From an uncultured Gemmatimonadales bacterium (lineage in GTDB: Bacteria > Gemmatimonadota > Gemmatimonadetes > Gemmatimonadales > Gemmatimonadaceae), in NCBI GenBank assembly GCA_963793305.1, contig CAWBZV010000003.1, positions 384,001 to 448,000 of the forward strand: a DNA stretch of 64,000 nucleotides, written 5' to 3'. Shown here one piece after another: positions 1 to 64,000 of this stretch. Numbering within the stretch: position 1 is the first letter of the stretch; the number at the start of each line of letters is the position of its first letter. Under the pieces are notes generated by a model. The model was given only the letters and a program-made list of their open reading frames with translations, had not been told where the DNA came from and did not search any database. Position numbers and translations under genes: made by a program.

Positions 1-261
1 CACCGCCAATGGCCCGCGAGGGCACAGGCAAGGGCGAACCGGTGGGGTAAGAGCCCACCGCGCCTCCGGTGACGGGGGCGGCATGGTAAACCCCAGTCGG
101 AGCAAGGTCAAATAGGCGGCGAGGGGTGGCCCACCCCGAGGCACGACATAAGCCGCGGGTAGACTGCTAGAGGACGCGGGTGACCACGTCCCCAGAGAAA
201 TGACCGTCCGGGTGGGGATAAAAACCCTCCCGACAGGACCCGGCTTACAGACCGGCGGTAC
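1..261 (+). ncRNA. rnpB: RNase P RNA (type A), 5' part lies outside the window
   Basis: Conserved rnpB segments GGTAAGAGCCCACCG, GGTAAACCCC...GGAGCAAG, AGAGAAATGACCG and 3' ACAGGACCCGGCTTACAG. Confidence 0.93.
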
Positions 262-323
262 GAACGAGGCGGCCTCCCAGGGGTGACTTGGGGGGCCGTC
301 TTCTGCTTAGCTTCTTGGGCATC

Positions 324-1187
324 GTGAAACAACGCGTATTGCACGTCGCCATTCTCGCCGCGCTAACCGCCTGTGGGCCGACGGCGAGCCATGAACCTCG
401 CCCTCCGGCGCCTGCGGCGCCGAGTGAACACAGGGCGCCACCGCCATTCGTGCCGCCGCGCTACGCCGTAGGCCGTGGCGCATACCAATTGACGTCGACG
501 GCCACGATCCAGTTCGTGGGCGACTCGTCCGCAAAGCCCGACACACTGGTGACGGCAGTCGTCGTCCGATACAATGCCTCGTGGACCGGCACGGGTCTCG
601 ATTTCACCGGCTCGGTCGAGTCCCGCGTGACGGCCGCCTCGGCCCGCATGCTCCAGGCAAACGGCGAGTCACTCGATCCGGTCCCGTTCCGGGCGGTCGT
701 CGATACAGTTGCCGGAACAGTTCGCCTGATCGGCGATTCGTCGGTGACTGAAGCAACGTGTCCATCGCCACACGCCGGCGCGCTGGCCGCGGCACGGCAG
801 TATCTGGCCTCGATCCCTCGCACGCTCGCGCCGGGCGCGTCGTGGACCGATACGACGATGGCGACCACGTGTCGCGGCGAGATCCCGGTGACGACGACGG
901 CCGTCCGGCATTTCACGGTCAGCCTCGAGCACTCGCAATCGACGCCGGTGATCGTCGTGTCGCACCTCTCGACAATCTCGATGCACGGCGAGACGTCTCA
1001 CCGTGGAAGGGGTGTGACGCTGACCGGCGCGGGCACCCGGCAGTACGAGGACCGCTACGACGCGTTCACTGGCGTGCTCAAGTCACGCGCCGCGATCATC
1101 GACATCGATCTCACCGTCGGCGTCGCCGGCGCGCCCAGTCGATTGCACGAGCACGTTGACGAGCACGCGGTCCCGATCGTCCCGTGA
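324..1187 (+). CDS. Hypothetical lipoprotein
   Basis: GTG at 324 gives a signal peptide ending in lipobox LTAC, then a Pro-rich linker and beta-rich domain. Confidence 0.7.
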   Translation: MKQRVLHVAILAALTACGPTASHEPRPPAPAAPSEHRAPPPFVPPRYAVGRGAYQLTSTATIQFVGDSSAKPDTLVTAVVVRYNASWTGTGLDFTGSVESRVTAASARMLQANGESLDPVPFRAVVDTVAGTVRLIGDSSVTEATCPSPHAGALAAARQYLASIPRTLAPGASWTDTTMATTCRGEIPVTTTAVRHFTVSLEHSQSTPVIVVSHLSTISMHGETSHRGRGVTLTGAGTRQYEDRYDAFTGVLKSRAAIIDIDLTVGVAGAPSRLHEHVDEHAVPIVP

Positions 1188-1645
1188 TCATGCGACTTCT
1201 CGGGTTGTTGCTCGTCGGCACGCCACTCCTCGCGCAGGGACGGACGCCGGAGCTCGCCGGCACGTGGACCTTAAACGCGACGAAGAGCCGCGCGTCGCAA
1301 CCACTCCCGGTCGGACGCACGCTGGTGATCGACCGTGCGGTGAACGGGTATGTCGTGCACCAGATCGATGGCTCGGACTCCGCGACATTCCAGATCTCGC
1401 TCGCCGGCTCGGGCGCCAAGGTCAACCAGTCAGACGGCGCGAGCGTCGTTCGCTACACCGCGCACGCGATGGCCGACACGATCGTGTATGTCGTCGATAT
1501 CACGGTCGACAACCAGGGACTCGTCGGCACACAGAGTGGGCGACTCTTCGTGTCGAACGGTGGCCGGATGCTCACGGACCTGAGCGAGCTCGTGGCCGGC
1601 GGGGATCCGGTCGAGCAGCAGCTCGTCTACGACAAAAAGCGCTAG
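1184..1645 (+). CDS. Hypothetical secreted protein (lipocalin-like GTWTLN start)
   Basis: Signal peptide; GTGA overlap with the upstream gene. Confidence 0.7.
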   Translation: MIMRLLGLLLVGTPLLAQGRTPELAGTWTLNATKSRASQPLPVGRTLVIDRAVNGYVVHQIDGSDSATFQISLAGSGAKVNQSDGASVVRYTAHAMADTIVYVVDITVDNQGLVGTQSGRLFVSNGGRMLTDLSELVAGGDPVEQQLVYDKKR

Positions 1646-2748
1646 TCGACCAAGCGCAGCGGCATCACCAGACAGAGAAACTTCGCGCGGTTCGCCCAGC
1701 CCTCGGGCTCGATCGTCGCCGCGCGCTCGGGGGCCTTGAACGTCAAGCGCACCTCGTCCGTCGGCATGTACTTGAGGATCTCGAGCAGGTAGGACGCGTT
1801 GAACCCAATGTCGAGCGGGTCGCCCGTGTAGCGTACGGCTAGCTCATCCTGTGCCTCACCAAGATCCGGCGTCTGTACGCTGAACTTGGCCATGCCCGAG
1901 TTGAGCCCAAGGCGCACGCGATGGGTTTGGTCAGACGCGACGATCGACATTCGGCGCAGGGTGCCCATGAGGGCCTGCTTGTCGGCAATGGCTATCCGGT
2001 CATTGTCCTTGGGAATTACGCCTTCGTACGGCGGATACGGCCCTTCGATCAACCGTGTGTAGACCGTGGTGAGTGGAGAGCGGAAGCCAAGGTGATTTTC
2101 GCCCCGCGCGATCTCGAGCTCCTCGTCGGCCGGGAAGAGGCGTCGAACCTGGTCGAGCGCCTTTGGTGGCACGATTAGATCATGCGAACCAGACCCGGCG
2201 CCCGAAAGCTCCATCTTCGCGAGACGGTGGCCATTGGTGGCGACCATCCGCATATAGTCCGGCCGGAGCTCCCACAGCACACCGTTCAGAATCGGACGGC
2301 TCTCTTCGGTGCTCACCGCGAAGGCGGTGTGCCCGATCAACTCGTGCAAGTCGGCGGAGCGTGCCCGCCAACCCCCTTCGAACTTGACGGTCGGGAACGT
2401 CGGGAACTCATCGCGTGGGATCCCGAGCAGCTTGAATTTCGACCGACCGCTCTCGATCGTGATCCGTTGTTCGCCGGCGGCCGCGATTTTGACAGGTGAC
2501 GGCAGGAGCTCCCGCGCGATATCGCTCAGTTTGCGTGCGGGGATGGTGACGGCACCGTGTGCCTCGACATCAGCATTGACCTCGGTGCTGACGGCAATGT
2601 CCAGATCCGTGCCCGACAACCGAATGCCACGATCAGTTGTCTCGACGAGAATGTTCGCCAGAACGGGAAGTGTGGTCTTTGACGGAATGCTCGCCGCAAC
2701 GGCCGCCAAACCCTCCTGGAGTTTTTCACGTGTAATCGTGAAGCGCAT
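1642..2748 (-). CDS. dnaN: DNA polymerase III beta clamp
   Basis: TLPVLANIL, GTDLD, ATNGHRLA, RLIEG, VMPLR motifs; lies downstream of dnaA. Confidence 0.98.
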   Translation of the reverse strand: MRFTITREKLQEGLAAVAASIPSKTTLPVLANILVETTDRGIRLSGTDLDIAVSTEVNADVEAHGAVTIPARKLSDIARELLPSPVKIAAAGEQRITIESGRSKFKLLGIPRDEFPTFPTVKFEGGWRARSADLHELIGHTAFAVSTEESRPILNGVLWELRPDYMRMVATNGHRLAKMELSGAGSGSHDLIVPPKALDQVRRLFPADEELEIARGENHLGFRSPLTTVYTRLIEGPYPPYEGVIPKDNDRIAIADKQALMGTLRRMSIVASDQTHRVRLGLNSGMAKFSVQTPDLGEAQDELAVRYTGDPLDIGFNASYLLEILKYMPTDEVRLTFKAPERAATIEPEGWANRAKFLCLVMPLRLVD

Positions 2749-2986
2749 GTCTGCTGTCGTTAGTTAGTTAATAAGACAAGCAGTAGAACTAGTAGGGGAT
2801 GTGGGCTTGTGTACAATCGCGGCAAGTTACGGCCGCCGCGCGACTTTGCCTAGGCCGGCTCCTGTGCAATCGATCTGGATTCGTCCGAGTTTTGCCCAGC
2901 GGGTCACATCCGGATGCCGCTCGATGTGACTCAATGTGCAGAAACCAGCGCTGTCGACACGTTATCTACACTCGCAGTGTGGAGAG
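2749..2986. promoter_or_regulatory. oriC: Chromosomal replication origin oriC (dnaA-dnaN intergenic)
   Basis: AT-rich 2760-2777; DnaA-trio-like run AAG CAG TAG AAC TAG TAG (2778-2795); GGGA spacer; tandem DnaA-box-like TGTGGGCTT/TGTGTACAA (2800-2816); TTATCTACA at 2962-2970. Confidence 0.85.
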
Positions 2987-4408
2987 ATGTCCGCGCACCC
3001 GCTCGACCCGCGCTCTAAACGTCGGGTCCTGCTCCATCTCCTGGAGCACGCGCTCCAAGCTGTGGATGACCGTCGAGTGATCGCGGCCACCGAACGCGTT
3101 GCCGATCTCCACGAGCTGGACTTGCAGCATCTCGCGAACGAGATGCATGGCGACCTGGCGCGGCGCCGTCAGGGCCTTGGTCCGCGTCTTCGACTTGAGC
3201 CCCTCCACGGTGACGCCCCACTCCTTGGCGACAGCATGCTGGACGGCGTGCACCGTGAGCCCTGTCGCATCGCCTAGAGCCGGCGTGCCATCCGGGGCGA
3301 GCCGGATCTTGTCGCGCAACGCATCGCGCGCCAGGTCGACGCCAATCGCCCGGTGTTTGAGCGATGAGTAGGCGAGCAGCTTGATAATCGAGCCCTCGAG
3401 CTCGCGCACGCTGGACCTGACGTGCTCGGCGATGAACTGGATCACGTCCTCGGGGATCGTCGTCTCCAAGTGATCGAGTTTCGCCTTGTGCCGGAGAATC
3501 GCGACCCGATGCTCGAGGTCGGGCGCCTCGATGTCCGCGACCATCCCCCACTGGAACCGACTGACGAGCCTCGGCTCCAACCCGGGGATCTCACCCGGCG
3601 GGCGATCCGAGGTCAGGATAATCTGGCGGTCCCCTTCGTACAGCGCGTTGAAGGTGTGAAAGAACTCCTCCTGCGTGCCCTCTTTTCCCTTGAGAAAGTG
3701 CACATCGTCGACGAGCAGCATATCCGTCTCGCGATACTTCCGGCGAAAATCGCCATTCGTGCGCGTTTGTATCGCGGTCACCATCTCGTTCACGAACTGC
3801 TCGGTGCCGACGAGCGAGATCCGCGTGTTGGGACGCCGTTCGAGCACATCGTGGGCGATGGCTTGCATCAAGTGCGTTTTTCCGAGCCCGGTCGCGCCGT
3901 AGATGAACAACGGGTTGTACTGCTTGCCCGGGCTCACCGCGACCGCGTTCGCGGCCGCGAATGCCAGCTCATTCGACTTCCCGGCGACGAACTGCCCGAA
4001 CGTGTACCGAGGCTGGAGTGACGCTTTAATGGCCCCGGCCTGCCGCTTCGCTGCCGCGACCTCTTCGGGCGGCGGCGCGACGAACAAGTCCATCTGCGGC
4101 CGCGTCTTTCGTTCCTCGCTGACGCGAAAGACGACAGTGATCGGATGGCCGAGCGCGACCGGCGCGTAGCTGGCCATCATATCCGCGAACTTCGTGTCGT
4201 TCCAATCCGCGGCGAACTGGTCCGGCGTATTGACGATGAGTTTCGGGGGCAGGCCATTCGCCGCATCACTCGCCTTCTCCTCGAGACTCAGAGCCTCCGT
4301 GGGCTCGAGCCACGTACGGTACACCGCCTCGGTGAGCGTCTGCTTCGCTCGTTCGAGCAGGCGAGCCCATACTTCGGTTGCGGAGAGGGAAGTGGCGATG
4401 AGCGACAT
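2966..4408 (-). CDS. dnaA: Chromosomal replication initiator DnaA
   Basis: YNPLFIYG, GLGKTHL Walker A, QEEFFHTFN, GGRDHSTVIH. Confidence 0.99.
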   Translation of the reverse strand: MSLIATSLSATEVWARLLERAKQTLTEAVYRTWLEPTEALSLEEKASDAANGLPPKLIVNTPDQFAADWNDTKFADMMASYAPVALGHPITVVFRVSEERKTRPQMDLFVAPPPEEVAAAKRQAGAIKASLQPRYTFGQFVAGKSNELAFAAANAVAVSPGKQYNPLFIYGATGLGKTHLMQAIAHDVLERRPNTRISLVGTEQFVNEMVTAIQTRTNGDFRRKYRETDMLLVDDVHFLKGKEGTQEEFFHTFNALYEGDRQIILTSDRPPGEIPGLEPRLVSRFQWGMVADIEAPDLEHRVAILRHKAKLDHLETTIPEDVIQFIAEHVRSSVRELEGSIIKLLAYSSLKHRAIGVDLARDALRDKIRLAPDGTPALGDATGLTVHAVQHAVAKEWGVTVEGLKSKTRTKALTAPRQVAMHLVREMLQVQLVEIGNAFGGRDHSTVIHSLERVLQEMEQDPTFRARVERVRGHLSTLRV

Positions 4409-4443
4409 GAAGCGAAAAGCAACGTCGAAACCCAGGGGGCGCG

Positions 4444-4473
4444 AACGTAGGAGTCTGGTGGCAAAAATGTCAA
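4444..4473 (-). promoter_or_regulatory. Putative sigma70 promoter of dnaA
   Basis: Minus strand TTGACA-18bp-TACGTT upstream of dnaA. Confidence 0.55.
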
Positions 4474-4505
4474 CTGACAGACATCGAGACCTAAGCGGCT
4501 CTCGC

Positions 4506-4534
4506 TTGACCTAGGCCTAAGCGGCTCATAACTT
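4506..4534 (+). promoter_or_regulatory. Putative sigma70 promoter of the rpmH operon
   Basis: TTGACC-17bp-TAACTT. Confidence 0.55.
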
Positions 4535-4578
4535 TGGAAGTCTTTGCCGCACTGTTCTCGATTTTATTGGAGTATTAG

Positions 4579-4743
4579 ATGGGCAAGCCCACGTATCGTC
4601 CCCGCAATAAGCGCCGCATTAAGACGCACGGATTCCGTGCGCGAATGGCGACACGGTGGGGTCGTGAAACTTTGAGTCGCCGTCGGAAAAAGGGGCGTAA
4701 GCGGTTGACCGTTCGCTTGCCCTCGAAGTACGCCGGCGCGTGA
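4579..4743 (+). CDS. rpmH: 50S ribosomal protein L34 (missing from ORF track, 54 aa)
   Basis: Manual translation [54 protein letters not shown]. Confidence 0.97.
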
Positions 4744-5104
4744 GTCGTTTCCGCGACGGTATCGGCTGACCGCGAGCGCCGAGCTCGCCGCGGTACGCCG
4801 AGCGGGCAAGCGCGTTCGGTTGCCCGCGGGCGCGCCTGACTTGGAGGCCCGGGTCACGGCCTCCGCCCGATCGCACCCGCGCGTCGGATTCATTGTGCCA
4901 CGCTACAAGCACAGCGCCGTCGACCGCAACCGCCTCAAACGGCGGTTGCGCGAGCTGGTGCGGCGGCGACTGCTGGCCGAGTTGGCTGAGCTGCCGGCCG
5001 TCGACCTCGTGATCCGCGCGAAGCCTTCTCTCTACGATTGCTCGTTTGCCTCCTTGGCCGCCCAGATAGAAACCCTCCGCGACGCCGTGCGTAGGGTGCA
5101 GTGA
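4740..5104 (+). CDS. rnpA: RNase P protein; start uncertain (GTG 4740 is one base out of frame)
   Basis: FPRRYRL from 4748 in frame with RVGFIVP and [13 protein letters not shown] (RNR motif); follows rpmH. Confidence 0.9.
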
Positions 5105-5310
5105 GACACGTCTTTATTGCGCTCGTGCGCATGTATCAGGTCGGCCTTTCGCCGCTACTGCCCGCGTCCTGCCGTTATTATCCGAGTTGTTCGGCATACG
5201 CGATCACCGCGTTGGAAAAGTACGGCGCGGTGCGCGGCGCCTGGCTCGCGGTGCGGCGCATTTCGCGCTGTCACCCGTTCCACTCAGGCGGATACGACCC
5301 GGTTCCGTAA
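5101..5310 (+). CDS. yidD: Membrane protein insertion efficiency factor
   Basis: [23 protein letters not shown]. Confidence 0.96.
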
Positions 5311-5316
5311 GAAACC

Positions 5317-6956
5317 ATGGATAAGCGACTACTACTGGCGCTGCTGCTTTCAGCGATCGTTTTCGTCATCTGACGAGTGGCTCTACCCACCGCAGCGGCC
5401 GACGCTGGCCCATGCGGGTGGCGCGCCACCGGCTGCCGCCGCGATCGCTCCTGGAGTGGCCTCTGCGGCTACTACTCCTGCTTCGACCGTGAGCCCGGCG
5501 GCGCCGACCGTCACCGGGCCGGCGGCTGAGTCCCTCGACGTCAAGACCACCGACGCCGTGTTCCGGTTCACGAACGTCGGCGCGGCGCCGGTCAGCGTCA
5601 CGATGCTCAACTACAACTCGACGCGCGTGCGGTCCGAGCAGGTCGTGCTGACACCCGTTGTGCGTTTGTTGCTCGCCGGCCCGAAGGACACGCTCGACTT
5701 GAGCAAGACCGCGTTCCAAATGCAAAAGACGGGATCGACCGTGTCGTTCACGGGTGACGTGAACGGTTCGCATGTCGACATCTCGTACGCGATCGCGCCG
5801 GACGGATACCTCGCCACGATGACCGGAAAGGTCACGGGCCCGGCCGCCTCGGACTCGAACCACCTGTTCGTACAGCTCCCTTCGACGTTCAAGTCGACCG
5901 AAGTGGACACGGTCGACGATCAGAACCACTTCGCGTACGCGGTCAAGCGGGTGAACGACGATCCGCAGGGGCTTCCGTTCGCCAAGCTCGACACGGTGCC
6001 CCATATCGTCCCGGGTCCGCTCTCGTGGGTCGCCGCGCGCAACAAGTACTTCGTCATTGGCCTCCTCACGAACTCGGCCGCGCCGTTCACCGCGGCTGAC
6101 TTCATTCGGAAGTCCGAAGCTGCCAGGGGCAAAGACCAAGACCATCGCCTCCGGCGCCGTTGCCCAGTCACTCCACAACGGGTCCTTCGGATTCCAGCTC
6201 TACGCCGGGCCTCAGGAATTCAGCCGGCTGCACGCACTGGGTCGCGAGTTCGAGGACGTGAATCCGTACGGTGGATTCTTGCACGGGGTCATGCAGCCGT
6301 TCGCGACGCTCATCGTCCGCATCATGATCTGGATGCGCGGTGAGCTGCAGCTCAACTACGGCTGGATCATAATTATCTTCGGGATCGCGATCCGCGTCCT
6401 ACTCTGGCCGCTCAACCAGCGGGCGATGCGAACCAGCCTTCGCATGCAAGCGCTGCAGCCCGAGATCCAGGCCGTGCAGGAGCGGTACAAGAGCGATTCG
6501 CAGCGGCAGCAGCAGGAGATGATGCGAGTGTACAGCGAGCATGGGTTGAGTCCCCTGTCACCCATCATGGGCTGTCTGCCGATGCTCATCCCGCTGCCGA
6601 TCCTGTATTGCTTGCTGTTCGTGTTGCAGAACACGATCGCCTTCCGCGGCGTGCAGTTCCTGTGGCTGCACGACATCTCGCTCAAAGATCCGTACTACAT
6701 CCTCCCGTTGGTCATGGGCGCGTCGTCGTATCTCGTCTCGTGGATCGGCATGAGAAACTCGCCGCCGAATCCGCAGGCGAAGATGATGACCTACGTGTTC
6801 CCCGCGATGATGACGTTTATCCTGGCGAATTACTCCGCTGGGCTCAATCTCTATTACGCCGTGCAGAACCTGGCGACGTTGCCGCAGCAATGGTTCCTGT
6901 CGAAAGAGCGGGCCAAATCCGCGACGGCGCCAAAAGTCGCTCCGGCCCGAGGATAA
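5317..6956 (+). CDS. yidC: Membrane protein insertase YidC (two apparent +1 frameshifts near 5372 and 6110)
   Basis: MDKRLLLALLLS start; NKYF; NYGWIII, LQPEIQ, GCLPML, WLHDISLKDPYYILP, AGLNLYY spread over three frames. Confidence 0.92.
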
Positions 6957-7661
6957 CGAACATCGGGCACGCCACGCTGCTGATCGAGATCGGCGGCGTG
7001 CGCGTGCTCACGGATCCGAATTTCGATCGGCGGCTCGCCGGCATCCTCCGCCGGGTCGCGCCTCCCGGGATCCCACTCTCCGAGCTGCCGCGGCTCGACG
7101 CGATCCTGCTGTCGCACGCTCACGCGGATCACTTGTCGCTCGCTTCGCTTCGCGCCCTGCCGCGCGACATCCCGATCTTCGCGCCGCCAGCCATAGCCCG
7201 TCGCCTCCGTGGCGGCGTTGGCGTTGCTCCCGGCGAGTCGGCCAACGTAGGGCCGGTCACCATAGAGGCGGCGGCCGCGAAGCATTGGGTGCCGGGTGGC
7301 GCGAACATGTACCTATTGAGCGCGAGCGAAGCGAGCGTGTTCTTCGCCGGCGACACGGGACTTAGCTTCCGCACGCACGAGATTGGCCGTAGGCCGCCGG
7401 GTTGATGTTGCGCTGCTACCGATCGGCAACGCCCCTTGGTGGCGACCGGGCTTCCGCAGAGGCCACCTGTCGAGCGACGATGCCCTCGTACTCTTCGAGC
7501 GGCTCGGCGCTCGCTATCTGATCCCGTACCACTGGGGTACGTTCCACCACGTGACATCGGGCCCGTACACGGCAAAGCGCCGCCTCGATGCGCTCCTCAA
7601 AGACCATCCGCGTCGCAACGACGTGATCGCGCTCGAGCCCGGGACGTCATGTGCTCTCTGA
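6890..7661 (+). CDS. MBL-fold metallohydrolase (NAPE-PLD/UPF0173-like); frameshift near 7391; start uncertain (ATG 6890 or ATA 6953)
   Basis: [27 protein letters not shown], then LLPIG and IPYHWGTF in the next frame. Confidence 0.8.
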
Positions 7662-8982
7662 CGACACGATTGACACGATCGCCGCGCTCTCGACTCCGCC
7701 TGGCCGCGGAGCCCTCGCGCTCATTCGCCTGAGCGGCCCGCGTGCGTGGGAGATCGCGGAGTCGGTCCTCACGCCGTGGCCACTCACACCACGCCGTGCG
7801 ACCTTGGTCTCTGTGCGCGACCCTGCGACAGCCGTGGTCCTCGACCGGCCGATCGCGACACTGTACGAAGCGCCACACAGTTTCACGGGTGAGCACGCGG
7901 TCGAGATCACGACGCACGGTGGCGCGATCGTCCCGGCCACCGTCCTCGCCGCGCTCGTCTCCGCTGGCGCACGCCCGGCGCTCCCCGGCGAGTTCACCCG
8001 CCGCGCGGTACTCAACGGCAAGCTCGATCTCGCCCAAGCCGAAGCGATCGGCGATCTCGTCGACGCCCGCAGCCCCTCGGCCCAACGCGTCGCGCTCTCC
8101 CAGCTCGACGGCGGACTCTCGCGCCGCGTCGCCGCGCTGCGCACGGCCTTGCTCGACACCGAGGCGTTGATCGCCTACGACATCGACTTCCCTGAAGAAG
8201 ACGACGGCCCGATCCCGCGCGAGCGCGTCGCCAGGTCCGCCGCGACGGCCGCCGCCTCACTGGCGCAGCTGCTGGCCACCGCGCCCATTGGCGAGCTGGT
8301 ACGCGATGGCGCGCTCGTCGTCATCGCGGGGCCGCCAAACGCCGGCAAGTCGTCACTGTTCAATGCTCTCTTGGGCCGCGCCCGGGCACTCGTCACCGAT
8401 GTCCCCGGGACCACGCGCGACGCGATCGAAGCGCTCGTCGAGCCCACGGGAGCTGCGTTTCCCTTACGGCTGGTCGATACGGCGGGCCTGCGCGAGACCG
8501 CCGACACGGTCGAGCGGCTCGGCATCGAAGTAAGCGAGCGCTATCTGCGCGACGCACACGCGGTGCTCGCCTGCGGCGAGACCGCCCCTGCTCTCACCGA
8601 AACCGTCGCGCGCGTGCACGCGCTTACCCCGGCGCCGGTCGTGCCGGTCCGCACCAAGGCCGATCTCTACGGAGTCGGGGTGAGTGCCGAAACCGGTCAA
8701 GGTTTGCGCGAGCTTCTAGACGAGGTGTATCGCGCGATCGGCTCGACGCCCAGTGACCCCGATACGCCAATAGTCACCCGTGCTCGACACCGGGCGAGTC
8801 TTACCGAGGCCGAGGCCGAGCTATGTCAGTTTCAGGACACCTGGGCGGCCGGCGCGGTGCCGGCAGTAATTGCCGCGGTCCACCTGCGCGCGGCGGTGCA
8901 CGCGCTCGAAGAGATTATCGGCGCCGTCGACACCGAGGATATTCTGGACCGCTTGTTCGCCGAGTTCTGCGTCGGAAAGTAA
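7651..8982 (+). CDS. mnmE: tRNA modification GTPase MnmE
   Basis: [38 protein letters not shown]-terminal FCVGK. Confidence 0.98.
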
Positions 8983-8985
8983 GAT

Positions 8986-9681
8986 CTAGACTGCCGCGAC
9001 CGGGCGCCGCTCGGCGTCGCGAAGCCGGCGAGCAATAATAGTGTGGTTCTTGGCCGACGCGATCATCGCTGGCGTCTGCCCGGTGTCCATGTGCGCCGAC
9101 GGATCGGCGCCGAGTCGGAGCAGGGCCTCGACCGCCGGGGCCGCACCGCGGGATGCGGCGTTGTGCAATGGCGTGATCCCCGACGCCGCGCGCGCGTTTG
9201 GCGTGGCGCCGCGACGGACCAGGAGCTCGATCACCGTCGGATTGCACACGCCAGTGACGGCCAGATGCAGCGGGGTATTCGCCATGGCATCGCGCACGGT
9301 CGCATTCGGATCCGCGCCCGCATCGAGCACGCGGCGCAGCGCCACGGACTGACCCGCGAACGCCGCGAGGTGCGCAATCGTCCACCCGTTCGCCATGCGC
9401 TCGCGCACGATCGCCGGGTTGGTCTCCAGCAGCGCTACGAGTCGCGGGATGCACCCAACGGCCGCCGCCTCGAACGCATCGAGCTCCGTCCGCTCGGCCA
9501 CCAGCACCGCCACGTCGAGTCGACGGCGAAAGACCGCGGGGAGCACGATGCTCTCCCCAGTCATCTTTCGCGCCGCGGGTACCAACTCCGGCGCGGCCGC
9601 GAGCAATGCGCGGACCGCGACGAGGTCACCGCAACGAACGGCTTCGACGAATGCGTGCGTGGCTAGCGGGTACTCGCGCAC
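8986..9681 (-). CDS. Ankyrin repeat protein
   Basis: TPLHLA/TPLHNAA...GADP ankyrin repeats. Confidence 0.88.
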   Translation of the reverse strand: MREYPLATHAFVEAVRCGDLVAVRALLAAAPELVPAARKMTGESIVLPAVFRRRLDVAVLVAERTELDAFEAAAVGCIPRLVALLETNPAIVRERMANGWTIAHLAAFAGQSVALRRVLDAGADPNATVRDAMANTPLHLAVTGVCNPTVIELLVRRGATPNARAASGITPLHNAASRGAAPAVEALLRLGADPSAHMDTGQTPAMIASAKNHTIIARRLRDAERRPVAAV

Positions 9682-9728
9682 CAGGGCTCTCCAGACCGAA
9701 ACAGGGACCCAAACCCTAGCCCATCTAT

Positions 9729-9929
9729 TTACTGGTTGTCAACACCTTTGGTCGCCGACCGCCAGATTTCGTCGGCGAGCCACTCAAGGCGCTGTTGCGC
9801 GTAGTGGATGTCTTCCGGCGCCATTGTGCGATGTTCGCGCGTCAATGTGCGTACGTGCACAACTAGCTCGTCGAGCAACTCACGCAGCTCGATGCGCTCG
9901 CGGCGGTCGCCATCCTGACGCTTAGGCAT
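9729..9929 (-). CDS. Small helical hypothetical protein (66 aa)
   Basis: ATG 9929 lies 4 nt after the upstream stop; protein-like composition. Confidence 0.6.
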   Translation of the reverse strand: MPKRQDGDRRERIELRELLDELVVHVRTLTREHRTMAPEDIHYAQQRLEWLADEIWRSATKGVDNQ

Positions 9930-9933
9930 GCAC

Positions 9934-10872
9934 TCACGCCGAGGCAGCGGTTGTCCGAGCAAGCGCCGCGATCTCCTCTGCGCTCGCCCTAATACACCAC
10001 GCCAAGCCATTTGCCGCGACAGCAGGCTCGGCCATCCGTGCGCCGAGGTAGTATCCGCTGCGCTCAGGGAGCACGTAGCGGTCGACAGTGCGCGCTTCGT
10101 CGCTCACGCCACCCGATAGATAGCGCAAGCGAAGCCCGAGGCCCCGGGAATGGAGGTCGGCGTCGGCAGAGCGAGCGATGACCGACTCCAGCTCGCGAAC
10201 GCGCGCGTACTGGCGACGCCCGTAGCCGAAGTACTCCCACGCCGCGTGCCCAGGCGCGAGTGCGCGCGAGACGTGGACGGCGAGGCCCTCGTTCACGACG
10301 TGCTCGCGCAGGGTCGCGTGTCGACCCGTCTCCCAGTACGAGTACTCGCCCCCATCAAGCCGAATCAGCGACGAGAGCTCGCTGCGACTCGTCGGCGAGG
10401 TGTAGCGCACCGCGTGCGCGATCTCGTGCGACAGCCACAACGGGATGAGCTCGGGCTCGAGCCCCAAGCCCGCGGTCTCGGGATTCTGCACACTCGTAAA
10501 GTGCTCGAGGCAGACAAACGCGACGCCGCGACCACGCACGACGAGCTCACCCGCGTTGGCGGCGCCGACGCCGACCATGAGCACCGTGTCGACCTCAACG
10601 TCGGACTCGAGCACACCCGCGCATGCCTCGGCCGTGACGCGCGCGAGCGCCGCGACATCGGTGCGCTCGACGAGCGCGATGAGATCCGAGCGGTCGGCGA
10701 GCGCGGCCGAACGCACGACTTCGGCGAAGTGCGGGCCGTCAGGGTCGACGACGTAGTTGTGCCAGTACGACTCGAGCAGCGGTCGGTGCGCTTCGTAGTA
10801 GCGCAGATACGCTTGGAGCCGATCGGTGCTGTTCAATACCGCGAAGAAGTCTGGCAGCAGGTTGATCAGCAT
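9934..10872 (-). CDS. Putative Zn-dependent protease (DUF2268-like)
   Basis: HEIAH plus downstream NEGLA and GYYLG motifs. Confidence 0.7.
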   Translation of the reverse strand: MLINLLPDFFAVLNSTDRLQAYLRYYEAHRPLLESYWHNYVVDPDGPHFAEVVRSAALADRSDLIALVERTDVAALARVTAEACAGVLESDVEVDTVLMVGVGAANAGELVVRGRGVAFVCLEHFTSVQNPETAGLGLEPELIPLWLSHEIAHAVRYTSPTSRSELSSLIRLDGGEYSYWETGRHATLREHVVNEGLAVHVSRALAPGHAAWEYFGYGRRQYARVRELESVIARSADADLHSRGLGLRLRYLSGGVSDEARTVDRYVLPERSGYYLGARMAEPAVAANGLAWCIRASAEEIAALARTTAASA

Positions 10873-10903
10873 CGCGGCGTCAAGATAGCCGTTCAACGAG
10901 TGT

Positions 10904-11533
10904 TCAGCGAGTACCGAACAACCGATCACCCGCGTCACCGAGCCCTGGCAGGATGTATCCGTGTGTGTTGAGCTCGCGATCGACCGCCGCGCAGTACACG
11001 TGAACGTCCGGATGCGCTTTGGCGAGGCGCTCGAGACCGAATGGCGCGGCAACGACGCACAGAAACTTGATGCGCGTCGCACCCGCGCGTTTGAGCGAGG
11101 CGACGGCCGAGACGGCGCTGCCACCGGTCGCCAACATCGGATCGAGCAGAAAGAAGTCGCGCGCGGACGCGTCGCCCGGCACGCGAAAGTAGTAGTCGAC
11201 GGGTTCGAGCGTGTCGTGATCGCGATAGAGCCCAATGTGTCCGACGCGCGCGCCTGGGACCAGCCGTAACACGCCTTCGACCATTCCGAGACCCGCGCGG
11301 AGAATCGGCACGAGCACGAGCTTCTTGCCGGAGACCCGCACGCCGCTCGTGCGCTCGAGCGGCGTGTCGACTTCCGTGAGCTCCAGTGGCAAATCGCTCG
11401 TCGCTTCGTAGGCCATCAGCATCGCGATCTCGTCGAGCAGCTCTTTGAAGATCTTGGTCGGCGTGCGCCGATCGCGGAGCAGCGTGACTTTATGTTGGAT
11501 CAGCGGGTGTCGCGCGACCGTGAGGGTGTCCAT
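10904..11533 (-). CDS. upp: Uracil phosphoribosyltransferase
   Basis: [41 protein letters not shown]. Confidence 0.98.
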
Positions 11534-11547
11534 TATTCTTTACTCTC

Positions 11548-11745
11548 GTGAAAGAATACCAAGCCGTCATGGTGAAGCTCACGCGATCCACGCGTGAGGA
11601 TGAAGATGCGCTCACCGATCTCTTGAACGAGCGCAGTCGCGGCGGATGGGAGCCCGCGCTCATCGCGCAGAGTGGCGCGCCGGGAGCGCCGGGCGGCGAA
11701 CGACTCACCGTGATCTTCCAGCGCGTGACGGCGGCCGAACGCTAA
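11548..11745 (+). CDS. Small protein, DUF4177-like
   Basis: KEY...LNE..RGGWE...IFQR pattern. Confidence 0.6.
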   Translation: MKEYQAVMVKLTRSTREDEDALTDLLNERSRGGWEPALIAQSGAPGAPGGERLTVIFQRVTAAER

Positions 11746-11770
11746 AAAACCCCGCGCGCGCTGTGTCGAC

Positions 11771-12367
11771 GTGAAGCTCCGACTCGTCGCGGCGATCATC
11801 GCGGGCGTGCTGCTGGCGTGGCTGACGTCGGCCCTGCTGGTCGTCGTCTGGAGCCAACGCAATGCCTCGCGACCGGCCGCCGCGATCGTCGTGCTCGGCG
11901 CCGCGCAATACGTCGGCCGCCCGTCGCCGGTGCTCAAAGCGCGACTGGATCACGCGATCACGCTGTACAAGAATGGGTTGGCGCCCGTGCTCATTGTCAC
12001 AGGTGGCAAGGGTCCGCGCGACACGTTGAGTGAGGCCGAGGCGTCGTTCGCATATGCCGTGAGACAGGGCGTGCCCGACAGTGCCATCGTGGTCGAAGCT
12101 GCTGGCCGCACATCGGATGAGTCGATGCGCGCGGTCGCCGACACGATGCGCGCGCGCGGGATGCGGGATGCCGTTTTGGTGAGCGACCCCTTCCATATGC
12201 TGCGCTTGCAAGTGCTCGCAACACAATTGGGCATCACACCCTATACGTCCCCGACGCAGACCAGTCCCATCTCCGCAAACCGCGAGCTCGTCGCTGAATA
12301 TGTCTTCAGTGAGTCCATTAAGGTGCCATTCACATTATTGAGAGGCGCCGTGAATCAACCTAGGTAG
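11771..12367 (+). CDS. YdcF/SanA (DUF218) family protein
   Basis: N-terminal TM, AIVVLGAA, RLDHA, TGG, VSDPFHMLR. Confidence 0.9.
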   Translation: MKLRLVAAIIAGVLLAWLTSALLVVVWSQRNASRPAAAIVVLGAAQYVGRPSPVLKARLDHAITLYKNGLAPVLIVTGGKGPRDTLSEAEASFAYAVRQGVPDSAIVVEAAGRTSDESMRAVADTMRARGMRDAVLVSDPFHMLRLQVLATQLGITPYTSPTQTSPISANRELVAEYVFSESIKVPFTLLRGAVNQPR

Positions 12368-12591
12368 CACTTGCATTATGCGCCCGTAGGGGCACATTAT
12401 GTGGCGTTCACAATCGGAAGCGCCCGTTGATCTGCCAGCCGGGTGTCGTGCGGAGTAATCCGCGCGGCACCCGTTCAGGTTAAGGGGGGCTCGTTCTGGA
12501 AAACCGATCGTGAGCAACGACCGGGACGTGGATCCGGGCGAGCCTCGGGCAATGGCGGGGCGAGCGCAATAGGATCCTTTCGGAGGTAGCT

Positions 12592-14316
12592 ATGCGGATC
12601 AGCCTCGCGGTACTCAGTGCGAGTGCGCTGCTCGCGGCGACGACGCTCTATGGTCAGGAGCAGGTAGAGACAGTCACGAAGAAGACCGCGGGTCCCACGT
12701 TCACCCCGGTCACCGATGCGATGCTGAAGAACGCACGCACCGACGGGAAGAACTGGCTCATGGTCGGTCGCGACTACACGAACCAACGGTGGTCGCCCCT
12801 CACGCAGATCACCACCGAGAACGTCCACAATCTCCGCGTCAGTTGGATGTACCAGACGGGGATCGGTCGACTCGGCTCATTCGAAACCAGTCCCGTCGTT
12901 GTCGATGGCGTCATGTACGTGACGACGCCGTACTCGACCGCGATGGCGGTCGACGCGCGGACCGGCAAAGAGATCTGGCGGTACGAGCCCAAGCTCGCGA
13001 CCACGATCTTCTGCTGCGGCCCCAACAATCGCGGCGTGGCCGTGTCCGGTCAGACCGTGTACTTCGGCACGTTAGATGCGCGCCTCATCGCCCTCGACGC
13101 GCAGACGGGCAAAGTGAAGTGGAATGTCGAAGTCGCGGATCCCGATGCCGGATACAGCGAGACGCACGCGCCACTCGTGATCGGCGACAAGGTCATCGTC
13201 GGCGTCTCGGGCGGCGAGTACGGCATTCGCGGGTTCGTCCGCGCCTACAATAAGGAGACGGGCGAGGTCGTGTGGACGACCTACACGACTTTCCAGGACA
13301 AGTGGTTCGGGAATTGGTCCGAGAAGACCTGGGAAGGCGACGTCTCGCTCCATCGAAATATCGCGGCCGAAAAGGCCGATTCAGCAAAATTCGCCAATGC
13401 GTGGCAACGCGGTGGCGCCGGCGTGTGGATGAATCCAGCGTACGACGCGGCAACAAATCAGATCTTCGTGGCCAGTGGCAATCCGTCCCCCGATCTCAAT
13501 GGTGGTGTGAGACCGGGGGACGATTTGTGTTCGGACTGCATCATCGCGATGGACGTCTCGGACGGGCACGTCACCTGGTATTACCAGGAAGTCCCGCACG
13601 ATGTCTGGGACCTGGACGCCGTCTCCCCACCGGTTGTCGTGAAACTCCGCGATGGCAAGACCGCGGTGGCACAAGCCGGGAAGACCGCATGGGTCTACAT
13701 CCTTGATGCGAAAACGGGCAAACTCATCCACAAATCGGCTCCGTTCGATCGCCTCGACAACATGTTCGCGCAGCCGACGCCGGAAGGCACGCGGATGCTC
13801 CCCGGCGCCAATGGCGGATCAGAGTGGTCGCCAATGTCGGTGAATCCCACGCTCGGATACTCGTACGTCATGGGTCTCGAGCAGCCCATGCACTACATCA
13901 CGCACTCGTCCCCGCTCACCAAAGGTCAGCTCTGGCTCGGGTCTGCCTTCAAGGCCGTGCCCGGCGAGGCGCAGTATGGGACCTTCACCGCGATCGATCT
14001 CAACACAGGCAAGATCGCGTGGCAGAACAAGACGGATCAGCCGATGATCGGTGGATCGTTGGCGACGGCTGGTGGCCTCGTATTTACTGGCGAGGGCAAC
14101 GGACACTTCAATGCCTTCGATGCGAAGACCGGTAAGCTGCTGTGGCACTTTGTGGCGGGCGCAGGATGCAACGCGCCGCCCGTGAGCTATGAGCTCGATG
14201 GCAAGCAATACGTCGCCGCGGCATGCGGCGGCAACTTCCAGCTCGGCTATCCGCTCGGCGATGCGGTGCTCGTGTTTGCGCTTCCCACGACATCGGCAGC
14301 ACCAGCGGCCAAGTGA
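12592..14316 (+). CDS. Periplasmic PQQ-dependent dehydrogenase with vicinal Cys-Cys and lanthanide-type DxD; substrate unknown
   Basis: Signal peptide, RWSPLTQI, FCCGPNNRG, SGGEYG, SGNPSP, HDVWDLDA, W-motif propeller repeats. Confidence 0.92.
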   Translation: MRISLAVLSASALLAATTLYGQEQVETVTKKTAGPTFTPVTDAMLKNARTDGKNWLMVGRDYTNQRWSPLTQITTENVHNLRVSWMYQTGIGRLGSFETSPVVVDGVMYVTTPYSTAMAVDARTGKEIWRYEPKLATTIFCCGPNNRGVAVSGQTVYFGTLDARLIALDAQTGKVKWNVEVADPDAGYSETHAPLVIGDKVIVGVSGGEYGIRGFVRAYNKETGEVVWTTYTTFQDKWFGNWSEKTWEGDVSLHRNIAAEKADSAKFANAWQRGGAGVWMNPAYDAATNQIFVASGNPSPDLNGGVRPGDDLCSDCIIAMDVSDGHVTWYYQEVPHDVWDLDAVSPPVVVKLRDGKTAVAQAGKTAWVYILDAKTGKLIHKSAPFDRLDNMFAQPTPEGTRMLPGANGGSEWSPMSVNPTLGYSYVMGLEQPMHYITHSSPLTKGQLWLGSAFKAVPGEAQYGTFTAIDLNTGKIAWQNKTDQPMIGGSLATAGGLVFTGEGNGHFNAFDAKTGKLLWHFVAGAGCNAPPVSYELDGKQYVAAACGGNFQLGYPLGDAVLVFALPTTSAAPAAK

Positions 14317-14326
14317 CGACTGGGTT

Positions 14327-14695
14327 ATGCGGTGGATCACGACGGTGGCGTTGGTGGCCGGTACGGTTGGACTCGGGGCTATGGGGGTCCTCGGGCAACC
14401 GACCGTGCCGGCGCCGACACACCTAGGCGGCGCATACTGGAAGCAGTTGAGCGCTGGTGAGAAGCAGGCATACCTGTCTGGATTTCTGGCTGGTGCGGCG
14501 GCGGAACAGGCGCGGGCTGCCGCGACGGCGATCGATACGATGCGTGCACAGGGTACGCTCCGCTATCGGTTTGCTCCACACGTCTACGCCGCGCAGATCG
14601 ATGATTTCTACTGGTGGCAGGACCGCGTCAGCGTGCCGATCGTCGACGCCATGGCGCAAATCAATGGCGCCATGGCCGATCAGCAACGGCGCTAA
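14327..14695 (+). CDS. Small exported hypothetical protein
   Basis: Signal-like N-terminus; W..LS..EK.AY..GF motif; between the dehydrogenase and the porin. Confidence 0.6.
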   Translation: MRWITTVALVAGTVGLGAMGVLGQPTVPAPTHLGGAYWKQLSAGEKQAYLSGFLAGAAAEQARAAATAIDTMRAQGTLRYRFAPHVYAAQIDDFYWWQDRVSVPIVDAMAQINGAMADQQRR

Positions 14696-14723
14696 CGGGT
14701 CACACTTCTCTGAAGGAGAGACA

Positions 14724-16028
14724 ATGAAACGATTCGCTGTGTTGGGTCTGACCGCGCTCCTCGTGCTCGCTGGTACCGCCCGCACCGCCCGCGCACAGCT
14801 GGTCATGCAGATGACGAACGGCTGGAACTTCACGTTCGCCGGGAACGTCAACGCGTTCTACGTCGAGCAGTGGGGCAATGCCAGAGCGGGCAATGCGTCG
14901 ATCAACGGCGGTCTCGTCTCGCAAGGTCAGGGCACCAACGCCAACATCCGCACGGGTCTCTTACCGGCAACAGTCGCGTTCGACGCGAAGGGCAAAGAAG
15001 GCGACGTGCTGATCGACGTGCACTTCGGGTTCTATCCCGAGATTCAGAACGGCGGATGCGGCGCGGGCTGCGTCGGCAACGCCCACGACCAGTTCGGCGC
15101 GCAGATCGACATGCGCCAGGTCTACCTGACATTCAGCAGCAGCTGGGGCCAGATCCTCGCCGGACGCGAGATCGATCTCTACCAGCGCCAGAACATCCTG
15201 ACCGACGCCACGCTGTTCGGCGTCGGCGCAACGGGTGGCAACCTCGCCGCCGGCGGCACGACGCTCGGCCGCATCGGCTTCGGGTACGTCTATCCGAACT
15301 TCAACGCGCAGATCACCTACAGCACGCCGGCCACGAGCCCGCTGCAATGGTCGATCGGCGTGTTCCAACCAGACAACATCGGCGGCGCGCAGACCGCGCC
15401 CGCGCGATCCTACGGCTACACGCCACTCCCGCGCATTGAGACCGAGGTCTCGTATACCGCCAAGCTCGGACAAAACTCGACGGACAAAGCCATGTTGTGG
15501 GCCAGCGGCACATGGCAGCAGGCGCAGGACGCGCCAACCGGGGTCGACACTGTCTCGTCCCCGGGTGATACAGGTGTCGGCGCGACGCACAAAGTGAACG
15601 CCGTCGGCGCCGCGGGTGGCATCAAGCTCGACATCTCGCGTCTGTCCCTCGTCGGCTCCGGCTACTACGGCAGAGGCATCGGCACGGTCCTCGGCTTTGG
15701 CGCCGACGCGCTCGATGGCAACCCCAGCGGTTCGCAGGTACGGCCGTCGTACGGCTATATCGGTCAGGTCTCGCTCAAGATCGATCCGAAGTGGACCGCA
15801 GTGGCGAGCTGGGGCGAGAGCATGGCGTCAGGAACGCACTTCGACGACGTCAGTGGCGCCAATCTGACGCTACTCAAGTACAACGCGCTTGGCGTTGGAT
15901 CGATCGTGTACCAGGCGACCAAGTCGCTCAAGTGGGTCGTCGAGTACGACTACACGGAAGCCGCGAACCAGAGCCACGAAAAGAACGTTGCCAACCAGGC
16001 GGCGACTGGCTTTATGGTGTTCTTCTGA
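14724..16028 (+). CDS. Outer-membrane porin
   Basis: AAGGAG RBS, signal peptide, amphipathic beta strands, C-terminal Phe (GFMVFF). Confidence 0.85.
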   Translation: MKRFAVLGLTALLVLAGTARTARAQLVMQMTNGWNFTFAGNVNAFYVEQWGNARAGNASINGGLVSQGQGTNANIRTGLLPATVAFDAKGKEGDVLIDVHFGFYPEIQNGGCGAGCVGNAHDQFGAQIDMRQVYLTFSSSWGQILAGREIDLYQRQNILTDATLFGVGATGGNLAAGGTTLGRIGFGYVYPNFNAQITYSTPATSPLQWSIGVFQPDNIGGAQTAPARSYGYTPLPRIETEVSYTAKLGQNSTDKAMLWASGTWQQAQDAPTGVDTVSSPGDTGVGATHKVNAVGAAGGIKLDISRLSLVGSGYYGRGIGTVLGFGADALDGNPSGSQVRPSYGYIGQVSLKIDPKWTAVASWGESMASGTHFDDVSGANLTLLKYNALGVGSIVYQATKSLKWVVEYDYTEAANQSHEKNVANQAATGFMVFF

Positions 16029-16155
16029 TCAATTCGAGCGGGGGGAATAGGTGACATGACTAAGTCCGAACGCAGTCCGCCGTCGTAGAACCAGCAGTCG
16101 GCTGGGCACAATTGGAAGCTTTCAACGGGACTCATCTAACACACGGGGCAAGCTC

Positions 16156-17965
16156 ATGAATCAACTCAACCGCCCGATTGCGATCGGTGCGTTGGTCGCC
16201 GGCTCACTGGCGCTGTGTACCGCTACGGCGGTCGCACAGGACCAGTTGGCGGACATGACGAAGGATGCAAACCAGTGGGTGATGACAGGTCGGACGTACG
16301 ACCTGCAGCGCTACAGCCCACTGACGCAGATCAACGCCACGAACGTGGCGCACCTCCACGCCGCGTGGAGCTTCTCGACCGGGACGCTGCGCGGACACGA
16401 GGGCAACCCCCTCGTCATCGGCAGCGTCATGTACCTGCACTCGTCGTTCCCGAACAAGGTCTACGCGCTGGATCTCTCCAAGCCCGGCGCGCCCCAAATC
16501 TGGCAGTACACGCCCGAACAGGACGCCAATGTCATCCCGATCGCCTGCTGCGACGTGGTGAACCGCGGGCTCGCCTATCACCCTTCGGGCAAGCTCTACA
16601 TCGAGCTCCTGCAGGGCGACTTACTCGCCCTCGACGCCAAGACCGGCAAGAAGATCTTCCAGGTCAAGTCGGCCGATTTCCACAAGGGCGAGACGATGAC
16701 CAACGCCCCGCTCGTGGTGAAGAACGTCGTCATCACGGGGATCTCGGGCGGCGAGTTCGGGGTTAGGGGCCGGGTCACGGCCTTCGACGCCATGGACGGC
16801 CACGAGGTGTGGCGCGCCTACTCGACGGGGCCGGATGCCGATGTGAAGATCACGGGCACGCCGAACGCGAACTATCCGTCGATGCAGGGGAAGGACCTGG
16901 GCGTCTCGACGTGGCAGGGCGATGAGTGGCAGCACGGGGGCGGGACGACCTGGGGCTGGTACTCGTATGACCCGAAGCTGAACCTCTTCTACTACGGCTC
17001 GGGCAACCCCGGGACGTGGAACCCCGACCAGCGGCCGGGCGACAACAAGTGGTCGATGACGATCTGGGCCCGCAACCCGGAGACGGGGGAAGTGAAGTGG
17101 GTCTACCAAATGACGCCGCACGACGCGTGGGACTATGACGGCGTCAACGAGATGGTGCTGATCGATACCAAAGACGGGAAGAAGATCCTGACCCACTTCG
17201 ACCGGAACGGGTTCGGCTACACGCTCGATCGGACGAACGGGAAGGTGTTGGTCGCCAACGCGTTCGGGCCGGTGAACTGGGCCAAGTCGATCGATCTGAC
17301 GACGGGTCGCCCGGTCGAGGATGCCAGCGAAGCGGACCACAGCCAAAGGCAACACCGAAGGGATCTGCCCGGCGGCGATCGGGTTCAAGGATCAGCAGCC
17401 GTCGGCGTATAGCCCAAAGACGGGCTGGAACTACGTGCCGACGAACAACATCTGCATGGACTACGAGGGCGTCGAGGTGAAGTACGCGGCGGGTCAGCCG
17501 TATGTCGGCGCGATCGTGCGGATGTTCCCGGGCCCCGGTGGCAATCGTGGGGCGTTCATCGCCTGGGATCCGATGCAGGGGAAGATCATGTGGTCGGATA
17601 AGGAGAACCTGGCCGCCTACGGTGGGGCGCTGGCGACGGCCGGTGATCTCGTCTTCTACGGGACGATGGAAGGGTGGCTCAAGGCCGTCGATCAGAAGAC
17701 GGGCAAGCTCCTGTGGGAGTTCAAGACACCGTCGGGGATTATCGGGAATCCGATGACGTATGTGGGGCCGGACGGCAAGCAGTACGTGGCCGTTCTGTCC
17801 GGCATCGGCGGCTGGGCCGGGATCGGCGTGGCGGCGGGCATTGGCGCCGAAGATCCGACGGCCGGCTTGGGCGCGTTGGGCGCCTTCGGTGACGCCGGAT
17901 CGTTCACGACGCAGGGTGGCGTGTTGACCGTCTTCTCGCTCGACTCGCCGGCAGCAGCGAAGTAA
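16156..17965 (+). CDS. xoxF: Lanthanide-dependent PQQ methanol dehydrogenase, XoxF-like (apparent extra G at 17323)
   Basis: [45 protein letters not shown]-terminal half [25 protein letters not shown]. Confidence 0.92.
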
Positions 17966-17986
17966 TAGAATCTCTTGAAGAGCACG

Positions 17987-18030
17987 CCGGGTGCCGTGGA
18001 GAGCAACTGCTCCGCGGCACCCGGTCTCTT
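17987..18030 (+). terminator. Strong stem-loop after xoxF (attenuator or mRNA stabiliser)
   Basis: CCGGGTGCCGTGGAG / CTCCGCGGCACCCGG arms followed by TCTCTT. Confidence 0.7.
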
Positions 18031-18051
18031 GTCGAGGTGTAGATCGAATAC

Positions 18052-18924
18052 GTGCAGAGACTACTCATAATTGCGGCCTCGCTATCGCTCGCCGCATATA
18101 GCGCTACGACCGGCGTGTGGCGTAGCGCGCAGCTCGTTCCGTCCTCTCTTTCTAGGCTCGAGCGCGAAGCGCGAAGAGCCGAGCAGTTGGGTGTTCTGCG
18201 CGTATGTGCAGACCCGAACGACATGCCGGCGTCGAATGACAAACGTGAGGGTTTCGCGAACAAGATCGCCGAGCTGATGGCGAAAGACCTCGGCGATACG
18301 GTGACCTACGACTGGTGGCCGAGCCGTCGTGGCTATATCCGGAACACGCTGCGCGCCGGAAATTGCAATGTCGTGCTCGATGTCCCGGCGCAATACGAGC
18401 TCATTGCCGCATCAAAGCCCTATTATCGCTCGACGTACGTGATCGTCACCCGACGGGCCGAGCACTTGGCCCTGACGTCGCTGGATGACCCAAGACTCAA
18501 GACGCTGAAAATCGGCGTCAACTCGATCGGCGACAATTACACGCAGACGCCACCGGCGGACGCGATATCGAGTCGCGGGATCAATGCGAACCTGGTCTGG
18601 TTCACGACGTTCTACGACGACGAGCACCAGCCCGGCGACATCGTCAACGCAGTGGCCAAGGGCACCGTAGACGTTGCAGTCGTCTGGGGCCCGCTCGGCG
18701 GCTACTACGCGAAGCACGCGTCGGTGCCGCTCGAGGTGACGATGCTGCCGGACAGCGACGCCCTGACTGGCAAGCAATTCGCATTTGATCAGGCGTTCGG
18801 CGTGCGGCGCAGCGATCGCGAGCTCCTGGCGAAGTTGAACGACGTCATCGATCGTCGCCGCACCGATATCACGGCCATTCTCAATGAGTACGGCGTGCCA
18901 ATTGCCGGCAACGGAACCAGGTAG
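18052..18924 (+). CDS. xoxJ: XoxJ/MxaJ-like periplasmic binding protein
   Basis: LRVCADPNDMP.SN, GFANKIAEL, PYYRSTYV, AVVWGPLGGY; follows xoxF. Confidence 0.9.
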   Translation: MQRLLIIAASLSLAAYSATTGVWRSAQLVPSSLSRLEREARRAEQLGVLRVCADPNDMPASNDKREGFANKIAELMAKDLGDTVTYDWWPSRRGYIRNTLRAGNCNVVLDVPAQYELIAASKPYYRSTYVIVTRRAEHLALTSLDDPRLKTLKIGVNSIGDNYTQTPPADAISSRGINANLVWFTTFYDDEHQPGDIVNAVAKGTVDVAVVWGPLGGYYAKHASVPLEVTMLPDSDALTGKQFAFDQAFGVRRSDRELLAKLNDVIDRRRTDITAILNEYGVPIAGNGTR

Positions 18925-18945
18925 CCCTCGGGGGATATTGAATAC

Positions 18946-19413
18946 ATGAGCTATCGTTCGATTGCGTTACTGGTGTGTGCAGCAGGTGTGATGACGGCGT
19001 CAACTGCATGGGCTCAGACGGCCGTCAAAGACAGCCTCGGCGTCAACAACGTCGTGTACCAGGGCTGGAAGATGTTCGAGGTCTATTGCACCCGCTGCCA
19101 CGGCGAGGACGCGGTCGGCTCGAGCTTCGCGCCGGCACTCAAGCACTCGGTGGGACCCGACGGCAGCATCGACCACAAGGCCTTCTGGTTGACCGTCACG
19201 AACGGCCGACCCGGCAAGGGCATGCCGACCTGGGGCAATCTCCTGTCGCCGGAGCAGAAGGAAGATATCTGGAACTACCTCCGCGCCCGCTGCTGCGGAC
19301 ACCTGGCGCCGGGACGCCCGCACATCATCGCGGGCGCGAGCAAAGACTCGACGGCATTCCCGCCGGCCCAGGGGAACGACACGTTGTTCGTTCCTGCGTT
19401 CGTCAAAAGTTGA
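18946..19413 (+). CDS. Monoheme cytochrome c, probable electron acceptor of the PQQ enzyme(s) (XoxG/PedF counterpart)
   Basis: Signal peptide, CTRCH, distal GMP. Confidence 0.88.
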   Translation: MSYRSIALLVCAAGVMTASTAWAQTAVKDSLGVNNVVYQGWKMFEVYCTRCHGEDAVGSSFAPALKHSVGPDGSIDHKAFWLTVTNGRPGKGMPTWGNLLSPEQKEDIWNYLRARCCGHLAPGRPHIIAGASKDSTAFPPAQGNDTLFVPAFVKS

Positions 19414-19416
19414 TCC

Positions 19417-20139
19417 ATGCGCCGCCTCGCGCTCGTGCTCGCCCTCGCCGCCAAAGCGGTCGCGGCGCAGCCGATGACGCGCGAGGCGGTCGCGCATGCC
19501 ATCGCTGGCGGTAGCGCGGATCATCCCGCGGATCTCTCCGGCCGTGATCTCAGCGGCCTCGATCTCACGGGTCTCAATTTCTCACGCGTGAAGCTCCAGA
19601 ACGCGACGCTGGTGGGCACGAGGTTCACGCGCGACACGATGTTCGCGGCCGATCTCTCCGGCGCGCACGCGCACGGCGCGAACTTCGATGGCGCCGTGCT
19701 CGACGTCGGTGTGTTTCGCGGCACGGATCTCACCCAAGCCTCGTTCCGCGGGGCGAGCGTCTACGCGGTCATCATGATCGGCGCCGATCTCTCGGGCGCC
19801 GACCTCACGGACGCGCGGCTCATCGGGACACTCGTCGACTCCAAGCTCGTTGGGACCAAGCTCGTCGACCTCAAGGGCGGCGCCGACATGCGCAATCAGC
19901 CCATGGGGCTCATGCGCACCGATCTCACCGGCGCGGATCTCTCCGGCGCCGATCTGACCGGCGCCAACCTGCAACACGCTCGACTCGTCCGCACAAACCT
20001 CACGAACGCCACGCTGACTCATGCCGACGTCACGAACGCCAATGTGAACAGCGCTATCTTCCATGGCGCTCGCGGGCGTGATAGCATCATCGGCTGGAAC
20101 AAAGCGCTGAACACCGACCAAGCCATACTGGATCACTAA
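19417..20139 (+). CDS. Exported pentapeptide repeat protein (PQQ-cluster type)
   Basis: ADLSG/ADLTG repeats, GADMRNQPMGLMR, signal peptide. Confidence 0.88.
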   Translation: MRRLALVLALAAKAVAAQPMTREAVAHAIAGGSADHPADLSGRDLSGLDLTGLNFSRVKLQNATLVGTRFTRDTMFAADLSGAHAHGANFDGAVLDVGVFRGTDLTQASFRGASVYAVIMIGADLSGADLTDARLIGTLVDSKLVGTKLVDLKGGADMRNQPMGLMRTDLTGADLSGADLTGANLQHARLVRTNLTNATLTHADVTNANVNSAIFHGARGRDSIIGWNKALNTDQAILDH

Positions 20140-21102
20140 TGAAAGTCTTTGTGTTGATCGCCTTGCTGGCCCCGGCCGTGGCGGGGGCGCAGCGACTCTA
20201 CGCCAGCAACGAGGGCGGAAATTCCGTCACCGACATCGATCTCAAGACCAACACGGTCATAAAGACATTCCCGGTCGGCAATCGACCCCGTGGCATAGCG
20301 TTGAGTCCCGACGGAAAACGAGCCTACGTCACCCTCGGCCGCGACGACGCGCTCGCCGTGATCAACGTCGACAAAGACACGGTGATCGAACGTCATTCCG
20401 GCGAACAAAGACCCTGAGCAAGTCGCGCTCAGCTTCGATGGCAAGGTGGCCTTTGTCTCCAACGAAGACGCCGCTGCCGCCAGCGCGATCGATCTCGCGA
20501 CGAAGAAGATCATCTGGTCGGTCCCGGTCGGCAAAGAACCCGAGGGTGTCACCGTCGCCCCAGGCGGCAACCGTGTCTATATCTCGAACGAGAGCGACAG
20601 CAGCGTCACGGTCCTCGACACGAAAACGGGAAAAGAGCTCACGACTTTCCGGGTCGGCGCCCGCCCGCGGTTCATTGCCTTCGCCCGCGGTGGTGGTCGC
20701 GCATATGTGACCGCCGAAGCAGGTGGGAAGATGACGGTGGTCGACGCACCCGTGAACAGAGTGCTCAAGACCGTCAGCGTCGGCGACAGTACCCGTCCCA
20801 CCGGGATCGCGATCTCGCCGGACAACTCCACCGTCTACTTCGCCAACGGCAAGGCAAATAGAATCACGGTCTTCAGCGCCGCCGCACTCGCCATCACCGA
20901 CACGATCCCGGTCGGCCAGCGCCCCTGGGGCGTCGCGTTGAGTCCCGACGGCAGGACCCTGTATTCCGCCGACGGGAGATCGAATCAGATCTCGGTGATC
21001 GATGTCGTGCACAAGAAAGTCGTGCGCACGTTCCCTGTCGGCGAGCGGCCTTATGCGCCGCTACTGATTCCCGCCGGTCACCCGACAGCGCCCCCGCCCT
21101 GA
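20139..21102 (+). CDS. YVTN-type beta-propeller, PQQ-catabolism-associated (apparent +1 frameshift near 20394)
   Basis: Repeated PVG..P.G.A.SPDG..YV units across two frames. Confidence 0.85.
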
Positions 21103-21106
21103 CCGA

Positions 21107-21382
21107 TCAGGTACGCCGGCAGTCGTTGACGATTGGCGGCGTGTTGTCGCAGGCGATCGACTCGTTCATGCCGTGGGCGATCGTACCGCAGGCCGTCGTG
21201 TGCGCCGAGCGGCTCGCCTCTTTCACGTTCGCGGCCGAGGCGTCGGCGCAATTCTGATTGCCGTGGTAGGCGACGCAGACGTGGCACTGCGCCGCTTGCG
21301 CGGTCATGGTCGACCAGAAGAGATAGCCGAAGAAGGCGAGCGCGATCGCAATGCCGAGCGGGAGACGCAGGGATTTGCGCAT
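21107..21382 (-). CDS. Small membrane-anchored six-Cys protein (91 aa)
   Basis: N-terminal TM, then CHVC...C...C...C...C; starts 2 nt after the upstream stop. Confidence 0.65.
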   Translation of the reverse strand: MRKSLRLPLGIAIALAFFGYLFWSTMTAQAAQCHVCVAYHGNQNCADASAANVKEASRSAHTTACGTIAHGMNESIACDNTPPIVNDCRRT

Positions 21383-21383
21383 G

Positions 21384-23063
21384 TCAGTGAGCCTCGATGG
21401 GTAATTCGGCATGTGCCGCATACTCGGTCCAGGACCCGTCGTAGACTCTCACATGCGGGTACGCGAGCAGGTCATGCAGCACAAAATAGATGTGGCTGGA
21501 CTCCAACCCGCCATTACAGTACGCGATGACGTCTTTCTCGGGCGTGACCCCCTGGGCTGCGTATGCCGCGCGCAGCGTGTCCAAATTCTTGAACACGTGC
21601 GATAACCCCGACTCGAGGTCGCCAGCCCAGTAATGGTTGATGGCGCCCGGAATATGCCCGCGCCGCATCTGCGCCCCTGCTTGCCCGGCGTACTGGTCCG
21701 GCGGCCGTGCGTCGACCAGCACCGTGTTCGCCGAGCGATGGACGACGTCATCGAGCGTGGCGCGATCCGGATGGAACTCCGTCGCAGGGAACACACCCGA
21801 GACCGCCGCCGGATACGCGCGCTCGACCGGCCGCTGCTCGAGCTCCCATTGCTGGAATCCGCCGTCCAGCACCGAGACGTGTATCCCGAACCCATCCATG
21901 ATCCACGCCACGTACGTCGCGTCGATGTTGCGCGTGTCACCCGCGCTGTACACGACGACCGGCCGCCCTGGCCGAACCCCGAGTCGCGTATACAGCGCCA
22001 CGTAGCTCTCGCCGGGGAGCAAGAGGTTCGGCACTCCGCCGGCGAACGAGCGGAGTGTCTCCGCGTTCAGGTACACCGCGCCGGGAATGTGGCCGGCGAG
22101 ATACGACGCGATGTCGGTGCGCACGTCGATCACCGTCACCCGTCGGAGAGTCGTCGCCAGGCTCTGCGTCGACATGAGCCCCGCCGGTCCCGTGGGGATC
22201 AACCCCTTCTCTATCTCCTCGTAGATCCGCACCGCGTTCCGTTGCCGGCGCGAGGCCAGCGACACGGGACGCCCCGAGTCCGGCGGCGGCATATGCGCGA
22301 GCACACGGCTCAACGGCGTGTTGTTGTTGACCGCTAAGGTCATCGCGACCTGCGCCGAGTCGAGGTACCTCCGTGTGAGCGAGAGCTGCGCGCCCGGATC
22401 GCGAGCGATGCGACCGTGCCCGGGCACGACGACGCGAGCGCGCAGCGCCGCGAGCCGGTCGGCCGCATCGAGCGCGCCGTACGAGCTGCCGTCGACAACC
22501 ATCGTGACACCGTCCTCGACGACGAGGTCGCCCGCGAAGACCACGCCCGCGTCCGGCAGCCATACCGCGAGATCAGCCACCGTGTGCGCGTCCGGCGGAT
22601 GGATCACATCGACCCGTCGGCCGCCGAGGACGAGCGTCGTGTCGTGCGTGATCGGGATGTCAGGTGTATCCGCGAACGCAAAGCCGGTGAGCTCGCGCAC
22701 GCCGACCACCTGGTCCCACGCCGACACGAGCTCGTCATCCCCGCCTTCGGCCGCGAGCATCGTCCGATCAGGGTGCGCGATGACGCGCGCGCCGAGTCGC
22801 TTGAAGACAATCGCGCCGAACGTGTGATCGGGATGGTGATGCGTCAGGATCAACCAGCGTATCGGCGCTTGCGTCACCGTGCGAATGCCAGCCACCATCC
22901 GCTTCGCCTGATACGGACTGCCGCCGGCGTCGATGACGACCACGCCGCTGTCCGTCACCACGAATCCAGCGTTCGCTCGGCCCTCGGATCCCCGGCCGGT
23001 GTCGCCCGGTATCGCGTAGACGCCGTGCGCGAGTGCGACGATCGGGAAGGCGAGCGCGACTAG
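21384..23063 (-). CDS. SoxH-like MBL metallohydrolase fused to a tandem rhodanese/sulfurtransferase; start uncertain
   Basis: ANAGFVV, VIDAGGS, THHHPDH, FAGDL, VPGHG; then GHIPGA twice, VLDGG, YCNGGLES, VYDGSWTEY. Confidence 0.85.
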   Translation of the reverse strand, partial: LVALAFPIVALAHGVYAIPGDTGRGSEGRANAGFVVTDSGVVVIDAGGSPYQAKRMVAGIRTVTQAPIRWLILTHHHPDHTFGAIVFKRLGARVIAHPDRTMLAAEGGDDELVSAWDQVVGVRELTGFAFADTPDIPITHDTTLVLGGRRVDVIHPPDAHTVADLAVWLPDAGVVFAGDLVVEDGVTMVVDGSSYGALDAADRLAALRARVVVPGHGRIARDPGAQLSLTRRYLDSAQVAMTLAVNNNTPLSRVLAHMPPPDSGRPVSLASRRQRNAVRIYEEIEKGLIPTGPAGLMSTQSLATTLRRVTVIDVRTDIASYLAGHIPGAVYLNAETLRSFAGGVPNLLLPGESYVALYTRLGVRPGRPVVVYSAGDTRNIDATYVAWIMDGFGIHVSVLDGGFQQWELEQRPVERAYPAAVSGVFPATEFHPDRATLDDVVHRSANTVLVDARPPDQYAGQAGAQMRRGHIPGAINHYWAGDLESGLSHVFKNLDTLRAAYAAQGVTPEKDVIAYCNGGLESSHIYFVLHDLLAYPHVRVYDGSWTEYAAHAELPIEAH

Positions 23064-23386
23064 CTGAATCGCACGTCCACCGTCTGGTGGTATACGCCAC
23101 CCTTGTTGTCTTTCCAGGTGACGGTCACTGGCGCTTCTCGCGTGGCCTTGAGCGGGAACGTCACGGACGGGTCCCGGCTCACGCCCAACGTCCACTCGAA
23201 ATGCGCGATCTGCTGATCGCCATACATCACGGTAACGTCATTGATAAAGAACGCCGGGATCGGCTGACCTTCCGCCGTGCGAAAGAATCCCGTGTCCATT
23301 GGATGCTCGATGATGGCGCGCACGTAGATGACGTCACCGTTCGTGACCGACGCTGGGAGCAGCACGCGCGCGTCGCCGGTGGCCAT
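23060..23386 (-). CDS. soxZ: SoxZ-like protein
   Basis: IEHPMDTG, IPAFFI, VSRDP, WKDNKG; its ATG overlaps the soxY TGA. Confidence 0.85.
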   Translation of the reverse strand: MATGDARVLLPASVTNGDVIYVRAIIEHPMDTGFFRTAEGQPIPAFFINDVTVMYGDQQIAHFEWTLGVSRDPSVTFPLKATREAPVTVTWKDNKGGVYHQTVDVRFS

Positions 23387-23815
23387 CAGCCGCAACCGTT
23401 CAGGGTCACGAACACTTTCTTGGCCGAGACATATAACTCGCCGGTATTCATCTCGGCGATTGCCCGAACGTACGATGTGCGCCGCATCTCTGATGCGCGT
23501 GTCGATCGACGGGACGCCCCAGAATCCCGCGACATAGATATCAGGATTGTGGTCGACGATCACGTGGAACGCCTGCACGTGGTGATCTGGCGTCTGTGGC
23601 AGATCCGTCTCGAGAAAGATCGGCACGAACCGACCGTCAGGCGCGTTCTCGGGAATGTCGAACTGGACGTGCGCTTTCGTGAGCGTGCGGTCGCCGAAAC
23701 GCGCCTTCAACACGCGCTTGACGTCCTCCGTCATCTCGTCATCGTCCGGCCCATGGCCGAGCATGAGCCCGGCTACGCTCGACCCAGTTAAGGCCAGAAA
23801 GGCGCGACGGTCCAT
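23386..23815 (-). CDS. soxY: SoxY-like thiol carrier with Tat signal (apparent +1 frameshift near 23490)
   Basis: MDRRAFL; IPENAPDG..VPI; NP; the corrected frame ends TRIKMRRTSYVRAIAEMNTGELYVSAKKVFVTLNGCG*. Confidence 0.82.
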
Positions 23816-23893
23816 GAAATACAAGCTAAGGGCGCGGGACTTGCGCCACAAAGTGCCGGTCAACTCATCCATTAAGAAACGGAGACCGAGATC

Positions 23894-24178
23894 ATGAGAC
23901 TTACGCCCTTTGCCGTCGTCGCCCTTGTCCTCGCGGTTGCTTGCAGTGGCAACAAAGACAACGCGGCGAATCAGCCGGCGACGACTACGGATACGAGCGC
24001 GGGCGCGATGAGTCCGAGTACGACTCCGCCGGCGTCGCCGAGCACGCCAGCCGCGTCGACTCCGGCCACGCCTGACACGACGCAGATGGCGGCGCCGGCG
24101 CCAACGCCGGACACGAGCATGAAGAAAATGTCAGGGAAGAAGCACAAGAAGTCGGGCTCCGACACAACTATGCACTAG
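23894..24178 (+). CDS. Small low-complexity lipoprotein
   Basis: GGAG RBS, lipobox AVAC, T/P/A/S-rich body, Lys-rich tail. Confidence 0.7.
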   Translation: MRLTPFAVVALVLAVACSGNKDNAANQPATTTDTSAGAMSPSTTPPASPSTPAASTPATPDTTQMAAPAPTPDTSMKKMSGKKHKKSGSDTTMH

Positions 24179-24202
24179 CACTTCCCCGGTCGCGGCGACC
24201 GC

Positions 24203-24862
24203 TTACGGTTGTTGGTCGCCGCCGCCCCCGACTTGTTGCGGAGCACGCTCATATCCCGGCTTCATAGCCGGAGTGAGATTGCCGGGTTTCTGCTTGGCGA
24301 CTTGCGTATTGGAATCAGGCGGCGCGGTCGATGCGATCGCGTCCGGCGGTAGGTACTCGGCCGGATAGTAGAACCGAAACGACCGCTTGTCGCACTGAAT
24401 GACGCCAAACGCATCACGCCGGCGCACCAGCTTCTCATAGTCGTCCCGACTCGGCTGACAACTATACGCGTTGAGCCCGCCGAGCTTGCACGTCTCGACG
24501 TCGTCGCCCATGCAGGTCGTGGGCGTATGAACGTGGAGCTCCGGACTCCCAGAGGGGCACTCGAAGTCCGCGGAGATCGGTGTCGCGCTCGTGACGTCGA
24601 CATTCTTGATGGCGAACACACGAAACACCGTGTCGTCCTGAATCGGCGGCGTCTTCGACACGTGATACACACCGTACGACCAGTCGACGACGCAGTACGC
24701 GCGCTCGACTTGCTTGGGGTTCATGTCATCCCACGCAGCGAACAGCTGCTTGCGCGGTCCGTCCATGACGACGCCAAGTCGCACCGCCTGTGCTCTCAAG
24801 GTCGTGGTCACGCAGACGGCGGCAAGCAGCGCGACCACCCCCGACCCCCCCGTACGTGTCAT
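24203..24862 (-). CDS. Exported hypothetical protein with JAB/MPN-like motif
   Basis: Signal peptide; VERAYC...LHVHTP...QPSRDD. Confidence 0.6.
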   Translation of the reverse strand: MTRTGGSGVVALLAAVCVTTTLRAQAVRLGVVMDGPRKQLFAAWDDMNPKQVERAYCVVDWSYGVYHVSKTPPIQDDTVFRVFAIKNVDVTSATPISADFECPSGSPELHVHTPTTCMGDDVETCKLGGLNAYSCQPSRDDYEKLVRRRDAFGVIQCDKRSFRFYYPAEYLPPDAIASTAPPDSNTQVAKQKPGNLTPAMKPGYERAPQQVGGGGDQQP

Positions 24863-24874
24863 TACCCGTTCCCC

Positions 24875-25528
24875 TCAGAAAGCTTCGTGCCGAGGTTCGT
24901 GGAGCGCGGTGGCTACCAGGGCTCCGTCGCATCCGAGATCGGTCAGGCGCGCGATGTCGCTCCTGTCCCGTACGCCTCCCCCCACGACGAGTTCCACTCC
25001 TAAGGTCGACGCTCGGACTGCCTGGACCGTTACCCAGTCGAGCCCAGCCATTGACCCAACGCGGGCCAGATCCAGCAGTATGACCGCCGTCGCTCCTTCG
25101 CTCACCGCCCTCGTCGCCAGATCCGCCGGCTTCTCACCTCCGGCCAGTGGCCGGCCAGCCCGAAGATCGAGACTGAATGCCGCCCCTGACACCTCCTCCC
25201 AGGATCTCATAGTCTCCAGCCCGACTATCGGTCGGACATTGGGCGCCACTCGAAGCGTAGGGCGACCTGCGTCCAACCAGACGGGTGCACCGAGCGCAGC
25301 GAGGTGCCCGATAACAGGAGACAAAGGCGCGCCGGCAATGGCATCCAGATCAGCCACATATATTTCCGGCACCGGATACCGCAGGTACGCCCGCGCCAGG
25401 GCGACCGGATCGCCTTCCTCTCCAGCCCCGAGGAGCGCCGATCGCACGGGCGCATAAGCGTCCCGCTTCCCGCCCCGGGCGTGCACGGCGCGGCCACCCG
25501 CGAGGTCGATCACACCAATGAGTCGCAT
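24875..25528 (-). CDS. HisA/HisF-related TIM barrel of H4MPT clusters (Orf17-like)
   Basis: IGVIDL.GG.AVHA.GG.R..Y.P, YVADLDAI, LDLARVGS, GGGVR, LVATALH. Confidence 0.85.
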   Translation of the reverse strand: MRLIGVIDLAGGRAVHARGGKRDAYAPVRSALLGAGEEGDPVALARAYLRYPVPEIYVADLDAIAGAPLSPVIGHLAALGAPVWLDAGRPTLRVAPNVRPIVGLETMRSWEEVSGAAFSLDLRAGRPLAGGEKPADLATRAVSEGATAVILLDLARVGSMAGLDWVTVQAVRASTLGVELVVGGGVRDRSDIARLTDLGCDGALVATALHEPRHEAF

Positions 25529-26535
25529 AGTTATCGGGTGGGACATCGGAGGCGTGAACACCAAGGTCTCCCGGGTAAACGCCGAGACCGGTGTCGTCGC
25601 CGTCCGCTCCCGCCCGTATGAAATACAACGGGACCTCAACGCGCTCCCAGGGCTTCTGACCGCCCTCGCCAGCGAGGTCGGCGGCACCCCGGACGATGCG
25701 CACGCCGTCACCATGACGGCCGAGCTGTCGCAGGCCTTCCGGACCAAGCGCGAAGGGGTCGCTTTTGTATTGGATGGCCTCGCAGCCGCCTTCCCCGGCT
25801 CCCGCATCGCGGTGTTCACGACCGACGGCCGCTGGCTGACCGTCGAGTCCGCGCGCGAGGAACCGCTCGCGGTCGCCGCCGCGAACTGGGTTGCCGCCGC
25901 CCACGTCGTGGCTGCCCACGTCCGCGACGCCATTCTCGTCGACATCGGCTCGACCACCACCGACATCATCCCGGTCGACAACGGCCGGGTTGCCGCGATC
26001 GGCCGCACCGACCCCACCCGACTCCTCTCTGGCGAGCTTCTCTACCTCGGCGCCGTCCGCACACCAGTCGAAGCGATCGTCCACTCCGTGCCCCTCGGCA
26101 CCGGGTGGGCCGGCGTCAGCGCCGAGGGGTTTGCGCTCGCTGGCGATGTCCACATTCTGGAATGGTCGCCTCTTGAGCGAGCAGTACACCGCGCCCACGC
26201 CCGACGGCAGGGCGGCTACCCGACCGTACGCCGGCGAGCGTCTCGCACGTGTCGTCTGCGCCGATCGCGAGATGCTCGATACCGCGGCACTCGACGCCAT
26301 CGCGGCCTACGTCGCCGACGCGCAGATCGCGCGGACGGCCGAGGCCATTCGACGCGTGCGGGAGCGGCACCCGAACATCGAGATCGGAGTCGTGGCGGGA
26401 CTCGGCAGCTTCATCGCCGACGCCGCCTGCCAGCGTGCCGGTCTGCGTGTCATGCCACTGGCCGAGCTCCTTGGCGCTGCCGCCGCCGAGTGCGCGCCCG
26501 CGGCCGCCGTCGCCCTGCTGCTCGCCCGCGCGTGA
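25518..26535 (+). CDS. Hydantoinase-family methanofuran/methylofuran synthesis protein (Orf9/MfnF-like); frameshift near 26157
   Basis: GWDIGGVNTK, VTMTAEL, AAANW, DIGSTTTDIIP, RTPV; then TPDGR, RLARVVCAD, CAPAAAVA. Confidence 0.88.
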
Positions 26536-27074
26536 TCCATACCGTCGTCAAAGTCGGCGGTGCGGCGCTCGGCCGCGATCTCACCCCGTTGGCTGGGCTG
26601 GGGCCAGGTGTATTGGTTGTGCCGGGCGGTGGACCCTTCGCGGACACGGTCCGCGCGGTCGATGCCCGCCACGACCTGGGAGACGATGCCGCGCACTGGG
26701 CTGCCATCCTGGCTATGGACCAATACGCCTACGCACTCGCTGCGCTCGTGCATGGCGCCCGCATCGTGCGCGTACCGAGCGAGGCCGGGTCTCGGGACTT
26801 GGCTGTACTGGCACCCTACGACTGGCTGCACCTGGCCGACCCGCTCCCCCATTCCTGGGATGTGACGAGCGACAGCATTGCTGCCTGGGTGGCGGGAGAG
26901 ATAGGTGCAACGAGACTGCTGCTAGTCAAACCGGTGAGCGATGGCGGTGTAGATAAGTACTTCGAGTGCGTACGAGCGGCCCTGGATGTACGGGTCCTCG
27001 CCGTCGACGCCATAGACACGATACAAACGGTGCTCGCCGAGCCAGCGGCCTGGGCACATCTTTCATCCCCGTGA
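26532..27074 (+). CDS. Amino-acid-kinase-family protein (Orf21/MfnE-like)
   Basis: VVKVGG, VPGGGPFAD, AAHW.AI.AM, LPHSWDVTSDSIAAW, VDKYF. Confidence 0.88.
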   Translation: MIHTVVKVGGAALGRDLTPLAGLGPGVLVVPGGGPFADTVRAVDARHDLGDDAAHWAAILAMDQYAYALAALVHGARIVRVPSEAGSRDLAVLAPYDWLHLADPLPHSWDVTSDSIAAWVAGEIGATRLLLVKPVSDGGVDKYFECVRAALDVRVLAVDAIDTIQTVLAEPAAWAHLSSP

Positions 27075-29716
27075 GCTCCGACTCGGTCCGCGACAGTCTC
27101 CAGGCCACGCTCGGCACCGCCTACCGCCTCGACCGCGAGCTCGGCGGTGGCGGGATGTCGCGCGTGTTCGTGGCGGAAGAGACCGTCCTCAGTCGCACCG
27201 TCGTCATCAAGCTGTTGTCGCCCGAGCTAGCCGAGGGCCTCAACGTCGAACGTTTCCGGCGCGAGATCCAGGTCGCGGCGCGCCTGTCGCATCCGCATAT
27301 CGTACCGCTGCTGACGGCAGGCGAGTCCGGTCGACTCCCGTACTTCACGATGCCGTTTATCGACGGCGAGTCCCTGCGCTCCCGCCTGACGAAGGGCGGC
27401 GAGCTGCCCATAGGCGAAGCAGTCCGGGTGCTACGCGAAGTCGCCTCGGCCCTGGCGTATGCCCACGCCGCCGGCGTCGTCCATCGCGACATCAAGCCCG
27501 AGAACGTGCTGGTCTCCGGCGGCGCCGCGATGGTCACGGACTTCGGCGTCGCCAAAGCCTTGAAGGACGCCGCCAATTCCGGCGGCGCCCAACTCACGCA
27601 GTTCGGGGTAGCGCTCGGCACCCCGGCGTATATGGCGCCGGAACAGGCCGCGGCCGACCCGACGACCGACCAGCGCGCCGATATCTATGCCTTCGGCGCC
27701 ATGGCCTACGAGCTCCTCACGGGCTCCACGCCCTTCGCCGGCCGCCCGGCGCAGGCGATGCTGGCCGCGCATGCGGTCGAGGCCCCAGAGCCGATCTCGC
27801 GTCGCCGCCACGCGGTCCCCGAGGCGCTTGCCGCGCTCATCATGCGGTGCCTGGAAAAGCGCCCGGCCGATCGCCCGCAAACGGCCGACGAGGTCATGCG
27901 CGCGCTCGACAGCGTCCAGACGTTCGAGCGGCGGATGGACGCCGACGACCGGCGTTCCCGCGTCGCGCCCCAGGGGCCGGCGTCGGATCGTGCTCACGTT
28001 CGCCGCGATCCTCATCGCGATCGCCATCTGGGTTCCGCTCATGCAGCGGCACCTGGGCGCTCGTCCCGCCAGCGGGCCGGTGATGCTCGCCGTCCTGCCG
28101 TTCGAGAACGAGGGCCCGGCGCCCGATGCGTATTTCGCGGACGGACTCACCGAGGCGATCACCAACCGGTTGGCGTCGCTCCACAACCTCGGCGTGATCG
28201 ATCGGCGCAGCGCGGAGCAGTACCGAACGACGACCAAGACGCCGAAGCAAATCGGCCGCGAGCTCGGCGTGCAGTACATCCTCGAGGGCACGGTTCGCTG
28301 GGCCACGGACGAGAAGGGTGCGCGCAAAGTGCAGATCTCGCCGGCGCTCGTGACGGTCTCGGACCTCACGACCAAACCCGCGGGTGGTCCCTATCTCGTC
28401 GTGCCATCCGACGTGTTTCAGGTGCAGACCGATGTCGCCACGAAGGTCGCCGACGCGCTCGACATCACGCTGACTGGCGCCGACCAGCAGGCGCTGACTA
28501 ACCGCCCGACGCAGGACCCCGAGGCGTGGGCGGCGTTCAATCGCGCCGAGCACGCGTTCAAGCAAGTGCACGATCTCTCGTCATTCAACGACCTCCAAAC
28601 CGCGATCGCGCAGTACGAGCTCGCGGTCACCCGCGATCCAAAGTTCGCGACCGCCTGGGCGCGACTGGCGTTCGCGCGGATGGTCTGGTCGTTGTACAAC
28701 TCGGCCGACACGTCGCGCTTGGCGAGCGCGAAGCGCGCGCTCGATACGGCGGCGATCCTCTCGCCCGACCTGCCCGAGATGCACCAATCGCGCGCGTTCT
28801 ATCTGGGGTTCTTTCAGCACAATACCGACGCGTCCTATGAGGAGCTGGTCCGCGCGCAAGCCGGCCGGCCGAATGACGCTGACCTCTCGGCTCAACTCGC
28901 CACGGCCGAGGTCGTCCGGGGCCGGATCGACGAAGGCTTCGCGAACCTCGCCAAAGCCGTGCGGCTCGATCCGCGATCGACCGACGCGCTCTCGGCCGCG
29001 ACGGCCCTGACGTACGCCTATCGCCGCTACGCCGAATCGGAGTCCTACGCGGACCGGTGGATCGCGATCGACTCCCTGTCGAATGCCGCGTACGACTGGA
29101 AACTGAACGATGAGCTCGACGGTCGCGGCGACACGGCGGCAGCCGGGCGAACGATGGACGCCGTGTTCGCGCACGGGGTGCACGTGGGCCCGGCCCTCGC
29201 CGGACAGCTGTCGCTCCTTGCTCCCACCTATCGTGCGCGGCTCGAGCGCATGTCGATCGCCGACATTGGTGCGACGCAGACGTTCGATTCGTTGAACTAC
29301 TATCTGGCCAAGCACAACGTGTACCTGCGCGACCAGCCCGCCGTCGCGCGGGCGTACGGCGACTCGCTGCTGCACGCGGTCGCACGGTCGACGACGCTGG
29401 CCGGTCCGCTCGCCTGGCACAAGACCGCGCTCCTGGCGCTCGCGTACGCCCAGACCGGCGACCGGGCGCAGGCCATGCGCGAGCTGGCGCAGGTGCACGC
29501 CGAGATGGCGGCGGCCAAAGGACTCGTGCTCAACGATTCGGCGCAGCGGTACCAGGACATTGCCGCCACCTTCGGCGCACTGGGTGACGCCGACTCGGCC
29601 GCCGCATACGTGACGGAACTCTTCCGGTTGCCGGGCGGATTCTCAAAATTCACGGTGCGACTCGATCCGACGTTCGACCCCGTGCGGAACTCCCCGGCCT
29701 TCCAACGGTTGCTGCA

Positions 29717-29720
<4 letters not shown>
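27071..29720 (+). CDS. Hanks-type Ser/Thr kinase-TM-TolB-N-like/TPR protein (frameshift near 27924)
   Basis: ELGGGGMS, HRDIKPEN, DFG, GTPAYMAPE; TM; LAVLPFEN; TPR-like helices. Confidence 0.9.
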
Positions 29721-32359
<2,639 letters not shown>

Positions 32360-32948
32360 CTCCAGCCAGCGTCCGCACTCTCTCTGCACTGACTCGACCA
32401 CTCCTTCCACCTTCACACGCCGCGCCGCGTACGCCGGCGATGTCGGCTCCGAGCGCGGCGGCTCTCGGTAGATCGTCGGCTGTCAGTCGGCCCGCGAGCG
32501 CCACCAGGAGCCCCGCTGCGTGCGCGGTCTCGACCCAACGCGCGATCGTGTCTTCGCTCAGCAGACGAAACAACCCTGGACCGTTCTTGTCGCTCGTGTC
32601 GAGTAGCACGCCCTGTGCGCCGCATCTCGCCGCCGCCCCGATGACGTCCTCCCATTGGCGATCGGCATACGCTGCCAAAACTATGGCGCATCCTGGGATC
32701 TCGCGCGGCGTCGTGAGCTTCACGAAGGCGACGCCGGCGATCGAACCGTCACCCTCGGCGGCGCTCACCGGTCGTCGTCCCGCAACGGTCCCGATGATGG
32801 CGGCGAGCGTCGCCAGGCTCACGGGCCCGAGCGGCCCACGCGAGGGGTCTTTGGCGTCGATGATATCGGCGCCGCCTGTGACCGCCGCGGCCGCATCCAT
32901 GGCGTCAGCCACACTCACCAATAGCTGCATGCTAGGTTACACCAACAT

Positions 32949-33704
32949 ATGCCGCTGACCGATCGCGTGGTACTCGTGACCGGCGCGTCGAGCGGGATCG
33001 GCCGGGCGCTCGCGCTCGCCTGCGCGCGCGAGGGCGCCGACCTCGTGATCACCTACCGGCGCGAGCGCGCGAAGGCCGAGGCGGTTGCCGACGTGATCCG
33101 TTCGGTGGGGCGCCGGGTGTGCGTGCTGCCGCTCGATCTCGCCGACCCGGTGTCGATCGCGCGATTGGCGTCGGCCGCGCGCGAGGCGTTCGGCCGCGTG
33201 GACGCGTGGATCAACAATGCCGGCGCCGATATCCTGACCGGTCCCGGAGCCAGTTTGTCGTTGCACGATAAACTGGATCAATTACTCACCGTCGATCTCA
33301 AAGGAACGATCTTGGCGTCCTGGGTGGCGGCCGACTTGATGGCTGCGCAGGACTCCGGCGGTGTGATCATCAACATGAGCTGGGATCACGTGCTCACGGG
33401 AATGGAAGGCAAGAATCCCGAGATGTTCGCGGCCGCCAAAGGTGGGATCTTGAGCTTCAGCAGATCATTGGCGCGGTCAGTCGCGCCACGTGTGCGCGTG
33501 AATATTCTGGCGCCTGGATGGATCGACACCGCGTTTGCTGGTGGACTGGATGTCGAGCGCCGTCAGCAGGTAATTGACACAACACCCATGCGCCGCTGGG
33601 GAACGCCGGAGGATGTCGCGGGAGCGGCAGTATATCTCGCGTCGCCTGCCGCGGCATTTCTGACGGGGCAGACAATACTCATCAATGGGGGAGTAGTCAT
33701 GTGA
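32949..33704 (+). CDS. SDR oxidoreductase, atypical (FxxxK in place of YxxxK)
   Basis: TGASSGIG, NNAG, EMFAAAK, VN..APG, RWGTPEDVA. Confidence 0.9.
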   Translation: MPLTDRVVLVTGASSGIGRALALACAREGADLVITYRRERAKAEAVADVIRSVGRRVCVLPLDLADPVSIARLASAAREAFGRVDAWINNAGADILTGPGASLSLHDKLDQLLTVDLKGTILASWVAADLMAAQDSGGVIINMSWDHVLTGMEGKNPEMFAAAKGGILSFSRSLARSVAPRVRVNILAPGWIDTAFAGGLDVERRQQVIDTTPMRRWGTPEDVAGAAVYLASPAAAFLTGQTILINGGVVM

Positions 33705-34063
33705 CGAAGAAAGAACCGACATTCACCGACGAAGAGATCGCGAGCCAGTTGGAGCATCTCCCGGGATGGTTTTTCGAGGACGGCTGGATCCGTCGCTACT
33801 ACAAGACGGACGGCTGGAGATCGACGCTGATGCTCGTCAACACGATCGCGTTCCTGGCCGAGGCGGCGAACCATCATCCCGATTTGAGCGTGACGTGGGC
33901 GAGGGTCGGCGTGAAGCTCCAAACGCACTCCGCGGGCGGGATCACGGGGAAAGACATGGATCTCGCCAAGAAGATCGAAGAGGTCGCGCTGTGGCGTCCC
34001 GCGGCCGGCGGCGCGCTGGAGGGCACGCCGAGCAAGTGGGTGCAAAGTGGGGAGCGGCGATAG
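33701..34063 (+). CDS. Pterin-4a-carbinolamine dehydratase
   Basis: AE..NHHPD, LQTHSAGGIT..D..LA. Confidence 0.92.
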   Translation: MTKKEPTFTDEEIASQLEHLPGWFFEDGWIRRYYKTDGWRSTLMLVNTIAFLAEAANHHPDLSVTWARVGVKLQTHSAGGITGKDMDLAKKIEEVALWRPAAGGALEGTPSKWVQSGERR

Positions 34064-35448
34064 CTACGATCACGTTCGTCACCGGGCGGCTGGCCGAGCC
34101 CGCGCTGAACGAGACGCTCCGGGCGATTCCGGGATCGGACCCGGAGTTCGCGTATCACGTCGTCGTGCTCAAGATCACGGTGGCCGCGCTCATGACGACA
34201 CCGTGGATCGCGAAATTTCTGGACATCCCGCCGGGGACCGATCTCGTGATGATCCCCGGCTTGTGTGAAGGCGATCCGTCGGTGATCGCCGACAAACTCG
34301 GCGTGCGGGTGATCAAGGGTCCCAAAGATCTACGCGAAATCCCGGGATGGCTCGGCCACGAGGCCGTTGCGCGAGAATATGGTGCGTGGGATATCGAGAT
34401 CTGCGCCGAGATCAACAATGCCCCCAGGTTGTCTCGCGAAGAAATCACGCGCCAAGCGCGCTACTATCGCGAGTCAGGCGCCGATGTCATCGACCTGGGA
34501 CTGACACCGGGCCTGCCGTATCCTGAGCTGGCCGAGACTGTGCGCGATCTCGTCTCGGCCGGCATGCGAGTGAGCGTCGACAGTTTTGATCCCGCCGAGA
34601 TCCACACGGCAGTCGATGCGGGGGCGTCGCTCGTGCTCAGTGTGAATGGCTCGAATCGCGATGTCATTGCGACTCTGGCGGGAGGACCGGCGAAAGTCGT
34701 GGCCATCCCCGATTTCGGCGCCGGTCTAGATACACTCGAACCGACGATCGCGGCGCTAGAGCAAGCGCGCATCCAGTATTTTATTGACCCGGTCATCGAA
34801 CCAATCGGCTATGGCTTCGCCGCATCGATCCAGCGCTACGCCGAAGCGCACCGACGCTATCCGGATGCGCCGCTCTTTATGGGCATAGGCAACCTGACCG
34901 AGCTGACCGCGGCCGACACCACGGGCGTCAATGCTGTCCTGATCGCGATCGCACAAGAGCTCGGCGTCCGGGCAGTGCTGACGACCGAAGTCATTCCATG
35001 GGCGCGTGGATGCGTGCGCGAGATCGACATTGCGCGGCGTCTCATGCACTATGCGATCACCAAGCGCTCGCTGCCGAAGCATGTCGACGATCGACTGATA
35101 ACGGTGAAGGATCCCACGATTCTGAGCTACACGGAAGCCGAACTTCGCACGCTGCAATCGTCTATTAAAGACGCGAACTATCGCATCTTCACCGATCGCG
35201 ATGTCATCACCGTGCTCAACGCCGAGCGCTTCGTGCGGGGCACAGATATCCAGGAGATCTTCGGACAACTCGGCGTGACCGAGGCGACGCACGCGTTCTA
35301 TCTCGGCAAAGAACTAGCGAAAGCGAAGCTCGCGATCACCTTGGGCAAGACGTATCGTCAGGAAGGTCAACTCGCCTGGGGCTACCTGACGCCGCCGGAC
35401 GACCCGATCAGCGAGCATCTCCGAGTGACGGCGAAGCGTGATCGTTGA
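34036..35448 (+). CDS. Dihydropteroate-synthase-like H4MPT protein (Orf20/DUF6513); start uncertain (GTG 34036 or ATA 34060)
   Basis: FVTGRLAE, VAALMT, KGPKDLR, GADVIDLG, SVDS, GNLTEL, HAFYLGKEL.KA, GK.Y.Q. Confidence 0.88.
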   Translation: MGAKWGAAIATITFVTGRLAEPALNETLRAIPGSDPEFAYHVVVLKITVAALMTTPWIAKFLDIPPGTDLVMIPGLCEGDPSVIADKLGVRVIKGPKDLREIPGWLGHEAVAREYGAWDIEICAEINNAPRLSREEITRQARYYRESGADVIDLGLTPGLPYPELAETVRDLVSAGMRVSVDSFDPAEIHTAVDAGASLVLSVNGSNRDVIATLAGGPAKVVAIPDFGAGLDTLEPTIAALEQARIQYFIDPVIEPIGYGFAASIQRYAEAHRRYPDAPLFMGIGNLTELTAADTTGVNAVLIAIAQELGVRAVLTTEVIPWARGCVREIDIARRLMHYAITKRSLPKHVDDRLITVKDPTILSYTEAELRTLQSSIKDANYRIFTDRDVITVLNAERFVRGTDIQEIFGQLGVTEATHAFYLGKELAKAKLAITLGKTYRQEGQLAWGYLTPPDDPISEHLRVTAKRDR

Positions 35449-36806
35449 AGAGCTGATCCCGCCACCGGACGTCATAGAGACGTTCGAGCGCACAGCGGGC
35501 CTCCCCTATCGGATGCTGCTCGACAGCGCCAGCGACCCGCAGCGCCTCGGCCGCTACTCGTTCGTGGTCGCCGACCCGTACAAGGTCATTCACAGCGGCC
35601 CGGACCCACTGCTCGCCGCGCGCGCGGCGCTCGCGCACTTGCACCACGCCTCGATTCCGGACTTGCCGCCATTTCAAGGCGGCGCGGTGGGCTACATTGG
35701 CTACGACTATGGCGCCCGACTCGAACGCCTGCCGTCGGCGCGCTACGACGACTTAGGGATCCCCGATGTCGTGCTCGGTCTCTACGACTGGGTCATCGCA
35801 TGGGACCATCTCGCCAGGCGCGCCTGGATCATTTGCATTGGCGATCGAGCGGGGCCCCGGAGAGACAACGCTCGCGCGATGCTGGAGGGCCGGGGAGCCC
35901 CGCGTGCAACGCCGGAGGTCGATCCCTGGCCACGTCCACCGCGAGCGCCGTCGTGGCCGCTGCCGCCAGAGGTGGCGGGCTCCCTCGACCTGCGATCCTC
36001 ATTCTCGCGCGAGGCGTATCTGGAGGCGGTCGAACGCGTACGCGAGTACATCTTCGCCGGCGATATCTTCCAGGCCAACCTCTCGCAGCGATTGGAAGCG
36101 CCGCTCGATGAGCCGGCGTGGGACCTCTACAAGCGACTGCGCGCGATCAACCCGGCGCCGTTCGCCGCCTACATCGAGACGGGCGAAGCCACGATCATGA
36201 GTGCGTCGCCCGAGCGATTCCTACGGGTCTCGACTGATCGGACCGTCGAGACGCGACCGATAAAGGGGACGCGCCCGCGCGGCATTGGCCCCGAGCACGA
36301 TGCCGCGCTCGGGCAAGCATTGATCGAGAGCGAGAAAGATCGCGCCGAGAACCTCATGATCGTGGATCTCCTGCGGAATGATCTGTCGCGCGTCTGCGTT
36401 CCGGGGACCGTGCGCGTGCCTGAGCTCTTCTTGCTCGAGAACTACCCGACCGTGCACCATTCTCGTGTCGACGGTCGTGGGCGTCTTGCCGCCGAAAGCC
36501 GATGCCATCGATCTCCTCCAGGCGAGCTTTCCGGGCGGGTCGATCACCGGTGCGCCCAAGGTGCGCGCGATGGAGATCATCGCCGAGTTGGAGCCTTCGC
36601 GCCGTGGCGTCTACTGCGGGTCGATCGGCTATCTCAGCGTGACTGGCGCTCTGGATACCAGCATCGTCATCCGGACCTACCTGGCGCTGGAGCGCCGGGT
36701 GTATTTTTCTGTCGGCGGGGGCATTGTCGCCGACTCCGATCCTACAGCGGAGTACGAGGAGACGCTGACCAAGGCCCGCGCGCTCATCGCCGCGCTACGC
36801 CCGTGA
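35438..36806 (+). CDS. pabB: Aminodeoxychorismate synthase component I (frameshift near 36460)
   Basis: LLDS, PFQGG..GY, SASPERF, TRPIKGTRPR, AENLMIVDLLRND; FPGGSITGAPK, GGGIVADS. Confidence 0.92.
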
Positions 36807-37459
36807 TTCTACTCATCGACAACTACGACTCGTTTGTCTATAACCTGGCTCGCTATGTGCGCGAGCTGGGGCGTGAGGCGGTCGTGCGTCGGCACGATGC
36901 GATCACGCTCGATGACATCGCGTCGCTTGGCCCCTCGCACATCATCCTCTCACCGGGTCCTTGTACGCCTCGCGAGGCCGGCATCTCGACTGATGTCGTC
37001 CTCCGCTTCTCTTCAACAATACCTATCCTCGGCGTCTGCCTCGGCCATCAGTGCATTGGTGAGGCATTTGGCGGTCGGATCGTCCGCGCCGCCCGGCCAA
37101 TGCATGGCAAGGTCTCATTGGTGATCCACGACGGGACCAGCGTATTCGCGGGACTCCCATTGCCCATTCGCGCGACCCGGTATCACTCGTTAGTGATCGC
37201 TCCCGAGACTGTCCCGAAGGAGCTCAAGGTCATTGCCAGAACAGACTCCGGGGAGATAATGGCCGTTGTACACCGGGAACGTCCCACGGTTGGTGTGCAG
37301 TTTCATCCAGAGTCGGCGCTCACCGAATATGGGTATCGCATGCTGGCGACGTTCTTGAACCGCAGCGCAGGACCCGACGTCCCCGATCGAGCAGATGGCG
37401 CGTTCAGTCGCCGCGAGCCCGCCGCATTCGTCCCTCCTCCGGTGGAGCTCGTGCGGTGA
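36803..37459 (+). CDS. pabA: Glutamine amidotransferase component II (PabA/TrpG)
   Basis: IDNYDSF, SPGP, GVCLGHQ, RYHSL, QFHPES. Confidence 0.93.
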   Translation: MILLIDNYDSFVYNLARYVRELGREAVVRRHDAITLDDIASLGPSHIILSPGPCTPREAGISTDVVLRFSSTIPILGVCLGHQCIGEAFGGRIVRAARPMHGKVSLVIHDGTSVFAGLPLPIRATRYHSLVIAPETVPKELKVIARTDSGEIMAVVHRERPTVGVQFHPESALTEYGYRMLATFLNRSAGPDVPDRADGAFSRREPAAFVPPPVELVR

Positions 37460-38304
37460 GCGTACTCCCTGCTTGTTGGGTCGATGGAAAGCGCGTCGAC
37501 CCGACGGGCGCACACATCGATGTCACCGATCGCGGGTTCACGCTCGCCGACGGTATCTTCGAGACCATGCGTGCGTACAACGGCGCCATCTTTCGCTTCG
37601 ACGAGCACATGGCCCGCCTTTCTCGGGGCGCCGAGCGGCTGGGCCTTCCGCGCCCGGCCAATTTGTTCCCCACGCTCCAGCAGGCGCTCCACGAGTTGCG
37701 CGCCGCGCGAGTCGACGCCGTCGTGCGACTCACGGTGAGTCGCGGGTCCGGGCGCCACGGGCTCATGCCGACGCGCGGCGAGACACCGACGGTCGTCCTG
37801 TTCGCCCAAGAGCTGGCGCCGTTCAAGATGGCGATCAGCGTGCGTACCGCGAGTGGGCGGCGCAATGAGCACGCGATGAGCGTCGGCATCAAAGCGCTGT
37901 CATACACGGACAGCGTGCTGGCCCTACTCGAGGTCGCGGCGAAAGGCGCCGAAGACGCGATTTTTCTCGACACGGGTGGTCATGTGTCGGAGGCGACCGC
38001 CAGCAACGTGTTTCTCGTGAAAGGTGGGACCGTTCGCACCCCGCCAGAATCCTGCGGTGCCTTCCCCGGTATCACGCGGTCAGTCGTGATCGAGCTCCTC
38101 GAAGATATGCGGATTCCGCTGAGCGATGACCCCGTGACGCCCGCTGAGTTGGCGCAAGCGGACGAGGTGTTCTTGACCAGCTCCGTGCGCGAGATCGCGC
38201 CGGTTGATACCGTCGACGGACGATCGCTCAAAGTCCCTGGGCCTATTACGACGGCGCTCATGGGTGGGTACGCGGCACTGGTGCAGGTCGAGCGCGAGTC
38301 GTGA
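37456..38304 (+). CDS. pabC: Class IV PLP enzyme, probable aminodeoxychorismate lyase
   Basis: DRG...ADGIFETM, H..RL, K, E....N, PGITR, EVFLTSS; follows pabBA. Confidence 0.78.
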   Translation: MSVLPACWVDGKRVDPTGAHIDVTDRGFTLADGIFETMRAYNGAIFRFDEHMARLSRGAERLGLPRPANLFPTLQQALHELRAARVDAVVRLTVSRGSGRHGLMPTRGETPTVVLFAQELAPFKMAISVRTASGRRNEHAMSVGIKALSYTDSVLALLEVAAKGAEDAIFLDTGGHVSEATASNVFLVKGGTVRTPPESCGAFPGITRSVVIELLEDMRIPLSDDPVTPAELAQADEVFLTSSVREIAPVDTVDGRSLKVPGPITTALMGGYAALVQVERES

Positions 38305-38852
38305 TCATCGAGACGATCGTCACAACGCTCGATGCCAAAGGCGCAGTGAACGTCGCGCCCATGGGCGTCGAGTGGAGTGACGAGGTGTTGGTGGTCAAGC
38401 CATTTCTCGACACGACGACGTTTCGCAACCTGCGCGATACCCACGTCGCGGTCGTCAATCTCACCGACGACGTGCGCATTTTTGTTCAGGCGGCACTGTT
38501 CAGCGCCAGCGCGCCAACGATACCGGCGACAGTGGTGAAAGGTGTCGTTCTCTCGGCCGCGACCTCCTGGCGCGAAGTCGAGGTCACATTGATCGACGCC
38601 ACGCCGCCGCGTTCCCGCATCGAGACGCGCGTGGTGTTTCGCTCGGCGCAAGGAGAATTTCTCGGTTTCAATCGCGCGCGCCACGCGGTGCTCGAAGCAA
38701 CGATATTGGCGACCCGGCTGCATCTGATCCCGCACGACGAGGTTCGCCGACAGGTCGACGCACTCGCCGTGCTCGTCGACAAGACAGCCGGCCCACGCGA
38801 GCGAGAAGGGTGGGCGCTCGTCACGGAATACCTGACAGACCGGATCAAGTGA
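38301..38852 (+). CDS. DUF447 family protein (H4MPT-cluster associated)
   Basis: ETIVTT, NVAPMG, T..NL, GFNRA..AVLE..I..TR. Confidence 0.85.
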   Translation: MIIETIVTTLDAKGAVNVAPMGVEWSDEVLVVKPFLDTTTFRNLRDTHVAVVNLTDDVRIFVQAALFSASAPTIPATVVKGVVLSAATSWREVEVTLIDATPPRSRIETRVVFRSAQGEFLGFNRARHAVLEATILATRLHLIPHDEVRRQVDALAVLVDKTAGPREREGWALVTEYLTDRIK

Positions 38853-39811
38853 CAGTTTTTGTCGAGGCCCCGGCGCGATTGCATTTCGGCATGCTCGACC
38901 TCGCGGGCACGCTGGGCCGGAGGTTTGGCGGCATTGGCGCGGCCGTTCCGACGCCGTCGCTCCTGCTCTCGGCCGAGATGCGAACGCAGATAACGGCCGA
39001 AGGCCCGGAGGCCGAGCGCGCGATTCGATTCGCGACGAGGTTCGTGGATCACTACGGGATAGAGGGCCGGGGAGCGCATTTCGTAATCGAGCGAGCCATC
39101 CCACGCCACAATGGCCTGGGTTCCGGAACGCAGCTCGCACTCGCCGTCGCGCGATCGATGGCCGAGTTATATGAGCTGGACGCCGATATCGCGACGCTGG
39201 CGACGGCGGTTGGCAGAGCGCGGCGGTCGGCCATAGGCACATGGACGTTTGCGCACGGTGGGTTTGTGCTCGAAGGTGGCCGGCGGTCGGGGGCGGGCGA
39301 TGCCCCGGACCAGCCCGCACCGCTCTTGGCACGCCTGGCGATCCCCCCGCACTGGAGATGCGTCATAGCGGTACCGCGGGCTGCGTTGGGCGTCAGTGGC
39401 GATGCCGAGGTCGCGGCGTTTGCGTCGCTGCCCGAGCCGCCGCTCAGGGATGTCGAGCACGTGGCGCACCTCGTGCTCATGTCGCTTTTGCCGGCGCTCG
39501 TCGAGGGCGACCTGGCGACATTTGGCGCGGCGCTGACGGAGGTGCAGTATGTGACGGGTCGCTGGTTCGCGCCCGCGCAGGGTGGCGCGTTCGCGCCGGG
39601 GGTCGGCGCCTCGCTGATCGCGCAGATGCGGGAGTGGGGTGCGGCCGGCGTCGGCCAAAGCTCGTGGGGACCGGCCGTATATGGTATCGTAGGCGATGCG
39701 GCCGCCGGCGCGGCGCTCGCGGCCCGGGTCCGGGCGGCGTTGCCCGAGGCCAATGGGGCAGTCTACGAAGGACCTTTCAGCCACACGGGGGCGCGGATAT
39801 GGGTAGAGTAG
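38849..39811 (+). CDS. mptG: Beta-ribofuranosylaminobenzene 5'-phosphate synthase (GHMP family)
   Basis: PARLHFG..D, RRFGGIG, H.GLGSGTQL, RSAIG...F..GG, GQSSWGP. Confidence 0.93.
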   Translation: MTVFVEAPARLHFGMLDLAGTLGRRFGGIGAAVPTPSLLLSAEMRTQITAEGPEAERAIRFATRFVDHYGIEGRGAHFVIERAIPRHNGLGSGTQLALAVARSMAELYELDADIATLATAVGRARRSAIGTWTFAHGGFVLEGGRRSGAGDAPDQPAPLLARLAIPPHWRCVIAVPRAALGVSGDAEVAAFASLPEPPLRDVEHVAHLVLMSLLPALVEGDLATFGAALTEVQYVTGRWFAPAQGGAFAPGVGASLIAQMREWGAAGVGQSSWGPAVYGIVGDAAAGAALAARVRAALPEANGAVYEGPFSHTGARIWVE

Positions 39812-41016
39812 TCGAGCGCATCCAGGCGTTCAACGCAGACCGCGAACCCGAGCGGCTCGCGCTCAAGTACCAGCGCATGCGCTTGAACGCGTTCGCGTTC
39901 TTTCGCGGCACGGCCCACCTGTTCTACGAGGACTGGACCAAGGGCGGCCCGCTCGATGCTGCGCCGCTGGCCTGGCTCTCGGGTGACCTCCACCTCGAGA
40001 ATTTCGGCAGCTACAAGGGCGACAACCGGCTCGGGTACTTCGATCTCAACGATTTCGACGAAGCGTACCTGGCGCCGGCGACGTGGGACCTGGGCCGGTT
40101 CACGACGAGTCTCTATCTCGCTGCCGACGCGCTGAAAATCGGCGATAGCGATACCCGCATTTTGGGCGCGACATTTCTCGACACGTACGGCACCGCGCTG
40201 CACGACGGCAAGGCTCGCTGGGTGGAGCGCTCGACAGCCGAAGGGATCGTGCGCGAGCTGCTGCGCCGCGTGAAGCGGCGGACGCGCAGGCAGTTACTCG
40301 ACAGCATGACGACGGGCCGTCACAAGGGCCGCAAGTTCACGCTCGATGCCCAACATCGTCTCATCGTCTCGCGCGCCGACCGCGCCGCCGTTGTCGCGAC
40401 GATGAAGACATTCGCGGCGAGCGAGCACTGCCCCGAAGAATTTTCCGGCGGATTTCTCCGCGTCCTCGACGTCGTGCGCCGGGTTGCCGGGACCGGCAGC
40501 CTCGGCGTTCGCCGTTTCGCGATTCTGGTCGAAGGTCGCGGCGGTCCGGACGGCAACTTCGTGCTCGACCTCAAGGAAGCGCGTCGCGCCGCGCTCGCTC
40601 CGTATGTGACGACTCCGCAGCCCGGTTGGCCGAGTGAGGCGGCGCGGGTCGCCGGCATCCAGCGGCGCGCCGAAGCGATCGCGCCGGCGCTGCTGCACGC
40701 GGTGAACATGGGGAAGTCGTCGTACGTGCTCAAAGAATTGCAGCCGTTGATCGACCGGCTCACGATCGACGAGACGACCTCGGGCACTGACCTCGGCCTC
40801 ATCATGGTCGCCATGGGCCACGTCGTCGCGTGGAGCCACTTGCGCGGGAGCGGCCGCCAGGGCTCGGCGATTGCCGACGATCTCGTCACGTTTGGCGCCG
40901 AGCGATGGTGGGTACGCGAGACGCTGGCGTATGCGCGGCGGTATCGCGAGGTCATGAAAGCCGATTACGAGATCTTCGCCAAGGCGTACGATGACGGAGC
41001 GTTTACCGCGACGTGA
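39799..41016 (+). CDS. DUF2252 family kinase-like protein
   Basis: FFRGTA, GDLHLENFG, DLNDFDE, GTGSLG.RR, LKEA. Confidence 0.88.
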   Translation: MGRVVERIQAFNADREPERLALKYQRMRLNAFAFFRGTAHLFYEDWTKGGPLDAAPLAWLSGDLHLENFGSYKGDNRLGYFDLNDFDEAYLAPATWDLGRFTTSLYLAADALKIGDSDTRILGATFLDTYGTALHDGKARWVERSTAEGIVRELLRRVKRRTRRQLLDSMTTGRHKGRKFTLDAQHRLIVSRADRAAVVATMKTFAASEHCPEEFSGGFLRVLDVVRRVAGTGSLGVRRFAILVEGRGGPDGNFVLDLKEARRAALAPYVTTPQPGWPSEAARVAGIQRRAEAIAPALLHAVNMGKSSYVLKELQPLIDRLTIDETTSGTDLGLIMVAMGHVVAWSHLRGSGRQGSAIADDLVTFGAERWWVRETLAYARRYREVMKADYEIFAKAYDDGAFTAT

Positions 41017-41509
41017 TCACGACCTGGGCGGGGTGCTGCACGAGGCCATTGGCATCTCGTACGGCCACGTCGATCGAGTCAGCATCCCACGCCGCGAGCA
41101 CGACGTGATCCGTCCCTTTCGCGAACGTGGATAGGTCGGTACTCGACAGCACCGGCTCTTTGAGCGGGTGGTTGGCCGAGTCGGCCCGATATGGATGCGT
41201 GTGCCACGTGCCGACGAGATGCGCGACGTGCTTGCAGTCGCCGGTGACGGCGAACTGCCATTGGTGCATGTGCTGCGCGGGTGTCCAGTCGGTGACGTAG
41301 ACGGTATCGCCGACCCTGTGGCCGATGAGACAACCCAAGTATTCGTGCTGTGTCGGCTTACCGGTGCCGAGCATTTGCGTCAGCGTGTTCTGGTCGGTGA
41401 GCTCGTTCCAGTGCAGGTTGTTGCGTAGCCAGATGGCGTTGATCGAATCGCGCACCGGTTGCGCGATGACGACGATCGCTGGCGGGTCGGGTGGATGTGC
41501 GAGTGGCAT
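41003..41509 (-). CDS. JAB/MPN-like metalloprotein; start uncertain
   Basis: HEYLGCL...VGTWHTHP...LSSTDL. Confidence 0.65.
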   Translation of the reverse strand: MPLAHPPDPPAIVVIAQPVRDSINAIWLRNNLHWNELTDQNTLTQMLGTGKPTQHEYLGCLIGHRVGDTVYVTDWTPAQHMHQWQFAVTGDCKHVAHLVGTWHTHPYRADSANHPLKEPVLSSTDLSTFAKGTDHVVLAAWDADSIDVAVRDANGLVQHPAQVVITSR

Positions 41510-41525
41510 GTCGTATCTTTCAGGT

Positions 41526-42434
41526 ATGAACGCTAAGCCCCGGCCAACTACTCTCATCGACGCGCCACGCTTGTCCGATCGCCTGTGCGCGAACGTCACG
41601 CTCGCGGCCGAGACGTTTCAATTTACCGGCAGCTTCAAGTTCAGGGCGGCGAATAACGTCGTCACGAACGTGCCGAACCCGTCGATCATCACGGCGTCGT
41701 CGGGGAACTTCGGCCAGGCCATGGCGTATGCGTGCAAGCTCGCGGGCAAGCGATGCACCGTCGTCATGCCCACGAACTCGGTCAAGGTTAAGGTTGAGGC
41801 TGTACGCGCATTCGGCGCGACGGTGGATCTCGTCGATACCACGAAGGTACCCCGCGCTCAGCGGGTACGAGAGTTAGCCGAGGCGGATCCGGACGCGTAT
41901 GTGGCCAGTGCGTACGATGACCCACTCGTGATTGCGGGCAACTCGTCGCTCGGTCGCGAGCTCGCTGCGCTCGCCACGCGGTTCGATGTCATCGTCGCGC
42001 CTGTCGGCGGCGGCGGACTGCTGTCCGGCGTCATTCAGGGATTGCGATCCTCGGGGGATACGACGCCTGTCATTGGGGCCGAGCCGCTCTTGGCGAACGA
42101 TGCCGCGCAGTCCCTGCGCGAGGGACGGATCGTCGCCAGCGATCACGAGATCCAGACGATCGCCGATGGCGCGAGAACGATGAGTCTCGGAAAGCACAAC
42201 TGGGCGATTATCAAAGATGGCGTCGAGACCATCGTCGAAGTGTCGGAGGAGCAGATTCGCGAGGCGGTGCGATTGCTCTTTTCACTCGCGAACTTGAAGG
42301 TCGAGCCCACGGGTGCGCTCACGACCGGCGCGTTGCTTGCATCACCCGATCGCTTCCGTGACCTTCGGGTCTGCTGTGTCGTCAGTGGGGGCAACGTTGA
42401 TCCCGCACTGTATCGGGACCTGCTGTCGGTATAA
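41526..42434 (+). CDS. PLP-dependent threonine/serine dehydratase
   Basis: TGSFKFR, ASSGN, PVGGGGL, TIADG, VEPTGA, SGGN. Confidence 0.92.
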   Translation: MNAKPRPTTLIDAPRLSDRLCANVTLAAETFQFTGSFKFRAANNVVTNVPNPSIITASSGNFGQAMAYACKLAGKRCTVVMPTNSVKVKVEAVRAFGATVDLVDTTKVPRAQRVRELAEADPDAYVASAYDDPLVIAGNSSLGRELAALATRFDVIVAPVGGGGLLSGVIQGLRSSGDTTPVIGAEPLLANDAAQSLREGRIVASDHEIQTIADGARTMSLGKHNWAIIKDGVETIVEVSEEQIREAVRLLFSLANLKVEPTGALTTGALLASPDRFRDLRVCCVVSGGNVDPALYRDLLSV

Positions 42435-42482
42435 AGTTTGCGCTAGTATTAGGGGCTTCACTTTTCCTGAGAGGGAACGTCT

Positions 42483-42665
42483 ATGCCCACGAATCATGCG
42501 CACGACCCGAAGAAACCTCGTCCCTCGGCGCCGCGACCCGCGCAGCCCGACGAGGAGCCCAAAGTGATCACCCGTGGGCGGGTGTCACACGTGGAGCACG
42601 AGCTCGATCAGCCGGAGCCGATGCCAGTCCGCAAATCGGGCGAACGCGACAAAATCTCTCGGTAG
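42483..42665 (+). CDS. Small hypothetical protein
   Basis: GAGGG RBS before ATG; overlaps the 3' end of the convergent PTPS gene. Confidence 0.35.
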   Translation: MPTNHAHDPKKPRPSAPRPAQPDEEPKVITRGRVSHVEHELDQPEPMPVRKSGERDKISR

Positions 42666-43135
42666 ACCGCGGACTGACCGAAGCTCTCCTCGACTTCGAT
42701 CTCGATTGACGCGAGCCGGTCGGCGCTCGCCCCCAGCTCGACCTTCAGCCGACCGGCGAGATACTGCGCCAGCATCTCCGCGGTAGTGTTGGGAATGGGG
42801 AGGAGCACACAATCCTCTCGCGGGAAGACGTAGCGCGGTCGGTCCTGGTACGCGACCGTTATCGACTCTGCCTGCTCCCCGATCCGGAGTTTTGGATTTT
42901 CCAGCGGGAGGAGCACCCGGTGGTCGATCTCATCGCACAGGCGCTTCATCACGCGCTTGAGGTCGACGAAGTTGAAGACGTACCAGCTTTCCGGATCGAG
43001 CGTGCCTTCGAGCGCCACGCTCACGCGATAGTTGTGGCCGTGGAGTGATTCGCAGCGGTGGCCGGCGAAGGTGATAAAATGCGCGGCGGCGAAGACCAAA
43101 TAGTCTTTGGTGACCTGTACTCGGAACGTTGTCAT
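42608..43135 (-). CDS. 6-pyruvoyl-tetrahydropterin synthase family protein (CExxHGH, PTPS-I/III type)
   Basis: F.AAHF, CESLHGHNY, DH, TTAE.LA, EES. Confidence 0.9.
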   Translation of the reverse strand: MTTFRVQVTKDYLVFAAAHFITFAGHRCESLHGHNYRVSVALEGTLDPESWYVFNFVDLKRVMKRLCDEIDHRVLLPLENPKLRIGEQAESITVAYQDRPRYVFPREDCVLLPIPNTTAEMLAQYLAGRLKVELGASADRLASIEIEVEESFGQSAVYREILSRSPDLRTGIGSG

Positions 43136-44163
43136 CGTGAGTCCCAGGCGCCGGTGAGCAGCGCCACGTAAAGGGCCGCAGCCGTGAGGTCCGCGGTCGT
43201 ACCCGGGTTCAGGCCAGCTGACCGTAGCTCTTCGTCGAAATACGCTCGGCCCTCCGGGCCAGTGCGCAAAGCGTCCTTCGCGCCGCGGCTGACCTCGGCG
43301 GCGACATCCGGGCCGAATTTGCGACGAATATGAGTATCCGGGATTGCGGCGAGGAGTGCCAGGAAGGTTCTGACCGTCGCCTCTGCCCAGCCCAGTGACC
43401 TCGCCTCGATCAGCGCCGGAAGGCCCAAGTCGAACGTGATGCGAAAGTCAGTCGCATATTCGGCCGCGATCGAATCCCGCGCGGCCGCTATCCGCATGGC
43501 CTCCGTGAGCGCGACACCAGGCTCGCCGGCAACGTCCTGCTCGGCCGCCGTGCCCAGACCACCGGGTCGCGCCAATCGGATCGCGGCATATACCTCGCGA
43601 GCATCTTGCACGGTCGTGCTCGCCAGGACGTTGCGCACGGCGTCTCTCAGTGCCACCGAGGACGGGCCTGAGGGCTGGGCCGACGACTGGGCCGACGACT
43701 GGGCCGACGACTGGCCCGACGACTGGCCCGACGACTGGCCCGACGACTGGGCCGACAACTGGGCCGAGGACTGAGCCGAGGACTGAGCCGAGGGCTGGGC
43801 CGACGACTGGCCCGACGACTGGGCCGACGACTGGCCCGACGACTGGTCCGACGACTGGGCCGACTGGGCCGAGGGCTGGGCCGAGGACCGTGCAGCGCGA
43901 GCCAATGGGGCGAGCAAGAGAACCATACCGAGATTCGTATTCGACCGCGTCCACTGGCCTGTCGCGCGAATCGCCGCATTGATCGTGGCGCCGAGCGGCA
44001 AATCCGAGGCGAGCGCAGGCCCGATGGCGGCAGCGCTCGCCAGGAAATCCTCATAACTCGCGTCGGAAAAATTCCGGCCGGGCGAAACATTACCAGGCTT
44101 CGGCGCGCTCGCTTCGAGCAAGCAGGCGAGCTGGGCGGCGCTAGCGATAAAATCGTTCGTCAC
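43132..44163 (-). CDS. CitG-like triphosphoribosyl-dephospho-CoA synthase homolog (Orf7-like) with an internal Ser/Gln repeat insert
   Basis: [28 protein letters not shown]. Confidence 0.88.
43675..43887 (-). repeat. In-frame 12-bp tandem repeat, 18 units encoding (S/P/L)S(A/G/D)Q
   Basis: Plus-strand unit CTGG(G/C)CCGACGA repeated; one unit is 9 bp; frame preserved. Confidence 0.95.
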
Positions 44164-45017
44164 ACGCCAAGCGCATGGTCGACGATGCCTTGGGCGACGT
44201 TGAGACCGGTGGCATCGTGCAGCCCGCGCCACCCGGGAATCCCGTTGACCTCGAGCGCGTAGGTCTTTCCATCGTTCCCGGGCAGCAGGTCCACCCCGGC
44301 GTACTCGGCGCCCACCGCGCGCGCGGCTGTCAGCGCCATGTCGGTCTGCGCTGTCGTCAGGGTCAATGCCCGCGCCGCCCCACCGCGCGACACGTTCGTT
44401 CGCCACGTGGGAGACGAGCGCTCGATGGCCCCGAACACGCGATCGCCGATGACGAACGCGCGGATGTCCCGCCCGTCATGGTCGATGTAGCGCTGCAAAT
44501 AAAAAATACCGCGGATCTGCTCGATCGCCCGCAACACGCGCCAGGCCGTGTCTTCGTCGGTGACGCGGACGAGGCCCAGTCCCATCGAACCGAACAGTGG
44601 CTTGACGATGCAATCGCGCAGATGGCGAAATGCCGCCATCGCGTCGTCGATCCGCTCGCAGACGATCGTCTCGGGCGTGGTCAGTCCGGCCTGTTGCAGC
44701 AGAGCCGACGTATAGAACTTGTCAACGGTCCGCTCGATCGCGCGGGGCGAGTTGATGACACGCGCGCCGATGTCCTCCAGCCAATGCAAGGCGTCGACTC
44801 GATAGATGATCTGCTCCAACGAGCCATTGGGGATGATCCGCGCGAGGACGATGTCGCCGCGATGCACGGATGGCGAGACAGCGCTGGGCCCGAGGCGGCT
44901 GACGATGCCTTCCCATGGCGCGATGCGCGGAGCAGCGCCCCGGGCACGAATGGCGTGGCAGAGCTGGTCGGTGTGCCAGCCCTGCCGCGAGGCGAGAATG
45001 GTGACCGTGGTAACTAG
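44160..45017 (-). CDS. RimK-family alpha-L-glutamate ligase (Orf5/MptN-like); no canonical start for the conserved N-terminus
   Basis: ILASRQGWHT (in frame, upstream of the track start), GSLEQII.R, DKF, KPLFGS.G.G, D.R, WRTN, EVN.IPGW. Confidence 0.88.
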   Translation of the reverse strand, partial: LVTTVTILASRQGWHTDQLCHAIRARGAAPRIAPWEGIVSRLGPSAVSPSVHRGDIVLARIIPNGSLEQIIYRVDALHWLEDIGARVINSPRAIERTVDKFYTSALLQQAGLTTPETIVCERIDDAMAAFRHLRDCIVKPLFGSMGLGLVRVTDEDTAWRVLRAIEQIRGIFYLQRYIDHDGRDIRAFVIGDRVFGAIERSSPTWRTNVSRGGAARALTLTTAQTDMALTAARAVGAEYAGVDLLPGNDGKTYALEVNGIPGWRGLHDATGLNVAQGIVDHALGV

Positions 45018-45319
45018 GGAGTCTCCTCGCCCGTCAGCGCCTGGAATCCCCCGCTCGCGAATATCGGGATGTCATCGGCGACCGCCTTGAACCCAGGTGT
45101 CGACATCCCTTTCTTGAGCGCGTCCGTCGACGCGAACGTCAGCTCGGCCTTGCGATAAAAGGCGCTGTTCGGCGCGAACTTGACGAGCACGCCATTGGTA
45201 AACCCGATCTCTTTGGCATGCTTGGCGAGCAATGGCAGGTGCGTTGCCGCGTAGTACTTCTCGAACGCCGCGGGATCCTTGGGCGCATTGTATAGCACAA
45301 CGAGATGGGCCGCACTCAT
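45014..45319 (-). CDS. EthD-family protein
   Basis: VLY..P.DPAAF..YY...H.PL pattern. Confidence 0.8.
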   Translation of the reverse strand: MSAAHLVVLYNAPKDPAAFEKYYAATHLPLLAKHAKEIGFTNGVLVKFAPNSAFYRKAELTFASTDALKKGMSTPGFKAVADDIPIFASGGFQALTGEETP

Positions 45320-46284
45320 AGCGATGTGATCTCCAGGAGAGAAGTACGCAGAACGTCGGGATTGAGCAGCCCGCCGTGGAAAGTCCGCCCCGTCTTCGCG
45401 CTCGTCAACCAGACCTCGGCGGGACTGAACAAGAGTGGATCGATCTTGTAGAAATCGCCCTTATAGGCGTTGAACGTGTCGACGAATGGCTTGCCATAGT
45501 CGGGCGACGCCGAGGCCGGCAGCTTCGCGGCCAACGGCTCCAGCTCTGCGTCAGTCGCGTCGATCAGGAATCGCGCCTGGCCGCCATACAAAATGCAGTC
45601 GTTGGTGCGCCCGATCGCTTTGATATCCGACGTTGCCAGCGGTGGAACGGGGGCGGAGCCCGACGCCGAGATCACGCGCGTGACGTTGAAGCCGAGCGCG
45701 TCGAGCTTGTGGAGGCCGGTCTCCATGACGCGAGCGACGACCTGCACGGCGCCCGCGATGCTCGCCGTCGGCGCGACTACGAACGTCAGCTGTGCCGGCT
45801 TGACATGTGCGCGCTCGGCGACCCACGCGGCGACTGCGTCGGTCGGGTGTGCTCTCGTCTCGAGAACGAGCACGCCGTCGGACGCCGTCTCTTCGTACTT
45901 CAACTTGGCGAACAAGTCCTTTTCGACCCGGGCATGAGCGCGAAGCGGGCCCGATCCCATCGCGAAGAACTTGTCGACCTGAATCGCCCAGCCGGCGTAC
46001 TGCGATGCCATGCACGCTATCGCGGGATGGTCGGTCCAGACCTCGACGCCCATGTAGTCGTCGGGTCCCACCCGGACGGTCTCATAACTGATATGCCCCA
46101 GCCCACCCATGCAGATCTCGGCCATCGCGAGACCGGCGGCGAGCCCGCCGCGTACGTCGATGCCGAGGTCGATGATGCGCGCTCCACCGGGGAGCGTGGT
46201 CGACGCGATCCGCAACTCGTCGGACCGCGTCTCGACGTTATCGGCGATCGCCAATGCGTTGGCGTTCAGTCTCAGGTCGTCCAC
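45316..46284 (-). CDS. mch: Methenyl-H4MPT cyclohydrolase
   Basis: CMGGLG, ACMASQYAGW, GSGP.RA, APTAS.AG.VQ..AR..E...HK, GRTND..LYGG, FYKIDP.LFSPA. Confidence 0.96.
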   Translation of the reverse strand: MDDLRLNANALAIADNVETRSDELRIASTTLPGGARIIDLGIDVRGGLAAGLAMAEICMGGLGHISYETVRVGPDDYMGVEVWTDHPAIACMASQYAGWAIQVDKFFAMGSGPLRAHARVEKDLFAKLKYEETASDGVLVLETRAHPTDAVAAWVAERAHVKPAQLTFVVAPTASIAGAVQVVARVMETGLHKLDALGFNVTRVISASGSAPVPPLATSDIKAIGRTNDCILYGGQARFLIDATDAELEPLAAKLPASASPDYGKPFVDTFNAYKGDFYKIDPLLFSPAEVWLTSAKTGRTFHGGLLNPDVLRTSLLEITSL

Positions 46285-47049
46285 TCGAGAATCTCTCCTT
46301 TGCCAACGTCGGCTACATTGCCCGTCCAGCGCTTGTAGCGCCCGGTGGCGAACCGGCCGTCGATCGTGAATCCGCGCATGCGTTGGAGATAGCGCAGGAG
46401 TACCGGCACGTATGGCGGGCGGTAGGTGCACGCGTACCGATACGTCGCCGGGACCTCCAGGCCGCCGAGCGCGATCACGGACCCGCGCTTGGACCAGAGG
46501 CCGGCGCCGGTGCCGAGTCGGCCCGCGACCAGCATCGTCCCGGCGATCATCGCATGCGCGGCGTTCGCACCGGCATTTCCGCCGACGATCACGAGTCCCC
46601 GACGCACTCGCGTCGCGGCCCCGCTCCCGACGTTGCCGCGCACGATGATCTCCCCACCAGTCATCCCACGCGAGGCGCCGGGCAACGGCGCGCCGAGCCG
46701 ATCGCCCGCCGATCCACGGATCCGCAACAAACCCCCGGACATGGCCACGCCGGCGCCATCGCCGACGCTGCCGGTCACGTCGATCGTGCCGCCGCTCATC
46801 GCATGCCCGACACCTCGACCTGCCTCGCCTTCGATCGTCAGGGTGCCGGCACTCATGCCGGTCCCGAGTCCATCGACCCGCCGCAAATCCCCACCGACCC
46901 TGACGTTCCGGGCTCGGCTCGCCTTTGACATCGAATAGCTCGGCGAGCGGCACGCGGCGGCGACCAACCCAACACGTCCGGTCCGTGGCGATCGACGAGG
47001 CATCAATGCGCTCGGTGATCCCGGGGCGAAGCGTCAGCACGAGTGTCAT
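46272..47049 (-). CDS. fhcC: Formyltransferase/hydrolase complex subunit C (frameshift near 46910)
   Basis: LAELFDV.G, then Gly-rich M.GG beta-helix repeats, RRG, G.GEIL. Confidence 0.9.
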
Positions 47050-47951
47050 GCGACGATCTTCCGCAGGTAGAAATGATGGGGCCCGAGCTTCCCGCCATAA
47101 TTCCCGGCGGTGATTTTCTTGACGCCGGGGATGCACGCCGCCGGAATCCCCGCGCGCATCGCGCGGCTGATGCTGTCGAAGTCCAGTCCGTCGAGGACGA
47201 TCTCCATGACGCCGTTCACTCCTTCGGGCAGATCGGTCGTGGTGATCTCCCGCAGGGTCGGCGCGAACGCATCGTTCGTCGACGCGAGCAAGCTCTTGTA
47301 GCGCCTCGACCCGACTTTGCTGCCGCTGCGTACGATGCCGCCCGGGAACGGCAGGATGACGCCCGGCAGTCCCGTCATCGCGGCCACCGCTGCCTCAGCC
47401 GCCTGCAGCGCCTTCTCGGCCGTCTCGGCCAGCATGAGAAAATTGCCGCCGCCGACCGCGGAGACCTTGCCGAACGTCTCTTGTATCAGCGCTTCGCCTT
47501 CCATGACTGGCACGCGCCAGTAGCGGATCCCTCCGATCCGCTTGCTCGCTTGGAATCCGTCGCCGAAGATGCGGAGCGCCTTACCAACGGGCATCCGATC
47601 AGTTGAGCTCGGGATCCCATCGAAGACCGCCGTCGTCGGGCACGTGAGCACGGTCTGGCCCAGGCGTTCGATCAGCCGTTGCTGGAGGCCCGCCGAGTCG
47701 GGCGTGAACACCAGAACGCTGATGCCGGATCGGCCATCCGGTGTGTCGTCCGGCGACACCTCGTGTTCGATGCCCGCTTCGACCTTGCACCCGATGACCG
47801 ACGTCGCGAAGCCCGTCATCACGGTCGCCGCCACGCGCGCCCATCGCGGCGTCGCGGCCGTGATGATCACGCGCGCGCCGCGCATCGTGAACGCCTCGGC
47901 GAACGTGTCCTCGATCTCGACGCCGTTGATCGTGAGCGTGTCCGCGGTCAT
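47046..47951 (-). CDS. fhcD: Formylmethanofuran:H4MPT formyltransferase (Ftr)
   Basis: IEDTFAEAF, TGFATSVIGC..EAGIE, TPDGR.G, GGGN, PFPGGIVRSGSKVGS, AGNYGGKLG. Confidence 0.97.
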   Translation of the reverse strand: MTADTLTINGVEIEDTFAEAFTMRGARVIITAATPRWARVAATVMTGFATSVIGCKVEAGIEHEVSPDDTPDGRSGISVLVFTPDSAGLQQRLIERLGQTVLTCPTTAVFDGIPSSTDRMPVGKALRIFGDGFQASKRIGGIRYWRVPVMEGEALIQETFGKVSAVGGGNFLMLAETAEKALQAAEAAVAAMTGLPGVILPFPGGIVRSGSKVGSRRYKSLLASTNDAFAPTLREITTTDLPEGVNGVMEIVLDGLDFDSISRAMRAGIPAACIPGVKKITAGNYGGKLGPHHFYLRKIVA

Positions 47952-49552
47952 AGCTGCACCGCGTAGTTCTCGAAGGCGATGGTCACGTTCTCCTGGAAGT
48001 ACTTCTTGATATCGCTCTCAACCGCGCGATCATATCCAGGGGTCTGAAGCAATCTTCGCCCGGCAGGAGCGCGACGTAGTTGGCCTTCCTCGACGACCAG
48101 AATACCGGCCTTCACGACGTATCGTGGTGTCGCAAACATCTCGGCCGCGTTGGCCGACCGGGCATACACCGTGATGTCGGCATCAGCGCCCGGGCCGAGG
48201 TGCCCCTTGTTGCGCAATCCGAGCAATCGCGCCGGCCCTGCCCGCGTGATAATCGCGATTTCGCTCAGCGTATACTCGCGCGCGAGGCCATCGGCGAGCG
48301 CGCTGCCTGCGAGATGCTTCTGGTTGATGCGCTTGAGCCGATCATCGCGATACGTCCGATCCATGAGCAACCGGATGAGCTCCGGATAGCTCATGAACGA
48401 CCCGCCGTTGGGATGGTCGGTAGAAAGAACCAAGCGCCACGGATCGGGCGACAACAGAAAGAGCTCTAGACCGACGACCCATTGCAGCGCGGCCACGGCT
48501 GCGGTGTCCCGGTATGTATAGGGGACGATCCCGCAGCCCGTCTCGAGCTCGATGTCGACATTCATCCACTTCCGCCCCGTCGACATATGCAGCAGGTACT
48601 CGACCGCGCCGTCCGCGGTCAGTGTGCACGCGGGTCCGAACATGACCTGCCCGACGTCCCCACTGACCTCGGGATGCGCCGCGAAGTACTCGGCGATCCG
48701 CTTCGCCGCCGACGCCCAGGGTTTCGCATAGCTCTGAAACTGCAGATGCGTGAAATGCGCCCGCCGGCCGCCAACGGCTCGCATGCTCTCGAGCGTGATC
48801 TCGACGTTGCCGGGCAACCCGAGATTGTTGCAGTGAATGTGCACGGGGTGCGGAAGCCCGAGCGCGTTCCCGGCGTCGGTCAACGTCTCCAGGATGGCGC
48901 GGGGAGTCACGTTCGCCGCGCCGACGGGGTCGTCGAGCGACTTGACCTCGCGCACATTTCGCTTCCACAACTCGACGCCGCCGGGATTGACGATCTTGAT
49001 CGAATACGCCTTCGTCGCGCCGAGGAGCCAGCCGACATAGTCACGCGCCCGGTCGCGTTCGCCCGCGGCAATCTGGCGCAGCAGGTATTCGTCGTTGCCG
49101 AGCAACGCGAAGAATCCGCCGTCGACGATCGGCGTGTCGTCGAACTGCGCATGCGTCGACCGGGCGGAGATCGGCGCGACCGCGGCGTCGAACACGGTGG
49201 TGTAACCGAGTCCCGCGTAGCGATATCCTGTGGTGAACGTGCTCGGCACGGTGCCGCCGGAGCCCGAGCGCGGAATGATGTCACCGCGCTCCAACGCTGG
49301 CGCTGATACGGGATCGGCCGCGTGCTCCTCGGGCAGCAGCATGCGCGCGAGGTTGACGCTCGCCGCCGCGACGTGCGCGTGGATGTCGATGCCACCGGGC
49401 ATGACCACCATGCTGCGTGCGTCGATCTTTGGCGCATCCGCGGGCACATCCGCCACGATCTGTCCGTCGCGCACGCAGATATCGCGCACGTCGCCGTCGA
49501 CGCCGTTCGCGGGGTCGTAGACGGTGCCCCCGGCGATCCGCAGGCTCGTCAC
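47948..49552 (-). CDS. fhcA: Formyltransferase/hydrolase complex subunit A (amidohydrolase)
   Basis: VYDPANG, GGIDIHAH, YA.LGYTT, KIVNPGG, HIHCNNLG, TDHPNGG. Confidence 0.96.
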   Translation of the reverse strand: MTSLRIAGGTVYDPANGVDGDVRDICVRDGQIVADVPADAPKIDARSMVVMPGGIDIHAHVAAASVNLARMLLPEEHAADPVSAPALERGDIIPRSGSGGTVPSTFTTGYRYAGLGYTTVFDAAVAPISARSTHAQFDDTPIVDGGFFALLGNDEYLLRQIAAGERDRARDYVGWLLGATKAYSIKIVNPGGVELWKRNVREVKSLDDPVGAANVTPRAILETLTDAGNALGLPHPVHIHCNNLGLPGNVEITLESMRAVGGRRAHFTHLQFQSYAKPWASAAKRIAEYFAAHPEVSGDVGQVMFGPACTLTADGAVEYLLHMSTGRKWMNVDIELETGCGIVPYTYRDTAAVAALQWVVGLELFLLSPDPWRLVLSTDHPNGGSFMSYPELIRLLMDRTYRDDRLKRINQKHLAGSALADGLAREYTLSEIAIITRAGPARLLGLRNKGHLGPGADADITVYARSANAAEMFATPRYVVKAGILVVEEGQLRRAPAGRRLLQTPGYDRAVESDIKKYFQENVTIAFENYAVQL

Positions 49553-50622
49553 GGTTGCCTCACCAGCGCGGTCAACTCACGCACCGTGGCCGCCGTTTCG
49601 GGAACCACGCCGACCAGCGCTGGTCGCAATGGCAGCGGGATCTCATCGGCGCGCAGCGCCGTGCCGCCGTCATGGATGCCCGCGATACCAGTATCGATGG
49701 TGACCGCCGCGGCGAGGAGATTCTCACTTGCGCGGGGGCCAACAATGACAGTCGGTATGTTGGTGAGTCGTAGCGACGGGGGCACACTGGCACTGGATCC
49801 CACGATCAGCGCCGCGTCGAACTCAGGAGGGTCATAGGGGCAGTAGCGCGGCGCCCCCCTCGCGAAATCGATTGCCTTGGGATACCCGGTTTGCCACGTG
49901 AGCACCGAGTCGGCGCCCACGCGATTGCCGCCGCCGCGCAGGATCATTAACGCCGCGCGCGTCGGCCCATTGAGCGCTTCGGTCAGCGCCAGCAGTGGCT
50001 CGATGTACTCAGGCCGTTGCTCGCCATCGACGACGATGGCCACGTACTTCCCCTTGACCAGCCGCTCGGCCAGCGGGGTCATACCGTGCCCGAGAATCGC
50101 GGCCCGTGTCAGTGTGGCGGCCTCGACGCTCAAGTCGACGGAGATGAACTGCACGCCCGCGCGATCGGGGAGATAGCGCGAGCGCAATCGCGGGTACGCA
50201 TGATCGGGATCGATGCCCCAGAACACGACGATGTCGGCCCGGTACCGGAGCTCGCCGAATGTCGCGCTGCAACGGCCGCGCTCCTGGATGGCGAGGATGA
50301 GCTCTCGTGGCGTCACGGTATCCAGCATTGCGCCGAGTACGTCGGCTAGCGCGCATGCCTCGCGCTGCGCGGAGGTCGAGAGCTCGGCCGCCAGGTACAC
50401 CAGCGGTCGCTTGGCCGTCGTCAGCACTCGCGCCGCCTCGGCCAGCGCGGTGGGGACGGTGACTCCGGCATCGCCGACGCGCGCCAGCGTCGGCACCGTG
50501 CCATCGCCGAACCAGCGAATGCCGAGGTCACAGGCGTTCACGGCCTCGAAGATGCGGCCGTCGCGGACCGTGACGGCGATGTCATCGCAGGCCAACCCGC
50601 AGCCGAGGCACGTGGTCGTCAC
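49549..50622 (-). CDS. fhcB: Formyltransferase/hydrolase complex subunit B (FwdB-like)
   Basis: CLGCGLACDD, RAD..VFWG, LRG..N..GA...L.WQTGYP, G...R.D..PL.L. Confidence 0.92.
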   Translation of the reverse strand: MTTTCLGCGLACDDIAVTVRDGRIFEAVNACDLGIRWFGDGTVPTLARVGDAGVTVPTALAEAARVLTTAKRPLVYLAAELSTSAQREACALADVLGAMLDTVTPRELILAIQERGRCSATFGELRYRADIVVFWGIDPDHAYPRLRSRYLPDRAGVQFISVDLSVEAATLTRAAILGHGMTPLAERLVKGKYVAIVVDGEQRPEYIEPLLALTEALNGPTRAALMILRGGGNRVGADSVLTWQTGYPKAIDFARGAPRYCPYDPPEFDAALIVGSSASVPPSLRLTNIPTVIVGPRASENLLAAAVTIDTGIAGIHDGGTALRADEIPLPLRPALVGVVPETAATVRELTALVRQP

Positions 50623-51641
50623 GCGGCCCGCACCCTGAGCGCAGCCTCGCACGCAGTCACGGTTCTCGCCTCGGCGAACACCGTGCAGATCGGGCGGCCG
50701 GCCGCTATACGCGATCCGGGCATTGGGATATCGCGCACCGAGCTGTCCGCGAGCCACGACGTTGTGTCACCGACGACCGTATCATTGCGCGCATACACGA
50801 TCGCTTTGCCGACCGTGGTCCGTCGCGGTTCCGGCGCGAAGCTCGGCAGCTTTCCGGCGCACGCCTCGGCGTGCACGCGCGCGATCGAAATTCCGTACAA
50901 TCGCTCGGCCAGCTCCATCGCCGCGGTGAAGCGCGGGTTGACCTCGATCGGGACCGGCCGGCCGCGGCTCAGCACGAAATCGACACCGTTGACGCCGACG
51001 AGTCCGAACTCGCGCGTGACCGTCTCGGCGATCGTGACAGCCTCGTCGATCGGCGGCACGAGGATATTGCCGACGTACCGGAAATCGCTTGCGACGAGTT
51101 GGCGCGTGAATGCCAGCGGGCACACGGAGCGTCCATCGGCCGCAAAGACTATGGACCCCGGTACGCCCGGCACTCGCTCCTGCAGCACGCTGGTCCGAGG
51201 GATGCGCATTCCCCGTCGCCATTCCGTGATGGCATGACCTCCGCCGGATCGGCGAGGCTTCATCAACCAACGCCCGCTGCTTGGCGCCGATGCACGCACC
51301 GCCGGTGCAGTTGATAGCGCGCGCGCGAGCACGAACGGATTGCGCACGCGCTCCACCACCTCTGGCGAATTGCCCCAGAGTGTGCGCCCCTGGGCCAACT
51401 CGGCGATGGCCCCGGGGTGATTCTCGAAGTTCGACGTATATGCGCACGCAGCCGCGGGGATACCGCGAGCGCGCAGCGCCGCGGCTTCGGCCGAATACGG
51501 CCCGCTGAGCGCATTAAAAGCCGAGACGGCGCGAAGGTCGAGGTCCCCGAATGCGTCGATGGCGGCAACGGAGAACCCGGCCGCCCTCGCAGACTCGGCG
51601 AATGCGCGCACGCTGACACCGGCAAGAAGAAGCGTCGTCAT
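50619..51641 (-). CDS. ATP-grasp protein of H4MPT clusters (OrfY-like)
   Basis: G.S.RA.A.SA, D.FGD.D, KP...GGG, G..GVDF, EVNPR, G.PICTV. Confidence 0.85.
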   Translation of the reverse strand: MTTLLLAGVSVRAFAESARAAGFSVAAIDAFGDLDLRAVSAFNALSGPYSAEAAALRARGIPAAACAYTSNFENHPGAIAELAQGRTLWGNSPEVVERVRNPFVLARALSTAPAVRASAPSSGRWLMKPRRSGGGHAITEWRRGMRIPRTSVLQERVPGVPGSIVFAADGRSVCPLAFTRQLVASDFRYVGNILVPPIDEAVTIAETVTREFGLVGVNGVDFVLSRGRPVPIEVNPRFTAAMELAERLYGISIARVHAEACAGKLPSFAPEPRRTTVGKAIVYARNDTVVGDTTSWLADSSVRDIPMPGSRIAAGRPICTVFAEARTVTACEAALRVRAA

Positions 51642-51649
51642 GCGACGAG

Positions 51650-51704
51650 CGCCGCTCCGCGGCGCGTCGATGCGGCAAAAAACGCCGCTCGACTGGTCGG
51701 TTGG
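51650..51704 (-). repeat. 55-bp double-hairpin dispersed repeat, copy 1; flanked by a 16-bp direct repeat (51635-51650, 51712-51727)
   Basis: CCAACCGACCAGTCGAGC-GGCGTTTTTTGCC-GCATCGACGCGCCGCGGAGCGGCG on the minus strand. Confidence 0.85.
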
Positions 51705-51714
51705 AATGGGCTCG

Positions 51715-52728
51715 TCATGCGACGAGCCCTAGGCGTCGCCGCGCGGCGTCGCGCGGAATAACGGTGAGATAGTCGAGGGCGGAGCCGCGCGCGTCGCGCA
51801 GGCCGAGCGTGTCGACCATGGCGCGAGCGCTGCCGCCAGCGAGGCCGTTGGCGATGAGCGCCGCGCCTTGCGCCGCATGCTTCGCGACGGACGCAAAGCC
51901 GTCGAGCACGCGCACGGGCCGGCTGAGCCGTGCGGCGAACGCATCCACGTACTCGTGCGCGAACCGGCCTGACAGCACGATCTCAGCCGGACCCGGCACC
52001 GACACCATCAGTGCGGCTATCGCTTTGAGTCCGCTCTCGACGTACGCCACGTCATCGTCGGTCCCGCCGTGAAACAACATGGCTTTGGTGACGTGCTCCG
52101 CGAGATACGCGACCTCGCCGTCCCATGCCCCGGCCGCGCGACGGCCGATGGGACCCGACGACCCGCCAACACCGTCGACGATGCGTCCACGATCGACGGC
52201 GATCGCCGCGGTAAAGGCCCCGCCGAGCTCCAACAGGATCAATGACACGTCGCCAGGTGCGCAGCGTCGGCGGCGTCGTTGTTCGTCAACGGCGAGGGCG
52301 ACCGCACAGACTTTGTCGGCGGTTCCCATATCGACGCGGTTGTGCTTTCGATAGGCTGGGACCGAGGGCAGATGCACGACGCCCGGTGTGAAAACGACCG
52401 GGAGTCGCGATGAGGCGAGCGCGCGGATGAGAGACGAGAGGCCGCCGAGGCCGCCAGTGTCACCCGACTCGGTGAGCACGGCCAGGCGCACATCGTCCTC
52501 GGTAAGCTCGAGGCCCGGTACGAGCGGGAGACCGTAGCCTGATGGTCCGACGATGAGATCGACGGGCGCGACCTCGTAGAGCATGGTAAGAAACGCGGCT
52601 GGGTCGGCGAGCGCGGTGGCGGTCTCGACCGCGCGGTCGAGGAAGACGGTGTCGCCGGCCAGGCCGCACACGTCGATGCTGACCGTCCCCGGGTCGATCC
52701 CAATGACCCGGGGCGCGTCGCTATCCAA
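51715..52728 (-). CDS. DUF1464 family (ASKHA / butyrate-kinase-like) protein
   Basis: VIGIDPGT.S.D, PSGYGLP, PGV.HL..VP..RK.N..DMGTADK, G.IVDG.GG, DGEVAY, K.AAQGAA. Confidence 0.85.
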   Translation of the reverse strand: MDSDAPRVIGIDPGTVSIDVCGLAGDTVFLDRAVETATALADPAAFLTMLYEVAPVDLIVGPSGYGLPLVPGLELTEDDVRLAVLTESGDTGGLGGLSSLIRALASSRLPVVFTPGVVHLPSVPAYRKHNRVDMGTADKVCAVALAVDEQRRRRRCAPGDVSLILLELGGAFTAAIAVDRGRIVDGVGGSSGPIGRRAAGAWDGEVAYLAEHVTKAMLFHGGTDDDVAYVESGLKAIAALMVSVPGPAEIVLSGRFAHEYVDAFAARLSRPVRVLDGFASVAKHAAQGAALIANGLAGGSARAMVDTLGLRDARGSALDYLTVIPRDAARRRLGLVA

Positions 52729-53578
52729 TCGACTGTGCGAGGTCATAGATCGCCTCGGCGTCGAGAACGGCATCACTCGTCTCGAACAACCGCGCGATAC
52801 AGCGCTTGTGGATCTTGGTCTTGAGGCCGCCGACGCCGATCGCGCCGAACACGGTCACGCCGTCGCGAACCTTGCCATCGTCGTTCGTCTCGACGCCTTC
52901 GATGCCTAAGGGCGGCACGGCGTTCAAGTCGACGGCGACCTGGAGTCCGCGGTTGGCCCACGCCGCGCGCGGCACCATCTGGACGCCGGCCGGCCCGCAG
53001 TTGAGCAGGATCTGCGCGCCCTCCAGTATGGCCGCGGCCTGACTCGGCTCTGACATCTGCGTGCACGAGACTTTGCCACCGAAGCGCGCGATGATGTTGC
53101 GCGTCGCTCGCTCGCCATCGGGTCCGCGCCGCGATGTGATGAGCACGTCGGCGCCGGCTTTGGCGAGGAGGCCGGCCGAGCGGGTGCCGACGGGGCCGGT
53201 GCCGGCGGTGACGACGGCGCGCTTGCCGCGAACGTCGCCGACGGATTTCACGATCTTGCAGACGGCCGCCACCGCGGTCGTGTTCGAACCGTTCGAGTCG
53301 AGCATCAGCGACACACGGAACGGGCCGAACAGGGTTTCTTGCGCGGCGACGAGAATGGCCTCGCCGACGTTGATATCGGCGCCGCCGACGAATACGGCCG
53401 AGTTCACGAGGTCTTTGGGGCCTCGTGTGAAGATCAGGCCATAGATCAGATCACGCGCATCGGGTGGCGTGATGCTGCCATAGCTCATGATCTCGTCCGC
53501 GCCGCCGTCGTAGGCTACGACACGGTCGAAGACGCTCGGCAGGCGGTTGCTGTCGAGCTGCAAAAGCAGTTTTCGCAT
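52721..53578 (-). CDS. mtd: NAD(P)-dependent methylene-H4MPT dehydrogenase (MtdA/MtdC-like rather than MtdB)
   Basis: LLQLD....PSVFD.VVAYDGGAD, IFTRGPK, D.NGSNTTA.AA, GTGPVG, DLNAVPPLG. Confidence 0.93.
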   Translation of the reverse strand: MRKLLLQLDSNRLPSVFDRVVAYDGGADEIMSYGSITPPDARDLIYGLIFTRGPKDLVNSAVFVGGADINVGEAILVAAQETLFGPFRVSLMLDSNGSNTTAVAAVCKIVKSVGDVRGKRAVVTAGTGPVGTRSAGLLAKAGADVLITSRRGPDGERATRNIIARFGGKVSCTQMSEPSQAAAILEGAQILLNCGPAGVQMVPRAAWANRGLQVAVDLNAVPPLGIEGVETNDDGKVRDGVTVFGAIGVGGLKTKIHKRCIARLFETSDAVLDAEAIYDLAQSIG

Positions 53579-53638
53579 CGAAATAGCTCACTCGATCGGG
53601 TACCGGCAGGATGGAGTTCGGCTCAGCCGAAACTCCTT

Positions 53639-53694
53639 CCAACCGACCAGTCGAGCAGCGCGATAGCGCTGCATCGACGCGCCGCGGAGCGGCG
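53639..53694 (+). repeat. Double-hairpin dispersed repeat, copy 2 (fae-mtd intergenic)
   Basis: CCAACCGACCAGTCGAGC-AGCGCGATAGCGCT-GCATCGACGCGCCGCGGAGCGGCG. Confidence 0.85.
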
Positions 53695-53743
53695 CTACCT
53701 GCTGGGAGCCGCGAGGACGCGGGCTCCCAGCTGCCGGGCGAGC

Positions 53744-54265
53744 TTACTTCGCTGCCGAGTCTGCTCCGCCTGCGAACGGGTGCTTCGCGGTCCGCGCACC
53801 GCTGATGACGGCGTCGACCGACGGTTGATGCTTGAGCGCGCGTTCGATCGACTCCTTCGTCGCGCGGTAGTTGTAATCGAAGATCTTCTTGTCATCGGCG
53901 GCATCCCAGTGGATGAACACACCGACAGTTATGCAGTAGTCGTCCACCTTGTTCCGTGGGATGACGCCGCTCGAGACGGAGTCGACGACGGCGCGGGCCA
54001 CGGCGGCCTGCGCGGGGCCGAACATTTGCACCGCCTGCTTCGCACCCTTGATCGTGACCTTGTTGTAGAGGATCGTGTCCGGCTTCGCGGGCAAGTTCGG
54101 CGTGACGACGGCGAGCAGTGTCGTGAAGCCATCCTTGTTGTTCGTCAGTGCTTCGGCGAACGCGTGTCCCACGGGCCCTTCCTTGGAACCGATCATCAGG
54201 TCGATATGGGCTACTTCGTTGCCGTCGCCTACCAGCGACTCACCGAGAAAGAAATCCGCAGCCAT
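53744..54265 (-). CDS. fae: Formaldehyde-activating enzyme
   Basis: GESLVGDGNEVAHIDL, KP.T...NKVTIK, QMFGPAQAAVA, VFIHW, YNY.ATK. Confidence 0.97.
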   Translation of the reverse strand: MAADFFLGESLVGDGNEVAHIDLMIGSKEGPVGHAFAEALTNNKDGFTTLLAVVTPNLPAKPDTILYNKVTIKGAKQAVQMFGPAQAAVARAVVDSVSSGVIPRNKVDDYCITVGVFIHWDAADDKKIFDYNYRATKESIERALKHQPSVDAVISGARTAKHPFAGGADSAAK

Positions 54266-54465
54266 GTGACCTCCGAACCAGGTTTTGTGGGAGCGGCGCG
54301 CCGGCGATCCGTCACGCAGTCCGTATCCCGCGGCTAGGGGGATAGCGGTAGCTCGAAGAGGACCAAGAGAATGTCCAAAGGGCGCTTATAGGTCAAGGGG
54401 GTCGGCCCTGTATCGCCGCCGTTACATCATCTGGCCGACGGGGAGCCTGTCGATTTCATTTGGTT

Positions 54466-55779
54466 ATGCGAATTCCTATCGAAACCTTCACCCTCGGCAA
54501 CGGCCTCCGCGTCACCCTCTCCGAGGACCACACCGCGCCGATCGTCGCCGTGAACCTGTGGTACCACGTCGGATCCGCAAACGAACGCTCAGGCCGCACG
54601 GGTTTCGCCCACCTGTTCGAGCACATGCTCTTCCAGGGCTCCGAGAACGTCGGCTCGAACGAGCATTTCGAGCTCATCCAAAGGGCAGGCGGCACGCTCA
54701 ACGGCTCGACATGGCTCGACCGTACGAACTACTACGAGACGGTCCCCTCCCACCAATTCGCCCTGGCACTCTGGCTGGAATCGGATCGGATGGGACGCCT
54801 CCTCCCGGCGATGACGCAACAAAAGCTCGACACCCAGCGCGATGTCGTAAAGAATGAGCGCCGCTGGTCCGTCGATAACCAGCCGTATGGCACGTGGTGG
54901 GAGCGCATCCCGGCGTTGGCCTTTCCGTCGACGCATCCGTTCCACCACTCATTGATCGGCTCAATGGAAGACCTGACGGCGGCGAGCCTCGACGACGTTC
55001 GCCAGTTCTTCGCGACGTACTACACGCCGGACAACGCGGTACTGACGATCGCCGGCGACTTCGATCCGGGTGAGGCGAAACAGCTAGTCGAGAAGTATTT
55101 CGGCCCGCTCCCTCGCGGCCGCGGCAAGCCGCCGCTTCCGGACCTCTCGCTGCCCGCACGGTTCGATCGTCCACCGCGCGAGATCGTGCCGGACGACGTG
55201 CGCGTGCCGCGCGTGTATATCACCTTCCGGTCGCCGACGTACGGCAGCGACGCATACTATGCGGCGAGCGTTGCCGCGGCTGTGCTCGGCCTCAAGAAAG
55301 GGAGCCGGCTCCATCGCTCACTCGTGCGAGATCGCCAGCTCGCGTCAGAAGCGAACGCGTTCACGTTCGACCTCGCCAAGGGCACGGATCTCCTCATCGT
55401 CGACGTCACGGCGCGCCCTGGCACGAGCGCCGAGGATCTCGAGCGCGCGGTCGTCGAGGAGATCGATCGATTTGCCGCCGAGGGTCCGTCCGAAGCAGAG
55501 ATCGAGCGCGCCGTCGCGCTGATCGAGACGGAGTTCGTGTCATCGCTGCAATCGGCTGGTGACCGCGCGGACAAGCTCTCGATGTTCGCGACGTACCTCG
55601 GTGATCCCGAGCGGATCAACTCGCACGTCGACCGCTTTCGCGCGGTAACGGCATTGGACGTTGCGCGTTTCGCGCGCGAACGCCTCGGCCCCGCGCATCG
55701 GGCGACGCTGGTCTACGTGCCGCGGGCTCCGGAGAGCGCTGACGTCGAGGCGGGTGATCTCGCGACGGCGGACGTATGA
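54466..55779 (+). CDS. M16 (pitrilysin) peptidase, catalytic subunit
   Basis: L.NGL, TGFAHLFEHM (HxxEH), NGST..DRTNY, YY.PDNA. Confidence 0.93.
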   Translation: MRIPIETFTLGNGLRVTLSEDHTAPIVAVNLWYHVGSANERSGRTGFAHLFEHMLFQGSENVGSNEHFELIQRAGGTLNGSTWLDRTNYYETVPSHQFALALWLESDRMGRLLPAMTQQKLDTQRDVVKNERRWSVDNQPYGTWWERIPALAFPSTHPFHHSLIGSMEDLTAASLDDVRQFFATYYTPDNAVLTIAGDFDPGEAKQLVEKYFGPLPRGRGKPPLPDLSLPARFDRPPREIVPDDVRVPRVYITFRSPTYGSDAYYAASVAAAVLGLKKGSRLHRSLVRDRQLASEANAFTFDLAKGTDLLIVDVTARPGTSAEDLERAVVEEIDRFAAEGPSEAEIERAVALIETEFVSSLQSAGDRADKLSMFATYLGDPERINSHVDRFRAVTALDVARFARERLGPAHRATLVYVPRAPESADVEAGDLATADV

Positions 55780-57131
55780 CAGCGGCCCCTCCTCGTCCAT
55801 CGGCAGCAGCCCCGAGGTCGTATCGCTTTCCGAGATTCGAACGGCGCACGCTGTCAAATGGCATCGGACTCGTCGTTGCTCCCGTCAACAAGCTGCCAGT
55901 TGCCAGCATCATCGCCGTGATCGACGCCGGCGCCGCGCTGGACCCGGCCGGCAAAGAGGGTCTGGCGCTGCTCACGGCGCGCGCACTGGTCGAGGGCGCC
56001 GTGGGCCTCACGGAGCGCGCCGAGCGGCTCGGCACGGAGCTCGACGCCGATGCGGATTGGGACACGGCGCTGCTCAACCTCACCGTGCTCTCGGAGCGCG
56101 TGGACGAAGCGCTCGAGCTCGTCGGCGAGATCCTCACCAAGCCCGCATTTCCCGATCGCGAGATCGAGCGGCTCAAAGGCGAGCGGTTGGCCGAGATCCT
56201 CCAACTGCGCGCAGAACCGCGTGGGCTCGGCGACGAGATGCTGGAGCGCTTTGTGTATGCGCCGGACGCTCGCTACTCGCATCCGGAAGGAGGCTCCGAA
56301 GCCTCGGTCGCCGGTCTGCGCCGGGATGATGTCAGCATGTTCTACGGCGCCTACTACGCGCCACGCCGGGTGACGTTGATCGTGGTCGGCGATGTGAGCG
56401 CCGGCGATGTCGAGACGATGGCCGAGGCCGCGCTCGGTGGATGGTCATCGACGAGCGGTGCGCCGCAGGCGTCCGCGCCCGACAAGGTCGCACGCCAGAC
56501 GAGAGCCGTGCATATCGTCACAAAGGGCGAGGCCCCACAGTCGGAACTGAGAGTCGGTCAGCTGGGCGTGCCGCGATCGCATCCAGATTATTTCGCGATC
56601 ACGATCATGAACGCGGTGCTCGGAGGCTTGTTCTCGTCGAGAATCAACCTCAATCTCCGCGAGAAGCACGGCTACACCTACGGCGCCCACTCGGCCTTCG
56701 ACTGGCGTCGCGCCTCAGGCCCGTTCTCGGTGTCGTCAGCCGTGCAAAGCGATGTCACGGACAAGGCGCTCGCCGAAGTATTCCGGGAGATCGACCGGAT
56801 CCGCACGGAGCCGGTGAGCGACGACGAACGCACGCTCGCCACGAGCTATCTGGACGGCGTATTCCCGATCAAATACGAGACCGCTTCGGCGATCGCGACC
56901 GCGCTCGCCAATCTCGTGATCTACGATTACCCGGCCGATTTTTACGACCAATACCGCCCGAACGTGCGAGCGGTTACTGCCGGCCAGATACTGGAAGCAG
57001 CGCGGGCGCACCTCGATCCGTCGCGCATGCAAGTCGTCGTGGTCGGCGAGCCCGACGCCATCGCCGGCCCGCTCGAACGACTCGGTGTCGGCCCGGTGGC
57101 GATCTACGACGACAACGGACGTCAGCTTTGA
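55776..57131 (+). CDS. M16 peptidase, non-catalytic partner subunit
   Basis: LSNG, LGG.FSSR...NLREKHGYTYG; lacks HxxEH. Confidence 0.9.
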   Translation: MTAAPPRPSAAAPRSYRFPRFERRTLSNGIGLVVAPVNKLPVASIIAVIDAGAALDPAGKEGLALLTARALVEGAVGLTERAERLGTELDADADWDTALLNLTVLSERVDEALELVGEILTKPAFPDREIERLKGERLAEILQLRAEPRGLGDEMLERFVYAPDARYSHPEGGSEASVAGLRRDDVSMFYGAYYAPRRVTLIVVGDVSAGDVETMAEAALGGWSSTSGAPQASAPDKVARQTRAVHIVTKGEAPQSELRVGQLGVPRSHPDYFAITIMNAVLGGLFSSRINLNLREKHGYTYGAHSAFDWRRASGPFSVSSAVQSDVTDKALAEVFREIDRIRTEPVSDDERTLATSYLDGVFPIKYETASAIATALANLVIYDYPADFYDQYRPNVRAVTAGQILEAARAHLDPSRMQVVVVGEPDAIAGPLERLGVGPVAIYDDNGRQL

Positions 57132-57694
57132 CCAAGGCAGAATCATCCGAACCGGGGCAGGTTTCCTCGCGCCGCGTGTACTCCGGGCGAGTGATCGATC
57201 TCGACATCGATACAGTTCGCTTCCCCGACGGCTCGGAGGGGGAGCTCGAGATCATCCGGCACTCGGGCGCGAGCGCCGTCGTACCGTTCGTGAGCGAGCC
57301 GACGGGAAACGATCCCCAGATCATCCTGATCCGGCAGTACCGCTACGCCACCAACGGTTACGTCTACGAAATCCCCGCCGGGCGGCTCGAGCCCGGCGAA
57401 GCCCCCGAGGCCTGCGCAGTTCGCGAGCTCGAGGAGGAAACCGGATGCCGGGCTGAGCGTGTCGAACGTCTAACCACGATCTACACCACGCCTGGGTTCA
57501 CCGACGAGCGGATCCACCTGTTCGCCGCATTCGGACTCACCGCCGGGAAGGTCAACCGCGACGCGGATGAATTCCTGGAGGTGAAGACCATGCTGCTCTC
57601 GGAAGCGCTGGCGATGATCTCGCGTGGAGAGATCGTGGATGGCAAGACGATCGTCGCGCTTTTGTTCGTAGCCGGGTTCCGGTTGGGGACATAA
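57128..57694 (+). CDS. Nudix hydrolase (ADP-ribose pyrophosphatase-like)
   Basis: RQYRY, EIPAG..EPGE....CA.RELEEETG, TPGFTDE, I.DGKT. Confidence 0.92.
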   Translation: MTKAESSEPGQVSSRRVYSGRVIDLDIDTVRFPDGSEGELEIIRHSGASAVVPFVSEPTGNDPQIILIRQYRYATNGYVYEIPAGRLEPGEAPEACAVRELEEETGCRAERVERLTTIYTTPGFTDERIHLFAAFGLTAGKVNRDADEFLEVKTMLLSEALAMISRGEIVDGKTIVALLFVAGFRLGT

Positions 57695-57856
57695 TTGTCG
57701 CTCAGAGTAGACAGTTTCCCTCGATTGGGACGTTGTCGGCTCGGCGACCAAAATCGTAACTCTCTGCCAGCATTACCTTTGGGTTAGCGCGTCTCCCGAC
57801 CGGTGACGGGCATACCCCGTGCACGGGTCGAGTGGGAGAGAGAACAGGGGTGTGTT

Positions 57857-58477
57857 ATGGCAGCCGAGGTGGCGCTCAAGAGGATCGTCGCCCCCAAATG
57901 GAGCACCATGGAGGACTCGGCCGTCGTCGGCGCGTTTCTGGCCGGCGATGAGCGGGCGTTCCAGGTGCTGGTCGAGCGGTACCAGACACGACTATTGAAC
58001 TTCGTGTACCGCACGATTGGGGATCGGGAGAAGGCCGAGGATCTCGTGCAGGAAGTCTTCATCCGGGTCTACCGGCATCTGCACCGGTTCGACCGGTCGA
58101 AGAAGTTCTCCACGTGGGTATATACGATCGCGTCGAACCTGGCGAAGAACGAGCTCCGCAACCGTTCGCGGAACCCTCTCGTGCTCTTCCAGACCATCCG
58201 TCGCAATTGGGAGGACGAAGACCGACCCCTCCAGTTCGAGGATCCGGCGTCTCGACCAGACGACCTGTACCGCAAGCGGCATCTGCGCGAGCTAGTCGAG
58301 GCGTCCGTCGCGCGTCTTCCCGAGCATCATCGCCAGGTGTTCATCCTGCGCGAGCTCGAGGGCAAGTCGTACGAGGAGATCGCCGAGATCACGGCGTGCA
58401 ACCTGGGCACCGTGAAGTCCCGGCTCAACCGTGCCCGGACCTCGTTCGCCGAGATCATCGCCCCGGCCCTGCGATAG
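57857..58477 (+). CDS. ECF RNA polymerase sigma factor
   Basis: AEDLVQEVF, FSTW.Y.IA.N, SYEEIAE, GTVKSRLNRAR. Confidence 0.95.
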   Translation: MAAEVALKRIVAPKWSTMEDSAVVGAFLAGDERAFQVLVERYQTRLLNFVYRTIGDREKAEDLVQEVFIRVYRHLHRFDRSKKFSTWVYTIASNLAKNELRNRSRNPLVLFQTIRRNWEDEDRPLQFEDPASRPDDLYRKRHLRELVEASVARLPEHHRQVFILRELEGKSYEEIAEITACNLGTVKSRLNRARTSFAEIIAPALR

Positions 58478-58540
58478 GTTCCGGGGGCTGTTCGGGCCCC
58501 TGGGAACCCGGATCGGACCCCGGGGGTACGCAGCGCTACC

Positions 58541-59113
58541 ATGGACTGCGGCCGTTTCCGTGATAATCACGCAGCGTTCATTGATAACGCGTTAGACGAC
58601 GTTGAGCTCTCGGCGATGCGCTCGCATCGGGCCGAGTGCGCGGACTGCGCGGATCACGACGCCACGATCCGCCGTGCGCTGCTGCTGTTCCGCAACCTGC
58701 CAACGATCGAGCCCTCGGCCGAATTCGGTCGGAGACTCAATGCTCGCCTTCGCGCGACGGAGCGCAGTCTCTCGTGGTCGCACGCCGGCATGCGAGGCCC
58801 GAGCTGGACTTCATTCGCGTGGGCCGCGTCGGGCGTGCTGGCCGCCGGGTATGTCCTCGTGGCCACTTTCGGCGGCGCGGCCACCATACGCCATCAAGAG
58901 CTCGCGCTCGCACCCGTTGTCGTCACCGCAGTGCCCTCGGCGACCATCGACAGCGCGCCGGTCGGGCCGATGCGGATCTCGCCGATGGCCAGCCCCGCGA
59001 TCGTCGCGTCGGTGTCGATGGGTATGCCGGTGTGGCCCGCCGCGCTCCTCGCGGCGCAGGCGCCGATGCACTTCGCCGTGACGGAGTTCCAAGTCGTCAG
59101 CCTCAGACGATAG
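58541..59113 (+). CDS. Zinc-finger anti-sigma factor with TM helix
   Basis: HRAECADC (HxxxCxxC); follows the ECF sigma. Confidence 0.85.
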   Translation: MDCGRFRDNHAAFIDNALDDVELSAMRSHRAECADCADHDATIRRALLLFRNLPTIEPSAEFGRRLNARLRATERSLSWSHAGMRGPSWTSFAWAASGVLAAGYVLVATFGGAATIRHQELALAPVVVTAVPSATIDSAPVGPMRISPMASPAIVASVSMGMPVWPAALLAAQAPMHFAVTEFQVVSLRR

Positions 59114-59345
59114 CGACTGGGCTACGGCCAGCGAGATCGCCGCCTACGAGTACTGCGGGCGCGCGTTCTGGCTGGACATTACCTCCGAGGCGCCCGAGGA
59201 CTCGGAGCGTTTTGACGCCGGCATCCGTGCGCACCAGTCTCACGCCGCGCGCATCGTCAACGCCCGCCAATTCGCCGTGCTCGCACTGGCCGCGGCCGCC
59301 GTGCTGGCCATTGCCGCCGCATTTGTCGCATGGTCGTCGCGCTAA
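59112..59345 (+). CDS. N-terminal fragment of a split Cas4-like nuclease with C-terminal TM (not in ORF track; start codon missing, possibly a 1-nt deletion in ATGA)
   Basis: Manual translation SDWATASEIAAYEYCGRAFWLD...FDAGIRAHQSH...FAVLALAAAAVLAIAAAFVAWSSR*. Confidence 0.7.
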   Translation, partial: SDWATASEIAAYEYCGRAFWLDITSEAPEDSERFDAGIRAHQSHAARIVNARQFAVLALAAAAVLAIAAAFVAWSSR

Positions 59346-59809
59346 CGCTCGCGGCCGCACTCTTGGGTCTCGTGTCTCTGGCCCTCTTCGTGGCCGTCGG
59401 AGACCTTGGCCGCAGCGCCTCGATGGAGCCATTGCTCGTCGACGAGACGCGCCGGCTGCGCGGGCGGCCGGACTATCTGCTGCATCACCGCAAGGGTCTC
59501 ATTCCCGTCGAGCTCAAGCCTCTTCGGACCTCGCGGAGCTTGTACGAGTCAGACCGGCTCCAGGTCGCGACCTATCTCATGCTAGTCCGGGCGGCGCACC
59601 CGGATGCGAACGTGCCGTACGGGGTCGTGCGCTACAAGGACAGCACGTTCCGTGTCTATCTCACCGAGGAGCTCGAGGCGCGGTGTCTGGGTGTCGCCGA
59701 GCAAGTCCGGGCCGCGAAGCACGCCGCGGTGGTGCATCGCACGCACAATGTTCCGGCGAAGTGCCGCGCGTGCGCCCACCGAACGGCGTGTGGCGAGGCG
59801 TTGGTGTAG
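59330..59809 (+). CDS. Cas4-like PD-(D/E)xK nuclease core with N-terminal TM
   Basis: LRGRPDYL, PVELK, QVATY, KCRACAHRTAC. Confidence 0.82.
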   Translation: MVVALTLAAALLGLVSLALFVAVGDLGRSASMEPLLVDETRRLRGRPDYLLHHRKGLIPVELKPLRTSRSLYESDRLQVATYLMLVRAAHPDANVPYGVVRYKDSTFRVYLTEELEARCLGVAEQVRAAKHAAVVHRTHNVPAKCRACAHRTACGEALV

Positions 59810-59821
59810 CTTACGGGTGGG

Positions 59822-60829
59822 ATGAACGAACGCGCCCTCCGCACGGCGATCTCCAAGCGCACGTTTGAGCCGGCGTACTATCTCTTCGGCGACGACGACT
59901 TTCGGAAGGATGACGCGCTCGCCGCGCTCATCGCGTCGGCCGTCGACCCCGCTCTGCGCGATTTCAATGTCGAGGTGAGGCGGAGCGCGGAGCTGGACGC
60001 CGAGACGTTGGAGACGGTGTTGGGGACTCCGCCGCTCATGTCGGAGCGCCGCGTGGTCGCGTTGCGCGACGCGCCGTCGCTCAAGAAAGAGCCCAAGGCT
60101 ATCCTCGAGCGCTATCTCGCGCACCCGGCGTCCGATACGGTTCTCGTGATGCTGGTGCCTGCCGGGGGCAAGCCTGACAAGGCGCTCTCCGATCGGGCCG
60201 TCAGCGTCGAGATCGCGCCCCTCTCTGGTGATCGCCTCGACGACTGGATCACCAAACGCTCGACCGTCACGATCACGCCCGAGGCCTCGGCCCTACTGCA
60301 GGACGCGATCGGGAATGATCTCGCCCAGATGTCCGGGGAGTTGGACAAGCTCGCCAGCTACGCCCGCGGGATTGGCGGTGAAGCGGTCATTGACGAGGCG
60401 GCAGTTGGCGCCGTGGTGGGTGTGACGCGCGAGGAGACGCTGGGGCGGCTCCTCGATTATGTGGCCGCTCGGGATGCCGCCGGAGCGATCGCGGTGCTGC
60501 CGCATGTCCTGGCGCAGCCCAAGACCAGCGCGGTCACGATCATCATGGCGTTGACGACGCAGACGCTTGCGTTAGCCTATGCGGTGGCCTCCGGGAAGCG
60601 CTCCGCCGGGGACTTCTTTGCGCTGCTCAAGGACACCGGAGCGTTTCCCGGTCGCGCGTGGGGCGAGGCGGTGAATGCGTGGGTACGCGCCGTCCCTGCC
60701 TGGAATCTCGCCGCGCTCGAAGGGGGGATCACGAGATTGTTGGCGGCGGACGTTGCGCTCAAGGAGTCACGAGTGTCCGATGACGAGCAGGTGCTCGTCT
60801 CGCTCATCCTCGATCTGTGCGCGTCATGA
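59822..60829 (+). CDS. holA: DNA polymerase III delta subunit
   Basis: P.Y...GDD, DFN, T.P....RR.V, EL.KL..Y, D..LK. Confidence 0.9.
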   Translation: MNERALRTAISKRTFEPAYYLFGDDDFRKDDALAALIASAVDPALRDFNVEVRRSAELDAETLETVLGTPPLMSERRVVALRDAPSLKKEPKAILERYLAHPASDTVLVMLVPAGGKPDKALSDRAVSVEIAPLSGDRLDDWITKRSTVTITPEASALLQDAIGNDLAQMSGELDKLASYARGIGGEAVIDEAAVGAVVGVTREETLGRLLDYVAARDAAGAIAVLPHVLAQPKTSAVTIIMALTTQTLALAYAVASGKRSAGDFFALLKDTGAFPGRAWGEAVNAWVRAVPAWNLAALEGGITRLLAADVALKESRVSDDEQVLVSLILDLCAS

Positions 60830-61809
60830 GACTGTCTTTCGTACTGATTCTCCTCGTCGGCGGGGTCGCCCGGGCGCAGGACACGACCGGGTATTCGGCT
60901 TCGACCCCGGTGGTGCCGGAGCCCGCGGATACCGTGCTCCGGAGAGCCGTGCAAATAGTCTCCGAGGGACATGGGCCGGCGGGCCGGGCGATCATCGACT
61001 CGGTGCTCGCGGCCACGTCGCCAGGGACGCCGCCGTTCGCCGAGGTCTTGTTCACGAAAGCCGTGGTGGCTGCGACCGCGTTCGAGGCTGAGCGCGATTA
61101 TCAGCGGGTTATCGTGGAATACCCGTCGTCGCCGCGGGCGGACGACGCCCTGTTGAGAATCGCGCAGGAGGAGATCGTGCGCGGGGACAAGGAAGCGGCG
61201 CGGCAGCATCTCACGCGGCTCGATCGCGATCGGCCGCCGTCGTCGACCTGGCCGCGGGCAAACCTCTCGGTCGCGCGTGCGTGGTTCGAGGTCGACGATC
61301 CCACCCATGCGTGTGCCGCGCTGGCCGTCGCGCATAGCACGACGCCGTCGTCTGCGATCGAGCTCCTCCACCAGCTCGATTACGCGGCTCAGCCATGCGC
61401 GGGATTGCCCGTCGTCGCGACGAAGACAGCGCCGCCTCCGGTGGCGACCGTACCAGCGCCGGTGCCGCCGGCTCCGACGCCCGTCGTATCGACACCGGCC
61501 CCGGCCCCCGTGGTATCGACACCGGCCCCGACGCCCGCAGTATCGACGCCGGCTCCAACGCCTGTCCCATCCACGCCGGCGGGTAAGTACACGGTGCAGG
61601 TCGCCGCCTACGACACCCGGGGCGCAGCCGAGGCGCTGGCATCCAAGCTCCGCGAACGCGGCTACGAGTCGCGAGTCTGGGGCACGGCCGCCCCGTTCCG
61701 CGTGCGCATCGGCCACTACACCACGCGCGCAGCGGCGGAGCGCGAGCTCAGTGCGCTCCAGGCCAAGCAGATGTCGGGTTTCGTCGCGGCGAGCGAGCCG
61801 GCTAACTAG
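60826..61809 (+). CDS. Exported TPR plus SPOR domain protein
   Basis: Signal peptide, YP.S..A..AL helix, Pro/Thr linker, YTVQVAA...FRVRIG. Confidence 0.85.
   Translation: MRLSFVLILLVGGVARAQDTTGYSASTPVVPEPADTVLRRAVQIVSEGHGPAGRAIIDSVLAATSPGTPPFAEVLFTKAVVAATAFEAERDYQRVIVEYPSSPRADDALLRIAQEEIVRGDKEAARQHLTRLDRDRPPSSTWPRANLSVARAWFEVDDPTHACAALAVAHSTTPSSAIELLHQLDYAAQPCAGLPVVATKTAPPPVATVPAPVPPAPTPVVSTPAPAPVVSTPAPTPAVSTPAPTPVPSTPAGKYTVQVAAYDTRGAAEALASKLRERGYESRVWGTAAPFRVRIGHYTTRAAAERELSALQAKQMSGFVAASEPAN
61468..61580 (+). repeat. 27-bp coding tandem repeat (VSTPAPxPV, about 4 copies) in the SPOR linker
   Basis: GTATCGAC at 61486, 61513 and 61540 (period 27). Confidence 0.8.
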
Positions 61810-63019
61810 CCGTTCGCTCGCCTTTCCAGGCGGCGTACGTCCAGATTGCGCCGCTGACCACGACGGCGAAGGGGATGATCATGACCGCGTGCGCCAGTGT
61901 GTCGCGGTCTGAGATCCACCCGATGAGCGTCGGCGAGATCGCATCGCCCAGGACGTGGATGGCGAAGATGGAGAGCGCCATAGCGGCCGCCCTCAACGCC
62001 GGCGCGACCTCGGACACGATCGCCGCGTTGATCGGCCCGGTCGACGCAAACAACAAGAGCTCGGCCGCGGTCACGGCGATCCAGAACGTCGGCAGACTCG
62101 GTGTCACGAGCGCCCACCACGCGAGCGGAACCGCCGCGAGCGTCGTGACGCCGGACACCCACAGGTTGGCTTGGCGGGTCCGCTTCGCGAAGGCGTCTGC
62201 CGCCCACCCACCGACGAACGTCCCGACAAATCCAGTGATGAGCAGCACGCTCCCGAGCTTGCCCGTCGCATCGGCCTGCGACATCCCGTGCACGCGCACG
62301 AGGAACGATGGCATCCAGATCGAGATGCCACCGAGCGCGAACGTGTACGCGACGTATCCGAGTACGGTGCGCCGGTAGGGCGGACTCTTGAGCAGCGGCC
62401 GGTACGAGTCGAGTCCAGTCGGCGCCGGCGTGCCGTCGTCCTCGCGCGGCGGATCCTTGAGGGCCAGCGAGATCAGTGCGAGCACGAGTCCCGGCGCGCC
62501 CGCGACGAAGAATGCCGCGCGCCAGCTGTACATCCGATCGATCTGGCCGCCGAGCACGTAGCCGAGCGCTGCGCCGACGGGAATGGCCATGTAGAAGAGC
62601 GCGAAGACGCGCCCGCGCATGCGCTCGGGAAACACGTCCGCGAGCACGGCGGGCGCGATCGTAGCATACGCTGCCTCGCCGATGCCGACGGTCGCGCGCG
62701 CGGCCAGCAGCTGGCCGTAGTTCGCCGCCAGGCCGCCGAGCGCGGTGGCGATGCTCCAGATGGCGACGCCGACGCCGATGACGCGGGTGCGCGAGCCTTT
62801 TGCGGCTTTGGCGCCGAACACGGGCGCCGAGGCCATGTAGACCCAGAGGAACGCCGAGGCCAGCAAGCCGATTTGGGCGTCGCTCAAGGCGAGCGAGGAG
62901 TGCTTGATGCTCTCCTGAACGGCCGGTACCACGTACCGGTCGGTGTAGTTCAGCAGGTTCATCGCCGTAAACACGACGAGGACGGTCCACGCCTGGGGAC
63001 GCGGCTTATCGAGTGGCAT
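61802..63019 (-). CDS. MFS transporter (spinster-like)
   Basis: NLLNYTDR, R..VGIGEA, D.FP...RG, about 12 hydrophobic segments. Confidence 0.92.
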   Translation of the reverse strand: MPLDKPRPQAWTVLVVFTAMNLLNYTDRYVVPAVQESIKHSSLALSDAQIGLLASAFLWVYMASAPVFGAKAAKGSRTRVIGVGVAIWSIATALGGLAANYGQLLAARATVGIGEAAYATIAPAVLADVFPERMRGRVFALFYMAIPVGAALGYVLGGQIDRMYSWRAAFFVAGAPGLVLALISLALKDPPREDDGTPAPTGLDSYRPLLKSPPYRRTVLGYVAYTFALGGISIWMPSFLVRVHGMSQADATGKLGSVLLITGFVGTFVGGWAADAFAKRTRQANLWVSGVTTLAAVPLAWWALVTPSLPTFWIAVTAAELLLFASTGPINAAIVSEVAPALRAAAMALSIFAIHVLGDAISPTLIGWISDRDTLAHAVMIIPFAVVVSGAIWTYAAWKGERTAS

Positions 63020-63034
63020 GGCCGGCGAACTTAC

Positions 63035-63078
63035 TTGACGCTTAGTTCATAGTCAAATAATATTTAGGCGTGGCTAAA
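63035..63078 (+). promoter_or_regulatory. Sigma70 promoter of mntH with a DtxR/MntR-like operator over the start codon
   Basis: TTGACG-17bp-TAATAT; palindrome TTTAG-GCGTGG-CTAAA (63063-63078); GTG start 6 nt after the -10. Confidence 0.75.
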
Positions 63079-64000
63079 ATCGACGAGCCGAAGGCGAGGA
63101 GTGGCCAACCGACCAGTCGAGCGGAGCATAGCGACGCCTCGACGCGCCGCGGAGCGGCGGGTGAGGTTAGGTGGCGGCATTCCCGCCCCACGCCGAGTCT
63201 GGCCGAGTCCTACCGGACGATCTCGGTCGAGGGCGGCTGGTGGCGCAAGCTGCTGGCCTTCGCCGGCCCGGGCTACCTGGTAGCCGTCGGCTACATGGAC
63301 CCCGGCAACTGGGCCACAGACCTCGCTGGCGGGTCCCGGTTCGGCTACGCCCTCCTGAGCGTGATCCTCGTCTCCAATCTCCTGGCGGTCCTCCTACAGG
63401 GCTTGGCGTCGAAGCTGGGCATCGTCACCGGCCGCGATCTGGCGCAGGCGTGTCGGGATGCCTACTCGCGCCCGACGTTCGATCGCGCTCTGGCTGGGTG
63501 CCGAAGTCGCCATTGCGGCGTGTGACTTGGCCGAGGTGATCGGCTCGGCGATCGCTCTGCAGTTGTTGTTTCACATTCCGCTCATCATCGGCGTCATCCT
63601 CACGTCGCTCGACGTGCTGATCGTGCTCTACTTGCAGCACAGCGGATTCCGGCGACTCGAAGCGGTCGTGGTCGTGCTCATCGCGACGATCGGCCTCTGC
63701 TTCTTGTTCGAGCTCGTCCTCGCCCGCCCTGATCTCGGCGCGGTCGCGCGCGGGTTCGTGCCGCAGGCGTCGGTCGTGACGAATCCGGCGCAGCTCTACA
63801 TCGCCATCTCGATCCTCGGCGCGACGGTCATGCCGCACAATCTGTATCTGCACTCGTCGATCGTGCAGACGCGAAGCTACGAGGAGACGCCGAGCGGGAA
63901 GCGCGAGGCCATTCGGTTCGCGTTCTTGGACTCGACGATCGCGCTCACGTTCGCGCTCTTTATCAACGCGGCGATCCTGATCGTGGCGGCCGCGATTTTT
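63070..64000 (+). CDS. mntH: Nramp Mn2+/Fe2+ transporter (frameshift near 63478; runs off the window)
   Basis: [58 protein letters not shown]. Confidence 0.95.
63105..63159 (+). repeat. Double-hairpin dispersed repeat, copy 3 (in frame inside the mntH N-terminus)
   Basis: CCAACCGACCAGTCGAGC-GGAGCATAGCGAC-GCCTCGACGCGCCGCGGAGCGGCG. Confidence 0.8.

Follow-up and report, generated by a model that had tools for sequence, protein, structure and literature searches.

The question raised by this locus is whether a soil Gemmatimonadaceae genome carries an intact and native set of genes for the oxidation of methanol to formate, or whether the set is foreign, decaying or used only for detoxification. 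The window is a 64,000-nucleotide stretch of DNA, and the island within it (12592-54265, 42 kb) contains XoxF-type and PedH-like PQQ alcohol dehydrogenases, xoxJ, a cytochrome c, fae, mtdB, mch and fhcBADC. Profile matches also place about 20 tetrahydromethanopterin (H4MPT)/methylofuran biosynthesis genes inside it (Table 1). The bounds are exact: the first PQQ dehydrogenase begins with its ATG at 12592, and fae, on the minus strand, starts at 54265. The C1 gene supercluster claimed in the initial annotation is real, and the gene content supports its prediction of a near-complete methanol-to-formate module with its own cofactor biosynthesis.

Gene content of the island

Families were called from Pfam and NCBIfam/TIGR profile matches against curated cut-offs, and a protein below its equivalog cut-off is called "-like" only. 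XoxF, the XoxJ-like protein, Fae, Mch, FhcA, FhcC, FhcD, the MtdA/B N-domain and the beta-RFAP synthase score above cut-off, and so do the PabA, PabB and PabC domains, PTPS, PCD, DUF447 and the Pfam family of 4-HFC-P synthase. FhcB, the MfnF-like protein, MfnE, MfnD, MptN, the TIGR00284 DHPS-like protein and the cytochrome c score below it; therefore, gene context is the basis for assigning methylofuran synthesis and the XoxG role.

Table 1. Features of the island and of the neighbouring replication-origin region (scores in bits, against the cut-off where one is given)
Feature	Position	Strand	Evidence
dnaN, dnaA, rnpA, yidC (broken frame), mnmE	1642-8982		replication-origin neighbourhood, ~8 kb from island
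PQQ alcohol dehydrogenase 1, PedH-like	12592-14316	+	TIGR03075 483 (cut-off 480); Cys-Cys, WDLDA (Asp-x-Asp), signal peptide
Small secreted protein, ~122 aa	14327-14695	+	no family; homologous ORF in G003
Porin-like outer-membrane protein, 434 aa	14724-16028	+	signal peptide, C-terminal Phe
XoxF-type lanthanide/PQQ methanol dehydrogenase	16156-17965	+	TIGR03075 501 + 199 in two pieces (cut-off 480)
XoxJ/MoxJ-like periplasmic binding protein	18052-18924	+	TIGR03871 277 > 212
Secreted mono-haem cytochrome c	18946-19413	+	PF13442; one CxxCH + Cys-Cys; TIGR03874 49 < 162
Secreted pentapeptide-repeat protein	19417-20139	+	PF00805
PQQ-catabolism-associated beta-propeller	20139-21102	+	TIGR03866 62 + 164 on two pieces
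MBL-fold hydrolase fused to rhodanese (putative "quinoprotein relay" helper set)	21384-23195	-	Rhodanese Pfam domain
SoxYZ-like carrier (same putative set)	23060-23872	-	SoxZ/SoxY Pfam domains
Conserved protein, 219 aa	24203-24862	-	no family; homologues in G003, G022, L050
HisA/HisF-related protein of H4MPT-type clusters	24875-25564	-	TIGR00734 85, PF00977
MfnF-like, "H4MPT-linked C1 transfer pathway protein"	25518-~26534	+	TIGR03123 211 < 244, N-terminal piece alone
MfnE-like amino-acid-kinase-fold protein	~26541-27074	+	58 < 300
Two tandem Hanks-type Ser/Thr kinases, TPR tails	26966-32359	+	PF00069 161 and 166
MfnB-like 4-HFC-P synthase (methylofuran furan moiety)	32316-32930	-	PF04476 150 > 22; NF002575 111 < 304
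SDR oxidoreductase	32949-33704	+
Pterin-4a-carbinolamine dehydratase (PCD)	33701-34063	+
Dihydropteroate-synthase-like protein with DUF6513	33766-35448 (ORF; likely start near 34060)	+	TIGR00284 203 < 257
PabB	35438-36805	+	PabB domain
PabA	36803-37459	+	PabA domain
PabC-type aminotransferase IV	37456-38304	+	PabC domain
DUF447 protein, then MptG (beta-ribofuranosylaminobenzene-5'-phosphate synthase)	38301-39811	+	PF04289/PF20766; TIGR00144 176 > 113.5
DUF2252 (+), orf198 (41003-41599, -), PLP-dependent Ser/Thr-dehydratase-like (41538-42434, +)	39808-42434
PTPS	42608-43135	-
CitG-like triphosphoribosyl transferase	43132-~44160	-
Short MptN-like ATP-grasp glutamate ligase	44160-44867	-	MptN 252 < 350
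EthD	45014-45319	-
Mch, methenyl-H4MPT cyclohydrolase, 322 aa, GTG start	45316-46284	-	TIGR03120 384 > 229
fhcC	46272-~47049	-	FhcC 147 > 131
fhcD	47046-47951	-	FhcD 427 > 293
fhcA	47948-49552	-	FhcA 654 > 393
fhcB (-like)	49549-50757	-	FhcB 214 < 328
ATP-grasp_3 protein (weakly MfnD-like) + DUF1464 protein	50619-52776	-	PF02655 80, MfnD 27 < 400; PF07318 252
MtdB-like methylene-H4MPT dehydrogenase	52721-53578	-	MtdA/B N-domain PF09176 99.6 > 27
Fae	53744-54265	-	TIGR03126 245 > 118

The XoxF protein keeps the Cys-Cys pair and the WDYDG motif (the catalytic Asp and an extra Asp two residues on) in alignment with solved lanthanide XoxFs. Its best solved relatives are XoxF 6dam, 4mae and 6oc5 (E ~1e-142, N-terminal 390 aa), whereas those of the first dehydrogenase are the quinoprotein ethanol dehydrogenases 6zcv and 6zcw (E 3e-97). 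Judged by its sequence, the first gene, which the initial annotation did not mention, is a separate PedH-like dehydrogenase and not XoxF. Signal-peptide-like N-termini occur in both dehydrogenases, XoxJ, the cytochrome and the pentapeptide protein. The position of the cytochrome c makes it the candidate electron acceptor in the XoxG role.

Genes for the small secreted protein and the porin-like protein, also new to the description of this locus, lie between the two dehydrogenases. The porin-like protein has no Pfam or NCBIfam match; its nearest Atlas clusters contain Porin_4 in 17-47% of members (score 0.97-0.99), and the gene is also found in the same-genus genome G003 and in G022. The pentapeptide, beta-propeller, SoxYZ-like and MBL-rhodanese genes were likewise unmentioned before. 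The helper set formed by the last two (21384-23872) scores below cut-off (TIGR04559 162 < 280, TIGR04557 86 < 140).

The cofactor genes include MptG, the first committed step of H4MPT synthesis, and fhcBADC (46272-50757) encodes the formyltransferase/hydrolase complex. Several other genes in the region, also absent from the initial annotation, are the two Ser/Thr kinases, DUF2252, the PLP dehydratase and EthD. The kinase pair is a lineage-specific insert: G003 and L050 have it, and this site lacks it in G022, G008, G033 and G031. DUF2252, orf198 and the PLP dehydratase are additions at the level of the genus, and a connection to C1 metabolism is not evident for any of them. DUF2252 occurs only in G003 among the relatives compared, and the PLP dehydratase matches are 80% identical in G003, 67% in G002 and 30% in G022.

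Predicted route and fate of formate

The island is probably an intact, vertically inherited Gemmatimonadaceae locus for periplasmic lanthanide/PQQ methanol oxidation and cytoplasmic conversion of formaldehyde to formate on H4MPT and methylofuran. The enzymatic steps, metal use and growth on methanol are predicted from what these families are known to do in Methylorubrum extorquens and methanogens. XoxF, with PQQ and a lanthanide, would oxidise methanol and pass electrons to the adjoining secreted cytochrome c, with XoxJ assisting. The PedH-like enzyme and its porin likely broaden or feed the alcohol supply, and small alcohols besides methanol are likely oxidised as well. Fae would join formaldehyde to H4MPT, MtdB would produce methenyl-H4MPT and Mch formyl-H4MPT. 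FhcABCD would then transfer the formyl group to methylofuran and release formate. Formate in turn may be burnt by formate dehydrogenase, or formate-THF ligase may feed it into a serine cycle that includes isocitrate lyase.

Genes elsewhere in the genome, which is 92% complete, bear on this last step. The genes pqqB, pqqC, pqqD and pqqE all score above cut-off outside the window. The formate dehydrogenase alpha subunit (665.9 bits) has one in-frame TGA, and tRNA-SeC and selD are also in the genome; it is a probable selenocysteine, NAD-linked enzyme. Formate-THF ligase (FTHFS, 837 bits), isocitrate lyase (ICL) and PEP carboxylase (PEPC) are found outside the window. Malate-CoA ligase (malate thiokinase) beta, also outside it, scores above the equivalog cut-off (679 > 604), and its neighbours are sucD-like, CitE/malyl-CoA-lyase-like, glyoxylate/hydroxypyruvate-reductase-like and Sga/BhcA-like genes. 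Since the Sga-like aminotransferase is below the BhcA cut-off (591 < 650) and the lyase is assigned at CitE-family level only, the serine cycle is probable but not proven. The initial annotation had left open whether PQQ, formate dehydrogenase and assimilation genes lie elsewhere; PQQ synthesis, formate dehydrogenase and a serine-cycle cluster do, and neither RuBisCO nor hexulose-phosphate synthase was found in this genome. Because such genes are present, its suggestion that the island may serve energy or detoxification only is unsupported. Together with the island, they predict a facultative methylotroph that uses a serine cycle and synthesises PQQ itself.

A narrower role would be the detoxification of formaldehyde and alcohols with energy gain but no growth on methanol. 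In that case the main substrates of the PQQ enzymes would be other alcohols or aldehydes, and formaldehyde from demethylations would be cleared by the H4MPT route. The genome has at least four Asp-x-Asp PQQ dehydrogenases, one of them PedH-like, so their substrates may include compounds besides methanol. MAGs with fae alone have been noted as possible detoxifiers (PMC10994693), several serine-cycle assignments are at family level, and literature searches not aimed at isolates yielded no member of the phylum in culture that grows on methanol. This role is nevertheless unlikely, given the true XoxF with XoxJ and cytochrome in the island, the malate thiokinase clustered with lyase, aminotransferase and reductase genes, the presence of FTHFS, ICL and PEPC, and the maintenance of about 20 cofactor genes across two families of the order. 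A Gemmatimonadetes dehydrogenase is also among the most abundant soil proteins in the proteomics of PMC5103831.

Lineage and intactness

The host belongs to Gemmatimonadaceae, as all six DnaA relatives with organism names are from this family (68-86% identity); its placement in Gemmatimonadota, made earlier from the letters alone, is thereby confirmed. The gene order is kept in 8/8 relatives' loci (XoxF is on the same contig in five, and the other three contigs end first) and in all five named Gemmatimonadales loci examined; therefore, the clustering is not due to chance.

A foreign island, either from a chimeric contig or from recent acquisition from a proteobacterial methylotroph, might be suspected from its patchy distribution. 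Across the phylum, 85 of the 401 genomes sampled have an Mch that passes the Pfam cut-off, with none in nine of the 12 families sampled. In a tree of the 80 best loci, the window Mch falls in a 38-row clade (SH-aLRT 99) with 24 rows labelled Gemmatimonadota, and five Acidobacteriota-labelled loci group with it, so exchange between phyla occurs. However, the sister rows among these 80 loci are labelled Acidobacteria and Rokuibacteriota, the single Pseudomonadota-labelled row is inside a Planctomycetota clade, and the nearest Mch outside the clade is at most 55% identical. Identity to G003 is 80% for Mch, on par with DnaA (80%) and DnaN (86%). The 61 kb that align to G003 are collinear except for one inversion and include mnmE and the dnaA/dnaN origin flank, and GC is even along the window (0.62-0.70), which also dispels the chimeric-contig caveat of the initial annotation. 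A foreign origin is thus very improbable, and the island is vertically kept: Mch is present in 5/5 same-genus genomes, 9/24 of the same family, and 3/8 and 0/8 in two other families of the order.

As assembled, xoxF, the propeller, mfnF, the first kinase, pabB and fhcC are broken. The window has an extra base relative to public contigs at seven sites (17329, 20389, 23490, 26155, 27923, 36460 and 46906). Contigs lacking it come from runs X1 and X2 at all seven sites and from X3 at 26155 and 27923; it is possible that these two runs are the source sample itself, yet X3 is from another study. Removing one base gives full-length ORFs at six of the seven sites: XoxF (602 aa, near 17329), the propeller (320 aa, 20389), the MfnF-like protein (338 aa, 26155), the first kinase (917 aa, 27923), PabB (455 aa, 36460) and FhcC (258-287 aa, 46906). 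At 23490, in the SoxYZ-like gene, removal leaves an ORF of 161 aa in place of one of 270 aa. The xoxF contigs without the extra base diverge from the window at many positions around the site, and their source may be a paralogue or a relative. The same kind of break affects the essential yidC and Nramp, and the frames of G003 break elsewhere (xoxF near the window equivalent of 17110, and an SDR gene). Real pseudogenising mutations in a decaying cluster, a concern raised earlier for xoxF, fhcC and pabB, are therefore extremely improbable, and the frame breaks are assembly errors. Contigs from RNA libraries at xoxF and fae are 90-97% alike and do not demonstrate transcription in this very organism.

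Published precedents

The initial annotation saw the novelty of the locus in its completeness. The clustered gene set is already described for Gemmatimonadetes by Butterfield et al. 2016 (PMC5103831), who report genomes that have XoxF and a complete H4MPT pathway, that carry the genes for H4MPT biosynthesis immediately upstream of the dehydrogenase on a single contig, and that encode PQQ synthesis and the THF/serine route. Because the same arrangement was published for the phylum in 2016, the island, real and intact, is a clean but ordinary example from a soil Gemmatimonadaceae. Later papers add prevalence and the occurrence of XoxF3 in multiple copies (PMC6784897, PMC10875860).

Gene content of the island and its predicted chemistry

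The island lies in a 1.57-Mb contig of a 5.72-Mb genome of 26 contigs, rated 92% complete and 5% contaminated. It begins some 8 kb away from the genes of the replication origin, and the G+C content of the window (0.62-0.70) shows no step in composition at the island edges. The gene order was obtained from Pfam and NCBIfam profile scans, and the boundaries proposed in the initial annotation are the first and last start codons of the island. The gene set proposed there is also confirmed, but the island has two PQQ dehydrogenases, and the name XoxF proper applies to the second alone. Four proteins match no Pfam or NCBIfam family: the porin-like one, the small secreted one and those of 219 and 198 aa. 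For about 9 of the 42 kb (the kinases, DUF2252, orf198 and the PLP enzyme), no role in C1 metabolism is evident.

Coordinates of the island genes and related features (plain numbers are window positions; G000 is the host genome, C3 its contig with the window, and C5, C11 and C14 other contigs of it)
Feature	Position	Strand	Remark
dnaN, dnaA, rnpA, yidC, mnmE	1642-8982		Pfam/NCBIfam scans
yidC	5117-6956		split between two frames
Island (genes 1-41 in order)	12592-54265		
1 PedH-like PQQ alcohol dehydrogenase (dehydrogenase 1)	12592-14316		
2-3 small secreted protein, porin-like protein			
4 XoxF	16156-17965		
5-6 XoxJ-like binding protein, secreted mono-haem cytochrome c			
7-8 secreted pentapeptide-repeat protein, "PQQ-catabolism-associated" beta-propeller			
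9-10 MBL-hydrolase-rhodanese fusion, SoxYZ-like carrier		opposite	
11-12 conserved protein without family, HisA/F-related protein			
13-14 MfnF-like and MfnE-like proteins			
15-16 two Ser/Thr kinases			TPR tails
17-20 MfnB-like 4-HFC-P synthase, SDR, pterin carbinolamine dehydratase, DHPS-like protein			
21-25 PabB, PabA, PabC, DUF447, beta-RFAP synthase			
26-28 DUF2252, protein without family (orf198), PLP dehydratase			
29-30 PTPS, CitG-like protein		opposite	
31 MptN-like ATP-grasp ligase	44160-44867	opposite	235 aa
32 EthD		opposite	
33-37 Mch, FhcC, FhcD, FhcA, FhcB		opposite	
38-41 ATP-grasp protein, DUF1464, MtdB-like, Fae		opposite	
Inversion relative to same-genus genome G003	21.4-41.0 kb		
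Segment in CitG-like gene skipped by X1 contigs	43691-43812		120 bases
Spacer segment skipped by X1 and X2 contigs	51634-51712		77 bases
Nramp transporter gene	63070-64000		frame split in two
pqqBCDE operon	C3:1447.5-1450.6 kb		
Fdh-alpha (locus L018)	G000:C3:1272137-1274011		
Formate-THF ligase and selenium genes (locus L019)	G000:C11:57638-60941		
tRNA-SeC	C11:60848-60941		
Further XoxF-like gene	G000:C5:400989-407408		Cys-Cys and WDYD; then cytochrome c and 926-aa Ser/Thr kinase
Further XoxF-like gene	G000:C14:31062-32648		Cys-Cys and WDYD; transketolase gene nearby
PmoC-PmoA-like ORFs	L120:4253-6834 (G000:C3)		71 kb upstream

Lanthanide-type PQQ dehydrogenases carry a vicinal Cys-Cys, a catalytic Asp and a lanthanide-coordinating Asp two residues later. 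XoxF scores 501 bits (positions 3-372) and 199 bits (372-530) against TIGR03075, which has a cut-off of 480, and thus belongs to the eight-bladed methanol/ethanol family. Its best solved-structure matches are the XoxF entries 6dam, 4mae and 6oc5, and its Cys-Cys and WDYDG (Asp-x-Asp) line up with identical residues in 4mae and 6dam. The neighboring XoxJ-like protein scores 277 against TIGR03871 (cut-off 212). The cytochrome beside XoxF has one CxxCH and a Cys-Cys, and a TIGR03874 score of only 49 against a cut-off of 162. Export signals were seen in the N-terminal sequences of island proteins.

Dehydrogenase 1 barely reaches TIGR03075 (483 vs 480). Its CC and WDLDA are present and its best solved matches are 6zcv and 6zcw. 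It is most like PedH of Pseudomonas putida KT2440 (6zcw, E 6e-97), including the Asp-x-Asp; however, residues 59-547 align at only 329 bits, which makes it a distant branch. Three more PQQ dehydrogenases of the same family lie outside the window, two of them with Cys-Cys and Asp-x-Asp signatures. The pentapeptide, propeller, porin, SoxYZ-like and hydrolase-rhodanese genes are island partners with putative roles only. A link between kinases and PQQ dehydrogenases was rejected: with about 42 Pkinase genes in 5.7 Mb, a kinase within 10 kb of 2 of the 6 PQQ-dehydrogenase loci is not beyond chance (about 0.14 per locus; P for at least 2 of 6 about 0.19), and four relatives' genomes (G022, G008, G033 and G031) have no kinases in their islands.

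All seven proteins of formaldehyde oxidation through Fae, MtdA/B, Mch and FhcABCD are present. Profile scores exceed the cut-offs for Fae (245 vs 118), Mch (384 vs 229), the Mtd N-domain (99.6 vs 27), FhcD (427 vs 293), FhcA (654 vs 393) and FhcC (147 vs 131). FhcB scores 214 against 328, yet it occupies the conserved fhcB position. The beta-RFAP synthase, the committed step of H4MPT synthesis, passes TIGR00144 (176 vs 113.5) and falls below NF040726 (198 vs 328). PabB, PabA and PabC domains are present for the supply of p-aminobenzoate. The genes for later H4MPT steps (DHPS-like, MptN, HisA/F-related, CitG-like, DUF447) are also present, at sub-equivalog level or without a curated function. 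The MptN-like ligase covers positions 57-290 of a 291-position model and lacks ~55 N-terminal residues that the archaeal enzyme has. The homologue in G003 is short too, and no indels against public contigs were seen in this gene from 44296 onward.

Among the methylofuran-type gene models, only Pfam 4HFCP_synth is passed (150 vs 22). Since no island protein reaches the equivalog cut-offs for MfnB/D/E/F (NF002575, 111 vs 304; NF040722, 27 vs 400; NF040622, 58 vs 300; NF040623, 152 vs 520), these proteins are named Mfn-like, and their methylofuran role is suggested by context. Based on the established roles of the families, the lanthanide/PQQ enzyme would oxidize methanol to formaldehyde and pass electrons to the neighboring cytochrome. 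The Fae, MtdB, Mch and Fhc steps would then carry formaldehyde to formate on H4MPT and methylofuran, while about 20 accessory genes would supply cofactor synthesis. The initial annotation was right to read the region as a Gemmatimonadota methanol-to-formate module, of which gene content, signature residues, export signals, intactness and conservation are shown directly.

Integrity of the contig and of the reading frames

All 6 organism-named sequences among the best 120 DnaA relatives are "Gemmatimonadaceae bacterium" (68-86% identity), confirming a Gemmatimonadota host. The 7 organism-named sequences among the best 120 Mch relatives are all Gemmatimonadales or Gemmatimonadota. The window is collinear with the one-contig G003 from dnaN to past the M16 peptidases, with the exception of the inversion. 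Identity to G003 is 80% for Mch, 94% for Fae, 80% for DnaA and 86% for DnaN, so island and housekeeping genes diverge alike. The named relatives, the collinearity and the equal divergence show that the contig is not chimeric and that the host is not a proteobacterial methylotroph, two of the objections raised at the outset.

As assembled, the window has frame changes in xoxF, the propeller, mfnF, the first kinase, pabB and fhcC. The initial annotation had allowed that those in xoxF, fhcC and pabB might be real. Public contigs were aligned to window positions 17001-57000; sequencing runs X1 and X2 belong to one study, possibly of the source sample, and X3 to a different study. Over long pieces, the X1 and X2 contigs are at least 99% identical to the island region, and they lack one base at 20389, 23490, 26155, 27923, 36460 and 46906. 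The X3 contigs lack one base at 26155 and 27923. Removal of one base gives ORFs for XoxF (602 aa), the propeller (320 aa), the MfnF-like protein (338 aa), the kinase (917 aa), PabB (455 aa) and FhcC (258-287 aa); at 23490 it makes the SoxYZ-like ORF shorter, not longer. At about 17329 in xoxF, a base is missing from one X1 contig and from two contigs of RNA libraries, but these have many nearby mismatches to the window and therefore may come from a paralogue or a relative.

The essential yidC and the Nramp gene are each split between two frames in the same way as the island genes, and pqqB and pqqC outside the window have the same kind of break. In G003 the frame breaks are at other positions than in the window. 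These observations agree with the contigs: the frame breaks in the island are assembly errors and not decay, in xoxF only probably so. The earlier doubt is answered by contigs that lack the base and by restored ORFs for fhcC and pabB, and more tentatively for xoxF, whose contigs diverge from the window.

The extra bases are not in homopolymers, and GAA or TTC occurs in 6 of 7 contexts (CGAACGT, ACGTTCG, ACGTTCC, CATTCT twice, GCGAAGC). This pattern suggests that base calling erred systematically, perhaps where a motif is modified. X1 contigs (≥99%) skip a segment inside the CitG-like gene, and X1 and X2 contigs (≥99%) skip another in the spacer that separates the ATP-grasp gene from the DUF1464 gene; both are strain-level length variants. 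The RNA libraries X15 and X17 contain contigs 90-97% alike to fae, xoxF and the cytochrome gene, which only hints that genes of relatives occur in such libraries.

Remainder of the pathway in the host genome

A search elsewhere in the genome for pqq, formate dehydrogenase and assimilation genes found pqqBCDE, a probable Fdh and a probable serine-cycle cluster. The pqq genes form one operon and exceed their cut-offs (pqqB, 267 vs 245; pqqC, 291 vs 240; pqqD, 75.8 vs 46; pqqE, 524 vs 381). No pqqA was identified in the 92% complete genome. Fdh-alpha scores 665.9 bits against a cut-off of 666.25 and is adjoined by NuoEF-like and NuoG-N-like genes. It has one in-frame TGA in a continuous 622-position match (SCNRT-TGA-HAPSVAGL). 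A tRNA-SeC gene and selD directly follow the formate-THF ligase gene. The formate dehydrogenase is therefore likely of the selenocysteine type, and the selenium genes lie together with those of C1 metabolism.

The serine-cycle cluster contains malate thiokinase MtkA (NF010647, 679 vs 604). Its neighbors are assigned at family level: sucD-like (MtkB-like, 431), CitE/malyl-CoA-lyase-like, Sga/BhcA-like (591 vs 650) and glyoxylate/hydroxypyruvate-reductase-like (324 vs 455). Isocitrate lyase (ICL) and PEP carboxylase were also found. The same 92% complete genome has no match to RuBisCO, only 22 bits for hexulose-phosphate synthase, and a best score of 82 bits against a cut-off of 379 for crotonyl-CoA carboxylase/reductase. 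The presence of isocitrate lyase and the low score of crotonyl-CoA carboxylase/reductase suggest that glyoxylate is regenerated via ICL and not via the ethylmalonyl-CoA pathway.

Limitation of the module to energy or detoxification, as proposed from the window, is contradicted by the pqq, fdh, serine-cycle, ICL and PEP carboxylase genes. On the gene content, the organism is best read as a facultative methylotroph that uses the serine cycle and regenerates glyoxylate through ICL, and not as a detoxifier. Methanotrophy by way of the PmoC-PmoA-like ORFs was rejected at the level of sequence, as these have no Pfam match at E ≤ 1 and no solved-structure sequence match below E 0.13; any resemblance would have to lie in the fold. 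The Pfam AmoC model gave no match in the genome, and its control gave none either.

Conservation and comparison with known systems

Mch (PF02289) is found in 5/5 same-genus and 9/24 same-family genomes, and in 3/8 and 0/8 genomes of two sister families. In a sample of the phylum it is above cut-off in 85 of 401 genomes: 13/94 in the window's family, 70/166 in a second, 2/7 in a third and 0/133 in nine others. Two blocks keep their order in 8/8 relatives' loci, fae-mtdB-DUF1464-ATPgrasp-fhcBADC-mch-(EthD)-MptN-(CitG)-PTPS and HisAF-MfnF/E-MfnB-SDR-PCD-DHPS-pabBA-DUF447-RFAPsynthase. XoxF-xoxJ-cytochrome-pentapeptide-propeller is on the same contig in 5/8 relatives; the other 3 contigs end before it. 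The same order occurs in 5/5 named Gemmatimonadales loci. Among the loci compared, the island kinases are confined to the window, G003 and a single named locus (L050), and the PedH-like enzyme with the porin to the window, G003 and G022.

Methylorubrum extorquens AM1 has XoxF1/XoxG/XoxJ, "archaeal-like" H4MPT/Fhc clusters and serine-cycle assimilation with malate thiokinase. The enzyme families and the predicted methanol-to-formate chemistry are the same, and its solved XoxF1 (6oc5) was matched. However, AM1 is of another phylum, the window joins dehydrogenase, pathway and cofactor genes in one island, and the cytochrome of the window is not a recognisable XoxG equivalog.

Among the closest known systems is a Gemmatimonadetes contig of Butterfield et al. 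2016 (PeerJ 4:e2687, PMC5103831), with likeness at the level of genes named in its text and supplement. As named there, it shares the phylum, an XoxF-type enzyme with the lanthanide Asp, a complete H4MPT pathway (fae, mtdB, fhc, mch), genes for H4MPT biosynthesis immediately upstream of the dehydrogenase, PQQ synthesis, a THF/serine route, and EthD adjoining mch. Row 17 of the supplement (trpG - hypothetical - beta-RFAP synthase - MDH) corresponds to pabA - DUF447 - RFAP synthase - XoxF of G033 and G031, and the scaffold with this order has high spectral counts in the protein table (PMC5103831). In contrast to what that source describes, the whole 42 kb of the window is on one 1.57-Mb contig beside dnaA, RFAP synthase and XoxF are separated in its genus by the inversion and by inserts (two kinases, DUF2252, PLP enzyme), XoxF is preceded by the PedH-like enzyme and porin, and methylofuran-type genes can be named.

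XoxF is also described as abundant in Gemmatimonadetes (Diamond et al. 2019, PMC6784897). Voutsinos et al. 2024 (BMC Biol 22:41, PMC10875860) describe XoxF3 systems in Acidobacteria and Gemmatimonadetes, which resemble the present case in several XoxF per Gemmatimonadetes genome, XoxJ and XoxG (here a candidate), a YncE-type beta-propeller, small hypothetical proteins and a nearby NRAMP. That paper differs in containing none of the terms tetrahydromethanopterin, H4MPT or serine cycle.

The feature is real and intact, with xoxF itself probably so, and is a kind of cluster already published for the same phylum (PMC5103831), which refutes the claim that its completeness was novel. The additions are at annotation level only: the methylofuran-type gene names, the location close to the origin, the inserts peculiar to this lineage and the probable formate dehydrogenase of Sec type. 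The methylofuran naming is counted here because no link between these genes and Gemmatimonadota was found in the literature searched. The window holds no new principle; its value is a contiguous, origin-proximal copy of the island in a genome that also has pqq, isocitrate lyase with a probable serine cycle, and a formate dehydrogenase probably of the selenocysteine type. Gemmatimonadota abound in soil, and very few have been cultured. The genome may serve as a blueprint for cultivation conditions (methanol with La/Ce, and selenium).

A library-wide search returned 1564 Mch relatives (E ≤ 0.001). Two 50%-identity clusters come nearest, sharing 66-67% identity with the window's Mch, and the next is at 55%. 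Loci were scanned with a narrower Mch alignment (A2) and the best 80 of at least 597 were kept; by the design of the scan, same-genus records may be absent. In a quick maximum-likelihood tree of 87 rows, drawn from the nearer clades and leaving out distant ones such as the classical proteobacterial methylotrophs, the window Mch is in a 38-row clade (SH-aLRT 99) of 24 Gemmatimonadota-labelled, 9 unlabelled and 5 Acidobacteriota-labelled rows. The neighbors of this clade are labelled Acidobacteria, Rokuibacteriota, Actinomycetota and Chloroflexota, with Planctomycetota across the root.

The five Acidobacteriota/Vicinamibacterales loci (L058, L061, L062, L063, L068) form one clade (SH-aLRT 99), placed in this tree inside the Gemmatimonadota Mch clade. 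Their Mch is 62-64% identical to that of the window, compared to 46-53% for other Acidobacteriota rows. They keep parts of mch-MptN-(CitG)-PTPS-HisAF-MfnF-MfnB-SDR-PCD-DHPS-pabB, most fully in L058, and one of the five is on a 1.65-Mb contig. These loci are candidates for cross-phylum exchange. The nesting of the Acidobacteriota Mch and the direction of transfer are not established, as an AU test did not reject a tree with 33 Gemmatimonadota-side rows together (p-AU 0.298; group picked after seeing the tree). It is conceivable, though improbable, that the whole island, biosynthesis of both C1 carriers included, can be transferred as one unit and has passed between Gemmatimonadales and Vicinamibacterales. 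In the window's genus it would then have gained its own layer of uptake and control, namely a second lanthanide-type dehydrogenase, a porin dedicated to it, and two kinases of the Hanks type among the methylofuran genes.

The Rokubacteria of the 2016 study were reported to be without any formaldehyde pathway (PMC5103831). A locus labelled Candidatus Rokuibacteriota (L110) has XoxF-xoxJ-fae-fhcBAD-DUF447-RFAP synthase-fhcC-mch within 11 kb.
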